DNA of 64,000 nt from Raillietiella orientalis. Lineage: Eukaryota. This document shows positions 1 to 64,000 of the stretch, in pieces (the first letter of the stretch is position 1; the number at the start of each line of letters is the position of its first letter). Location of the stretch: NCBI GenBank assembly GCA_036172245.1, contig JAYWIR010000015.1:1240001-1304000 (forward strand), in the 5' to 3' direction. The notes under the pieces were generated by a model. The model did no database searches. It saw only the letters and a program-made list of their open reading frames with translations, and had not been told where the DNA came from. A program made the translations under genes and the position numbers.

Positions 1-56
1 AACAACCCCATCATATAGATGATGACACTTAAAACTTCATATTTCTTAAATTGCAG

Positions 57-1199
57 AAAAACAAGAATACAAATAATGCTTCCTATGACAAGAACACGAA
101 AAGTCATCCTGCAGTTTTAGTATCCACTCAAGAGCAAATTCCTTCCAAATCTACCGGTGCATTGACGGCAGAGCTTCAGGTTTGTTTTTAACACTGAAAT
201 TTATCGAGTGTTTGTGTAGAAGAAGCAAGAAGAGTTGGAACGCAAAGCCCAGGAACTGGAGCAGCGGGAACAAGAATTGCAGAATGCAGCTTACAATGGT
301 ATGGGTGATTCATTGTCTACTTTCCTGATGCATTAACATCCCTATGTAGTACGCAAAAACAACTGGCCTCCTCTTCCTTCCAAATTCTGTGTAGGACCCT
401 GTTTTTATCAAGATATTAATGTGGATATTCCCTTGGAATTTCAAAAAATTGTCCGCTACTTATATTACTTGTGGATGTGTGAGTACCTAAGTTGAGTTTC
501 ATTATTCTTCTGGGATGCAGATCATAGTGCTGTTCTGCTGGCTAATCTTCTGGTTGCCATGATACTGCTTTTTGCAATAGGTGCACAATATGCTGCATCA
601 TTTGGATTGGGAATTTTATATTTTGTAGTGTTTACTCCATTTTCTTATTTGTGCTGGTTTCGACCAGCATATAAAGCATTCCGGTAAGATTGTTGATTTG
701 TCATCTGGTCATGAAAATATCAGCCTTTATTCTGCAGCAGTGATAGCTCAGTTAATTTCTTTGCCTACTTTTTTGTTTTCTTTTTCCAAATGATCGTATC
801 GATAGTGCATGCTATTGGGATCCCAGGTGTAGAGACATGTGGCTTTGTGGTGACTATTAGAGTATTCAGTCATGGTGGATCAGGCTACATATTAGGAGCT
901 TTAGCTCTGCTTGTTTCTTTGGCATTTGCTACTGCTAGCATCATGGACTTGGTCATGTTGCTAAAAGTGAGCCAGTGTTAGCAAAATGCATTCAAGTACT
1001 GATCATTTTTTTTTTTGTACAGGTACATGCCTTATATAGGAGCACTGGTGCTAGTTTTCAAAAAGCCCAAGCTGAATTCACACAGGGTGTGCTACATAGT
1101 GAGCACATGCAAAATGCAGCTGCTAATGCTGCATCAGCTGCTATGAAGAATCAGTTTAGCAACATGGCTGCTAAAACAAGTGGAACAGGTCGATTTTGA
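57..1199 (+). CDS. SCAMP: Secretory carrier-associated membrane protein (SCAMP family), 5'-partial. Exons 57-179, 220-298, 350-478, 521-683, 738-966, 1023-1199
   Basis: Splicing at GT-AG sites (introns 40, 51, 42, 54, 56 nt) gives an open frame with SCAMP hallmarks: [20 protein letters not shown] coiled coil, [22 protein letters not shown]-peptide [15 protein letters not shown], hydrophobic TM segments, [19 protein letters not shown]. The start lies upstream of the window. Confidence 0.96.
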
Positions 1200-1615
1200 A
1201 TCTAGAGGTGGATTTTTGTGAGTAGCATCATATGTACAAAAGTTACAGCATTGAGTTGGTGATGTTTCTTTGGATTCCATGTGTGCAATGGACTATATAC
1301 AGAATGGACCTAATATCAATGCAAACTTCCATAACTGACAAATTACATTAATGTCATCAGAAATGCAAAAATGAAGTGTGACAAATACATGAACAACTGT
1401 GTTTTTTAGTTGTTTTTTAAATGTTTGTTTAACTGGGAAGCACTGACCCATGAAGTTTACGCTAATGAATATGCAAATAAAGCCAATGAACACATACATT
1501 AAGTGTGAACAATTTACTGTTGCTGTACAATTGGTTAGAGTTTGCTGTATTGGTTATAGTGATCTTGAAAATATTCAGTGTACTTAGTGTGCTTGATTTT
1601 GTAATTTATTTGAGA

Positions 1616-1621
1616 AATAAA
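1616..1621 (+). promoter_or_regulatory. Candidate poly(A) signal of SCAMP
   Basis: AATAAA ~420 nt downstream of the SCAMP stop, at the end of an AT-rich 3' UTR-like stretch. Confidence 0.55.
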
Positions 1622-3941
1622 ATGAAGGTATGAAAAGGGTTGATTGTTGCCCATTCATCGAAAAAAAAAAAAAATGAATTTTTTTTCTTTATTTTGCCGT
1701 ATTATTTAACTTATACAGAGGAAAACTAATATGTCACCATGTCAAAATAAGAATCACCAAGTTTTTCGGAGGTTCTCTACGGAAACTGAGCTGAGGGGAA
1801 ATCGCCTGTAACTTAAAGGTGAAGCGATTCCTTCTGTGTAAAAATTTGCAACTTCCAGGTGTCTATAAGAGTCAATAATTATAACGAATTCCCGAATCGT
1901 TTTCGTGCTAGCAGCTTCTTGGTTCCCCAACCAAAATTCCACGAAAGTCGGTTTCAGCGATTTCCGCCTGCAGCGGCGATTAGAACCGTGTTTTCTGGCG
2001 CCAGTCAGTCAAAGCCTCATCTTTTGCTCATTTCAGGGATAGTAGTCCCCCTTTTATAAAGGAGGGCCATTCTGGAATGTCGCCATTCTCACGTCAGCGT
2101 CTCAGTGCTGAAAGTTGGCTGTTGGCCGTTAGAGTTGGACAGTCGGATCGGTTGTCACGTAAACGGCAAAGCTGTCGCCTCAGGAAGGGAAGGGGGGAAA
2201 CCGCCGGATCCTGAAAATTTTCAGGAGCACGTTCCCTTGAATTCAGGTGCACCGCTCACAGGGGATGACGCAGGAGAACTGAGAAGAACGAGTGTTGTAC
2301 CCAAATGGTGCAAATGCAATTCGTCTCATCTTCGAATCACATTTGAAATCTGTACGTCGATAAGGGGATATTCATCTGAAACATGGTACTTAATGTGCAG
2401 CGGTCCATGATCGGCCCTGCCTCCAAGTGATGGCTTTGGAACAGTCAGACTTTACAGCACCTGTAAGGAAGAGCAGTGGCATTGAAGTTGCTGGAAGTAC
2501 AGCTGTTAAACTTTGTCGCGGAGAAGGCTCGTTTGCTGATGTCGCCACTGGAACGTAAATGCGTGGGAGGTTCCGTATGGTACAAGGTACTCTTTACCGA
2601 CACTGATTCGAGATACTGAAAACTGCATCTTTCCGTTGCGTAGCGACAGCAAAGTATTTCCCGTGAAACGAATTTTGTAAGCTGTCGGCGAGCTGTAAGA
2701 CCACGAACATCCTATCCGTTTTCAGCGAAAGAATAGCAGTGCTCATTTTCTCACTTTACTCCGATAGAAAGGAGGATTCAATAAGAGCTACCGAATCGAA
2801 AATAAGAAACTATCATCTCTATTGTATTGTTGTTATTATTATTGTATTATCTCTATATACCTCAGTCTATCCAGTAATTGAGAGCTAGTTCTTTGCATTA
2901 GTTATTTTCTATTCGCATTGATCATGACTCAATTTTTTCTGCATTTGAAAATGCAAGATACTAGCAGGGCGTGCTTGGCCGCCAAATCTCCACTCCTCCC
3001 GGAGTGAGAATCACTGCGTGCCAAGCCACTCTACCTTGCTCCATACATTCCTTCCCTGGACCTTGAAATTTCCGGTTGAAAGACTCGAAGAAATACAGAA
3101 TACTAGCGGATTTATCCTCTTGGTACTTGCAAAACACTTGCTGAACCACAGCACTGATCCTAAACGCCTAATCTGTGACAGATTTAATTACAGTCATTGC
3201 TGCATCCCTGAACCAATCCCTATATGAGGGAGAGATACGTATAAACCTATCTCTCCATCAACTATCACTCAATCTATCATCAATGCTTTTCCATATCCAA
3301 AGCAGTGAATCAGACATAGCCTTCTACCGGGGTTCAAGATTCGTACCAGAATTTACTAGTCCGTAGTTACCAGCAAGCTGCTCCGACAACTACGTAGACA
3401 ATCTTGCATTTTAGACATCATCTTATGCCTGGCGTATACGAATGAACTAATCACCATCTTCCTAGGCACATACATCATCCTAGAAACATGTAGCAAAATA
3501 AAACACTAACCACTGAAGAATGTTCAGCTTTACGAACAACACAATTAAAACAGTGGCACTCCACGGAATCCGCTAATACACCACTCCGTCATCACTTACA
3601 AAAACACCCGATAAAATTGGAATTTCAAATAAAATTTAGCGCATTTATCGTATTAGCTCCACAAAGAATACTTTTCAATGAGTATACCATTATCGGTGAA
3701 CATATACTCCAGATAGGAAACATTAATAGCTCAGGATCGCCTACAATAAAATCAAATATATCAGCGATCCCGTGGACATCTGCTATCATCGTCTCAAGAC
3801 CATAAACAAGAGAGCATTAATCGACAACAACAGCATCACAAAGATTCCCAACAAAGTACCAAAACCGCCTCAAAGACAAAGCACATGTATCAGGTGCGAT
3901 GCTAGTCCCTTTGACCGAATGTCGACCCGCAGCACCGACTC

Positions 3942-4816
3942 GCAGCATCGCCCCAAACAAGGAAGCACCGAGCATTTCGCCTTCGTCGGCACAAGGCATC
4001 CATCCATCTCCTCTCTCCGAAGCCATCGCCGCCGAGCGTCACCGACAAACCCCTGCCCCGACCAGAAACGCTGCAGAGGCCCACGCCCCTTTCACCGCCT
4101 ACGCTCGACCACGCTTCCACCTGCACACAAAGTGCGCAGCAACGAATCGCGAGCGCCCTGCAAACGGCCTCCCAGCGGCTTCCGCAGCCTCTCTTCGGCA
4201 GACCGAACTCAACAAACGTGCAAAGGCTCTTGTCCTCCGTACAGCGACCCCGCAAGAAACGCGCGTGACTGTCGCCAGCGATCGTTCGCTAACACCCCGG
4301 TGTCCGCGCTGACAGACCGCGCTTGGAAACTGACCCTCCGGGATCCTTCCAGGAATCAAGGAACCCTTCGGGGGCTCCCCTCTGGGGGTGAAAAAGGCAC
4401 GTCCACTACGCACGATGCACATACCACACCTCGGAAAGAGTTGCCACCCCGGAGTGATAGGAAGCGCGTTGCTCCCTTCGAGTAGCACCCACCAGACAAA
4501 TTCCAAAGCGTCCCTTCGGGGCTCTCTTCAGGAGAGTCACAAAGAGCGGTTCCCCTCCGGATTCCCTCCGCTGAAGAAATTCCCAAAGCGGCACCCTCCG
4601 GGGAACCCTCCGAAGAGAACAAGGAAGAGGTTTCCTTCGGGATTTCTTCTGGGAGATCCACTCTGAAGCATTCAACATACCATCTGATGCTGAGTGGTCA
4701 ACAGCGAGCCATCACCCGACAGCAGAAGCCAGTTCCCCAACCCGAAAGGCGAAGCGAACCTCCCTTTCTGCATTCCCAGTAGCCCACCCTGAAACCCGTC
4801 CGGAATGGGGGGCAGG
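3942..4816 (+). repeat. Direct repeat copy 1 (~875 bp) of 21079-21953
   Basis: 3942-4786 matches 21079-21923 at constant offset 17137 (identical overlapping ORF translations, e.g. 4099..4506 vs 21236..21643). The last 30 nt match 23/30. Confidence 0.97.
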
Positions 4817-5138
4817 CAGTTTTTCCCTCCTTCCCCTCTCAATCCTTGCCGACGAGCACCACATTTTGTTCTGATTCATCACAGAGGGAAGTGCAGTAAT
4901 CCAAAAGATGGTGAACTATGCCTTGCCAGGAAGAATCCAGAGGAAACTGGTGGAGGATCCTAACCTGCAAATTGGTCCTAAAAGCTGGGGTAGGGGGGAC
5001 ACCAGTCGGAGCATCTGGCAGCTGGGCTGCGAATATTCACCAGGGGTGGTTGACACTCGTGGAAGCGGAAAGAAAAGAGGGAATCTCACCCGGTGAAGTG
5101 AATGATTGGAGGCCTCGGAGCTGAAATGACCTCAAACG

Positions 5139-5184
5139 ATTCCCAAACTTTAAATAACTGGAAAGTCATTTAAGGTTTGGGAAT
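5139..5184. repeat. Short inverted repeat / hairpin with 17-bp arms
   Basis: ATTCCCAAACTTTAAAT (5139-5155) pairs with ATTTAAGGTTTGGGAAT (5168-5184), one mismatch (G-U on the + strand). Confidence 0.85.
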
Positions 5185-8077
5185 TTTCCTAAATGCTGAA
5201 TTCGGGCTGTCGGATCCATGAGTGGCCAGTGGGCCCATTTTGGTATGCAGAATTGGCTGTATTCAACTGAGGAATTAAGGATCTTCAAAAAGCAGCAGCA
5301 TTTGAGGAAACCAACGCAAACCCCACAACTCCCTTCAAACTTCCTACTGCGTGCGTCACTCAGCTCGCCCGCTGTTCTTCCGGTTAGTTTTGGAGGTTTC
5401 TGTGTTTCCACCTTTCACCTCAAGCCGTTCTTTCTCAGAGGGCGAGCGCCTCTCCTGAGCGACTTGGCCATCTCGTGGATGCCTCTCGAATACTTTGGCT
5501 AATACTATTTGGTCATTCTCCCTCTTTTCTTCACCTGCTCTTCCGCGCTCGCTCACTTCTCCTTGGAGACCTTCCAGTCATCAAAAAGGAAACAGATAAG
5601 GTCGCTGCCCCTTCCGCCGTGGGCACTTTCTCATCGACGAGCAGCCCTCTGGCGCTAAGCTACCGGGTAAGAATGACAAGATCTCCGTAACACTTTTTAA
5701 CCGTTTCTCGGTGAGGGCAGTGAATCATCGCATCGAGCGCGTGCGCCTAAAAGAGCCATAGGCAACCTTTCCTCAATGGGCCGCATGTCCGTTCCAGAAA
5801 CGTGAGGCTGACCGCAGTCCATTCGAGAAATGTACGGAGGGTCGCAATTTTAAACAGAAGGAACGCTGGTTGATTGAATTCAGGGTTTATGATGGGCAGA
5901 AATTTTAATCACTTATTTAGCTCTTTACGTTACGCGAATGGTCGCGAACTTCCCCGGTCCAGGTATTAGATGAGTTATTTTTCCGTGGCGCAACGTTAGG
6001 GTCATCCCACAGATAACCAAAATAATCCCAATGGGATCAAGGTCATGGATCCGACAATCCGAGTTACAGCGTTCCAGTACGACGGACTTCCCACTCGTTT
6101 CTGGTTTGAGTTCCAGGTCATTTCGGTCCTAAGGACTCTAATTGTTCGCTTTACTTCCCGGGTGAGACTCAGCTATCCTGAGGAGACAAGGAGGCTCTCG
6201 TGCTCTTTTCCTTTCTCTCCTAAGTGTGCCAGCTTCCTGAAGGAAACTTTCGGGAAACCAGCTGCTAGGCTGTGAGGATTTCTGCAAGGCTGCACAAGGG
6301 TTTCATCCTAACTGCGTCTTCATGCATTCCGTCATCTTCTGGAAATGTTGGTAAAAGCAAGAACGAAGTTCCTGCTGCTGCCAGTTCGTACGAGTGTTTC
6401 GTGAGTCGCTGATTCCAGCGGCAGTGCAACTGGAAGACCGGGTCAGACAGCAAAAGCGGCGTCCCCTCGACACCAGGCAGCTACCTGCATTCCAGTCACT
6501 TGGCAGCTCCACCTCACCTCATCGAAAAAGCTCTCTGCAATGCACAGCAGCAACATCAGAAGCTGCTGCACACTGAAACGTAGTTTGTCGCCCATCGTAG
6601 CGGCTTGGCATTCTAACAGGTTCTCAGGTCATCCGGAGGATACAAGAACTTTTTTCAAAGGATCGATAGAAGGCTTCCTTTAAGTGTTCAAAGTTCTCCC
6701 CATGTCCTTCATTTCCATTGGCAAAACACGCCCCTGACCAGATTTTCTCAGTGCAACTAGAATGATGTGTGCAATCTGCTGTCATTTCCTCCTCAACTTC
6801 CGGTAATTCTTCAGATAAATTTTGAAGTGCAAAAATCCCCCCTACCTTCGCTACCAGCACAACCCTAAAAGACTCACAGCGCGAAGTAATCCAAAAATTA
6901 CTGGAATGTTAGAGAATGCACTTCAACTGAGCACCTTCGAGGCTGGTTCCCAGTTGCCAACATCGCAGGAGAAGTGTTCAGCTTCAGATCTAAGGTCAAA
7001 CGGGAATCCGGAATTGTGACACGATTTCAAATTTGCACACTCGTTCGTGGGAATTTCCACATTCGTGGCACCTCAGATGGGAGACCGCATGACATTTTCA
7101 TCTTCATAACCATCTTCAACCTTCCAGCAAACATAGCGACCGCGTCATCAGGGTCCCTGTCCAGATGAAACGGAGGATGCGGATTCATGGGTCGCCTAGC
7201 GACAGGGCTTCCGTATGAAGCTACGGCTGCTTCGGCATTTGCACTCCCTGCCCAACGAGCCCGACACGAAACTCCCGCTGTTGCATTGGCCGAATGCAGC
7301 TTCCAGTTGGAATCAGCTTGCATCATTCCCATCATCCAGCGACGCGGGGCGACGCTGGCCCGTCCGAAACGCGATTCCAGGCGATATCCGCGGATGTCAA
7401 TCACGGCGAGCGATGGCGAAGACATCGACACGGAACAGAACTGCAATTCCAGAAACGGCAACTCTTTGCGGAACGTGTACTCATTCCACTGGGCGGGACT
7501 CAGAAACGCTTGCCAGAACGAGAGTGCGAGGAACCCGCGATCATGCATGCTACGTTGGGAGCCGAACGACCGCACCCGCACGCATTCCTGCACGCAGGAG
7601 CAAAGGGAAATGGGAGGAGACCCGGTGCGTTTCACCACCGGCACTCGCAGAAACTCCACCTGCTCTCGAACGGCCTCCACGCGGCAGGCGTTGCATTCTC
7701 TCGAAAAACGGAAACTCGCGTCTTCTGCGGTTGAGGATGTGGCATGCAAGCAGGCGAAGACGGCAACGACCTTGTACCCGCCGACACGCACGCCTCCTCA
7801 TGACACCGACTTCAAGGAGAACCACTCAGCTTTCGCAGGCCATTTTGACACGACGAGCGCCGCAAGCGTTCCCAAAGGCAAAGGTTCGTGTCGCGAAGCG
7901 GGCGTACGGAAAAGCAACCAGAAAGGCACTCCGGAGTCGAACGAGCACGCCTCGTCCATGCTCACACGGAAAAACAAGTCGAGGGCGTCCACCGGAAAAG
8001 GGGACGTGCGCCAGGGAAAGCGAATCGGGACGCGGCACCCAAGCTGAAAACGAAACCTCAGCATCAGAAGCTGACTT

Positions 8078-8083
8078 TTTATT
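8078..8083 (-). promoter_or_regulatory. Candidate poly(A) signal, CUB-like gene copy A
   Basis: TTTATT on + (AATAAA on -), ~220 nt past the stop codon; mirrored in copy B. Confidence 0.6.
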
Positions 8084-8298
8084 CCTCGCAGCAAACATGG
8101 CCGATGCGCAAACACCCCGAGAGCAGACGCCTTTTCAGGTCCTGGCAGCATCGGCTAAACAAGAAGAGGGTGGGGACGAAACCAGCCAACTTTTTCCGAA
8201 CCAGGTGGTCGTTGGTCAAGAGCATTCCTTCTATCCGGGCGACGAGGTGCTGGCGAAACCCACCAGCGTACGTTGGAACCACGTGCGCCATCTGGGGC

Positions 8299-11200
8299 TT
8301 AGCACGGATTCTGCGTATAGTCGATGCAGAAGCCGACAGCCAACACTTGAGCGATGTTTCCAATCGTTCGGAAAGGAAACCTGAACGGCAGCTGGTTAGC
8401 TACGGAAGCACCGAATGTCGTGCGGAACACGGCGGTGGTCACGGTGTTACTTACTGCACACCGGAGCAGGGACGGCGACGCCGCGACCGGGGGCCAACGT
8501 TCCTCCGCAGAATCTGTCCATCATGCAGTTTGCGTTCAGCATAGCTTGCGTGTTGCCACAAGCGATGGTCAAGAAATTCATGGTGCACATGTTGGCAACG
8601 CCGCTGTTTGCAGAGTTCATGTTGTTGACGTCCAGGTTGAAGCCGCGCGGTGGTGCGATGCACTGGTTCAGACAAATGGAGCAAAAGCCCAGCTCCCTCC
8701 GGACGCAAAACGTGTAGTCTTGGTTGACCAGAAGCGAAGGATTGTTTGGTATGGGAGCCGTGGCCAGCCAGTTGAAGGTTTGGAAACTCCCAGTGGATCC
8801 GATGAAGTACTGCAAACAGTTGGCAGGAGCTGCAAGAGACGCGTCCATCAGCAGGCAATGCGTCTCGAACCACCAGGAAGGGACTTGCGCGGCCGCGCAG
8901 CGTTCACTCGCGCTGCTCTTCCGCCCAACGAAAACGACCGCTGCAGGAGATCGGGCGCGCGATCCGAGGTCATCGAGGTCGGACGGAAGTGACGAGCAGG
9001 CGGACGCGCGCACGCGCTCTGTCCGCTTGTATGGGATGAGTGATCCTGCACCTCGGCCAGCAAGGTGTGAGTTACAGACGAACCACCCGTTCCCCCCATC
9101 CCGTTTCGCAAACCCTCCGCACCCTCTTCCCGGGTGCCTATTCCGGAAGTCGGCGCCTCCCTTCTCGTCCGTCCGCACACTCGCTTTCTCTATGCGCTGC
9201 ATTCCGCTGCCCTCCGCACACACGGAGCCCAACTCCCGTGTGCCCATTTCCCCTCTTCCGTTCGGAAAGTCCGCCACCGCGTTTTTCCCCTCCCCCGAGC
9301 ATCCCTGCCCGCTTCCGCGTCCGCCCTCCGGGAGCTGATGCCGAGAGGGCTCACTAAGCGGCTCCGCTGCCAAGCAGAAGGACGGAACGCTGGGCGCGTC
9401 CTTGGGACTCGGCTGCCGGAGAACGCGGAAAGGCGCGCTCGTCCCGTGGCCTCGGTCTGCCGACCCGGGAAGCGTGACCTCGGAAACGGAGTGCGGCGCG
9501 GAGTGGATAAGGAGTAAGGCATGGGACGCGCGCGCCACTCGAGCAGGATGGATAGGCACCTGCCGGGTCATCCGCGCTCTCGTCGACGCGCACGCCTTGG
9601 CGATGGGGACGCATTGCTCCCCCTACACTTTCATCTTAGCCAAAAGGCCGAGAAGCGACCGCCTAATAGTTGCACGCTGCCTGCACCTTCCTCCAAGAAC
9701 CTTCCAACGTCCCTAGCAAGCGTGCTTTCTCGCCTTCCAAGCAGCGGGTGACGAAAGTGGGCAGGTGGACGAGGAGAACGGTCCCGATTCTGGAAGGGTT
9801 GAGTTCCTCCCGGACGCTCCTTCCGAACTCTTTCCGACCAAAGAACTCAGGTTGTCCAGCTGCGACTTGCTGGCACACTGACCGACCGTCGAGGTCCGGT
9901 CGCTACGTGCCGGGACGAATGCGCCCACGAAGGCCGCAGTCGCACGCGACACCCAAAAGTGCACCTCGCGGCTTTCGAAAATCCGGGCGAGCGAATGGGG
10001 ACATACGGTAGGGCAGCGGGAGTGAAGAAGCGGCGCCAGGCCGTCGCGAGCGCTTGCACTCACCTGCGTAAGGAGCACCTTCCGGGATCTGAGAGATCAA
10101 AATGCTCCACTGTCGGGTGGCTGCGTTCGCTGCAGGAGGCATGCCGATTGTGAAGCTGGGGAGAATCCTATCGGAGCCGGTCCCACTGTCGACGTACACT
10201 GAAATGCAACGTGTCAGCAACGGGAGAGGCGCGAAGCGAAAGCGGCATCGTTCACAGACTTCGGTCACCTGGTTACCGGCGACTCCCAGGCGCGGACGTT
10301 TCCTCTCCTGCAGAAGACGTCCCACACTCGCAAACCGCCGGCGCCCCCTTTCCGTCCCCGGCTATCGTTCCGGATCCTTGCAAATCGCCCACCCGTCGTC
10401 ACTGTTCTTGCGCTTCTCCATGTCTTCAGCACCTGTTTCAGCTGCTCTGCCTCCCACGCGCACTGCGTTGCATTCGTGCTCCGCACGGGGGTGGATGTCT
10501 CTTGGCCTTACCCCGCTGCTCGTCCGATCTGTTCGCTGCGGACGGTTTCCCAGGTGCAGCCAAGTGGCTCCAGCTCGGTGTCCCGGGCACGTCGCGCGGG
10601 TGCTCTCGCTGGACATCCAGGAAAAGGGTAACGAAAAAATGCCGTTCCGGACGAAAACGAATCCGGCCCGCCCCCCGTCGTAGCCGCCCCTTCGAGACTT
10701 CTGCTCCCTTCGCGCTTGCGCACGCCACTTACTGTGCTGTCCGGTGTTCGTCCCGCAAATCACGGGAATGCTGCTCGATGACCCCGGAGCCACCACCGTG
10801 AACGTGTCCACCAGGCACATTCCGTTCCTGTTGTTTTGATTCAGCACGAACGAGAAGAAGAACAACCTGCAAAGAAGGGGAGCGTCGCAGCAGCTGAGAG
10901 TTTCTCGATGGGCGGTGTAGCCCCGAAGGGTGCGCAAATCGGGGAGCGGCCCTCCGGCGCTTCAGCACTCGGAGTCGCCACGTCGGTCAGGCGGGCGCTG
11001 TTTGCGGAGAGCGGCTGCGTCGTCCGGCGTCTTCGGCGCGCTCGGTGAGGCCCCGGGAACGCTGGCAGCGAGCGCCGAGGACCGAGGGCCGAGGACCTCG
11101 GCGACGGATCCGGGAGGCGGCGCATGACCGGGTCGGTAAGCGGGAAGCTCCCTGCTTCGGATAGGGAGGACGCCGGTTCGGTAGAAGCTGCGGGAGAAGC

Positions 11201-13660
11201 CGTCTGCCATTGCGCGTTCCCGCACCGCGGTCGACGCGCTTGCGCTCTTACGCGGGAACACCCCGCGCTTCTTCCGCACGGCTGTTGGACGTCGCCGCCG
11301 GCACCTCGGCCGGGACGACGACTCGTGTTCGACCGCTGGCACGCGGCGTCTTCCCCAGGCGGCTGCGGACGCGTGCGCGTTCGCTGGACCGATGACATCG
11401 GGAAGCCTGGTGCAATGGGACGGAAGCCGTGGCCCAGCCACACTGCCGCCGGCGCGAAGGAAGCAGTCGTTGCAAACCGTCCCGTCCGTTTTCCGTCAAG
11501 TTGGGATGGTGGAAGTGGTCGCCACATCAGCTGCCGATGTGGAAGATGGGAATCTTCGGCAGATTCCTTTGCCGCTCGCACCTCTTGTCGGTGACTGCCG
11601 GGTCCTGCTGTTGCGCGAGGGACCTGGCACGCTCGTGGTGGCTCCGCCTGGGATGCGCGCGCGCCGGACGGCGTTGCGCCCGGTGGCACTCGCCGGGCGG
11701 AACATTGGACCGTGCGGCTGCGGTTGCCAATCCCTTCGCAGAAGAGGGCGCGCCTCTCGATTGTCGAGGCCTCGCGAGAGAGCTGCGTGCCAAGCGGGCG
11801 AAGAGCCATGGTTCGGGAAAGAGGGAAAGCGTGCCTGGTCCGTGGCGCGAGAAGCTGAGCCGTTTGAGACGCACCAGCGACGCTTGGCCACCGCCACCAG
11901 CTGCCCGTCCCTGTTTTTGTCGCCTTTCCGGCGTCGCTCGCGGTCCCCTGCACGCATTCGAGAAGGCGGCTGGCTTTCTGGAGGAAGGGCGAGGGACTCG
12001 GGAACGAGGACGGGAACCTCTCTCTCTCACGCGAGAGGTGCGTGGAGCGTGCCTCTGCCGGCGATCGGCCGGCGGGAGTCTGCCGCGCCTCGAAAACAAG
12101 TCACCCGGCCACCCGGAGGGCGAGTTCGTGCCGCTGGTCAGTCGCCGACGGATTCCCACGGCCCCTAAGGGATGCCGCCATTCTCTATTCTCCTGCAGCG
12201 ACGGAACGAGGAGGGAATGCATTCAGAGCGCGCGCGCAGCGGGGCGACGTTTCGTTCGTTCCCCGGCGCGGGAGCTGCGTCGTTCCCGCACGATGGGGTA
12301 CGGGGTAGGGAGGATGCTTACTTGCCTGAACTGGCCGATCTGCTGGTTCATTTTCAGCACCGTCATCTGGCACTGCCCTAACGGGATGGTGGGCGTGGGA
12401 CTGGTGAAGTACGTGTTGTTAAAGTTGGTGATTCCGCCGCATGTCCTGGTCACTGAGAGCCACATCTCGCATGCTGGTTGCCGACTGCGGCGTAAGAATA
12501 CCTACGCAGCAAACCCCTATTCCTAGCACGCAGCTGTCTCGGGAGCTGCCTCCCTGCGCCAGGCATTGCGACTGCGACACGCAGGTGCCGTTGATGCCGT
12601 TCCTGTCCATGCAGGCGATGTTTTGGAAGCGGACGACGACGAGGGAGGACACTGGAAGAAGAAGGAGGAGGGTGTTTGGACGCGGGCGAGGAGGCGCAGA
12701 AGGAAGGCGTCGTCGCCGATGGGGGGGGTCCCGAGCGTTGACGGCAGTCCGCGCGGCACGGGACAGTCCCGCCGCGGGATGACGCCTCCCGGCGCTGCGG
12801 CGGGAGACGGGGACGTAGGCGGACGGGAGGGCTCGCCTGGCACCACGCGCGCGTTTCCGCGGAAGGTGGGCGCCAGCAGCAAGAAGTGTCGACGCGTCGC
12901 AGCGTGCGCGCGCGCGCGCGGGCATGCTGGTCGCGCGGAGAGTTCGGCCGGGGTGATGCGGAGGCCGCCTGCTCCGGAGGAAGCTGCTGATCGTTTTGCT
13001 CATCTCGGCGGCGCCTCTGCCTTCCGGGTGTCCTCCGGACGCTTCCTGCCTTCGCTGGCCAAGGCGGGCAAGCAGCGTGCGAAACGGGCGGGCACGGGGC
13101 GGTGCTGCTGGTCGCCGAGGGCGTTTCCTGCGGGGGGTCGGTCGGTAGTCGGTCGTGGGTGCGGGCGCGCCCAGCAGCCGCCACATTGACGAGGAGCGGA
13201 GGAGCGGCGCGGCGTTATCCTCTCCCTCTGCTCCTCCCGAGCGCATCCCGGGGAGCGCGTGGGTAGCGAGACGTGCGCGCCCGCGGGCTGTTCCGTCGCC
13301 GGGTGCTCCGCTGCCGAGTGGTGCGGCTTGGGCGCGCCCGTCTTTTCGTGGACGGAGCGCTCATGCCGGCTCGGTGCCTCCCGTCGCCGCGCTTGGCGTG
13401 CGCACGCGTCGCTTCTCCGCGGGCGCTGTCGTCCGGTGCGTACGAATGCGGCGGGGAACGCCACGTCCGTGCGGGACCGACTGCAAGCACCGGGATGGCT
13501 GGCGACACGCGCCGCCGACCGCCGCGCGACACGCGCCGCCAAAGACGCGCGCGGATGCTTCCTACTCACGAGATCGTGGTTTTCCGGAGGAAAGGGAGGA
13601 GGAGGCGTGTGCGCCGCAGGCGTGCAGCAAGCAGGTGACGAACGCCAGGGCGATCCACAT
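8299..13660 (-). CDS. Secreted Cys-rich tandem CUB-like domain protein, copy A (370 aa). Exons 13660-13570, 12651-12502, 12452-12326, 10866-10733, 10198-10064, 8829-8455, 8399-8299
   Basis: Phase-consistent splicing yields signal peptide MWIALAFVTCLLHACGAHA, then FQNIAC..NGTC..C..C..GVCC, TCGG..NNTYF, IPVICGTNTGQHMYVD, RQWSILISQI, APANCLQYF, NQDYTFCVRRELGFC, DRFCG, PF..GFCIDYTQNPC*. This is the motif order of the uncharacterised arthropod tandem CUB-domain proteins. Intron 3 uses a GC donor. Confidence 0.9.
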
Positions 13661-13781
13661 GGTCTTGGTCGTGCGTGCGGATTCTGCGGACCCGATAACA
13701 AGGGAGATGTGCGGATACATGGCCGCGCGCAACCGGCAGCGGCAAAAAAACTCACCTGCCCGCCCGCTGGCCTTCGCTCTC

Positions 13782-13788
13782 TTTTATA
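13782..13788 (-). promoter_or_regulatory. Candidate TATA box, CUB-like gene copy A
   Basis: TATAAAA on - strand ~125 nt upstream of the ATG in otherwise very GC-rich sequence, with CCAAT just upstream. Confidence 0.55.
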
Positions 13789-16700
13789 CGCGCTTTCGAT
13801 ATTGGGATGCGCTCTTTCGCCGCGTGATCCGGTTTCGCGGGACGGGGCGGCCGGGGTGCCTGTGACCCCTCGTGCGTCGCGCGAACGAGTTCGTGCCCGT
13901 TCACTCACTCGCTCGCGGCGTAAGACCCCGTTATCTTCGGGCTGAGTCTGAAAATAACGTGGCCCATATCGGGAGCGACGTTGGTGGACGGGGCCGAAAT
14001 CCGCCCGGTCGCCGGCAAAGAGCGCGGCGCCTTCTGGCAGAGGCGAGCCGAGTCCCTTCGCGGGCCGGACCGCGCCTCGGTTCGCTCGGCAGAACAGGAG
14101 ACGATGCGCGCCCCGATCCTCCCTTGCCGCGTGCGGCCACCGTCCACCAGAATTGAACCAGTGCTTGCCGGCGTCGGTCGCGGTTCGCTCGCCCCTCGAA
14201 GGACCTATGGGACCGAGCAGCGGCTGCGAGCTGCGACAGCGAGCTGATGTCCACCCCTGTTTGTTGCACGCGCGCGCTGCCCGCCGGGAGACGACGCGTT
14301 TCGCTGCGCAAAGCGCGCCCGGCCGTAGGTAAGACCCGGGAGGTGGTGTGCCCGCGGCGTCCTTGGCTTGCGCGCGCGCTGCTCGGCAACCTTCCTCGTT
14401 GCGAACGGGACAAGCGGGCTGCGGAGGGTGTCGGGCCTGCAGGTCGCGGTTGCGGGTGAGTCTGGAAGACGCGTCCGGGGGAGCGTCCTCGGTGGAGCTG
14501 GGTGCTCAGAATGCGGGAGACGCCGGCATCGTGGCGAAGGGCCGAAAGCTCGCATCCCAATCCGCAGTTGTTTGCTTGCTTCAGTGTGGTGGAGGTTCGT
14601 GTCGGGTGTTAAGTTTGTTTTTAGGTTGTCGCGTGTGGATTCCAGAGCATCGCGCAGGTTCTGCAAGTGGCAGTATTTGTCGAAGGAAACAAATGACCTT
14701 GGTCTTTACTTTGTCGATCAACGTTTTCATCAAGAGGGTTTTTCATGTGACTGCTGTTGGGTGTCCACTGACCTTTTCTGGCTTTCCTGGAACAGACGGA
14801 TCAGTAATGGTCGGAACACCTTGAGACGAGAAGTGTCCATTCGAGAGGTAAGTATTAGAAGAAGCCCGGCGTGCAGCATGTATTCCTAGCACAGGAAGCA
14901 CGAACCCTAATGTCTCTGATAAACGGTCACAAATGAGGTGTAGCCCTAAGATTCGATGGATTTTCTGTGACAGGAATTTGTGCCTTCTCATGGTTCGAGT
15001 ATGGAAGATTTGATCTCTGCCAACCCACATCCCTGTAGCATCAGCCTTGAAACGTGAAAAGAAGGAACTCTCTTCATAGCCTTAAGGTTTCCGAAAGCTT
15101 CAAAATGTAATTGTGGATTTTTAGATCAAGGACGAATTGCTGAGCGGCAATGGACTCCGAATGTGGGAACTATTTTGAGCGTGGCTACCATAGAAACGGA
15201 TCAGTCTTCGTTGGAGGGTACGCGTCTTCCTGATTACATCTATTACTCTGCCTGGATACTGTCAGTGTTGTGTGAGATCCTCTCGAAAGCCATTTTGATT
15301 TTCGATTCCACACGAGGATTCCACGTTCCCATCCAAAGTCTGATCCGCGAGTAGGAAACACTGAGATAGGAAACTCTTATTTTGAGAAAGTATTTGTCGG
15401 TGCTCCCCCTTTTTCAGAGATAATGCGGGAAGTTCTCGGCATACCTTCTGGATGGGTACTTGGTTGCTGCTTACGGGACCCTTTGGTCACTTAAGGGAAA
15501 CTATTCGTAGAGGATGCAGTGCACGATGAAACATTGCGATATCTTTATATGCATTTTGTGAGCATCTCATGCTCACATTTAGAAGGAAATGTTTTTTTTT
15601 TTTCCTCTGTAAGCTGTGATTGTATTTATTACACTACTATTTGGAAGAGGCTGACTCTACGAACTTTAGGTTTGAATACGACTGAGAAAAGCTCTGCATT
15701 GCTGTAGGATCTCAAGGCAGCCACAGACATTTGCTGTAATGTAGTTGGCTACTGCACTTGACCCTCGCAGAGTCAGCTGCAAACCTTTAAGGGATAGTGG
15801 CATAAACTGTATCATGCACTCCTTCCGGCTGGTTAACTTTATGAGTGCAGCTCCTATTGAATTTTACTTTTTTCTTTTCTTGGTTTCTCAGAGTCCTTTC
15901 TTCGTCCTCCCGATTGCTAAAGTCTATTATTGTCTATTGTGTTGCTATATAAATGTATTTATTACGGTTAGCCTCTTAAAGCCGTCTTGCCTCAAGTCTG
16001 GCTTTGCTGAGAAAGGCAGTGAGGCTCACTGTGGAGCGGTTTAAAGTGGCTCACCCCATTGCTTTGATTCCCAAACGAAGGCTTCCTCATACGCACCATC
16101 TCTGCCATCTTTTCAGTACAGAAGTTGCAAAGATTAAGAAACCATTCCTCGGAAGTGTTTCACCCCACCCGTTTCTAGTGTTTGTGGACGGAATCGGTCC
16201 ACTTTGTTTTTCATTCTTCTAGACAGGTCCACATCTGGCTATCAAGAGTCTACGACTTTTGAGAATCAAGCAGTCTTGAAAAGCACCAGTGCAGCAACAT
16301 TCTAAGACGTCCATACTTTTTGTAAGTCTATCCGTTTTGGAATTCAAGTGCTCACCTATCGTGAAATCATACGAGATTTTTTTTCGTTCACGTCGTGCCC
16401 ATTCCAAAACTTCCAAGTGCCCATGACATTGCTGTGCAGGAATCAAAGTGGACAAGACCAGTTGACCGGTGAACAGAATTTCTGGATTGGTTCCTTCTCG
16501 ACTTGCTCATTTGCTTTGCATTTCCTTATCGCCTTTTTCCTTTTAGTCTGCTCAACAGTTTTTGGTTCCATTCTCGCCACCTTCCTCACTGTCCTTAACG
16601 GAAGGAAACTCTGCAAATCCGCATCTCTAGGGCTCGAATCCAAAGTCCTTCCCCCCTCATCTGTCTGGGATGTGTACGCTGACTGAAAAAGCATCAACAT

Positions 16701-18859
16701 ATTCCACAATAAAGGAAAAGCCCTTGGAACACGAAGCAAACTCAGCATCTTGATATTGCTGATGTGAATCCAGAAACCGTTGAAGAATATTTATTGGATA
16801 ACATCGATTTCATTCCTGTCCTGTGTTTGGTTCAATTTCAAGAGAGAGCTCATCAGCCTCTTTCGTGAAATGACTTCTTGGATGAACCTTACCACGTGTT
16901 TACGCACGCAATGACCATAACCTCATAACATTGTGATATTTGGCGTTCCTTCAGCATTCCTTGGTTTCCCAGCATCACCCATTTTGCTGCCATTCGCATA
17001 ACAGTGAGAACGCTATTGTGCACTTAGCCTTCAAGCTGCTTTTACGTATGTGCAGTATGTGTGTATGCACGACATAGTACATGAAACAATATAAAGGCGG
17101 ATGTGGTTTTCAGTTTAATGGAGAATTCAGTTTGTGAATGTCACGGAACTTCTCTGTGGGTGGCAGTCGTAACTGCGTGCGAATTAAGTTGGTTGGGTAA
17201 ATTCTTCGGCATGACGGAAAGGTGTTTCACGCTCGGTGCATGAATCTGCACACACGTAGGGCGGGATCGGGTCACCTACCCTGTTACTGGCAATCGCGAG
17301 AGTTAGGAAAGAGTGAAAAAATTCGGTGGGGATGAGTGTCACTAACGAGGTGAGTTCCTCGACGTGCAAGTGACTCACCTTTCTCCGTGCCTTGGTCAGT
17401 TCAAAACCTGATTATTTCTCCTCATGAGCATTGATGGAAGTCTCGGGCGGAGAGACTGCTTCTGCAGGTGGAGGCAGGTGAACTGCGGTGGGTAAGTGGG
17501 ATCGTTAAATTCGGCATCCTTACTCGAAACCGAGCGCTAGGCAACTGCCTACCTGCCAAGACGTCCTAATGCAGTGCAGGTGCCGCGAGCTGTATTCAGG
17601 CAGGGAAAAGCAGGTTTTGAGATGAAGAATCCTCTCCGATTGTGAAAGATGGACCCTGATTTGTGCATATTAAATTTATGAAATTTAGTGTGCGCTTGGA
17701 CAGAGATGAAGAAGAGAATGTGATTGCTTGGAACACATCAGTAGGTTGGACGTGTTCTCTTTCAAAAAAGGTACACCAAATGGCAATTCACGTTTGCAAC
17801 GGCCGCAAATGAGGTTAAACATAGTTGATGGGGTACGAAGCAAAGTATAGCTCGCTGTCCTTTTCAAGGAAGATGATTTGTTGTCAGTCTGTATGGATGG
17901 ACGATCTCAAGTGAGTTTTGATCAAAGTCGTCCAGAACGGCTGCTGGACCTACATGGAAATATGGATCAGGGCGACCAATTAGTCATCCTGATTACCGCT
18001 GTGGGAGATTCCATCAAACCCTCGGGAAGAGTTTTTTTTCAGCCGCGCGATGTTGACGCCATTTCCTCCGTCTCGAATGGTGCCAGATCAATCCATGTTA
18101 TCCGATTTTCTCTCGTTCTGCCTTGAGAGTCAATTGGAAGGGCACAGTGCGCTCTTCCAATTGCTAAACAAGAATCGTGCAATTCGTGTTCGCTGGCCCC
18201 AGAATCGCTCTCATTGCCCTTCATCGGTTGATCCCGTACAATCTTTGTGTTTCGCCGCGCTTTATCGGATCTACCTGCTTCCTTCTGGGCATCGTGCTCG
18301 ACGGTTTCATTCCAACGGTGCCGATCAAAATCCCGGAAGATGATCGAAATAAACATTTGCTTATTGCACATAAATTAATATGCAAACTTATTTTAACATG
18401 CATACACATTATCGACAGTAAGATTATTCGAACAGATACATTTATTAAGGTTGTGGCATATATTTTTTTGACAAAATTTTAATGTGTTGTTGATTTCACT
18501 GTTGATATATCTATTCAAGATTATAAAAAAATAAATGTATGTTCTAACATTAATTGGTCTCTGAGATAATTTGGGAGTAAAATCGATCTTGCGTGAAAGT
18601 GTACATACACCGAATCGATCAAGTCAGTTGGTCAACAGGTCATTGACGATGGAAATCCTTGGGTTCTTTTTTCTTCTGTCTTCGCTGTTTTCCTTCCAGC
18701 TTTTTTTTTTAAAGAGTTTTTTCTTTTTTTGGTTCGCTAAGTACCTCAGAGCCGGTCACGTGCCTCGGGGAAACGAGGCTCTTTTTAAACATTAAACACA
18801 CTGATTTGTTTCCACTCCTCTCAGCCCGCGGCAACCCTCAGGGGGGCGTGTAATTCTTC

Positions 18860-19250
18860 AGTGTAATTCTTCAGGATAGGGAGCACCCCAAGATGGCGGT
18901 CCTCCCTATAAATCCAGGAAGGGCTCGGAGTCCGTTCCTCTCACGCTTGGGGAGGGATCTCCCTTCAGGGGGTAACGCATCTCCCACCTTGATTGTCTCC
19001 GAAAGGAATTTCCTTCCTCATTCTCTCCGGAGGGAGCACCCCGGAAGGGGAGTGGTCCTCTCCATTTCAACTTCTCCGAAGGAACCCGGAAAGGATCCGC
19101 TTGTAGGAATTTCTTCTCCGGAGGGAACCCGCAGGAGAACAGCTCCTGTTCACTCCTCTGAAGAGAACCCCGAAGGGACGCTTCCGAAACTCAGAAGGGG
19201 CGCTGCAGCTTCACACAGGTTCTCGCTTGCTTCCTTGCACTCTGTGAAGA
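18860..19250 (-). repeat. Diverged, inverted copy of the 3' part of the 875 bp repeat (boundaries approximate)
   Basis: GGAATTTCTTCTCCGGAGGGAACCCGCAGGAGAACAGCTCC...CTGAAGAGAACCCCGAAGGGACGCTT (~19106-19183) aligns without gaps to the reverse complement of ~4506-4583 / ~21643-21720. Also visible as GISSPEGTRRRTAPVHSSEENPEGTL vs GISSAEGIRRGTALCDSPEESPEGTL. Weaker similarity extends to both sides. Confidence 0.8.
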
Positions 19251-21078
19251 GGCGAGGACTCGGAGGGTCCCCCCCGCAACGGAGAGGGTCCGCTCCTTTG
19301 AACAACTGGAGAGGTGCCCGTGAGGGTTCCTGCTCCATCTTGAAACCGGAGGAGTCCCCCGGTGGGGGGGTCCGCTCTCCGTTGCACGACCGGAGGGGAA
19401 ACTCCCCACTCCTTTATTCCTGGGAAGACCCGAAGGTCAATTTCCCATTGTTCCGGCCTTCATCGGGGGCCTCCGGCTTAATCCAACGTCGGTGCCACGC
19501 CCGAATGATTAGGCCAACCAGCGCCATTGCAGGAGAAACTCGGAACCCGACGACGCAGTGGCGTCAAAGTTTCTGCCGAAGTATTCGAACCCGCGACGCA
19601 TGGTGCCACGCGCGGAAGTCTAAACCACAAGGCCTCCGACGCGGGCTCCCGACGTAACACAACACGTGCCTTCCCTAGATTTTGCGTGCTCCAAATGGAA
19701 CTCGAAAACTGGGAAGACACAGATTCCGAGTTTCGAGAGACCTCCATAAAGGATCATTTTCTTGTTTTCGTACCGACAAAGACGTATGCTGCAATTCCGA
19801 CAGAAGAAAGAATGCTTCCTATAGGAACCTAAGCATGACAGGAGGAAGCAAGAGCTGCATCCATGAGGTGGCGAATATCTGTGGTATTCGAGAAGAACTC
19901 GGGTGGGCTATTTGAGAAAGAAGCCTCTTTCTAGGCTCTGAAGTAGTGAAAAGATTAGCATTTTCCTTTCAGCAAGCAATCATGGGCACTTTCGTGCGTC
20001 CAGCTCCTCCTGACTTCAAGTTACTCCCGATCCTTTCGCAAATTTTCCTTTTCTTCACTCTGGATACCAAATGAAAGCTGACCCAGTCTCACCCTTCACC
20101 CGAAGTGAAAAGCACTCAGTTAGCACTCAGCATTCGCAGTTACTTGGAGGGGGATTTTTCTCGAAACCCAGAAGAATCTCACCCCTTCCATGGAATCATG
20201 AATCATCTTGCTTCACAACGCGAAGAGAGATGATTAATGTGCTTGTGGCTTGTTCGCCAAGCTTGTGACTTCTTCAAGGGACAGTACCAATCTTTACTGC
20301 ATAATTTCAGCTCTGTTCTTTTCCTCCCCTCAAAAAAAAAAGTGCTTGTGGGAAGAGAGGAACAAGAGAAAGAGGACACAGAACGTAGTGTTTCAGCAGT
20401 GTTCATACTTCTCTGGCTAAAGTGTCAAAGAAACTTCCTATCTAAACGAAAAGATGGTCACAAATTTGGAGAAACTACATCAAGTTTCCCAGAACCCTAC
20501 TCTCCACCCCCATCATTAGCGTGGCACCCAATCCCAAACCACGCTTACATTTCGAGCTAAATCGGTACATTCCAGACACATCACGAATCGCACAGCGTGA
20601 CCCAATAATCCTGGATCTGCAAAAAGACCTCATTTTCCACTCACTCCTAAAACATGATCGTTTCCAGCATGCAAAAAAGTAGTACAAAAGGTAATCTCTG
20701 TTTGTACCAAAGCGCACACTGCACAAGTGCAGCATACTAATAACGAAGAATCTGCATGCTCCTCCTCCCATACCTTCAAAGCCGCCCAAAAAAAAACAAA
20801 CCAAGCACCTAAAGAATATGAAACAAAATGAACACGGACACTATGGTATAGATAAACACTCAAATCAAAAATCAAAATTCAACGTAATCCTCCAGAAGCT
20901 TTCGAATTTCCCATCTACTCAATTAATCAATAGAGTAGGTTTCCCTTCAGCACGTGCAGAGACTGGAGATTCAGGACTTCAGACAAAAGCCAAAACTGCA
21001 GCTCAACCAACTAGAGCTCTGGAATCACGAAGAACGTCAAAGCACCGATGCACGACCCGTTGCCAGGAATGTCCACCG

Positions 21079-21953
21079 GCAGCATCGCCCCAAACAAGGA
21101 AGCACCGAGCATTTCGCCTTCGTCGGCACAAGGCATCCATCCATCTCCTCTCTCCGAAGCCATCGCCGCCGAGCGTCACCGACAAACCCCTGCCCCGACC
21201 AGAAACGCTGCAGAGGCCCACGCCCCTTTCACCGCCTACGCTCGACCACGCTTCCACCTGCACACAAAGTGCGCAGCAACGAATCGCGAGCGCCCTGCAA
21301 ACGGCCTCCCAGCGGCTTCCGCAGCCTCTCTTCGGCAGACCGAACTCAACAAACGTGCAAAGGCTCTTGTCCTCCGTACAGCGACCCCGCAAGAAACGCG
21401 CGTGACTGTCGCCAGCGATCGTTCGCTAACACCCCGGTGTCCGCGCTGACAGACCGCGCTTGGAAACTGACCCTCCGGGATCCTTCCAGGAATCAAGGAA
21501 CCCTTCGGGGGCTCCCCTCTGGGGGTGAAAAAGGCACGTCCACTACGCACGATGCACATACCACACCTCGGAAAGAGTTGCCACCCCGGAGTGATAGGAA
21601 GCGCGTTGCTCCCTTCGAGTAGCACCCACCAGACAAATTCCAAAGCGTCCCTTCGGGGCTCTCTTCAGGAGAGTCACAAAGAGCGGTTCCCCTCCGGATT
21701 CCCTCCGCTGAAGAAATTCCCAAAGCGGCACCCTCCGGGGAACCCTCCGAAGAGAACAAGGAAGAGGTTTCCTTCGGGATTTCTTCTGGGAGATCCACTC
21801 TGAAGCATTCAACATACCATCTGATGCTGAGTGGTCAACAGCGAGCCATCACCCGACAGCAGAAGCCAGTTCCCCAACCCGAAAGGCGAAGCGAACCTCC
21901 CTTTCTGCATTCCCAGTAGCCCATCCCGAAACTTATCCGGAAAGGGAGGCAGG
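21079..21953 (+). repeat. Direct repeat copy 2 (~875 bp), abutting the right inverted arm
   Basis: Matches 3942-4816; ends in GGCAGG, overlapping by 2 nt the start of arm B (GGGATGCGAG at 21952). Confidence 0.97.
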
Positions 21954-22721
21954 GATGCGAGCTTTCGGCCCTTCGCCACGATGCCGGCGTCTCCCGCATT
22001 CTGAGCACCCAGCTCCACCGGGGACGCTCCCCCGGACGCGTCTTCCAGACTCACCCGCAACCGCGACCTGCAGGCCCGACACCCTCCGCAGCCCGCTTGT
22101 CCCGTTCGCAACGAGGAAGGTTGCCGAGCAGCGCGCGCGCAAGCCAAGGACGCCGCGGGCACACCACCTCCCGGGTCTTACCTACGGCCGGGCGCGCTTT
22201 GCGCAGCGAAACGCGTCGTCTCCCGGCGGGCAGCGCGCGCGTGCAACAAACAGGGGTGGACATCAGCTCGCTGTCGCAGCTCGCAGCCGCTGCTCGGTCC
22301 CATAGGTCCTTCGAGGGGCGAGCGAACCGCGACCGACGCCGGCAAGCACTGGTTCAATTCTGGTGGACGGTGGCCGCACGCGGCAAGGGAGGATCGGGGC
22401 GCGCATCGTCTCCTGTTCTGCCGAGCGAACCGAGGCGCGGTCCGGCCCGCGAAGGGACTCGGCTCGCCTCTGCCAGAAGGCGCCGCGCTCTTTGCCGGCG
22501 ACCGGGCGGATTTCGGCCCCGTCCACCAACGTCGCTCCCGATATGGGCCACGTTATTTTCAGACTCAGCCCGAAGATAACGGGGTCTTACGCCGCGAGCG
22601 AGTGAGTGAACGGGCACGAACTCGTTCGCGCGACGCACGAGGGGTCACAGGCACCCCGGCCGCCCCGTCCCGCGAAACCGGATCACGCGGCGAAAGAGCG
22701 CATCCCAATATCGAAAGCGCG

Positions 22722-22728
22722 TATAAAA
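22722..22728 (+). promoter_or_regulatory. Candidate TATA box, CUB-like gene copy B
   Basis: TATAAAA at 22722, CCAAT at 22705-22709, ATG at 22850. Confidence 0.55.
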
Positions 22729-22849
22729 GAGAGCGAAGGCCAGCGGGCGGGCAGGTGAGTTTTTTTGCCGCTGCCGGTTGCGCGCGGCCATGTATCCGCA
22801 CATCTCCCTTGTTATCGGGTCCGCAGAATCCGCACGCACGACCAAGACC

Positions 22850-25800
22850 ATGTGGATCGCCCTGGCGTCCGTCACCTGCTTGCTGCACGCCTGCGGCGCA
22901 CACGCCTCCTCCTCCCTTTCCTCCGGAAAACCACGATCTCGTGAGTAGGAAGCATCCGCGCGCGTCTTTGGCGGCGCGTGTCGCGCGGCGGTCGGCGGCG
23001 CGTGTCGCCAGCCATCCCGGTGCTTGCAGTCGGTCCCGCACGGACGTGGCGTTCCCCGCCGCATTCGTACGCACCGGACGACAGCGCCCGCGGAGAAGCG
23101 ACGCGTGCGCACGCCAAGCGCGGCGACGGGAGGCACCGAGCCGGCATGAGCGCTCCGTCCACGAAAAGACGGGCGCGCCCAAGCCGCACCACTCGGCAGC
23201 GGAGCACCCGGCGACGGAACAGCCCGCGGGCGCGCACGTCTCGCTACCCACGCGCTCCCCGGGATGCGCTCGGGAGGAGCAGAGGGAGAGGATAACGCCG
23301 CGCCGCTCCTCCGCTCCTCGTCAATGTGGCGGCTGCTGGGCGCGCCCGCACCCACGACCGACTACCGACCGACCCCCCGCAGGAAACGCCCTCGGCGACC
23401 AGCAGCACCGCCCCGTGCCCGCCCGTTTCGCACGCTGCTTGCCCGCCTTGGCCAGCGAAGGCAGGAAGCGTCCGGAGGACACCCGGAAGGCAGAGGCGCC
23501 GCCGAGATGAGCAAAACGATCAGCAGCTTCCTCCGGAGCAGGCGGCCTCCGCATCACCCCGGCCGAACTCTCCGCGCGACCAGCATGCCCGCGCGCGCGC
23601 GCGCACGCTGCGACGCGTCGACACTTCGTGCTGCTGGCGCCCACCTTCCGCGGAAACGCGCGCGTGGTGCCAGGCGAGCCCTCCCGTCCGCCTACGTCCC
23701 CGTCTCCCGCCGCAGCGCCGGGAGGCGTCATCCCGCGGCGGGACTGTCCCGTGCCGCGCGGACTGCCGCCAACGCTCGGGACCCCCCCCATCGGCGACGA
23801 CGCCTTCCTTCTGCGCCTCCTCGCCCGCGTCCAAACACCCTCCTCCTTCTTCTTCCAGTGTCCTCCCTCGTCGTCGTCCGCTTCCAAAACATCGCCTGCA
23901 TGGACAGGAACGGCATCAACGGCACCTGCGTGTCGCAGTCGCAATGCCTGGCGCAGGGAGGCAGCTCCCGAGACAGCTGCGTGCTAGGAATAGGGGTTTG
24001 CTGCGTAGGTATTCTTACGCCGCAGTCGGCAACCAGCATGCGAGATGTGGCTCTCAGTGACCAGGACATGCGGCGGAATCACCAACTTTAACAACACGTA
24101 CTTCACCAGTCCCACGCCCACCATCCCGTTAGGGCAGTGCCAGATGACGGTGCTGAAAATGAACCAGCAGATCGGCCAGTTCAGGCAAGTAAGCATCCTC
24201 CCTACCCCGTACCCCATCGTGCGGGAACGACGCAGCTCCCGCGCCGGGGAACGAACGAAACGTCGCCCCGCTGCGCGCGCGCTCTGAATGCATTCCCTCC
24301 TCGTTCCGTCGCTGCAGGAGAATATAGAATGGCGGCATCCCTTAGGGGCCGTGGGAATCCGTCGGCGACTGACCAGCGGCACGAACTCGCCCTCCGGGTG
24401 GCCGGGGTATCTTGCTTCGAGGTGGCAGACCCTTGCCGCCGATCGCCGGCAGAGGCACGCTCCACGCACCTCTCGCGTGAGAGAGAGAGGTTCCCGTCCT
24501 CGTTCCCGAGTCCCTCGCCCTTCCTCCAGAAAGCCAGCCGCCTTCTCGAATGCGTGCAGGGGACCGCGAGCGACGCCGGAAAGGCGACGAAAACAGGGAC
24601 GGGCAGCTGGTGGCGGTGGCCAAGCGTCGCTGGTGCGTCTCAAACGGCTCAGCTTCTCGCGCCACGGACCAGGCACGCTTTCCCTCTTTCCCGAACCATG
24701 GCTCTTCGCCCGCTTGGCACGCAGCTCTCTCGCGAGGCCTCGACAATTGAGAGGCGCGCCCTCTTCTGCGAAGGGATTGGCAACCGCAGCCGCACGGTCC
24801 AATGTTCCGCCCGGCGAGTGCCACCGGGCGCAACGCCGTCCGGCGCGCGCGCATCCCAGGCGGAGCCACCACGAGCGTGCCAGGTCCCTCGCGCAACAGC
24901 AGGACCCGGCAGTCACCGACAAGAGGTGCGAGCGGCAAAGGAATCTGCCGAAGATTCCCATCTTCCACATCGGCAGCTGATGTGGCGACCACTTCCACCA
25001 TCCCAACTGGACGGAAAACGGACGGGACGGGTTTGCAACGACTGCTTCCCGTGCCGGCGGTGTGGCTGGGCCACGGCTTCCGTCCCATTGCACCAGGCTT
25101 CCCGATGTCGAATGGTCCGAAGGAACGCGCACGCGTCCGCAGCCGCCTGGGGAAGACGCCGCGTGCCAGCGGTCGAACACGAGTCGTCGTCCCGGCCGAG
25201 GCGCCGGCGGCGACGTCCAACAGCCGTGCGGAAGAAGCGCGGGGTGTTCCCGCGTAAGAGCGCAAGCGCGTCGACCGCGGTGCGGGAACGCGCAATGGCA
25301 GACGGCTTCTCCCGCAGCTTCTACCGAACCGGCGTCCTCCCTATCCGAAGCAGGGAGCTTCCCGCTTACCGACCCGGTCATGCGCCGCCTCCCGGATCCG
25401 TCGCCGAGTTCCTCGGCCCTCGGTCCTCGGCGCTCGCTGCCAGCGTTCCCGGGGCCTCACCGAGCGCGCCGAAGACGCCGGACGACGCAGCCGCTCTCCG
25501 CAAACAGCGCCCGCCTGACCGACGTGGCGACTCCGAGTGCTGAAGCTCCGGAGGGCCGCTCCCCGATTTGCGCACCCTTCGGGGCTACACCGCCCATCGA
25601 GAAACTCTCAGCTGCTGCGACGCTCCCCTTCTTTGCAGGTTGTTCTTCTTCTCGTTCGTGCTGAATCAAAACAACAGGAACGGAATGTGCCTGGTGGACA
25701 CGTTCACGGTGGTGGCTCCGGGGTCATCGAGCAGCATTCCCGTGATTTGCGGGACGAACACCGGACAGCACAGTAAGTGGCGTGCGCAAGCGCGAAGGGA

Positions 25801-28208
25801 GCAGAAGTCTCGAAGGGGCGGCTACGACGGGGGGCGGGCCGGATTCGTTTTCGTCCGGAACGGCATTTTTTCGTTACCCTTTTCCTGGATGTCCAGCCGA
25901 GAGCACCCGCGCGACGTGCCCGGGACACCGACAAGGCTCACCTTTGGCTGCACCTGGGAAACCGTCCGCAGCGAACAGATCGGACGAGCAGCGGGGTAAG
26001 GCCAAGAGACATCCACCCCCGTGCGGAGCACGAATGCAGCGCAGTGCGCGTGGGAGGCAGAGCAGCTGAAACAGGTGCTGAAGACATGGAGAAGCGCAAG
26101 AACAGTGACGACGGGTGGGCGATTTGCAAGGATCCGGAACGATAGCCGGGGACGGAAAGGGGGCGCCGGCGGTTTGCGAGTGTGGGACGTCTTCTGCAGG
26201 AGAGGAAACGTCCGCGCCTGGGAGTCGCCGGTAACCAGGTGACCGAAGTCTGTGAACGATGCCGCTTTCGCTTCGCGCCTCTCCCGTTGCTGACACGTTG
26301 CATTTCAGTGTACGTCGACAGTGGGACCGGCTCCGATAGGATTCTCCCCAGCTTCACAATCGGCATGCCTCCTGCAGCGAACGCAGCCACCCGACAGTGG
26401 AGCATTTTGATCTCTCAGATCCCGGAAGGTGCTCCTTACGCAGGTGAGTGCAAGCGCTCGCGACGGCCTGGCGCCGCTTCTTCACTCCCGCTGCCCTACC
26501 GTATGTCCCCATTCGCTCGCCCGGATTTTCGAAAGCCGCGAGGTGCACTTTTGGGTGTCGCGTGCGACTGCGGCCTTCGTGGGCGCATTCGTCCCGGCAC
26601 GTAGCGACCGGACCTCGACGGTCGGTCAGTGTGCCAGCAAGTCGCAGCTGGACAACCTGAGTTCTTTGGTCGGAAAGAGTTCGGAAGGAGCGTCCGGGAG
26701 GAACTCAACCCTTCCAGAATCGGGACCGTTCTCCTCGTCCACCTGCCCACTTTCGTCACCCGCTGCTTGGAAGGCGAGAAAGCACGCTTGCTAGGGACGT
26801 TGGAAGGTTCTTGGAGGAAGGTGCAGGCAGCGTGCAACTATTAGGCGGTCGCTTCTCGGCCTTTTGGCTAAGATGAAAGTGTAGGGGGAGCAATGCGTCC
26901 CCATCGCCAAGGCGTGCGCGTCGACGAGAGCGCGGATGACCCGGCAGGTGCCTATCCATCCTGCTCGAGTGGCGCGCGCGTCCCATGCCTTACTCCTTAT
27001 CCACTCCGCGCCGCACTCCGTTTCCGAGGTCACGCTTCCCGGGTCGGCAGACCGAGGCCACGGGACGAGCGCGCCTTTCCGCGTTCTCCGGCAGCCGAGT
27101 CCCAAGGACGCGCCCAGCGTTCCGTCCTTCTGCTTGGCAGCGGAGCCGCTTAGTGAGCCCTCTCGGCATCAGCTCCCGGAGGGCGGACGCGGAAGCGGGC
27201 AGGGATGCTCGGGGGAGGGGAAAAACGCGGTGGCGGACTTTCCGAACGGAAGAGGGGAAATGGGCACACGGGAGTTGGGGTCCGTGTGTGCGGAGGGCAG
27301 CGGAATGCAGCGCATAGAGAAAGCGAGTGTGCGGACGGACGAGAAGGGAGGCGCCGACTTCCGGAATAGGCACCCGGGAAGAGGGTGCGGAGGGTTTGCG
27401 AAACGGGATGGGGGGAACGGGTGGGTCGTCTGTAACTCACACCTTGCTGGCCGAGGTGCAGGATCACTGATCCCATACAAGCGGACAGAGCGCGTGCGCG
27501 CGTCCGCCTGCTCGTCACTTCCGTCCGACCTCGATGACCTCGGATCGCGCGCCCGATCTCCTGCAGCGGTCGTTTTCGTTGGGCGGAAGAGCAGCGCGAA
27601 CGAACGCTGCGCGGCCGCGCAAGTCCCTTCCTGGTGGTTCGAGACGCATTGCCTGCTGATGGACGCGTCTCTTGCAGCTCCTGCCAACTGTTTGCAGTAC
27701 TTCATCGGATCCACTGGGAGTTTCCAAACCTTCAACTGGCTGGCCACGGCTCCCATACCAAACAATCCTTCGCTTCTGGTCAACCAAGACTACACGTTTT
27801 GCGTCCGGAGGGAGCTGGGCTTTTGCTCCATTTGTCTGAACCAGTGCATCGCTCCACCGCGCGGCTTCAACCTGGACGTCGCCAACATGAACTCTGCAAA
27901 CAGCGGCGCTGCCAACATGTGCACCATGAATTTCTTGACTATCGCTTGTGGCAACACGCAAGCTATGCTGAACGCAAACTGCATGATGGACAGATTCTGC
28001 GGAGGAACGTTGGCCCCCGGTCGCGGCGTCGCCGCCCCTGCTCCGGTGTGCAGTAAGTAACACCGTGACCACCGCCGTGTTCCGCACGACATTCGGTGCT
28101 TCCGTAGCTAACCAGCTGCCGTTCAGGTTTCCTTTCCGAACGATTGGAAACATCGCTCAAGTAAATGCCGTCGGCTTCTGCATCGACTATACGCAGAATC
28201 CGTGCTAA
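22850..28208 (+). CDS. Secreted Cys-rich tandem CUB-like domain protein, copy B (370 aa). Exons 22850-22940, 23859-24008, 24058-24184, 25639-25772, 26309-26443, 27678-28052, 28108-28208
   Basis: Exon lengths 91+150+127+134+135+375+101 = 1113 nt, all phases compatible, no internal stop. Signal peptide MWIALASVTCLLHACGAHA; same motifs as copy A; ends GFCIDYTQNPC-TAA. Introns 918, 49, 1454 (GC-AG), 536, 1234, 55 nt. Confidence 0.9.
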
Positions 28209-28425
28209 GCCCCAGGTGGCGCACGTGGTTCCAACGTGCGCTGGTAGGTTTCGCCAGCACCTCGTCGCCCGGATAGAAGGAATGCTCTTGACCAACGACC
28301 ACCTGGTTCCGAAAAAGTTGGCCAGTTTCGTCCCCGCCCTCTTCTTGTTTAGCCGATGCTGCCAGGACCTGAAAAGGCGTCTGCTCTGTCGGGGTGTTTG
28401 CGCATCGGCCATGTTTGCTGCGAGG

Positions 28426-28431
28426 AATAAA
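28426..28431 (+). promoter_or_regulatory. Candidate poly(A) signal, CUB-like gene copy B
   Basis: AATAAA ~220 nt downstream of the TAA at 28206-28208. Confidence 0.6.
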
Positions 28432-30781
28432 AAGTCAGCTTCTGATGCTGAGGTTTCGTTTTCAGCTTGGGTGCCGCGTCCCGATTCGCTTTCCCTGGCG
28501 CACGTCCCCTTTTCCGGTGGACGCCCTCGACTTGTTTTTCCGTGTGAGCATGGACGAGGCGTGCTCGTTCGACTCCGGAGTGCCTTTCTGGTTGCTTTTC
28601 CGTACGCCCGCTTCGCGACACGAACCTTTGCCTTTGGGAACGCTTGCGGCGCTCGTCGTGTCAAAATGGCCTGCGAAAGCTGAGTGGTTCTCCTTGAAGT
28701 CGGTGTCATGAGGAGGCGTGCGTGTCGGCGGGTACAAGGTCGTTGCCGTCTTCGCCTGCTTGCATGCCACATCCTCAACCGCAGAAGACGCGAGTTTCCG
28801 TTTTTCGAGAGAATGCAACGCCTGCCGCGTGGAGGCCGTTCGAGAGCAGGTGGAGTTTCTGCGAGTGCCGGTGGTGAAACGCACCGGGTCTCCTCCCATT
28901 TCCCTTTGCTCCTGCGTGCAGGAATGCGTGCGGGTGCGGTCGTTCGGCTCCCCACGTAGCATGCATGATCGCGGGTTCCTCGCACTCTCGTTCTGGCAAG
29001 CGTTTCTGAGTCCCGCCCAGTGGAATGAGTACACGTTCCGCAAAGAGTTGCCGTTTCTGGAATTGCAGTTCTGTTCCGTGTCGATGTCTTCGCCATCGCT
29101 CGCCGTGATTGACATCCGCGGATATCGCCTGGAATCGCGTTTCGGACGGGCCAGCGTCGCCCCGCGTCGCTGGATGATGGGAATGATGCAAGCTGATTCC
29201 AACTGGAAGCTGCATTCGGCCAATGCAACAGCGGGAGTTTCGTGTCGGGCTCGTTGGGCAGGGAGTGCAAATGCCGAAGCAGCCGTAGCTTCATACGGAA
29301 GCCCTGTCGCTAGGCGACCCATGAATCCGCATCCTCCGTTTCATCTGGACAGGGACCCTGATGACGCGGTCGCTATGTTTGCTGGAAGGTTGAAGATGGT
29401 TATGAAGATGAAAATGTCATGCGGTCTCCCATCTGAGGTGCCACGAATGTGGAAATTCCCACGAACGAGTGTGCAAATTTGAAATCGTGTCACAAGTCCG
29501 TGCTCACTTTTAAATGTGGACCTGAAATTGCGAATGGTAACAGCTTTCAACTTCTGCGTGGATATATATGGAAGCGTTGCTAATCTCCATTTGGGTGGTT
29601 ATTCTTTGTATTGGTGATGAATTAAATGGCACGGATACGCGTTCCCCTAATCCGCGCACCTGTTTGTCTTTCGTTTTGTTGCTATTGCAGTGTAGTGAAA
29701 AGGGAACTTTGTTTTTTTATTGGTCTTGGCTCGCATGGTTGCTTGCTTTGTGTTTTTTATGTGCTCGTTTCACGAAGTTGGTGTTAGGAAACACTAGTGT
29801 ACTGAGCAACATGGTTTGTTGTTAAAGTCATTTAGGTGCTTGTATGGTCACCTGTCTGCTTCTGGATGTTATTTACCTTCAAGATTTCCAGGTATCACTC
29901 TTTTTATGAAGTTTTATCAGATGTCTGCCAATTCCGATGTTCGCTAAGGGTGGGGGGTTGAGTTCTTTCGTTGCCTACGAAAGCGTGTCATGCGAAGAAT
30001 GCAAAGTAACTTTTCTTCAACTTTTCCTTGACTGCTAACCTTTGGTTGGAAAACAGTTCAATCATATGTGTGGTTTCACTCGAAGAAATTGATGTTTACA
30101 TGCACTCGGTTCTGGTAGTCTATGTAAACTTTTTGCGATACATTTATTTTTAGTCGAGTGCCCATGTTTTCCCATTATGGTCCTCTTGAAATGAAATCGA
30201 ACTTCGATTCCATAAATTTACCGTTGACGTGAGTCCTTTGTATTTTTCGAGATCTCGCGGGAAGCAACTGCAATATTAGCAGCGGCCCTAAACGTATGTG
30301 TACTTAAAAGCAGGATTTGTAATAAATCGTGGAAGTGAAGATGGGAAGGACTTGTTTCAGCATCAACCAATTAGAGATAAATGAAAAGAATTCCATAGCT
30401 AAATACTGCTGGAGAATATTCCTATGCTGACGCAAAGCGACGTGCGATTTGGATTTTCAAAATTCTATTGTAATGGAAGCTCTCACCGAGTTCCTTCGTT
30501 CCCGCCTTGTTATTTACAGCGAAGAATTTGAATTTTTCCGATGACATTCACAGAATTTTTAATAGATTCACACTCAATGAGTGTTTGGCTTGACATGAGA
30601 CATTTGGGAATGGTCATCAAAGCCGGCACCTATTGAGAAAAAGTTTCTGGTTCTCACTAGGACAGACAATTCATCTGTCTTTATCGTGTTATCACTCTTT
30701 ATGCTGACAATGAACACAATCGCTGAGTGTTTATACTGTGATTCCAGAGATCAGCTACATTAATGGTGGAGAACCCCGAAC

Positions 30782-30820
30782 CCTTTAAAAACTGAAACAG
30801 CTGTTTCAGCTTTTTAAAGG
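30782..30820. repeat. Near-perfect 39-bp palindrome
   Basis: CCTTTAAAAACTGAAACAG|CTGTTTCAG(C)TTTTTAAAGG: self-complementary except one extra C, no spacer. Confidence 0.9.
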
Positions 30821-33074
30821 AAAATAGCATTGCAGTTGCTCCGAAGTCAGCCATGTGGACAAGGAACAGAGTGAAAACTGGTTTGCTGTGTTCCTACTTT
30901 TGAACTTTAAACCGCTCCCGTTGTTCCTTGCCTTTCCGGTGAAAAGCTCGGAAAGTTCTACATCTCTCAATTGAATGTCATAATTACAAGGAAAAACCGC
31001 GCGACGACCCTATTAACAGCCCGTTATAGGCGGCAAATAAGACACCTCTGTCACCAGAAAGTCCCATAATAACTTTTCATATCATTCCGCTGTACTCAAA
31101 CGCTGAACCGAACGGAGAAATGCAACGAAATGTATGCAGAAATCTCCGCGGAAGTGATTGGGGAAAAGCTGTTTATGAATTTCAACTCGAAATGCTGAAA
31201 TCCTTTGAAATTAATCACACAAATAGGGGCTGAAGATAGCCTACGGAGATTCACGGACTTGTCCAAAATGCTGAAGCGGAAGTGAATTAATCACGAGTAC
31301 TTCAAAACGTGCAAAGATTTGCATTTTCAGAAGAAATGGTGAATGTTACTCTTGTAAACACACACAAAAGAACTCTGGAAGCCAAGAGGGCGCGAGAAGG
31401 AGCACAAGAAATTTGAAGGGTAGCCATGTGCTTTAGAAAACAGTCTGATGGGATCCAGAGGTGATTTTAGGCTTCCGCTTCAAAACGAAAGAATTCCATC
31501 TGGAAAATCAAAATTTTTGATGACTACTATGAAGTGCTGAAAGGAAATTCAAGAATTTTGGTAGAGATCATTTGTTTCTTCAAAGAACTCCTATTTTGGT
31601 GAAAATTTCCTCCAATTCGCAATGAGAGAGCACTTCTTCAGACAATGAAAATAGGTCGACTTTTTGTGGTTTCCAATGCATAACTGGGGATCATACGAAA
31701 TCGAAGGCCAAGAAACAGAAATGCATCACTAATCAAGGACACCCAGTTCTTCTATTTGTATATTTGTCATTTCCATGTTCTTGAATGCAGGCTTGCGGAG
31801 GTCAGGAGCCAATTTGAATGTATCGACTACATGGCCATCAAAGGAATCTCCTTTGGGACCAGGAATCCTACATGATCCTTCTCCATGTAGATTCATTCTA
31901 CGAGATGTGTGTGATGCGGGGAGCAGGACCTGCCGATGATCCGGTCCAGAGACTGCCAGAAGCATTGCTGCTTGGCAACATGGATGCTATATGGACCCGA
32001 GACGAAAAACCACTGTGCTGACAGCATCGATATCATTCTAGGCATGGAAAGAAGATTCACGAGCAGAGGTGAGACTATCATGCACTTTGGCTTCAAGCAC
32101 ATCTGAGTGTAAGGCATTCTGTTACTCTTATTTCTCCACATTTTACATGAGGAGTAAGATGTACTTGTTCAACTAAAGTTTCAGTTCATATATTGCAATG
32201 AAATTTGTATTGAGGGTTGCTATTTAAAGGTTTCCTTAACTGAGCACAATTGCTGATCAGTTCTTATCGCAATAGCTTTTCTTCAAATACGTTGGATAAT
32301 GGGGGAGCTTACTTTATTGTTTCTCTTTGCAATTACCAAATATATTGTAGAATGTTAGATATATCACCAAATATATACAGGAAATCATACTTAAAACTCC
32401 AATGACATAAAGCTGACAAGTTATAACAGATGAAACCTGAGCACGGATGTTTCACGTGTTTTCTTCATTATAAAGAAAGTTAAAATACGCCAATCACTAC
32501 GAAGTAGCAAACTTTGTGGTTCTCAACTATACGAGTACTTCATTATGTTATCATTTTTTTCTTTTTTGCAATCAAACATTTAACTTTGGATACCAGTCGG
32601 AATTAGACCCCTCAGTTTATATGTATCACTTTCCGAATATGCAAATTTTGTCACAGCTCTGCATTTCTTACACAGTTTCATTTGCAAAGTCTTGGTCTAA
32701 CATTGATTATGCAACACTTTTCCTTGCTATGCTTCATGTTTGCTGCCCTGGCAATTTGTTCATAGCTATGTTAGTATCCAGACCCAAAGATTCCTATATA
32801 AACACATTGAAGTGGCAGAGAATTGGCAAGGATACCTCACAAAATAAGTTCGCAATTTGTCTCAACCATTTAGTTTATTTTACCAAACATTTACTCTTGC
32901 AGGTTTATTGGTTATCAGATGTGGATTAGATGAGTCAAGCTGCTTATGAGTAACAGCTACATTCTTTCTTTCTAGCCATCATTGATCTTACTGATACTTC
33001 TGTATTCTAATTATGAATTTATACTTCAAAAAAAATGCTGATTGCAGAGCACAATATAAAATCATTTTTTGTTA

Positions 33075-34732
33075 CTAGTTATCTCCTGATGGAATTGCAT
33101 CTTCCAAATATCTAATGAATTTAATTCTCAATTCTGTGAAATTATCTCCTTTCAACTGGTCCTGAACAAAAGTACATTGAACTTCTATTTGTACCTACAT
33201 AAGGGGAGTATATCAAATCACAGTACACAGCACTTAATTTATATTACCATCTCAAGTGCACCACGGACAACACCTGCCAGAATATTACAATATTTCAATC
33301 CTGATATATGAGGAGGAATCTCTACAAAATCAATCAATGGATTATTCTCAAGAAAAATAGAAAATTCATCATCCGCAGGACTCCAATTTCCAATAACTGC
33401 AGAACTTCCTAAGTACATTTTCAAAGCTGTTTGTAACTTTTCAGCTGTATCTCGAAGACTGAGGCATCGTTTTGACCCAGTGCGTGAAAGAAAATCTTCT
33501 ATAATACGTACACCAATGTTATACCCCATACGCTCTAGGACTTTGTTAACATCTTCTAAATTATCATAATCCTTAATTAGTTGTGCTACCAATGATCCAT
33601 ATGTTAAAGTAAACAATTCATTGCTCTGCAAATAAACAATCTAAGTCCAAGGCTGCATTTTTCTTTTTTCTTTATATATTGCAAATAATTTAATATGCAA
33701 ATGCAATACAATTTAAGCGAATGTTCCTTAAAATAATAATGAAGCATAGGCATTCAATGATACATACATAACAATACCACTTAATAATCGATACACAGGC
33801 AGAAAATACTTAATGTGTTTATGTGAAAAGCATTAAGAAAAAAAAAAAAACTAGAAACGAAAAAATTGACATGAATCTGCACAAACAAGGAAAGTGTTCA
33901 ATAGACTGGAATCTTGATTCACTATGTGATCCTTAGTTTTAATTCTTTATTTGCATCATTTGAATTTAAACAGGTCCAACTTTACGGAAGCAACTTCTCA
34001 TCCCATTATGAAAAATTAACTACTAATGCTAATGCAAAATGATCATCCAAAAATTTATTTGAAATTAGTTGTCTATAGAAATATTTCTGGCTTTCTGGTT
34101 TTGTGGCATGAAAACACTGCTCTTTAAGCAAATTCTGGTTTTTAATTCCATTTTTATATTAACCAAAGATTCATATTACTGAGAACAATAAGGGAACCAC
34201 TCTTCAAAATTCTGTGCATAAAAATCTGTTCCGATATAAGTGTTGAACTTTGCAAACTGTGGTTTCAAAATTTTTTTTTTTTTTTTTTGATGCTCTTAAA
34301 TGAAAACTCAAAATCTTTCACGTACCGATTCATGGATTACACATCTAAACTAATATATATACAACAATTAATAACAAATATTTTCTAACAGTAACGAATC
34401 ACGATAGGTTTTCCAAGACGCGTTAGAGATTTAGGAGATATATCAAAGTCTCCAACTAAAAACCATATACGTCCAAATGTGTAAGCACTTGTGTATGATC
34501 CTATATGCCCTTGAATCACTATAAAATTGAAACAACGCACAAAAAACTTGGTAAACTTTATTAAAATCTCTTGAAATTAAAAAAAAATCATGCTAACATA
34601 AAACATCTTAAGAAGCAAAGGACTGCTGTTATATTGAACCAAGAAAGACGCTGTTAAAAATCGATAATTTACAGTAAAGTGATAACTCACTACTCTTTTC
34701 GGATCCTGTACTCGACTACCTTGCCGTGACAT
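33075..34732 (-). CDS. TRAPPC3: Trafficking protein particle complex subunit 3 (Bet3), 179 aa. Exons 34732-34691, 33625-33248, 33194-33075
   Basis: MSRQGSRVQDPKRV|SNELFTLTYGSLVAQL..LERMGYNIGVRIIEDFL..RC..NPLIDFVEIP..YCNILAGVVRGALEM|VQIEVQCTFVQDQLKGDNFTELRIKFIRYLEDAIPSGDN*. Canonical GT-AG introns of 1065 and 53 nt. Confidence 0.97.
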
Positions 34733-35071
34733 CCTTTACTCAATCATCTGTTGCATAATGTCTTTTTTAAAATGCAAGAGAAATCCACAACCTTATAAAG
34801 CACTTTCACTTTAATCCAAAATAAGCACGTCACAGCTCGATGAAATTACCTCCTCTGCACGTCGCACAATACGAGACTATGAGTACGCGCCTGGAACATC
34901 ACCATTGGATCGCTTCCATTTCTTCCACGCATGCATCAGGCTGGTCAGTAGCCCAGAACGATAGGACGCTGCAAAACACACTTATGTAGTAACTATGGTT
35001 TCCATCGAAAAATTCTCACGACTTTGACGACTTCCTTAATGACTGATTCATACAAAAATTGATTCCAAAAA
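34733..35071. promoter_or_regulatory. Putative bidirectional promoter between TRAPPC3 and the unidentified + strand gene
   Basis: Only 339 nt separate the divergent ATGs. The interval is locally richer in CpG than the surrounding AT-rich DNA. Confidence 0.55.
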
Positions 35072-36329
35072 ATGAGTTCAAAAAGTATGCGAAAGCTGGA
35101 AACTTTAAAATCCTTAGAAGATACACACGAACACTACAAGTTTACGGACGACGAACTGAATCGAAGTCCGTCGGATACGCAGACAGCGCCAGGAAGCTCT
35201 TCCTTGGCAAAATTAAGAAAGCGTGACCTGGAGATCCCCATCCCGGATAAATTGCCTACAGAAACGGAATTAAGAGAATTTGATGATTTGTTGGAGAAAG
35301 CCAGAAATTTGCACACTACATTTTTGAAAGAGGCCTCCAACACTTATAAATATGCTAATGGACACGACCAGAGTTGGCCTTATGAAGTTTCAGTAAGCCA
35401 CAGGAAACTTTTTCCTAATCTCAAAATTAATGAGAAACCCAGCAATCAAAGATTTCAGTCAATAAGGAATTTTTTACGCACATGTATGGTTAAACTAAAT
35501 TCTGTTTTTTATAATATGAAGCCTAACACCAAAAACGAAAATGAGCGATCATCATCTAAAGAAATTGCTGATCTTGTAAACACGTTGAATCAAACTTTGG
35601 AAATCTGCAGCAGCCAGAATTATTTAGGTAAGCGACATCCAATATTACGTTCCAGTTTAGCTTTTTGTACTGACAGAAACAACCGATAGTTTCGATGAAG
35701 AAAGCGATGATGAGCGCATACAGAATTATAAACTAACATATGCTGAAGGAAGACGAATTTACCAGGAAAACAAAATACTTTTTCTCAGAAGAATGAAGAA
35801 TTTGAGGCTACAGTCTGAAAGAAACAAGAAAAGAAAAAGCACAGCAGACTTTCAATTATGCACGTGTTTTTATCGAAAACGATTCAGAAGAATTTATCTA
35901 CGGACAGTAAAGCGTGCGAAGGATATTCCTTATTTAGTATCTAAGAAAGGATACATATTTTACAAAGGACAACTATTAACTACACAGATACGTGTCTTTC
36001 AAATATACCCATTCAAAGATAATTCAAGAATAGTAAGAAGCATAAAAAAGGTATCTTTTGAAGATACTGTTAACCATATGGTTAAGGAATTCTCCAAACT
36101 GATGAGCTTCTATTTTGTTCGCTACATTAAAATTATTTCATTGTTAATGATCATATATGCTTTTCTGACAGAATATACGGACTTAACACCCTTGGATGAT
36201 ATTGGTTATGAACACATATATTTGAAATTTCTAAGTGATATACAAGAATTTAATTTTCCATACTGGAACCTCTGGGGCTATAGCAAGCATTCAGAAGATG
36301 ATTTCCAAAATTTAATCAAGATTCCCTGA
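35072..36329 (+). CDS. Unidentified protein-coding gene. Exon 35072-35627 joined to exon from 35677; 3' structure uncertain
   Basis: Two long ORFs (205 and 178 aa) in AT-rich DNA are joined in frame by a 49-nt GTAAGC...TGACAG intron (35628-35676), reading ..SQNYL-E-TTDSFDEESDDERIQNYKL..RRMKNLRLQ... No family recognised; further introns are possible. Confidence 0.7.
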
Positions 36330-38062
36330 ATATCGATATGAGTACTATAGAAAATGTTTGGAAGTTTCAATAAATCTTACCAATCCGATATAATTTGCCA
36401 AGTGTTTATGTTATTTTCAGAAATCTAACTTTGAGCTAAAACAGTGGATTGTGAATTTCAAGATTGAACAATCTGAAGATCAGTGAATATTTTGTTTGCT
36501 TGCAAATATCGAACATAGACCAAGGTATTATGGAGCTCTAAAAAAAGTTGGATGCAAATATTTTCTGAATCTTTTTCATTTAAATAATCAAAGACAAAAG
36601 GTGAATTTTAGATAAAAGGTTGACTTGATATGAAAAAACAAACTTTTCGAAAATCCTTATTACTTACTTTCGTGCATTCACATCTTTCTCTGATTTTTCT
36701 TACATTTCCCAGTTTGCATTGGAATTTTAAAAGCACAGTTGAAAGAACAGGTTTTCATTTGAGAATCTAATGGAAATCCTAGTTCATGAGACACAATCAG
36801 AAAGAAGGTGATTGAAAAATAAAATAAATGTGAGTACAATCAATGCTGCAATAATTTAAAGCATATTTCTTGAAAATTTAAATAATGACACAAAAGCAAC
36901 GCTGTGATTATTTGAAGTTTCGATCATCCATGCAATCGCGGCAAAGAGCATGAAATCATCCTCGAATTATCGCCTGTTGTACTATTCACCCCATTTTCTT
37001 GAGAGCCAAATACCAAAATGTTCCATTCCAATCTAACAAGGAATGGAATGTTATTTTCTTGCATATCCTGTTAAATGATTATTTAATTGTTGATTTTCGC
37101 CAACTGAAGTTACGTTCATTTAAATAATTAAAGGGGATAGGGTTCAGTGTTGTATCAACATTTCAACATTCTGCAAGTGAATGTCTTTTTCCTGGGCTCT
37201 TTGGTAATAATTGAAGTCCACAAGCAGAAAGAGAAAAATTGCAAATTTATTTGATTCAGATTTTTCCCGTAAGCCTTCTTCTTGGGAGGCTGTCGTGCGT
37301 TTCTGCATCAAGCGATAACAGTGAGCAATTGTGGTGTTTACAGTCTCATTTAGTTTTCGCCCTCCTCATTTGCATTTGTGCATTTTATTTGTGTTGCTGT
37401 TGTAGCTGGATTGTGAACGACTCCGTTGCAACATTGGCAATGTTTTTGTTTAATGGGGTTTCCAGTATCCCAGTTTTTCTTATTTCTTTCTCTTCTCATT
37501 GGCGTATTTTTGGTTTCCAAAATATGAATGAAAAATAAAAGCTAGTGAAGTATTACATTATAAATCCTTCAAATCACTCGCTCGCAAACTTATAAAGAAT
37601 AAATCACAGCATCCATTGACTATGCAGTAAATAAATTTATCCATGTGTTTGTAAACAACTGAGTCCTCAGCTTTCAACATATAATTGAAAAACTTTAGCC
37701 ATATAACCCGAATAAAAGTTAAATTCAGTGGATCCCATCCAACTAGGGTCGCCAGTACTTTCCAGTGACAGTAATGAGTTGATGGATTATGCTTGTACTT
37801 CAGTAATGAGTTCAAAAGATTCAGTGACCAATTTGGTAATGAATAGATCAGATAGCATGTGTTTCCCATTCAACTCTACTCTATTGTAGTGTTATTATAA
37901 ATAATGATCTCTGTGAAAAATTATTTTTGATAGATATCAGCATGGAATTACGTAGTCAATCTTTTAGGTAGTGTTGTGTATTCTGTCCGAATTTCAGTGT
38001 GATACCTGTATGTATGCATTGTGGTGTGGAGATGCATAAAAAGTTAGTATTAATCATTAAAC

Positions 38063-38727
38063 ATGAATGAGCATGGGGTAATTTGGGATGTAATTAAACT
38101 TTCTCCACCATATGCATTGGAGGTTAGTAAAAGAATCACAACATGCACATAAAGAGAATCCTACAGGTCAAATATGGTGCTTTAACTGTAAACCATGGAA
38201 ACATCTTAACACCCACTCAAGTGAAGAATTGTCCTTCAGAAGTCAGGTGGCCTTTTAAGAATGGAGTATTGTATTCATTATGCATGATAGGCAAGATATA
38301 TTATTATTTAGGTAAAACCAAGTAAATGGAAATTTTTCATAAAGATGCTGATGTGAGTGACCAAAGAATTGTTCATGGAGAATTTCTTCACTGGCTTGTG
38401 ATAAACATACCCGAAAATAACATAAGTTCGGGGGAAGTGCATTGTGAATACGTGGGACCTTGTCCAATAAATGCAACAGGTTTGTACACTTTTGTATCTC
38501 TTATTTATAGTGTAGGTCTGCATCATTATGTATTTATTGTGTATGAACAACCTGGGAAAATGACTTGTGATGAACCCATGTGTTTGAAACATCAGATAGG
38601 ATTCCGTGGAAGTTTTACAGTTGAATTCTTTGCAAAAAATTATGAATGCAGTATAATGGCTGGAAATTTTTTTAAGTGTGAGTGGGATGAGTATGTTCCC
38701 AAAGTGTGTGATCAGTTCATTGAGTAA
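38063..38727 (+). CDS. PEBP: Phosphatidylethanolamine-binding protein (PEBP/RKIP family), divergent, ~176 aa. Exons 38063-38122, 38167-38290, 38345-38479, 38516-38727
   Basis: MNEHGVIWDVI..LE|VKY..GNILTPTQVKN.P..YSLCMID..EFLHWLVINIP..EYVGPCP..TG|LHHYVFIVYEQ..R..F..AGNFFKCEWDEYVPK. Introns 44, 54 (GC donor, inferred) and 36 nt. AATAAA at 38872-38877. Confidence 0.92.
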
Positions 38728-41700
38728 GTGATTTATAGGTATGCATGAAATGCATATATTTTTTAGTGAATTAGGATAACAAGTTTGAGTTTCTTAGAAG
38801 ATCCTTTTACATGCTGTTGTCTAAAGAATTCAGAAAAATTGGAAGAGCTCTTGTGTAACTTTTTAATTATAAATAAAAAAAATTTTTTATTTGGTATTTC
38901 TTGGTTGAGTCAGATGTATTTCATTTGTTCATTCACAGCTTTTTGAATATCAAAATGTGGAACCTTGGTATTCATGGTGGTGCATTTGTATTCAGCAAAC
39001 TTGCTTGCAGGTGCAACAGCAAAATTGTACTCCATGTTGTACACTAGGAAACAAGCACAAAAGCGAAACACAGAACGGAACAGAAAAGGAAATGTGTTTG
39101 TGATATTTAATAGGATTCCCTTTTTTTGACAATTACGTGTTTTTAAGAACTTTATGTTTTTAAGATCACATCTGTGTAGTTACTGGTGACTAAGCAAATA
39201 ACAGAAATTGCATTTGTTAATATTAATCAGAAAAAAATGAAGTGTGTGAGAATGCTGGCACATGTAAATGAATAATCTTTGACCAATACCCCATAATACA
39301 CACACTGAATATGTCATTTTGACATTTTTATTTTCTTTATGTAATTTTTGGTATTATAAGCATTAAATGACTGAGTTTTTATGAGTTAATCATTTGCAGA
39401 CCTTTTAATAGTCAAAGAAAAAGGCAACATTATAAATGAAACAGCAAAAACAAGCACCTTAATATTCTGATGTTGAAATCCTTTTAGTCAAGTTTTAGGC
39501 CATATGCATCAACTGAGTGAATGAACATGAGTTCCAGGTGCTGTGCTCCGTGAACGAAGAAACGAAAAATTTATCGAAGAACATATGGATACAATTTTCG
39601 GTTAACAGTTTTCATGGTAAAACCTTTAAATGTAAGCAGAGTGAGCAAGTATATGGAAGATTGTCACTTGATAAATTCATACTTAAAAAAGTCCCTGTGA
39701 AGCCATATTTGTAGCAGCAAAGATGCATAAGCGACTTTTGCAAGACATTTTCTCAAATCATATAAATAATATTGGTGTAGTGCTTACTAAAGAAAAACTG
39801 AAAATACGGAAGATGCGAATAAATAGTAGATAAAATGTCTGTCAACGATTTTATACGTAATTGAAAAGTACTGAATGCTCCTTTCTCCAAGTTATTTTTT
39901 AAAAAAAAAAAAAAACTGCACGTCATGAACTTTAGCAGGAAACTTTCTTTCAGGATTCTCGAAAAGAATAATTAATTCATGGAGAACTGACACTGGATTC
40001 TTTTAGTAATTTACTATAGACAGCTCTCTTCAAACTATTTGAAAGTGCCGCGACTAGCTGGTAGGTCTTGAGTGCTGCAAATAAACGTTTTGTTGGTTTA
40101 AGTGTACCTTTGAAAAGTTTGTGTACAGGGGGATTGCAGGCTCGTTGTTTCGAAAGGAGTCCATAAAGAAGTTCAAAGTTGGACTCTAAAAGATTAGCTT
40201 AACATATAAAAGGTTGAAACAATCGCTCTTATTGAAAAACACGATTAATTGAAATGATTACGGTAAGGAATGATTCACACTATTATAGATCTTACAAAAT
40301 GCTAATTTATTTGCATGAGTGTCGCATTTCTGGGGGGCAGATCTCCCAATGAAAGTACAAGAAGATAAAGGATAGAGTCAAAAGATAGGGCACAGTCAAA
40401 GTAACTGCTGCATCTAGAATTCGGTTGTGCAATCATGAAAGATTTGAAGCAAACTTCAGTAGCAACATTGATGATGAAATGACTTCATGTTTGGATAAGC
40501 CATGTTAAAAAAATTAACATTCGAATCTTTATGAAGGCAGATCAGACAACTATTCAAAGGTTTATTCAGAAGAGTAAATGAAATGCAGTATCCAGGCAAG
40601 AACACGACAGAAGTGAAATAGGGAGCAAAGAAAATGGTACACCAACTCTGGTCTGTGGGGAAAAAAAATTGAAACATTTAATATCAATGACAGAAATTAT
40701 GAGTTGCTTTAGATTTTCGATGAAATATCGAAAAAATTTTGAATTTGACTGTATCGGCTCGATCCACTTCTGTCTCTTTAGCTGCTGCTTTTTCAGAAAT
40801 TGTTAAATTTCTCAAAGAATGATCGTTTTTTGGAAGTGGTTCAGAATCTTGTGTTTTCTGGCATGTCTTTTCTACATCATTCTTTGTAGTTATTATTCTG
40901 CTTCAACTGCGGAAGAATCCTGCGCCTCATCAAAGTCCATCCGAGTCTTCAGGCAGCAGGTGAGTCCTTCAAGACGCCTGCGTCGAGTGCAAAAGCTTTC
41001 CCAAAGCTTCATCAGAAAGTCCCAGAAATAAAAAACTGTATGTGCAGAATGAAAGAAACGAGTTTTTCGTATACAGATCACATGTTTAGGGTCCATCTGG
41101 CTCGGAAGTACCGACTCCGAGACTGAATACACAAAATATTTAGGTGTCCATTCGAGACAAAGCTACGTTGTACATCATTGATTTCCAAGATGAGCGGAGC
41201 TTAACAAACCACATTCTATCACGGGTGCGGGTAATGCTTATCATCAAAAAGTTTTCACTTCTATTTCTCTATTGAACGCCCCTCAAGCGGCGGTCCTGGA
41301 GTGTGTGTGTAAATCACTCTCTACAACTAAACGCGCTTGGAGGGAACTTGCATGAGTATACCACTGTGAACCCTAGAATCATTCCTGTTTTGAGCTCTTC
41401 CATTTGAAACAACTGGGAAGTCATTCTAAGGAAGAGTTCCACATCCACAAACTGTGTTTCTCTCGATGCTGTTGGAGAAATGGAACTGGAAGTCAAATGA
41501 TGACCTTCAATCACAGCGGACCGGCGCTTGGAGTATTCAATCCGAGTCCCTGTATCGCACACCCCCAGGCAGGAAGTTGCACGTCTGCACAAACTCCATT
41601 TGAATGGGTTTGAATGAAAAATTCACCCAATATTCTGTTAGTGCATTTACCCTCCTTGTAATAAGTTTTCTTGTGTGAATAGTATTTAAACAAATGTTTT

Positions 41701-44700
41701 AATTTAAAAGTGTGCAAGTTCGAAAAAACAAAGTGGCAGCATTCCAAATTGCAACGAAGAGTAGGAGCGTAGTTACTGTGTTGAGATACTGATCCGCGAC
41801 CAAAAGCCAAAACCGTACTGAAATTGAAGATATTCGCAAATTAATTAGAGTTTTCAACGAGAACAGCGAATAGAGTTTTCGGGCATGATTTCTGGAAACA
41901 CAGCTTCCAGTTTCTGGGTCTCCTTTATTTGATTCATCACTGCATCTGTTGAAAGCGTTAAGATCTAACGTTTCCAAGAAACCAATCTGAATATTAATAA
42001 ATCTTCCAAACTATACATGGGATGGCTGACTGAATATTATTTACAAAATCTTATTTGAAAGCAACCAAGTCATGTTTTGCTTACAAAGTTCCCCTTACAA
42101 ATCTGCTGATCATTTAGATGCAATTTTCTTTTTAAAATAATAGCTGGAATCATTAGGCGACCTTGAAAGCTCTCTCGAAAAGCGAAATCCTAGAAACGAA
42201 AATTCTCTCAAATAGGAGAAAATATGGAAACATGGTTACTTTGTCCAGGATGTGGTTGCGAACAGGGATACCGTGAGACTTTTGGCAAGATCGACGTAAT
42301 CTAGACAAAATTTTCAACCCAAAGAGACTTCAATTCTTAGTTTTTTTGATTTGAAATTTTTCTTTGATTTTTTTCAGCTTAGGGTTATATCGGAATAAAA
42401 ATGTGTCGATATCATCTAGAACGTTGGAAATTGAGTTACCGATCTAGGAAGCATGAATGAATTGCAGTTCCAATGTTTGGGAAGGATCAATAAACCGCCA
42501 AACTCATTCGAACATTAATGCCTTTGGGACTGGAAATCACCTCATCTTCGACTTCCAATACCCATGTTTGCTGTGTTCAAAACAGGTACATGTGACATCT
42601 TTGATGAATAACGTAAAGGATGGAAGGAGCCAACGACTTAATGGGAGCAGATCGATAAGTTACATATGAGAAATTGCCCCAACCGGTATGTAATATAAAA
42701 CGTCGCAAAGAATTTGATGATCAAGGGGAAAATGGTGTAAGGATGCATATTCATTTTCTACCCAGGACAGCAATTAGTTTTTCAAAGTGCACATGCACAA
42801 CTATTCAATAAACAATATTTCAGGATCACGAATGCTTAAAAGACAAAAAAAAGAGAACCGAATTTATATTATATTCTTCCTAACTGGAAAAATTTGAAAA
42901 TTTTTTTCTTTCACTCATTTCTTAGGCTTGATCTCTTAGGTACCCTCAGGTGAAATTCTTTTCAAGCGGTTAATTATTTGATTATTTCAGCTATGTAATT
43001 GATTTGTTTTTTTCCCTTAAACTCCTTTTGTTCAGTGTAATCGCAGATCTATTTACTAAACAACTCTTATTTGCATCCCGAATTTGGATTCCGAACTTAC
43101 CTCGAAATTTTCATTTTCCATTAATATTGTCTTTTTGATACAGAAATTGTTTTAGGCACATTTCAGATAATTCACAAAGTGCAATCGGAAGCAGAAACTT
43201 CCTCAGATGCCTGGCAAAGTTCAATTCTCGAATTCAATAGGAGTATTCATTTTATTCTTAATCATGCTCTTTTAAGCTAAAATTGTGTAAAGCAAATCTG
43301 GATGACTTGTTTGCTTTTTGAAGAGCACTTCTCAGTCTTTGAACCATCCGCAACCTTTAGAAGTGATTATCAGCTATTTGCTCTAAACTGAGATATGTCT
43401 GCAAGCCTTATGCAAATTTGCATCAGATTTCTGCTATTATTGCCTGTGATCTCTTAAGATTTTCAAGAGCTTGTTGAGGATAATGAATCAGCATCTGAAC
43501 TCGTATTTGCAGTGTTCTGTGTAGCTTTTTTTTTCTTCCTTTTTTAGAAATACAACGTTAGATAAAAAATACTAATTTCACAGGGTTGCGGAGCATTGAT
43601 ACTCTGACAGATACTGACATTTTTCACCTTCATATGGATGTTGAAACCAAGGCATCATAATTTCCGGAAAATGAGTTCCTGTTAAGAGATACATCTTACA
43701 ACATAGACTCGGCTTCGTCTTTCAACCATTTCAGTTTAGTCCCATCTTCATCTCTCTTTCACATCTTGCTTTTGTAGCAAGCAATCTAAAGTATAGCATT
43801 AGTACTTTATAACAGTAACAACAAACCAATTTAATCGCAATAAATGAGAACACAAGCCCTCCCTGTAAGGAGTCAAGGCGTTTGTTAATTATCTTTTGCT
43901 CGAGCATAAGTTTTATCATAAGGGTCAATTTGTGTTTCTTTGTCTGTGGTATTGTCCTGATGATTTATTTATGAGTAATTTTAAAAATATTTTTGTGAAC
44001 TTGTAAAAACTAGATATCCAAGCTTCAGTTTTCATGGTGTTTTCGAAGAAATATGTTTCCGTTGTTCCAGGTTTCTTTGTTTTGGGTTTGTGTGATGTTC
44101 CTAGCTGCTTGCACCATTTATGGTCACTCATTCATTTATCCATGAACGGTGCATGCCATCTAGTCCTTGTCTTCTACATGCAAAATAAGGTCATCCTTTT
44201 ACGGTCGAATGATATTACGGGCTCCTTACGTTAGAATTCTTTCTCCATGTCTTCCCAGTAAATAAAGTCAGCAGATTCGATCACTCGCTTCCTTGCTTCT
44301 TGTTAACAGGAAACATGATTTTCTCTTCATCATCGCTCGGTGGTCAAAACATCTTCACTTTCCCTGGAAGGAGTAAAGCAAGAGCAAAAGATCCAAGCAG
44401 CATCTGATTTAGCTGTCTTTGCTAATGTATATGTATATATATATTTTATTTGCATCGTCACATTATTGACTTTATTTGTGTTTGGGCACTCCTCAAAGCA
44501 ATGAAGCTCAATGTGGGGTTTTGCAGCTTTTGCTGGTTTTGGTCTAACTGCTGTGATTGAAGCCATATCGTTCTCTGGTTGCATGTTTTGCATTTCATGA
44601 TTATATGAGATCTTGTGGAAATTTCCCCATCTCCTTCGAGTTCTTCTCCTGCTTTCCTTTTCCCCGTTTAGCCATGAATCCCTATTTACCATTTCATTTC

Positions 44701-45697
44701 GTGCTCGCTGACGATTCCTCGATGTAAAATGCCCCCATTATCGAATGAGCACATGCCGGACTTAGTTTGCGCTGCATAAAATTGATTTCCCTCAATCTGT
44801 TAAAAAAAAAAGAAAGAAAGTCTTAGGCAACTCGCTGTGGCCTTCGTGATCCGTGCATAGTACACCCAGGATCCGAAATTCGAATTAACAAGACGAATCA
44901 CTCAAACACAGAAGCGGTTTTGTTTTTGCATGATTACTTGTTACTGTATTCTTATCATTTGTCAATTTTCCAATTACCGGTATTACTGATTTGTATTTTG
45001 ATTTGTGTCGATGGGTGTGTTGTACGTATGTGTTTTTTTCTAACGGTGGTGTGTACGGATTCACCCACGAACTAAGTTGATTGCTGCTCAGAGTAGCAGA
45101 GCGTCAATGCTCCCAAGCCTTTCCGTGGGCTGAAGTGCGAAAAAGAACTTTCCAGGAAATCCTTTCGTAGAAATGCCTTTTTTTGCACGGACGGTCACCG
45201 GGAGGAGATCTGCATTTTGTTACTTTTCGAACTGTTTCAAGTCGTTAGCCGCGTGGTTTGTGTTTTTCCATCGTGCACGAATGCAGACTTGGGGAGTGAT
45301 GCTGGAAACCTTGACTTTCAACATTGTAGGGTACACTGCAGTGTTGCATGCTTGTGTGAAGGAGCAAGAAGTATGCCTTGCTTGCAAAAGTTGTAGTTCA
45401 TTAAAGAGAATTGTAAACTTGCGTTGTAGCAATCACGGATGTAATTTTTTGAAACCCAGTTGTGATGCAACAGTTATATTTTTTCTTGATCTCTGTGTAA
45501 TCTTCCTTTGCATGTTGCCCATGTATGTTGCAAACTTTGAATTTCGTTGGAAATGAAAGTTTCATTTCAGGATCAAAAGAATCTTGTTCACCCATATGTA
45601 TTAGAAACTTAGTTTGGAATTCTAAATCACAAAACATTTGCATAAATTCATAGGTATAAACCCTTTTCCAATAGATTTGAGGCATTTTCCATTTGCA

Positions 45698-46120
45698 ATG
45701 CTTATCAAAGTTAAGGTAATTTCATGTGAATTATGTTTTTAACATCTCTTATTAAACAGCAATTAATTTTGTGGTAATTCTGGCCTTTCTTATCATTTTC
45801 AGACACTTACAGGGAAGGAGGTAATCAGCAGATAATTTTTCAGTGTTGATCTGGAGGTCATAATGTTTTTTTAGATTGAAATTGATATTGAACCTACAGA
45901 TAAAGTAGAACGCATCAAAGAACGTGTTGAAGAGAAAGAAGGAATCCCACCTCCACAGCAACGGCTGATTTTCTCTGGAAAACAAATGTATGAAAAATGT
46001 TGTTTTCTCCTGGTTTATCATCTTTCTAGGAATGATGAAAAAACTGCAGCTGATTATAAAGTCCAAGGAGGATCTGTACTACATTTAGTGTTAGCATTAC
46101 GTGGAGGAATACAGTTATAG
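45698..46120 (+). CDS. NEDD8: Ubiquitin-like protein NEDD8 precursor, 79 aa. Exons 45698-45715, 45803-45820, 45875-45987, 46030-46120
   Basis: [79 protein letters not shown]. Ala72 (LALRGG) distinguishes it from ubiquitin. Absent from the ORF track because of the small exons. Confidence 0.98.
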
Positions 46121-46172
46121 TGTTAAAAATACTGGAAACAATGAAATTTCAACACAATATTACTTGACATGT

Positions 46173-46184
46173 AATAAATTTATT
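46173..46184. promoter_or_regulatory. Back-to-back poly(A) signals for NEDD8 (+) and APRT (-)
   Basis: AATAAATTTATT is a perfect 12-bp palindrome giving AATAAA on both strands, inside the 82-nt gap between the two stop codons. Confidence 0.8.
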
Positions 46185-46202
46185 CAGTAAATATATTTCC
46201 TT

Positions 46203-46884
46203 CTATTCTTGCAGAAGAGACAGCAAGGGAACTGGACCAAGTTTGTCCCTACCTTTCAGTTCCATCAATTCAAGAACTACAAGACAAAGACCAATAGTTG
46301 CTCCACAATCTTTGATTATATTACAAGCTGCATTCATAGTGCCTGGAAAGTTTTGTTTTCAAAAGTTAATTCATCTGTCATGTACCTCCAGTAGCCAACA
46401 CATCGTCTACTATTAAGACAACTTGTCCTGCTTGTAGCACATTATCTTGAATTTCTACTGCATCCTGAGAAACTATGTTACTGTTTCTCCTGATATCATC
46501 TCACCTGTCCATATTCCAGTGAATACTCCAGTTTTTTGGTTGGACCTGGGAGCTTTCCAGGTTTTCGGATTGGTATAAGGGGTTTCTTCAGAATGTAGGC
46601 CAAACCAGATGCCATAATGAAGCCTCTTGCTTCTATAGAGGCTATAATGTCAAAATTGGGCAGTGTATTTTGGACTTCTTCAGCAAGCAGGTCAAACATA
46701 TCCGAGAGAAGTTCACTGTTTTGCAATGCAGAAAAAATATCCCTAATTTGGGTTTGAAGTCAATTCTAGGCTGGTGGATTCTTTCTTACCGAAATGTTAC
46801 ACCTGGTTTGGGAAAATCAGGATATGTCTTAATTGCTCTGCTTATATTTTCCAATCTTTTCCGCTTGTTAATTTTTTCAGACAT
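46203..46884 (-). CDS. APRT: Adenine phosphoribosyltransferase, 183 aa. Exons 46884-46790, 46742-46505, 46464-46386, 46342-46203
   Basis: YPDFPKPGVTFR|DI, IEARGF, IRKPGKLPG, YSLEYG, PRPP-binding motif VLIVDDVLATG|GTMNAA, VLELMELKGRDKL. GT-AG introns 47, 40, 43 nt. Confidence 0.98.
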
Positions 46885-49800
46885 ATTTAAATTTTTAGCA
46901 CAACTCCCACCTAAGTTGATAGAATTACTCAGGCACAACATGTACAATATAATTACAATGGGAATTACGATATGCCCTTATTAATGTACGATGTTTGTTT
47001 TCCACAGCGTTCTGCATGAGCTGTGTAGAGTGTTTCCGGAACAGGAACGCCTTTTACCTACCTTTCCCAATCCCGGCAAAAGCCCCCAATTCTCCTTTTA
47101 CGTGAAAAGTTGAAATTATTCCAATGCATGCGCAATGCTTTTGGAAGTATTGAAACTTAACTTTAATCCTCCGTTTGAGATTACTCTAAACGCGTCTTCA
47201 CTAATTTCCGTCTATTCTACGCACTTGATGAAGTCATGTATCGAAGTTTACTGGATCTTATTTAACCAACCAACTTTAAACCGAGATTCCTCCTGAATTT
47301 TTTACCACTCTTAATAAACTGCATTTGCTCTAAAACTAATTTCATCACAAACTGGGTAATAATTATGGGGAAAGGAGCACATTTAAAGTGAGACCCGGAA
47401 CTTCTCAATCTATTGTACTCAACATTGGTTACAACTGAAAGTGAAACATTTAGTTTACACAATACATCTGAATAAAATGAATACTATGGAGCACGACTGA
47501 TTGATCAAAAAATGGAGACAAAAAGAAATACAACGATTGCATCCTGCCGGCTAGGAATTACGTCATATTCAAACCTTGAAATCGCCGAACCCACGGAATT
47601 CCCCTGCTGACAACCTACCAAAAGTTCTTCGCCTTTATTTCTAAGGGAAATAGATTGAAAAGCATCAAACTGAGCAGATAAATTAAAAGAGCAGTTGCAA
47701 AATTATACCATAAATTCTTCTTCGAAAGAGATTATAGTCTGGTTCTCTAATGTTCCCCAATCTTGGCATGAAAACCATGACTTTTCTAAATGAAATGTGG
47801 CCAACAGAATTAAAAATGTAGGCATGTTATTCAGTCTTTGACTCTCATCTCCATTTTATCCAGGTAGCTGGTGAAAGAGTGTCATGAAATTATTTACGAC
47901 ATTTCAAGATGTAGAGAATTTGACTGTTTTCTGAGTTAATTAGACACAAATTCGACATCAAGAAATTGGAAACTTCAGATTACTACATGACACAAAAGTC
48001 ACATTTTTGTGAATCTTCACAGCGAAGACATTGCGATGTAATTTTGTTCCTTCCACTACACCAAATGGGTGAAATCTGTTGCACGTTTCCGAGTCTTCTC
48101 ATTTTGACAATACGGTATCGAGGCGCTTCTCCAGTCACTCTTGATGAGACCAATGTGCAAAACGGAGGCTGGCATCGATTTTCATCACAGTTTGTGATCG
48201 AATGCCTGAGGGAGAGCATAAAATCATACATGGAACCTGGACGAAGAGTCTGGAATTCTCGGAAAGAGATAACATTGGCTTGGATGATGCGCAAGTCAAG
48301 CTCGACCTTGGCATCCATCAGTGTGTCGTGCCATCAGTCACACACAGGGATGGAGTATCACCGTAACTCCAAATCAGTGAAGAAAAGAAGGACATGATCT
48401 TGCAAATGGAGCAGTTCAAATAAATTATATTCCAATAAAAGAATCTTGATAACTTGTTCTCTGTTCGCCCCTACGAATTTTGACACCAGGACAAAAGGGC
48501 AACAGAAAAGGAATTCTTGAAGATGGATAGAAGTTGCTTCCTTTCTTTCACGAATTCATCAGTTTGATTTCCAAAGAAACGGGAGCAAAGTTCAAGGCAT
48601 CTATACCAACAGGTAAATGAGGGAGATATCCTCTAGGGTACGAAGAGGTGATTGGTGTCACACAAGGGTGGAGAAAAAGTGCTCTTTATTGCTCCTGTAG
48701 ACTACGTCATGCAGTAAAATTCTAGACACTTGGAAAGAGGTCTACCCGAATCGGAACTACAAGATTCCTCCTTTAGTATGATGACACAGGTCTTCAGACC
48801 AGTATAGTTTTCAACCAGCGCCTCCCTGAAGATCAGCGGCGGCGAAACTGCCCGTGAGCAAGGTTCAGACCAGTATACGGGCAACCGTTCCAAACGTGTT
48901 CTGGAATGTCTCGCTGGTTCTACCAGGTTGGTGCAGGTTTACAAATGACGATGTGGTGCAAAACAGCAATATGCGCTTTGACAGAGCCTAAGGGAATCTA
49001 ACCAAATACCAAGCAAAAATGCAGGGTCTTTTTTTTCTAAGTAGTGGAAAGTCCAGGGAACTAATGATGACTAGACAGAAAAACAGGGCTTATACATAGT
49101 ATGCACGACTTTGGTTACATTGAATTTCTGTGATACTGAAAAATGCTTGCCGACAAAAGAAGAAAGAAAGAAAGAATGAGGTGACAGCGTAAAACTCCAA
49201 TGAAACTTGAGAAAATGAGTTTGGGTTTTTGTTTTGGGTGATAGCTAGTCACATGAGATGAAACCTGGGTTTTGGCATCACAGGTTGTCCGATGTTGAAG
49301 GAAGCATCATATCCGCAGTCTTTTCCTGCTTTTGGCGTTCACGTTCATCCCTACTCTATAACTCTGCACTTCCAGTCATTATGAAGATTAAAATAAGATG
49401 TGTTAGTTCCTAACTTCTCCAAGGAAGAGATGAATTTTTTGACACTTACTGTGACTAACGTGGAAAGTGATTATGATTGAAGCGAACGTGTTTATGTGCT
49501 TCGACTTGCAAACATCTTCAGATTTCACCATTCCACATGAATAAGAAATTCCGAATGAATAAAGAACGGCTTGTCCAGTGCGGAGTCCGCCACGTTAGCT
49601 TGAGCATATGGGAAACTGAAAAACACCTTCGGACCACAGGGACAAATCGCTGATTTTCTGCATTGGTTGGTCCATTTGATTCAGTTCCAGTTCCGCGAAA
49701 ACAATGATTTTACCTTTTTCTTAAAAATTCATCAGTTGTCCTAAGAAGCATCTCGCAAACATGCTTTGGGGGCTTCCTCCAAAATGTTTGCTTCTTTGAA

Positions 49801-51475
49801 ACCCACTTGATTTTTCTTTCCGATCCGTCTAAGCAAAGAGGAATCGCTTGTGCTATTTACCGTATGATCTCTTCCTTTCTTTGCCCGATCGTACTTGAAA
49901 GATGAAATTTTTCTCTCATGTTCGAATGAATAGAAAATATTTGTCTACACTCGGTGTCTGAATTGTTTCGTGGGATTTGCACAGTACAGCCATCTTTCCC
50001 TTTGGAAAACAGTTCCTCCTAGGAAACGGAAGGCGGCACACGAACGGACGTGGATAGATTTTTGGCTCAATCACAGAAATCAAGTACGAAGATGAACTTT
50101 CTCTGGGGTCATCAAACATTTGGATAACTAAAACTCACACGCACGAACAAGAAATAAAGCTTTGAAATCCATCTTCGCCGAACAAGGATACCGGTAGTGG
50201 CACGCAAGAATCACAGAAGTGGCCCGCATGCAAGAGTGAGCCTTAAATTCAGAGGCTTAGACCTGCCATCGTTTCGCTGTCTGTGGCGGTGAGAGGGCGG
50301 CCCGCGGAACTTTGCTGAAGGCAGTCGGAAAAACAGCAGCAGCAAGAGAAAACTCTTTTTGCTAAACGGCTCGCAACCACCGATTCCTCCCTATGAGCTT
50401 TTCTGCAGACAGAAATGTCCTCATCCTTGCAGAGTTAGGAAACACGACCGTGGATTGGAAGATGCAATCAGTGAGAGCACGAACATCTCTAAGTTCATGA
50501 TGTGTAAACCGTGGATGAATTCTCAAAGGTATCTACGGACAGGGGTGCAATCACTCCTTCTGTATTTCAGAATGCAAAAACGCGGTGAGGAACCCTCGGG
50601 TTCGTTAAAAGTTCGCAAGGATTGTCAACCAGATGGTACCAAGAGGGGTGGGTGGGGTGAGGATGTGCCAACTGTCAGAGGGATTCCTGACGGCTGTTGG
50701 TGCAGAAGGTTCGTGCATGCACATCCTCGGGCAAACTAGTTCATCAGCAATCCGCTCTTTCATCCTTCCCAAGTGAGTACTTTCCCGGAACCGGTCAGGG
50801 AACGAGGGGAAACTTTGTCGCGGGTGAAAATCCAGGCGGATCTCCGTGGTCCAGTTTCAGGGGTGGTGGCTCGAAGCGAATGGTGAAGCTTCTCCAGACG
50901 AAGATAATCCCGTCCCCATCATCCCCTCTGGGATCTCGGGGAGGTTAGCATCGCTCGTCCTCCCTCCCCTTCCCTTCCCTGAGCCTTCTCGCTCCTTCCA
51001 GGGTGCACCTCCGTGCATTTTCTCCGTGCAATCGCACATGCGCGCTGCCTCCTCCGTCGACTTGCACCCGCAGCTTTCGCCGCGGGGCCTTGTAGAGGAT
51101 TTCTCCGTGGACCGACAGCAGCAAGCCGCTCCCCTGCCGGTTCGCCGATGAAAGTGACGCAGCAGCTCTTCTGCCAAGGAGCTCGGATTCCCTTCTCACG
51201 AAAAGCCCCACTATGGAACAACTACGCCTATTAATATCCTGGAACCTTGCTGGCATCCATAGCCTTAATTCTCTTGCACAGGGATTATCCCAAGTGGTTT
51301 ACTTCATGCCGGGCGTGATGTGCATATTTAATTACATTCGATCGGTTAATTGAATACATTTTTTCACGGAATGTACACATGACAGCATGTGATTTCATAC
51401 ATGCTGATCAAATACTGTGCAATGAAAAAAAATATTTAAACTTTCTCTCTCCTGAGCAAAATTTTCCCTCCCCGT

Positions 51476-51497
51476 TGTGTGTGTGTGTGTGTGTGTG
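51476..51497. repeat. (TG)n microsatellite
   Basis: About 11 TG units. Confidence 0.95.
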
Positions 51498-51935
51498 CTT
51501 TCCCCCTTCCCTAATGCTCCCGAGTCTTTTCTTACCTGGATTCTTCCCTCAAAAGTCCTCGTTCCCAGCACAATCTCGAACCCTCGTAGGGGTCGAATCC
51601 GTTTCGATCAAGTGTTTCCAAAAACCTGCCGTCGAATGGGTCCAGCATCAAAGGACCTGCACTGCTTGTTGAACGCGAGCCTTTTGTTTTACCTTCCTAC
51701 CCTACCCCTCCCTGCCCCCTGAATCTCCCCAATGCTGCATGCCCCAGACGTCTGTTTTGTTCGAGAGGCGCATCCAACGAGCAGTTCCTCCCGAGCGGCA
51801 GGGATGATACGGCGCCGGTGGGCCTCATTCCGCCGAAAACGCCTTCAGGTAGAGAGGGTTCCCATAGAAACGCCGTTCCTGGTGCCAGGTGCAGAGAGGG
51901 ACTTCTGCGGAGTGTGTGTCCGTGTGTCCGCGCGA

Positions 51936-52132
51936 GAATGGGGCGGGGGAAGAAAAAAAAGGGAGGAGAGAAAAACATCCTGACCCTGCTGGGGAGCTTC
52001 GAAGGAGGAATAGGGAGCGACGCGGGAAGATCTCCAGCAAGCTCGGTCGCCGTGGTACCCAGTCTATCTTCGATCATCTACCTTCCCCCCCCCCCCCTCC
52101 CCAACCGATTGCTCAAGGGAAAAGGCGACCCG
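51936..52132 (+). repeat. Diverged direct repeat unit 1 (~195 bp)
   Basis: Shares GGGAGGAGAGA.AAACAT.CTGACCCTGCTGGGGAGCTTCGAAGGAG, TCTCCAGCAAGCTCGGTCGCCGTGGTACCC, ATCTTCGATCATC, CCCCAACCGAT and GGGAAAAGGCGACCCG with 52724-52893. Confidence 0.93.
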
Positions 52133-52268
52133 CCCTAACGACGTGCGCTCTCGAAAGAGCAGGCGCTGCGACTACGCGAAAAGCCACGCATCCGTCTGCG
52201 CAGATGACTGCTGAGGTGGCTCTTGAGTTGCGCCGGCGTGAATTTCCACGTTATGCCCGAATCCGCTT

Positions 52269-52271
<3 letters not shown>

Positions 52272-52299
<28 letters not shown>
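52272..52299. repeat. (GA)n microsatellite
   Basis: About 14 GA units. Confidence 0.95.
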
Positions 52300-52305
<6 letters not shown>

Positions 52306-52723
52306 GATGAGATGAAACAAAGCAGAACAGAAAAACACACACGCGGTGCACGCGCAGAACAAAAAAACAAAAAGGAATCTTTGGGAGGAAATCGATAGGG
52401 AACGAGATCTGTGGATACAGCGTTTCTTTTGATTGAAGAACCGTCTTCAACCTTCAGCCAACGTCTTTGGTATTTGTTTTTTCCCGTGGGTCTGCAGAAG
52501 AACGCGGTGACGCGTGTGCGTGTCTTGATGGATGCACTTGCCGTGGCGAGCGCGTCGCGTATCTTCTGGCTGACGGACGGCCACCGCAAGCGTGGACCGC
52601 CGCGGCGGTGCACCTCCGAAGCGGTGCCGTGGTGGCCCGCGGAGGGCGTCCGCCCACGCGGGAACGCGGGCCAAGTCGCTGCGGTCCGGTCGGCCGCTCG
52701 TTCCTCTCGGGATGAATCCACGG

Positions 52724-52893
52724 GAATGGGGCGGGGGGAAGGGAGGAGAGACAAACATGCTGACCCTGCTGGGGAGCTTCGAAGGAGCGGTGAAAAGGTC
52801 TCCAGCAAGCTCGGTCGCCGTGGTACCCGGTCCATCTTCGATCATCATCTACCTCCCTCCCCCAACCGATCGCTCCAGGGAAAAGGCGACCCG
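52724..52893 (+). repeat. Diverged direct repeat unit 2 (~170 bp)
   Basis: Homologous to 51936-52132 with indels and several substitutions. Confidence 0.93.
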
Positions 52894-53044
52894 GCGGAAG
52901 CGGGCGCGAGCGAGTCCGGGCGATGAGCAGAGTGGCAAACGGGGGAAAGAGCTGCAAGCGCGGACGCCATCTCCGCGTCCGGCCGCACGCGCGCGCCTCG
53001 GACTACATCCAGGACGAACTCGCGTCTCTCTCTCCCTCCCCCCT

Positions 53045-53067
53045 TCTCTCTCTCTCTCTCTCTCTCT
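53045..53067. repeat. (TC)n microsatellite
   Basis: About 11 TC units. Confidence 0.9.
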
Positions 53068-56000
53068 TCTGCTTCTCTTCGATTTCGACGCCGTGCGTTG
53101 CGAGGTTTAAAACGTCAATAGCATTGTTTAAAAATCGATAGTCCCAGTCACGTGGTTCCGGCATGTGCGACCACGTGACCGTGCTTTTCGTTCTGTCGCC
53201 CTTGGCAACGTGTTGGGTGAGTTTTGCGTGATCAGCCGGCAGCAACCCAAGGGACAAGACAAAACAAACTACCCGCCCCCTTTCCCCTTACGAGGAAGAA
53301 GGGAAACAGGCAGTTGTTTGGGGAGGAGGAGGAGAAGGAGGAGGGAAGCGCACCGTTCTCCACTGCCCGCTTCGTCGTCACCCCACTCGGAGGCGCTCCA
53401 GCGACGTGTCCCTTCGCGCGAACGCCCACCTGTCCTCTACCCCCACCGTCATTCCCCCTCCCTTCGGGGAAGACACGTTCTCCGCCAGAGGGAGCCACCC
53501 AAAGCCGCCTCCTCTTCCGCTCCTCGCCTCGGGGAGCAGGGAGCGAGAACAGGAAACCGCGGACGGAGGGAACCGGAAGTCGAGGATCAAAGAGGGGACC
53601 GAAGCCGTCTCGCCGAGGGACGGCGCTCCCGGAGCGGCGACTGTGGGTGACGGTGGGACTGCGGCAGCACCTGCGTCTGCCTGCCGCCTCCCTTCCCTTC
53701 CCGCTGCTTCCTCCGCGGGTAGGGGCAGCGCGCGCCCTGCGAAGGGAGCGCCAGTAGGCGCGCGGCCCCATCACTCGGTGCTGAGGAGGTCCTCGATCGG
53801 GCGCCACTTCGAGCGCTCTCGACCCTCCGCCTGTCTTCTGCGGTGCGCACCCGTCTTCCGGGAGCAGGAGTGCCCTTGGCGTTAGGCAAGGCTGCTAGGG
53901 GAGGGGTCCTTCCCCGCCTGAGGGATCTTCAGTGGGATTGGAAGCGACCAACGAGAGGGGAGGAGGGGGGAGGGTGCATCTGAGTCCGGGTTCTGCGCGA
54001 GTCCCCAAGCCAAGGTCGAGGGCTCGCTCGTGACGTAAAACGCGAGGCGGATGCCCCTGTGACAAAAGTGGCCTCGTCTCTTCGGGTGGTGGTGTGGGCG
54101 GGGGACAGAGGGAACGCAGGGTGGGCTGTGGTCTTCTCGATACGGGGGGGATGGGGGCGAAGCCGAACGCTCCGCGCCTCTGTGCCAGCTGAAGAGCAAA
54201 GCCAAAGAGCAGACAGCGACTCGATCTGCTCCTCCTAGTCTCTCGTTCCTCCTCCTCCGTCCCTAACCCCCCCTCACCGTCGTCGACGCCAGTTTCTCTT
54301 CTCTTTCTTACTATTCCTCCTCCTCCTCCTCGTCATCATCGCCATCGTCGTCGTCCTCGCCGCCGTTATCCTCGTCGTCGTGACCAGTTTCTCTTCATTT
54401 TCCTCCTCCTCGTCTCCGTCGCTGCTGCCGTGCATCGCGCTCCTCCTCATCTCGTTCCCTTCGTGCCACCTCTTTCCTCCCGCAGGTCCATTTCTTTCCG
54501 TCTCTCCTTTTCCCTTTCACGGCGCTCGATCTCTCTGGAGCGGATTTGAAACGCAAAAGCACGGCAGCAACCGTGCCGCTATTCCGTGTGCGCCTTCTCC
54601 TGGGCGGCTGCGGGACACCCCGGGGTCAGTCCCACCTCCCGAGGTCCCGGCAGCCTCCTGGAGCCTGCTTGGGAGGTCTGCGGGGGATGCGGGTCGGTAA
54701 GACCCGTTCGGTTCCCGAGGGACTCGCGCTTTCGATTCCGTGTGGCGCAGGTGCGCTTTAGCGCGAGGGAGCAGACACGGGAAAGCGGGCCGATTCGAGA
54801 CCACCGCTGCTCCTCCTCTCCGGCCTGAGGGTGAGGGAGAAGGAAGAGGCTGCACGCAGGATCGCTTTGCCTGAGGGTGCGCGATGACACCTGAGGCGCG
54901 CGACAGCGACCAGCACCCTGCCAGACAGACGGAAGTGCTTCTCACACCATCTTTGTCGTTTTTTGCTCGGAGCGACCGTAGATCGACACAGACGCTGTGC
55001 GCTGTTCTCCGGGAAGAGAGGGCAGGCAGCGGCGGGCAGCTTCCTGGCGTCCCAGGAGCGTCTCCGCTTCTCCTCCCTTTTTGTAATCGAAGAAAACAGC
55101 AGCGGAGGCGGCAGACGCCCGAGAGCAGGAGGCCGGCAAAACGGAGCACCAGGGGAAGGTGGCAAAAGCTTCTTCGGGTCTACACGGGCCTTCCGGCCTT
55201 CGTCCGATGCGCTGAACCGCTTCTCTCCGAAGGCCTCATACCGTCTTCGGCCTGGAACGCTGTCGTTGGACGGGAGGATGGGGTGGTCAGCATCCAGGCC
55301 CGGCGACGTCTGCCGGACGAAGATCGCAGCTAAAGGGAGCAAAGCCCTCGAGCCGCTGGTCCATCTTCGAGGCGGCGTCTTTCACGCGTCCGGGAGGGTG
55401 CTGGCGAGGTCCTGGCGAGATCGTCGCTCCGAGAGCGCCTCAGGGATATTGTCCACGCAGCCGAGGGCAGACCCCACCCGTTGCTCGCCATCAGGACGGT
55501 GAATTTTGCTCTGCTCACTAGACGAAGACGCCCTTTCCTCGGGCACTTCCTCCGCTTCGATGACCTTTCATTTACCTTCCCCCCCCCCCCTCCTTCCCCG
55601 AGACATGTTAATCGAAGCGAAGTTCTTGAGGACTTGGAGAGAGAGTCGGGTGCGTGATGGCCCAGGGACGATAGTCGAGGTCCGCAGCTCCCCAGCAGCC
55701 ACCTCTCAGCCTTCCCTTCCCCCATGAACCGTGTGCGTGGGCGGCGGTTGCTCTGCGAAGCTACTCGCGTCCAATCGCGAGAGGGCGGTGGCCCCGTGGC
55801 GCTCATCCAAGAGGCTCCGTTCTCGAAACGGCCCGCAGGTGCGCTGTGCCGCGCCCAGCGCGGCGCCTTCCGACCGCCGGCACGGCGTTTCGGTAAGCGC
55901 GCGGTGTGGCAACTCTGACGAAGTGGGTCGGCCCCCAAACCGTTTCCGTGCAAACTTGCCCGAGCCTTTCCCGTCGAAAATGACCTCTCCCCTCGAGGCA

Positions 56001-58509
56001 CGTGCTGCGATATGGGAAGCGCGAGTCGCACGCACGGGAGCGCGCGCGCGAACGAGCCCCCCCAAAAAACACGTCTCCCCCGCGGGTGAAATTCGTCGCC
56101 AACTTGTCAGGGTTGACTGAAGGGGAGGATGCTCCCAGCTGGCAGTGTCGATCGCGGTCGGCGCGCGAAGGCTGCGGAAAGGACGAAGCGGGTTGACTGA
56201 GGTTTAAGAACCTGAGAACCCGTGCCGCCCTCTAGGGGGGATGCACGGAGGGCGCGCGCCGCGCCACGACGAGCTCTCCGGCCGCTAGGTGGCGCGCAAA
56301 ACAAGAACCGGATGGCTGGCTGCTGCTCAGGAACTCTCCGCGGTAGCCTCGTCCTCCCCTCAGAATCCGCCGGGGCGAAGAAGGGGACCGACGAACCGCT
56401 GAGGGAAGCCATCTATCGTACGCATCCCCGCGCGAAGAAGGCGCTTGCAGTAGTAGCCTTCCGTCTACTTCTGTCCTCTGTTTTGCGGCCGGTAAAACAT
56501 CGGGGACCGCGGCCCTCTCCCGTCGAGACGCCTGGAGCCTCCCTTTCCTGACAAGGAAGGGAATGCGTCCCGCTCTGGTCCCAACATGTCTCCGCTGCAG
56601 CCACTCGAAGAGAGGGGCGCAGGGTCAGCCTTACGCGATCCACGACTCTACAAGGCGGCGCTCTCATTCCAAGGGTCATGAAGCAATGCGCCGGGGCTCC
56701 TGGAAGGGAAGCTGAGCGTATTCCTCCTTGGCATGCTCTTGCAAAATTCCGTCCGGAAAGAGAGGGTGCGGCCAGGGAAGCACCCGCCACGCCTGTCCGG
56801 CAAAAAGGGATTGCACACGATGTAGACTTTCTGGTCCACCATCTCAGAGCCGTTTCGTTCATGCAGACCGACTTTTCCGCGTCCGATCCGAAGAACCCAT
56901 CCGGGGCTGCTCGGAAGGCCTCGCAGAAGCCGGGGATGGCTGCCCGGGATCCTGCTCCCTCCCATCGCCGAAAAGGGAGGGGAAAAATTTCGTCACGTGC
57001 TGAGCCCCCGATAGTGAAAATGGAGAGAGGAAAGCGAATTCTTGCTCAGAAGGTCCCAGACCGCAGACAAGACTTGTCTTCGGGGCCTCCTGCCCCCATC
57101 CAGGAAGATCTGACACCTGAGCCCTCCCGCACCTTCATGTCTATTTTTGAGGCCGCGTTCGCGAGCCGCGCGTGTAATGAGGGAACGGCACGCGAGCGTT
57201 TCGCGAGGCGTCGTCGGTTCCTGGTGGAGATTTTTCGTCTTGCGCGTTGCGCGTAGATGGAGCGCACGGGAGGCTTCTTCCCTCCACTTCAGCATAAATA
57301 GCCAAAAAGTGAAAGAAAGCAGCGACAAGAAAAAGAAACGGAAAGAGAGAGGGAGAGAGAGGGAGAGAGAGGGATAGAAAACATGTAGGGAGAAAAGCAA
57401 CTCGTTCCCGTTATGATGGCGGATACATGCCTGGAGACCTTTTTTTTTTTTTTTCCCCCTCCTATTGCTCGCTCCTTCCAATACGTGTGCTCCGAAGACC
57501 AACTTCCCGCTTTCTTCAGGTGTCCCTGTGAGGGGGGGGGGGGGCTCTCCCTTTTCGCATCGCTCTGCGAATCCACAGGCTTCCCGAACCAATATCTGTC
57601 TTTGTTTCAGGCTTCAATTTCGTTTGCGCCTCCCCCTCCCCTGCCCCACCCCCTCTTCCCCTCCTCTGCCCCCCCCCGCCCCCCCATCAGCCTGCAGATT
57701 TCCTCTCCTCGAGATGATCTCTGCCAGCAGTGAACGTGTTCGTGTTGGGGCGCCGCGCATGCGCCCACCTTCACCCAGCTGTCGCTCACACACCGGAAAT
57801 GAAAATCCGTGTGCTCGTGCAGACTGACGGATAAGCGGGGGGGGGGGGGGGAGAAGAAGAAGAAGAAAAAAAGTCTTTGCCGACCGAGGGATGCGGTTTC
57901 GCGAGAAAGGTAACCTTTCAAGAGCAATCGAAGATCGGAACGGACGCAGTCGGCGGTTTTCAAGACCTTCGGAGGCTGCGACATTCCTCCCGAGGCTTTT
58001 TGGAGCAGAGTCGAGCTGCTGCTGCCTTCCCGAGCAGCGCGATCGAGACGGAAACGATCTGCGCTCGCCCGGGATGCTGCTGCTGCTCTCTTCGAACCGA
58101 AGATTCGAGGACGCCTTTAGGCCCGGAGTGCGTTTTAATCAAGCCAGGCAGAATTTTTGCTCTCTTCCTCTTCTTCTTCCCTCGCCAAAAGGAGAAGAAG
58201 AAGAAAAAAACTGTTATCAACTTATCGTAATCGTTTTTTTCTTTTTATCTAAGCATCTAAAGAAACCGAAATTGAAGTTGAGTATTTAAATATCATTACC
58301 CAACAGGAGACACGGAGCCATTTTTGCTCTTGAGCTCCGCTAGACGCGAGGGGAAAATGATCCCAAAAGTTGATCGTTGCGGACAATCACGATGAACAAT
58401 AACAAACATGGATTAACGAAAAAAGATCGTAAAAACTTCAGGACCATGAAACATGATTGCAGAAGGATGATGATGCTTTCGGTATTTCTTTTTTTTTTCT
58501 TTTCCCCTC

Positions 58510-58512
<3 letters not shown>

Positions 58513-58559
<47 letters not shown>

Positions 58560-58575
58560 TGTGTGTGTGTGTGTG
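58513..58575. repeat. Compound (AC)22-(GT)9 microsatellite forming a palindrome
   Basis: AC run 58513-58556 joined directly to GT run 58557-58575. Confidence 0.95.
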
Positions 58576-58612
58576 CTCTGTACTTCAAAGATCCCTGGAA
58601 AAGAGTCTCCGT

Positions 58613-58650
58613 AAAAAAAAAAAAAAAAGAAAAGAAGAAAAAGAAGAAGA

Positions 58651-58689
<39 letters not shown>

Positions 58690-58703
58690 GAAAAAAAGAA
58701 AAA
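58613..58703. repeat. Polypurine tract: poly-A, (AAG)n, (GA)n
   Basis: ~90 nt of only A and G, including a GA run at 58654-58685. Confidence 0.9.
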
Positions 58704-61700
58704 AGCACACTGCAATGCGCCAGACTTCAATTCGAATAAATTTGATTTGATTCAGATGTCTGTCAAGCAATTCAGTGCGTAAGAAATTATTATTTATGGC
58801 CGCTAATTTCCCCACTTTGCTGGGGCTGCAGTGCACGGACGCAGCGGCAACAATTGCGCAATAATGCGTAGGCAGCGGCGAGGCCCCAGTCGAGCAGGGA
58901 ACAAGCGGCGCCCGCAAGGAGCCTCGAAACCTTCTTCTTCCTCCCTCTTTTCCAGGCGGAGGCGCCTTCCTCCCTTTCTTTCCCCTTTCCTTCGAAAACT
59001 TTCGGTTTTCGCTTCGAGCCGGTGCTCCGTCTCTTCGTCTGAGGAGGAGCAGCAGGAGGAGGAGGAGGAGGAGATGCTTCCTCCCTGCTGCATCTCGGCG
59101 GCCACGTGCACCTGAGCTGTTTATTGCTTCCAGGCCTGCTCACCTAAAATCGCAGCCTCCTCGTTATCGATTGCTTCTTCTGAAAATTCCCTCTATTTTT
59201 CCTTCTTTCCTTAATTGGAATCCTCTTGCTGTTGCTGGCCTTTTGATTAATGACCGCACGGCGAACGCGCACGGGCTTTTTTGTCAGAGGAACAGCGTCC
59301 AGCAGCGGCAGCAGCTCTCCAAGAACAAAGGCCGCAAAACAATGCGCACGCCGGAGGAAGACACTCCACATTCCGAGGGACAGCCGTTTTCGTTTCGTTT
59401 CATTTTACCCTGTTCTTCCCTCCTCCTCCTCTTATTTTCCTCTTTCCTTTCCCTACTGCCTTTCTGCCTTCTTTCCTCCCCTCCCCTCCCCTCTCCTCCC
59501 CCCCCACGATGGTTGCCTCGCCTCCGAAGTGCTCGGCGGCTGACGGAACGGAGGTGTGCGGTGTTCAGGGCCGACTTTCGGAAGCCGCTGCTTCCTTGAC
59601 GGGTGCCTCTTGCGCGCGCGCGCGCTCCTCGCAATGAGCGGCGTCCGGAGGGGGCGAAACGAACACGGAAGGGGGTAAAGGGGAGAAAGGGGGAGGGGGA
59701 ATGAGGATTTCCGAAACGCTCAACGGTTCGGCGAGGGAAGACGTTGTGGTCTCATCGTTGTGGTTGTGGTCGTCGTAATCATCTACGATCCTTTTCCTCC
59801 TTGCCATGATCAAAGCCATTGTCACCACCACCAAACCCACCAATCAGCACTGCCTCTTCCCCCCCCCCCTCCTCCTTTTCTCTTCTTCCTCCTCCACCTC
59901 CGCTCCTACCTTTCCTCTTCTTTGTCTTTCTCTCCTTCCTCCTCTTCCTTTCCCTTCTCATCGCCCTCAACCCGACCATCGCTGTGGTTTTCATCCTCGC
60001 CATCCTCCCTCGACGCAATCCCCAACACCATCGTCGTCACCACCTCCGGCAGGACACCAAGAGCCCTTCTGGAGCCGAGACGCGTTCCTTTTTTTTCCTC
60101 CCCTCCCTTCTCCCCCGCTTCTCCCCGATTTCATTCCCCTTGAGCACGACTGCTGCTACTGCCGGGCCCGACCAGGCGGAAGTCCTGAAGAAACGCGGCT
60201 GGAGTCTGGGAGAAGGCGTGTCCTCTCTTCACCCCTCCTTCCCTCTGGGGAGAAGGAGAGGCGGGCAGGGACTCCAGAGGGGCAGAGGAAGGCGGGGGAC
60301 GCCTCTCCGGAGGGGGCGACCGCCGTCCCCGGAAAGACCTCTAGAGCCGCTGGGGGGAGTTGGACGGGGGGTCGCCGCGATCGCAAGCACGCCGAGGACG
60401 GCCGCGCTCCTGGAATTCCCCCACCCCTTCCTTCGCTCTTTCCTTTCCCGCAGCTGCCTTCCGACCGCGACCTCCTGGGAAGAGGAGCCGTGGGCGACCT
60501 TGAGTGGGGAGGGAGGTCGCGCGTTCAGCTCCATCCTGAGAGAGAAGGAGAGGAGTTGGTCACGATCCTAGGGATTGCGCTTATCTCCCCTCCGATCGTG
60601 CCTGGCCCCAGGGGATCTTCCTTGTTCCCTGGGGACGTCCGCAGGTCCCCGTGACTCCGGGAAACCACAAGGGCACTGTCTCTTCAAGACCACGCCCAAT
60701 GGGACTGACTGGAGGGAGCCGGTGAAGCGCGGCGCGGTGGAGGAAGGAAATGCCCTCAGTGGCTCGTCTAGCAGTGACCTCTCCTTTCTCGTGACCTCAT
60801 CTCCCTAATGTCACCGCCTACCTCGAGGGCGGGGTGGCAGGGAGGCCTCGGGGTGGAGCCTCTCCCGTGCGGCTGGAGGACGCACTGGAAGAGGGCCGCC
60901 GCTTCGAGGCGCGCGGCGGACCCACTTGCCTCCCCCTCCCACCCATTTCCGAGCGCAGTCCGGCGGCGAGGGGGTCGAACCTGAGCTCCTCCCCTCCGGC
61001 AGGCCGACCAGGGGAGCAGCTTCGGTCTCCTCCAGGGGACGGGTTCCGCGGCCCGCTCGAAGGGCTTTCTTTTCGGGCCGGGATCGAGCTAGGGGCTGCC
61101 GGAAAGCGCGCGCGGGGTCTCCTCGCCTCTCCTCCCGCGTCGATGGAGAAATTCGGGGGAGGAAAGTCTAGGCTCCTGCCTCTTTCGGCCCCTTCCTCCT
61201 CCTGACATCCCCCTTCCCTCCCGTCGCTGTGCCCATCATTCCACCATCCCATCCCGTGAGAAGGTATCTCCCCTCCGTGGGGACCCATACCGGGCAGTAG
61301 CGCCCTTCCTTCTCCTCTCTCCCCTCCACCCCTCTCCTTAAGGATGAGGGTGTCCATACTGAAAAACGAGAGCAAAAAAAAAAGAGTGAGGAGGAGGGAC
61401 CGGTGGGCGGGTCCCATCGTGGGTCGGCTGCTGTGCCGGGGAGTCAACCCGACCGGGAGAAAGGGATGGCGGGAGCAAACGGAACGCCGATGGAAGCGCG
61501 GCAGCGACTCCGGAGACCGGGATGGAAGGAAGGGGATCGCCGGATGGTCGACGCCGGGCGATGCCCCTGGAGCCACCTGGGAACGCGCTTCCGGGACCTC
61601 AGGTGGACCGAGGTCGCCTATTCTGAGGCTTTTCCTCCCCGAAAGGCGGAGGGAGCATCTCCGTTCCTTCTTCGGAGCCCAGAGTTCTCCTTCGGGAGGG

Positions 61701-62486
61701 AGGAGTGTGTCGCCTCTCTTCAAAGGAGCTGGAGTGCCTCCGCTAGAGAGGATAGGACCGGAAGATGCCCGCTCTTCGGGACCCGCGGGAGTCGCCGCTT
61801 CCTCGGGGGAGAGGAAGGAAGGGGTCGGAGGCTCACGGAGGCACGACCGCAGCGACTGGTTGCCGTGGCAACCGGAGCTCTTGGGGGCATCTCGGAGGGG
61901 AGAAAAGAACTCCAGATCCCAAGGACATCTATCTGCGGATCCCGGAAGCGGGAGGACGGAGGCGAAAAAGGCAGAAACTCCCGGGCATGGTGAGCGCTGG
62001 GACGACAATCGCGCCTTCGCCGCCGTCCTGGAGGGCGTCATCTTCCGGAGCTCCGTCCGCCCAGGGGCTGAACCGCGTCGGATGCGTGGGGACCTCTGCG
62101 GGTCCTCTCTCGGCGAGTTCGAGCGGGGGTCGGATCGAAATCAGGAGGGGGATCGGAAGGGGAGCGAGTTTGGAAGCGGGGAAGAGGAAGGGAGGCGCCC
62201 GGATGCTGCTGCGTCGCGCGGGCGTTCGCAGCAGCAGCGATGTCTCCAAGGGCGAAAGCGACCGGGAGGAGAGAGAGAGGGGGGGGGGGGAGGGGGAGGA
62301 AGGAGTTGAAAGCGAAGTGCGGTGCGATCGTGCCCGAGGCAAGGCGAGGACCAGGAGTCACGGAAGGCTCTAGGAGCGGCGGATGCAATTAGGTCGGGAG
62401 AGTCGGTCGCTTTCGGTCCAGAGTCGAGCAGCAGCATCCGGCGCGAGGTAACCGTCCTTCAACAACAGTGTGTCTCCGTGAGGTCG

Positions 62487-62721
62487 GATGATGACGACGA
62501 CGGCGACGACGATGAGGAGGTGGAGAAACAAGATGATGATGAAGAAGAAGAAGGTGATCATAATGATGACGAGAAGGAGGAGGAGTAGGAAGAAGAAGAT
62601 GATGGTGATGAAAATGATGATGATTAAGAAGAAGGAAAAATAGATGATGAAGGTGATGAGGAAGAAGAATAAGAATAAGATAATGATGATGGTGATTAGA
62701 AGGAGGAGGAGGAGGAGGAGG
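62487..62721 (+). repeat. Degenerate (GAN)n trinucleotide repeat
   Basis: GAT/GAC/GAA/GAG triplets for ~235 nt. The Asp/Glu frame is broken by TAG at 62586-62588 and further stops. Confidence 0.9.
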
Positions 62722-64000
62722 TCTCGGACTCGCTGCAGCTCCATGTCTTCGGGGCAGAGTCGGAGCGCGAGGCTGGACGCCTCTCTGGCGATAGACGGGG
62801 AGCGGCGTCGGGAAAGGGGAGGTCTCCTCCTTGGCGCAACACGTTTAAGGGGCACAGAAAGCAGCGGAAGGGAGGGGAGGAGAGAGGGTGGCGCTTTTTT
62901 CCTCCCTCCGCTGGCAGCTGCTTCTCTTTCGGAACCGTTTCTTGCGCGGCGTCGCCTTTCTGATTTGCCCCACACATCCCTTCCCCCCGCAAGCTCCCGT
63001 GTCTCTCAAACCCTCCTTCCTATCTCAGCCACTCTCGGAGCGCTCACCTTGTGGCAAGCGGGCATTTCGCTCCAGGATAGGTTCCGCGAATGGTTGGTGG
63101 GCGGCAGGAGGCGCTCGCAGAGGGACGAGAGGGCAGTAGTGGAGGGAGGAGCCGCCCATCCGTTTCTTCCCATCGAGGCGGGTTCGCATGGTCGGTCAGC
63201 CTCCCACAGGACGCCCTTGCCAAGTGGGTCCCCGAAGGCATCCAGGCGTCCACGGGAGAGGAGGTGATGCGCGCCTTTCTGGAGAGCGGGACGGCCAGCC
63301 GCTCCCGTCCAGTCCTTCGGACCATGCACTCTGCCGTGCGCTTGCGCGCTCGTGCTCCTCTTCCCGCTCGCCCGCCCTCCTTTTCCCCCTCTTCCTCCTT
63401 CCTTTCTCCTCCTCGGCTTCTTCCGGAAACTCGCCGGGGCTATGCGGTAGCGCCCTCCTCCGCATCCCAATGACCGTCGCTTCCTGAAGACGCGCCTCCT
63501 TCCGAGGCGCCGATAGCCGATCGATATTTTCCCCGACGGCTCCCCCCGACGGTTTCCGCGTCCTCCGGAGCCCGCGTGCGCTGCTGCTGGCTCCGAGGCG
63601 CCCGCGCCTCCTGATTGGGCAGCGCTCCCTCTCCGGCGATAGCGAACTGCCGCGCTCGCTCTTTGGCGCTCCTCGAGCCGGGACCCCAACGTCGCCGTCC
63701 TCCTCCTCCCCCTCGGTTGGGCGCGAACTCCGCGCTCTCGAGACCCCGGAGCGCCGTTCTAGAGAATCCTGCCTGTCCTGCGCGGGCCGGTCTCGAGGCG
63801 CGGTGCGAGAGGAGGCGGCTACAGTGATGCCTCAAGGAGGCCGGGTGCGGAAGCGCGCGGCAAGGCCGCCACCGAGTCGGCTCGAAGCGACCCTTTCTCG
63901 GGAAGGTCCAACGCTTGACCACGAGATGGGTGAGGGGAGAGATGATAAATCAGGGAAGTGGGGAGCAGGGGAGATGAAATCGATCGCCCCTTATCTCGTT

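What the first reader, a model, noticed from the sequence alone, without database searches (positions are those of the whole stretch)
7014..29495. 22.5 kb palindrome-like unit with two intact, head-to-head copies of a secreted CUB-like gene
Seen: two 7.5 kb inverted arms around a 7393-nt spacer. Each arm spans a whole transcription unit (~0.9 kb upstream of the ATG with TATA, 7 exons, poly(A) signal, ~1 kb downstream), and both frames are open. Established: large inverted repeats can be homogenised by arm-to-arm gene conversion, and crossing-over between arms inverts the spacer. Inference: a young or actively maintained dosage-doubling unit, possibly with a polymorphic spacer orientation. An assembly artefact (two haplotypes placed inverted) is the main alternative.
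Basis: partly seen in the sequence, partly recalled or inferred. Interest (0 to 1): 0.8.

Follow-up and report, generated by a model that had tools for sequence, protein, structure and literature searches.

The report
Inverted twin of a CUB-like gene
An arthropod-type gene for a secreted CUB-fold protein sits here twice as near-identical mirror-image copies, most likely because a duplicated block was later partly flipped and the copies have since exchanged sequence; this is a known kind of structure and one of several in this genome and gene family.

Summary
Observation confirmed: arms 7014-14558 and 21952-29495 (99.0%), 7393-nt spacer, two open 370-codon frames with intact splice sites. Repeat plus arm B form one 8.4-kb GC-rich donor whose copy lies split into a direct piece and an inverted piece. 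Simplest history: local duplication, then inversion of 4817-14558. Differences are patchy (6 of 34 events hold 47 of 79 differing columns) and both outer ends have ~30-nt diverged extensions, which fits gene conversion; error-prone repair is the rival. The locus is not unusual here: the sister paralogue on contig C6 and three more family loci are also head-to-head inverted pairs (5 of 29 units), as are two trypsin loci, and 1 of 8 arbitrary 50-kb windows holds a 10-kb palindrome. The scan noted many such palindromes before on other DNA of this genome. No reads were listed, so artefact, expression, dosage and spacer flipping are untested. Known kind; modest interest.

The parts
7014..14558 (-). 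Arm A (probably the derived copy), 64% GC
8299..13660 (-). Gene copy A, coding exons 13570-13660, 12502-12651, 12326-12452, 10733-10866, 10064-10198, 8455-8829, 8299-8399; 370 aa, open
14559..21951 (.). Spacer, 7393 nt: 14559-21078 at 46% GC with no evident gene (stop-to-stop frames only), a 1-kb high-copy repeat at about 18645-19650, then direct-repeat copy R2
21079..21953 (+). R2: 875-nt direct-repeat copy, contiguous with arm B (2-nt overlap); upstream part of the 8417-nt donor block 21079-29495
21952..29495 (+). Arm B (probably the parental copy), 64% GC
22850..28208 (+). Gene copy B, coding exons 22850-22940, 23859-24008, 24058-24184, 25639-25772, 26309-26443, 27678-28052, 28108-28208; 370 aa, hydrophobic N-terminus, 24 Cys, no long membrane segment
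3942..4816 (+). R1: direct copy of R2; 845 nt identical, last 30 nt with 7 mismatches; about 30 nt of diverged homology continues to the left
4817..7013 (.). Segment Y between R1 and arm A; under the preferred model it was inverted together with arm A; holds 28S-rRNA-derived repeat pieces
6983..7013 (-). Diverged extension of the arms beyond the outer boundary (19 of 31 nt match 29496-29526)
7005..7010 (+). 6-nt word repeated at 14559-14564, flanking arm A like a target-site duplication

Best explanation
A real local segmental duplication. An 8.4-kb GC-rich block (21079-29495: 875 nt of upstream DNA plus the whole CUB-like gene) was copied about 17 kb upstream. The copy was then cut 0.9 kb above the ATG by an inversion of 4817-14558 (or in the same coupled repair event), leaving the 875-nt piece in direct and the 7.5-kb gene piece in inverted, head-to-head orientation. 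Inversion makes the pair stable, because a crossover between inverted arms flips the spacer instead of deleting a gene. Arm-to-arm gene conversion keeps most of the arms near-identical while short islands and the ends keep older divergence. SHOWN: the anatomy, both open frames, adjacency of the two pieces on the donor, clustering of differences, diverged end extensions. INFERRED: order of events, B as parent, conversion, stability, expression of both copies.
For: R2 ends at 21953 and arm B starts at 21952; R1's end followed by the reverse complement of A's inner end reproduces the R2/B junction, and both pieces are ~99% identical to the donor. The donor coincides with the GC-rich domain, change points 21042 and 29374. 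6 of 34 difference events have three or more substitutions and hold 47 of 79 differing columns; random scatter gives 0.47 such clusters and reached five in 0 of 5000 trials. Spacing of events is over-dispersed (p=0.03). Both outer ends of the copy continue as ~30-nt homology of 61-72% (p<=0.01 and p<=0.003 against shuffles). At two multi-base replacement codons (281, 357) B keeps the residue of the C6 paralogue. Other family palindromes show older strata outside a near-identical core: C6 falls 96 to 73 to 58% over 200 nt; C49 has a 2.3-kb outer stratum at 88.9%.
Against: Homology does not extend detectably beyond the ~30-nt blocks (p=0.55 and 0.52), so they may be priming sites of a young repair event, not remnants of an old duplicate. 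The 6-nt repeat flanking arm A (chance 0.002 by my post-hoc test) suits direct insertion of A, not inversion. The largest difference-free gap is not significant (p=0.08). At codon 290 it is A that matches C6, and codons 7 and 332 are uninformative. No repeat spanning a predicted pre-inversion junction was found (both regions single-copy). No outgroup genome, population data or reads.
Confidence: 0.55

Rival explanations
1. Young single templated-insertion event without later conversion: a break at the 6-nt word was repaired by copying arm B backwards, primed by 31 nt of imperfect homology, with R1 copied in the same template-switching episode; the multi-base clusters are errors of repair synthesis.
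For: 6-nt flanking repeat; end homology limited to ~30 nt; sharp inner boundary with no homology; two complex coding changes are derived in A. A 19/31 match occurs at about 2e-5 per offset, so a search over tens of kb could find one. Clustered mutation in break-induced repair is recalled, not checked in a paper here.
Against: Does not explain by itself why R1 and A end at adjacent bases of the donor; 34 scattered events imply some age; C6 and C49 show graded strata.
Confidence: 0.27
2. Ancient palindrome inherited from the common ancestor of the C15 and C6 genes and kept alike by conversion ever since.
For: The C15 pair and the C6 pair are sister clades (97/93); both are intact head-to-head pairs with the same six intron phases; arms reach 898 and 927 nt above the ATG; the two loci differ at 61 of 93 four-fold sites.
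Against: The split donor indicates that the inverted orientation arose locally at C15; upstream and downstream DNA of the two loci show no significant similarity (p=0.14, 0.50; only intron 5 reached p=0.01); palindromes recur elsewhere in the family, so coincidence has a prior of roughly 5-17%.
Confidence: 0.08
3. Assembly or amplification artefact: two haplotypes placed inverted, or a whole-genome-amplification fold-back chimera.
For: Palindromes are frequent in this assembly; contig C198 is an 11-kb 100% palindrome whose left part duplicates the end of C21 at 100%, showing assembly trouble at such sites. Amplification chimeras are mostly inverted with a deletion and mostly intramolecular (PMC1855051, passages).
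Against: A fold-back from one molecule gives identical arms and one junction; here there are 79 differing columns, four junctions, unique flanks on both sides and a separate direct piece. No N in the window. The unit has no further copy in the assembly. Near-identical inverted pairs are unevenly spread over gene families, which a random chimera process does not predict.
Confidence: 0.1

Closest known systems
Gene-bearing palindromes of primate sex chromosomes (e.g. human Y P8 with VCY; PMC6790999, passages read)
   Same: Two near-identical inverted arms, one gene copy in each, a unique spacer of a few kb; conversion between arms; lability by rearrangement.
   Different: Arms here are 7.5 kb and 99.0% with divergence islands (P8: 38.0 and 37.4 kb); chromosome type unknown; conversion inferred from one sequence only; a direct piece of the same donor lies outside the palindrome.
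Inversions with inverted duplications at breakpoints in Drosophila (PMC1885836, passages read)
   Same: Arthropod; inverted duplication of genes coupled to an inversion (17 of 29 inversions in that paper).
   Different: The staggered-break model gives inverted copies only and does not predict the 875-nt direct piece adjoining the arm.
Palindromic collinear blocks of Folsomia candida (PMC5490193, passages read)
   Same: Arthropod genome with several gene-bearing palindromes.
   Different: Those are multi-gene blocks with a wide range of Ks and the authors reject concerted evolution; here single genes at 97-100% identity.
Duplicates under interlocus gene conversion with divergence peaks (PMC3924837, passages read)
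   Same: Near-identity broken by short highly diverged stretches; higher conversion between close paralogues.
   Different: Five of the six clusters here lie in introns or the 3' UTR, so they are not evidently selected functional peaks.
Arthropod 'CUB domain-containing' proteins (UniRef100_A0A7R9NGL3 Argulus, A0A8J2RTN5 Daphnia; uncharacterised Lepeophtheirus, Rhipicephalus, Nymphon proteins)
   Same: Exon 6 matches a 25-sequence family profile at 99.8% probability; 146 of 385 columns identical and 22 of 24 Cys shared with the Argulus protein.
   Different: No function known; no Pfam hit for any single exon of this gene.

Membership tests
Gene-bearing palindrome (large inverted repeat) | Two long inverted arms at about 99% or more with a unique spacer | tested here: met
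   7545/7544 nt, 99.0%, 7393-nt spacer; spacer start single-copy in the assembly
Gene-bearing palindrome (large inverted repeat) | An intact gene in each arm | tested here: met
   370 aa open frames, splice sites intact, 5 replacement and 4 silent codons
Gene-bearing palindrome (large inverted repeat) | Exists on single DNA molecules with double depth | not testable with these tools
   No sequencing run was listed
Conversion-maintained palindrome (primate Y/X type) | Arm-to-arm gene conversion shown against an outgroup or by shared polymorphism | tested here: inconclusive
   Indirect only: clustered differences, diverged end extensions, strata at C6 and C49; no outgroup or population data
Conversion-maintained palindrome (primate Y/X type) | Spacer inversion polymorphism by crossover between arms | not testable with these tools
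   One assembly, no reads
Conversion-maintained palindrome (primate Y/X type) | GC-biased conversion raising GC in arms | tested here: inconclusive
   At C15 the GC-rich domain matches the duplicated block, but C49, C39 and C9 arms are no richer than their flanks, unduplicated 52-64 kb is 61% GC, and exon-6 GC3 (0.72) is below that of single-copy paralogues on C5, C23, C24 (0.86-0.94)
Fold-back chimera of whole-genome amplification | Identical arms, one junction, intervening deletion | tested here: not met
   79 differing columns, four junctions, unique flanks
Transposon-flanked duplication | Terminal repeats or a repeat-family member at the arm ends | tested here: not met
   Junction regions 29200-32300, 14559-16200 and 2700-4000 are single-copy; repeats near 7014 map to 4901-5257 and 5983-6170, not the junction
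Arthropod CUB-like secreted proteins | Sequence profile match and conserved cysteines | tested here: met
Arthropod CUB-like secreted proteins | CUB fold | tested here: inconclusive
   Tested on the relative P0003, not on this protein: model pLDDT 83.5, all-beta after a small N-terminal module; best matches are tandem-CUB proteins PCPE-1, cubilin, MASP, neuropilin (E 2e-11 to 6e-9), single CUB domains at TMt 0.65-0.69. Pfam CUB over its cut-off in 2 of 11 relatives, 0 of 7 exons of this gene
Arthropod CUB-like secreted proteins | Signal peptide, no membrane anchor | tested here: inconclusive
   Hydrophobic N-terminus (11-residue hydropathy 2.16), highest later 19-residue value 1.65; no signal-peptide predictor was run; possible upstream ATG

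The most novel reading that the evidence does not exclude
This genome repeatedly fixes duplicates of secreted multigene families as head-to-head palindromes (5 of 29 units of this family and 2 trypsin loci, all 7 with the 5' ends inward; none seen in 229 rows of five other families), and this locus preserves the route: a deletion-prone direct duplicate turned into a stable, conversion-maintained palindrome by a local inversion, with the head-to-head orientation favoured because convergent copies would make read-through double-stranded RNA.
Probability: 0.2. Interest if true: 0.55.

Novelty: new member of a known kind. Interest (0 to 1): 0.32.

Why it matters
As a single locus it is an ordinary, well-formed inverted gene duplicate. 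Its value is as a worked example of how palindromes can be born (a step that PMC6790999 says has had little attention): the leftover direct piece records a direct-to-inverted change. With the C6, C49, C39 and C198 loci it offers a small natural series for measuring conversion and orientation bias in an arthropod genome that is rich in palindromes. It also makes two cheap predictions: a spacer-flipped allele, and a 17-kb deletion allele (through R1/R2) that removes copy A.

Tried and rejected
Reads: the look-up of sequencing runs listed none for window 12000-21999; none was listed, which is no evidence either way, so depth, junction support and expression are open. Word-index protein search with exon 6 found nothing; the full HMMER search did. 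Pfam on the seven exons: 0 of 7. An early idea that R1's right flank is homologous to the inner end of arm B was dropped (p=0.40, p=0.61). No significant homology between X or Y and the spacer except one weak Y/spacer alignment (score 53 against shuffle maximum 45, 30 shuffles), not followed up. Multi-base clusters are not micro-inversions of nearby sequence (0 of 6). No exon remnants of a third copy in 104 kb around the locus. GC-biased conversion as a general cause of the arms' GC: not supported by three other palindromes; weak/strong asymmetry among isolated differences 13 to 5, unpolarised. Protein selection: 5 replacement and 4 silent codons, too few to test. Enrichment over trypsins is not significant (p=0.23). 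My first C6 gene model used a wrong acceptor and was corrected. The surroundings of the C76 and C5 paralogues were not examined beyond 0.6 kb. Literature searches showed no paper on this protein family or on head-to-head bias in arthropod palindromes; the library lacks most subscription papers, so this is weak.
Full report
OBSERVATION. The window is G000:C15:1240001-1304000 of a 210-Mb, 491-contig genome; relatives of the gene are arthropod proteins. Self-comparison shows one long inverted match, 7009-14558 against 29500-21952, 99.03%, 79 differing columns in 34 events between 7014-14558 and 21952-29495, and a 7393-nt spacer. Each arm holds seven coding exons that give 370 codons and a stop; splice sites are intact in both; the copies differ at 5 replacement and 4 silent codons. 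TATA and AATAAA lie inside both arms. The unit has no other copy in the assembly. It lies between AT-rich, small-intron housekeeping genes (SCAMP; TRAPP component, PEBP, ubiquitin-like).

THE PROTEIN. No single exon hits Pfam (0 of 7). Exon 6 finds 365 relatives at E<=0.001; of ten looked up, six carry names, from Argulus, Daphnia, Lepeophtheirus (two), Rhipicephalus and Nymphon, two of them 'CUB domain-containing'. Exon 6 matches a profile of 25 relatives at 99.8% and the whole product shares 22 of 24 cysteines with the Argulus protein. A model of that relative (pLDDT 83.5) matches tandem-CUB proteins best. So 'secreted CUB-like' is fair, by proxy; its function is unknown.

An 875-nt direct repeat, R1 3942-4816 and R2 21079-21953, ends where arm B begins, with a 2-nt overlap; R1's end plus the reverse of arm A's inner end restores the R2/B junction. 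R2 plus B is therefore one 8417-nt donor, which is also the local GC-rich domain (change points 21042 and 29374). Its copy lies in two pieces of opposite orientation. Two independent duplications would not be expected to end at adjacent bases; a direct duplication followed by (or coupled with) inversion of 4817-14558 explains it. This is inference: searches for a repeat spanning a pre-inversion junction found both regions single-copy. Against it, arm A is flanked by a 6-nt repeat (chance 0.002, post hoc), which would suit a direct insertion.

AGE AND CONVERSION. Six of 34 events contain three or more substitutions and hold 47 of 79 columns; random scatter gives 0.47 clusters. Identity by 500-nt bin runs from 95.8 to 100%. 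The R core is identical over 845 nt (0.02 at the arms' event rate). Both outer ends of the copy continue for about 30 nt at 61-72% but not beyond. These are the marks expected of conversion between older copies (PMC3924837, passages), but also of one homology-primed, error-prone repair event (recalled). B keeps the C6 residue at two of the three informative codons, so A is probably the derived copy.

CONTEXT IN THE GENOME. Exon 6 has 35 matches among 40 scored candidates (lower bound). Leaving out the C21 hit, which is identical to an arm of C198, ten of 34 lie in five head-to-head inverted pairs: C15; C6 (4.9-kb arms, 97.7%); C49 (11.9 kb, 99.6%); C39 (7.0 kb, 98.8%); C198 (11 kb, 100%), that is 5 of 29 units. 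For 18 hits only about 0.5-2.8 kb was fetched, so arms lacking exon 6 would be missed; intact frames were checked only at C15 and C6. In a tree of 34 of the 35 hits (the partial hit C2:723121 left out) plus five outside relatives, each pair groups with itself, and C15 and C6 are sisters (97/93) though 61 of 93 four-fold sites differ. C6 fades from 96 to 58% at its outer edge and C49 has an 88.9% outer stratum; the four C39, C49 and C198 boundaries tested were sharp. Controls, judged by eye from same-score rows on opposite strands: homeodomain 0 of 90 rows, cuticle 0 of 14, P450 0 of 19, Ras 0 of 51, GPCR 0 of 55 (rows are exons, and the last three used stricter E-value limits); trypsin, 101 rows that I grouped into about 40 loci, two pairs confirmed by sequence, C16 (99.9%, the right copy probably lacks the first exon) and C5 (96.8%). 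The family exceeds those five families (p=1e-5 on rows) but not trypsins (p=0.23); family members are not independent. All seven pairs have 5' ends inward (sign test 0.016); a partial 5' copy on C39 faces its gene the other way. Of eight arbitrary 50-kb windows one held a palindrome (C9, 10.4-kb arms, 99.6%), 20,829 of 400,000 bases (interval for windows 0.3-53%). Earlier scan notes list many more on other DNA of this genome (173 of 1383 notes fit my words; unchecked).

ARTEFACT. No run was listed. Amplification chimeras are mostly intramolecular inversions with a deletion (PMC1855051, passages) and should give identical arms and one junction; this locus has clustered differences, four junctions and unique flanks. 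C198 duplicating the end of C21 at 100% shows that the assembly does struggle at perfect palindromes. I put artefact at about 0.1.

MECHANISM AND VERDICT. Most likely a real local duplication turned into a head-to-head palindrome, with conversion between arms (0.55); a young single repair event without later conversion (0.27); artefact (0.10); palindrome inherited from the C15/C6 ancestor (0.08). Two expressed copies would double the dose of a secreted protein, but nothing here shows expression. GC-biased conversion is unresolved. The structure is a new member of a known kind (PMC6790999, PMC1885836, PMC5490193; passages only, no supplements read; Rozen et al. 2003 seen only as cited in these). 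Interest is modest; the family-level recurrence and orientation bias are the part worth a genome-wide test.

Noticed in passing
window 4899-5257 and 5983-6170: Degenerate 28S rRNA piece (Rfam RF02543, 51 bits) that is part of a ~360-nt dispersed repeat with dozens of copies at 67-76% identity: a candidate rRNA-derived SINE-like family; a mammalian rRNA-derived SINE is described in PMC4994717 (search listing only).
   Followed up: partly
window 18645-19650: About 1-kb high-copy repeat, at least 39 other copies at 82-91%; older relatives lie inside R1/R2. No terminal structure examined.
   Followed up: partly
G000:C198:1-30000 and G000:C21:3355001-3366644: The end of contig C21 is 100% identical to the first 13 kb of C198, a small contig that is itself an 11-kb perfect palindrome with a 467-nt tandem repeat at its inner junction: redundant or broken assembly at a palindrome.
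   Followed up: partly
G000:C6:5823408-5823606: The C6 spacer holds decayed pieces (76-79%) of an intron and the 3' UTR of the same gene, the remains of an older tandem copy.
   Followed up: partly
G000:C12, C49, C39, C198: One subfamily (19 tree rows, lower GC3) lies in kilobase-long homologous blocks at 75-89% identity that include non-coding DNA: a spreading duplicon; two hits in it carry in-frame stops.
   Followed up: partly
window 1-64000 and sampled contigs: Strong GC compartments: 32-38% housekeeping blocks with ~50-nt introns beside 60-68% blocks.
   Followed up: no
window 35063-36329: Two long open frames (208 and 222 aa) head-to-head with the TRAPP gene; the first has no Pfam hit.
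   Followed up: partly
window 51933-52132 / 52721-52893 and 62533-62691: A diverged ~200-nt direct repeat (78.5%) and an acidic GAT/GAA-rich low-complexity tract with stops in the GC-rich tail.
   Followed up: no
window 24185 and 12325: Intron 3 has a GC donor in both copies; the C6 paralogue has GT at the same place.
   Followed up: yes
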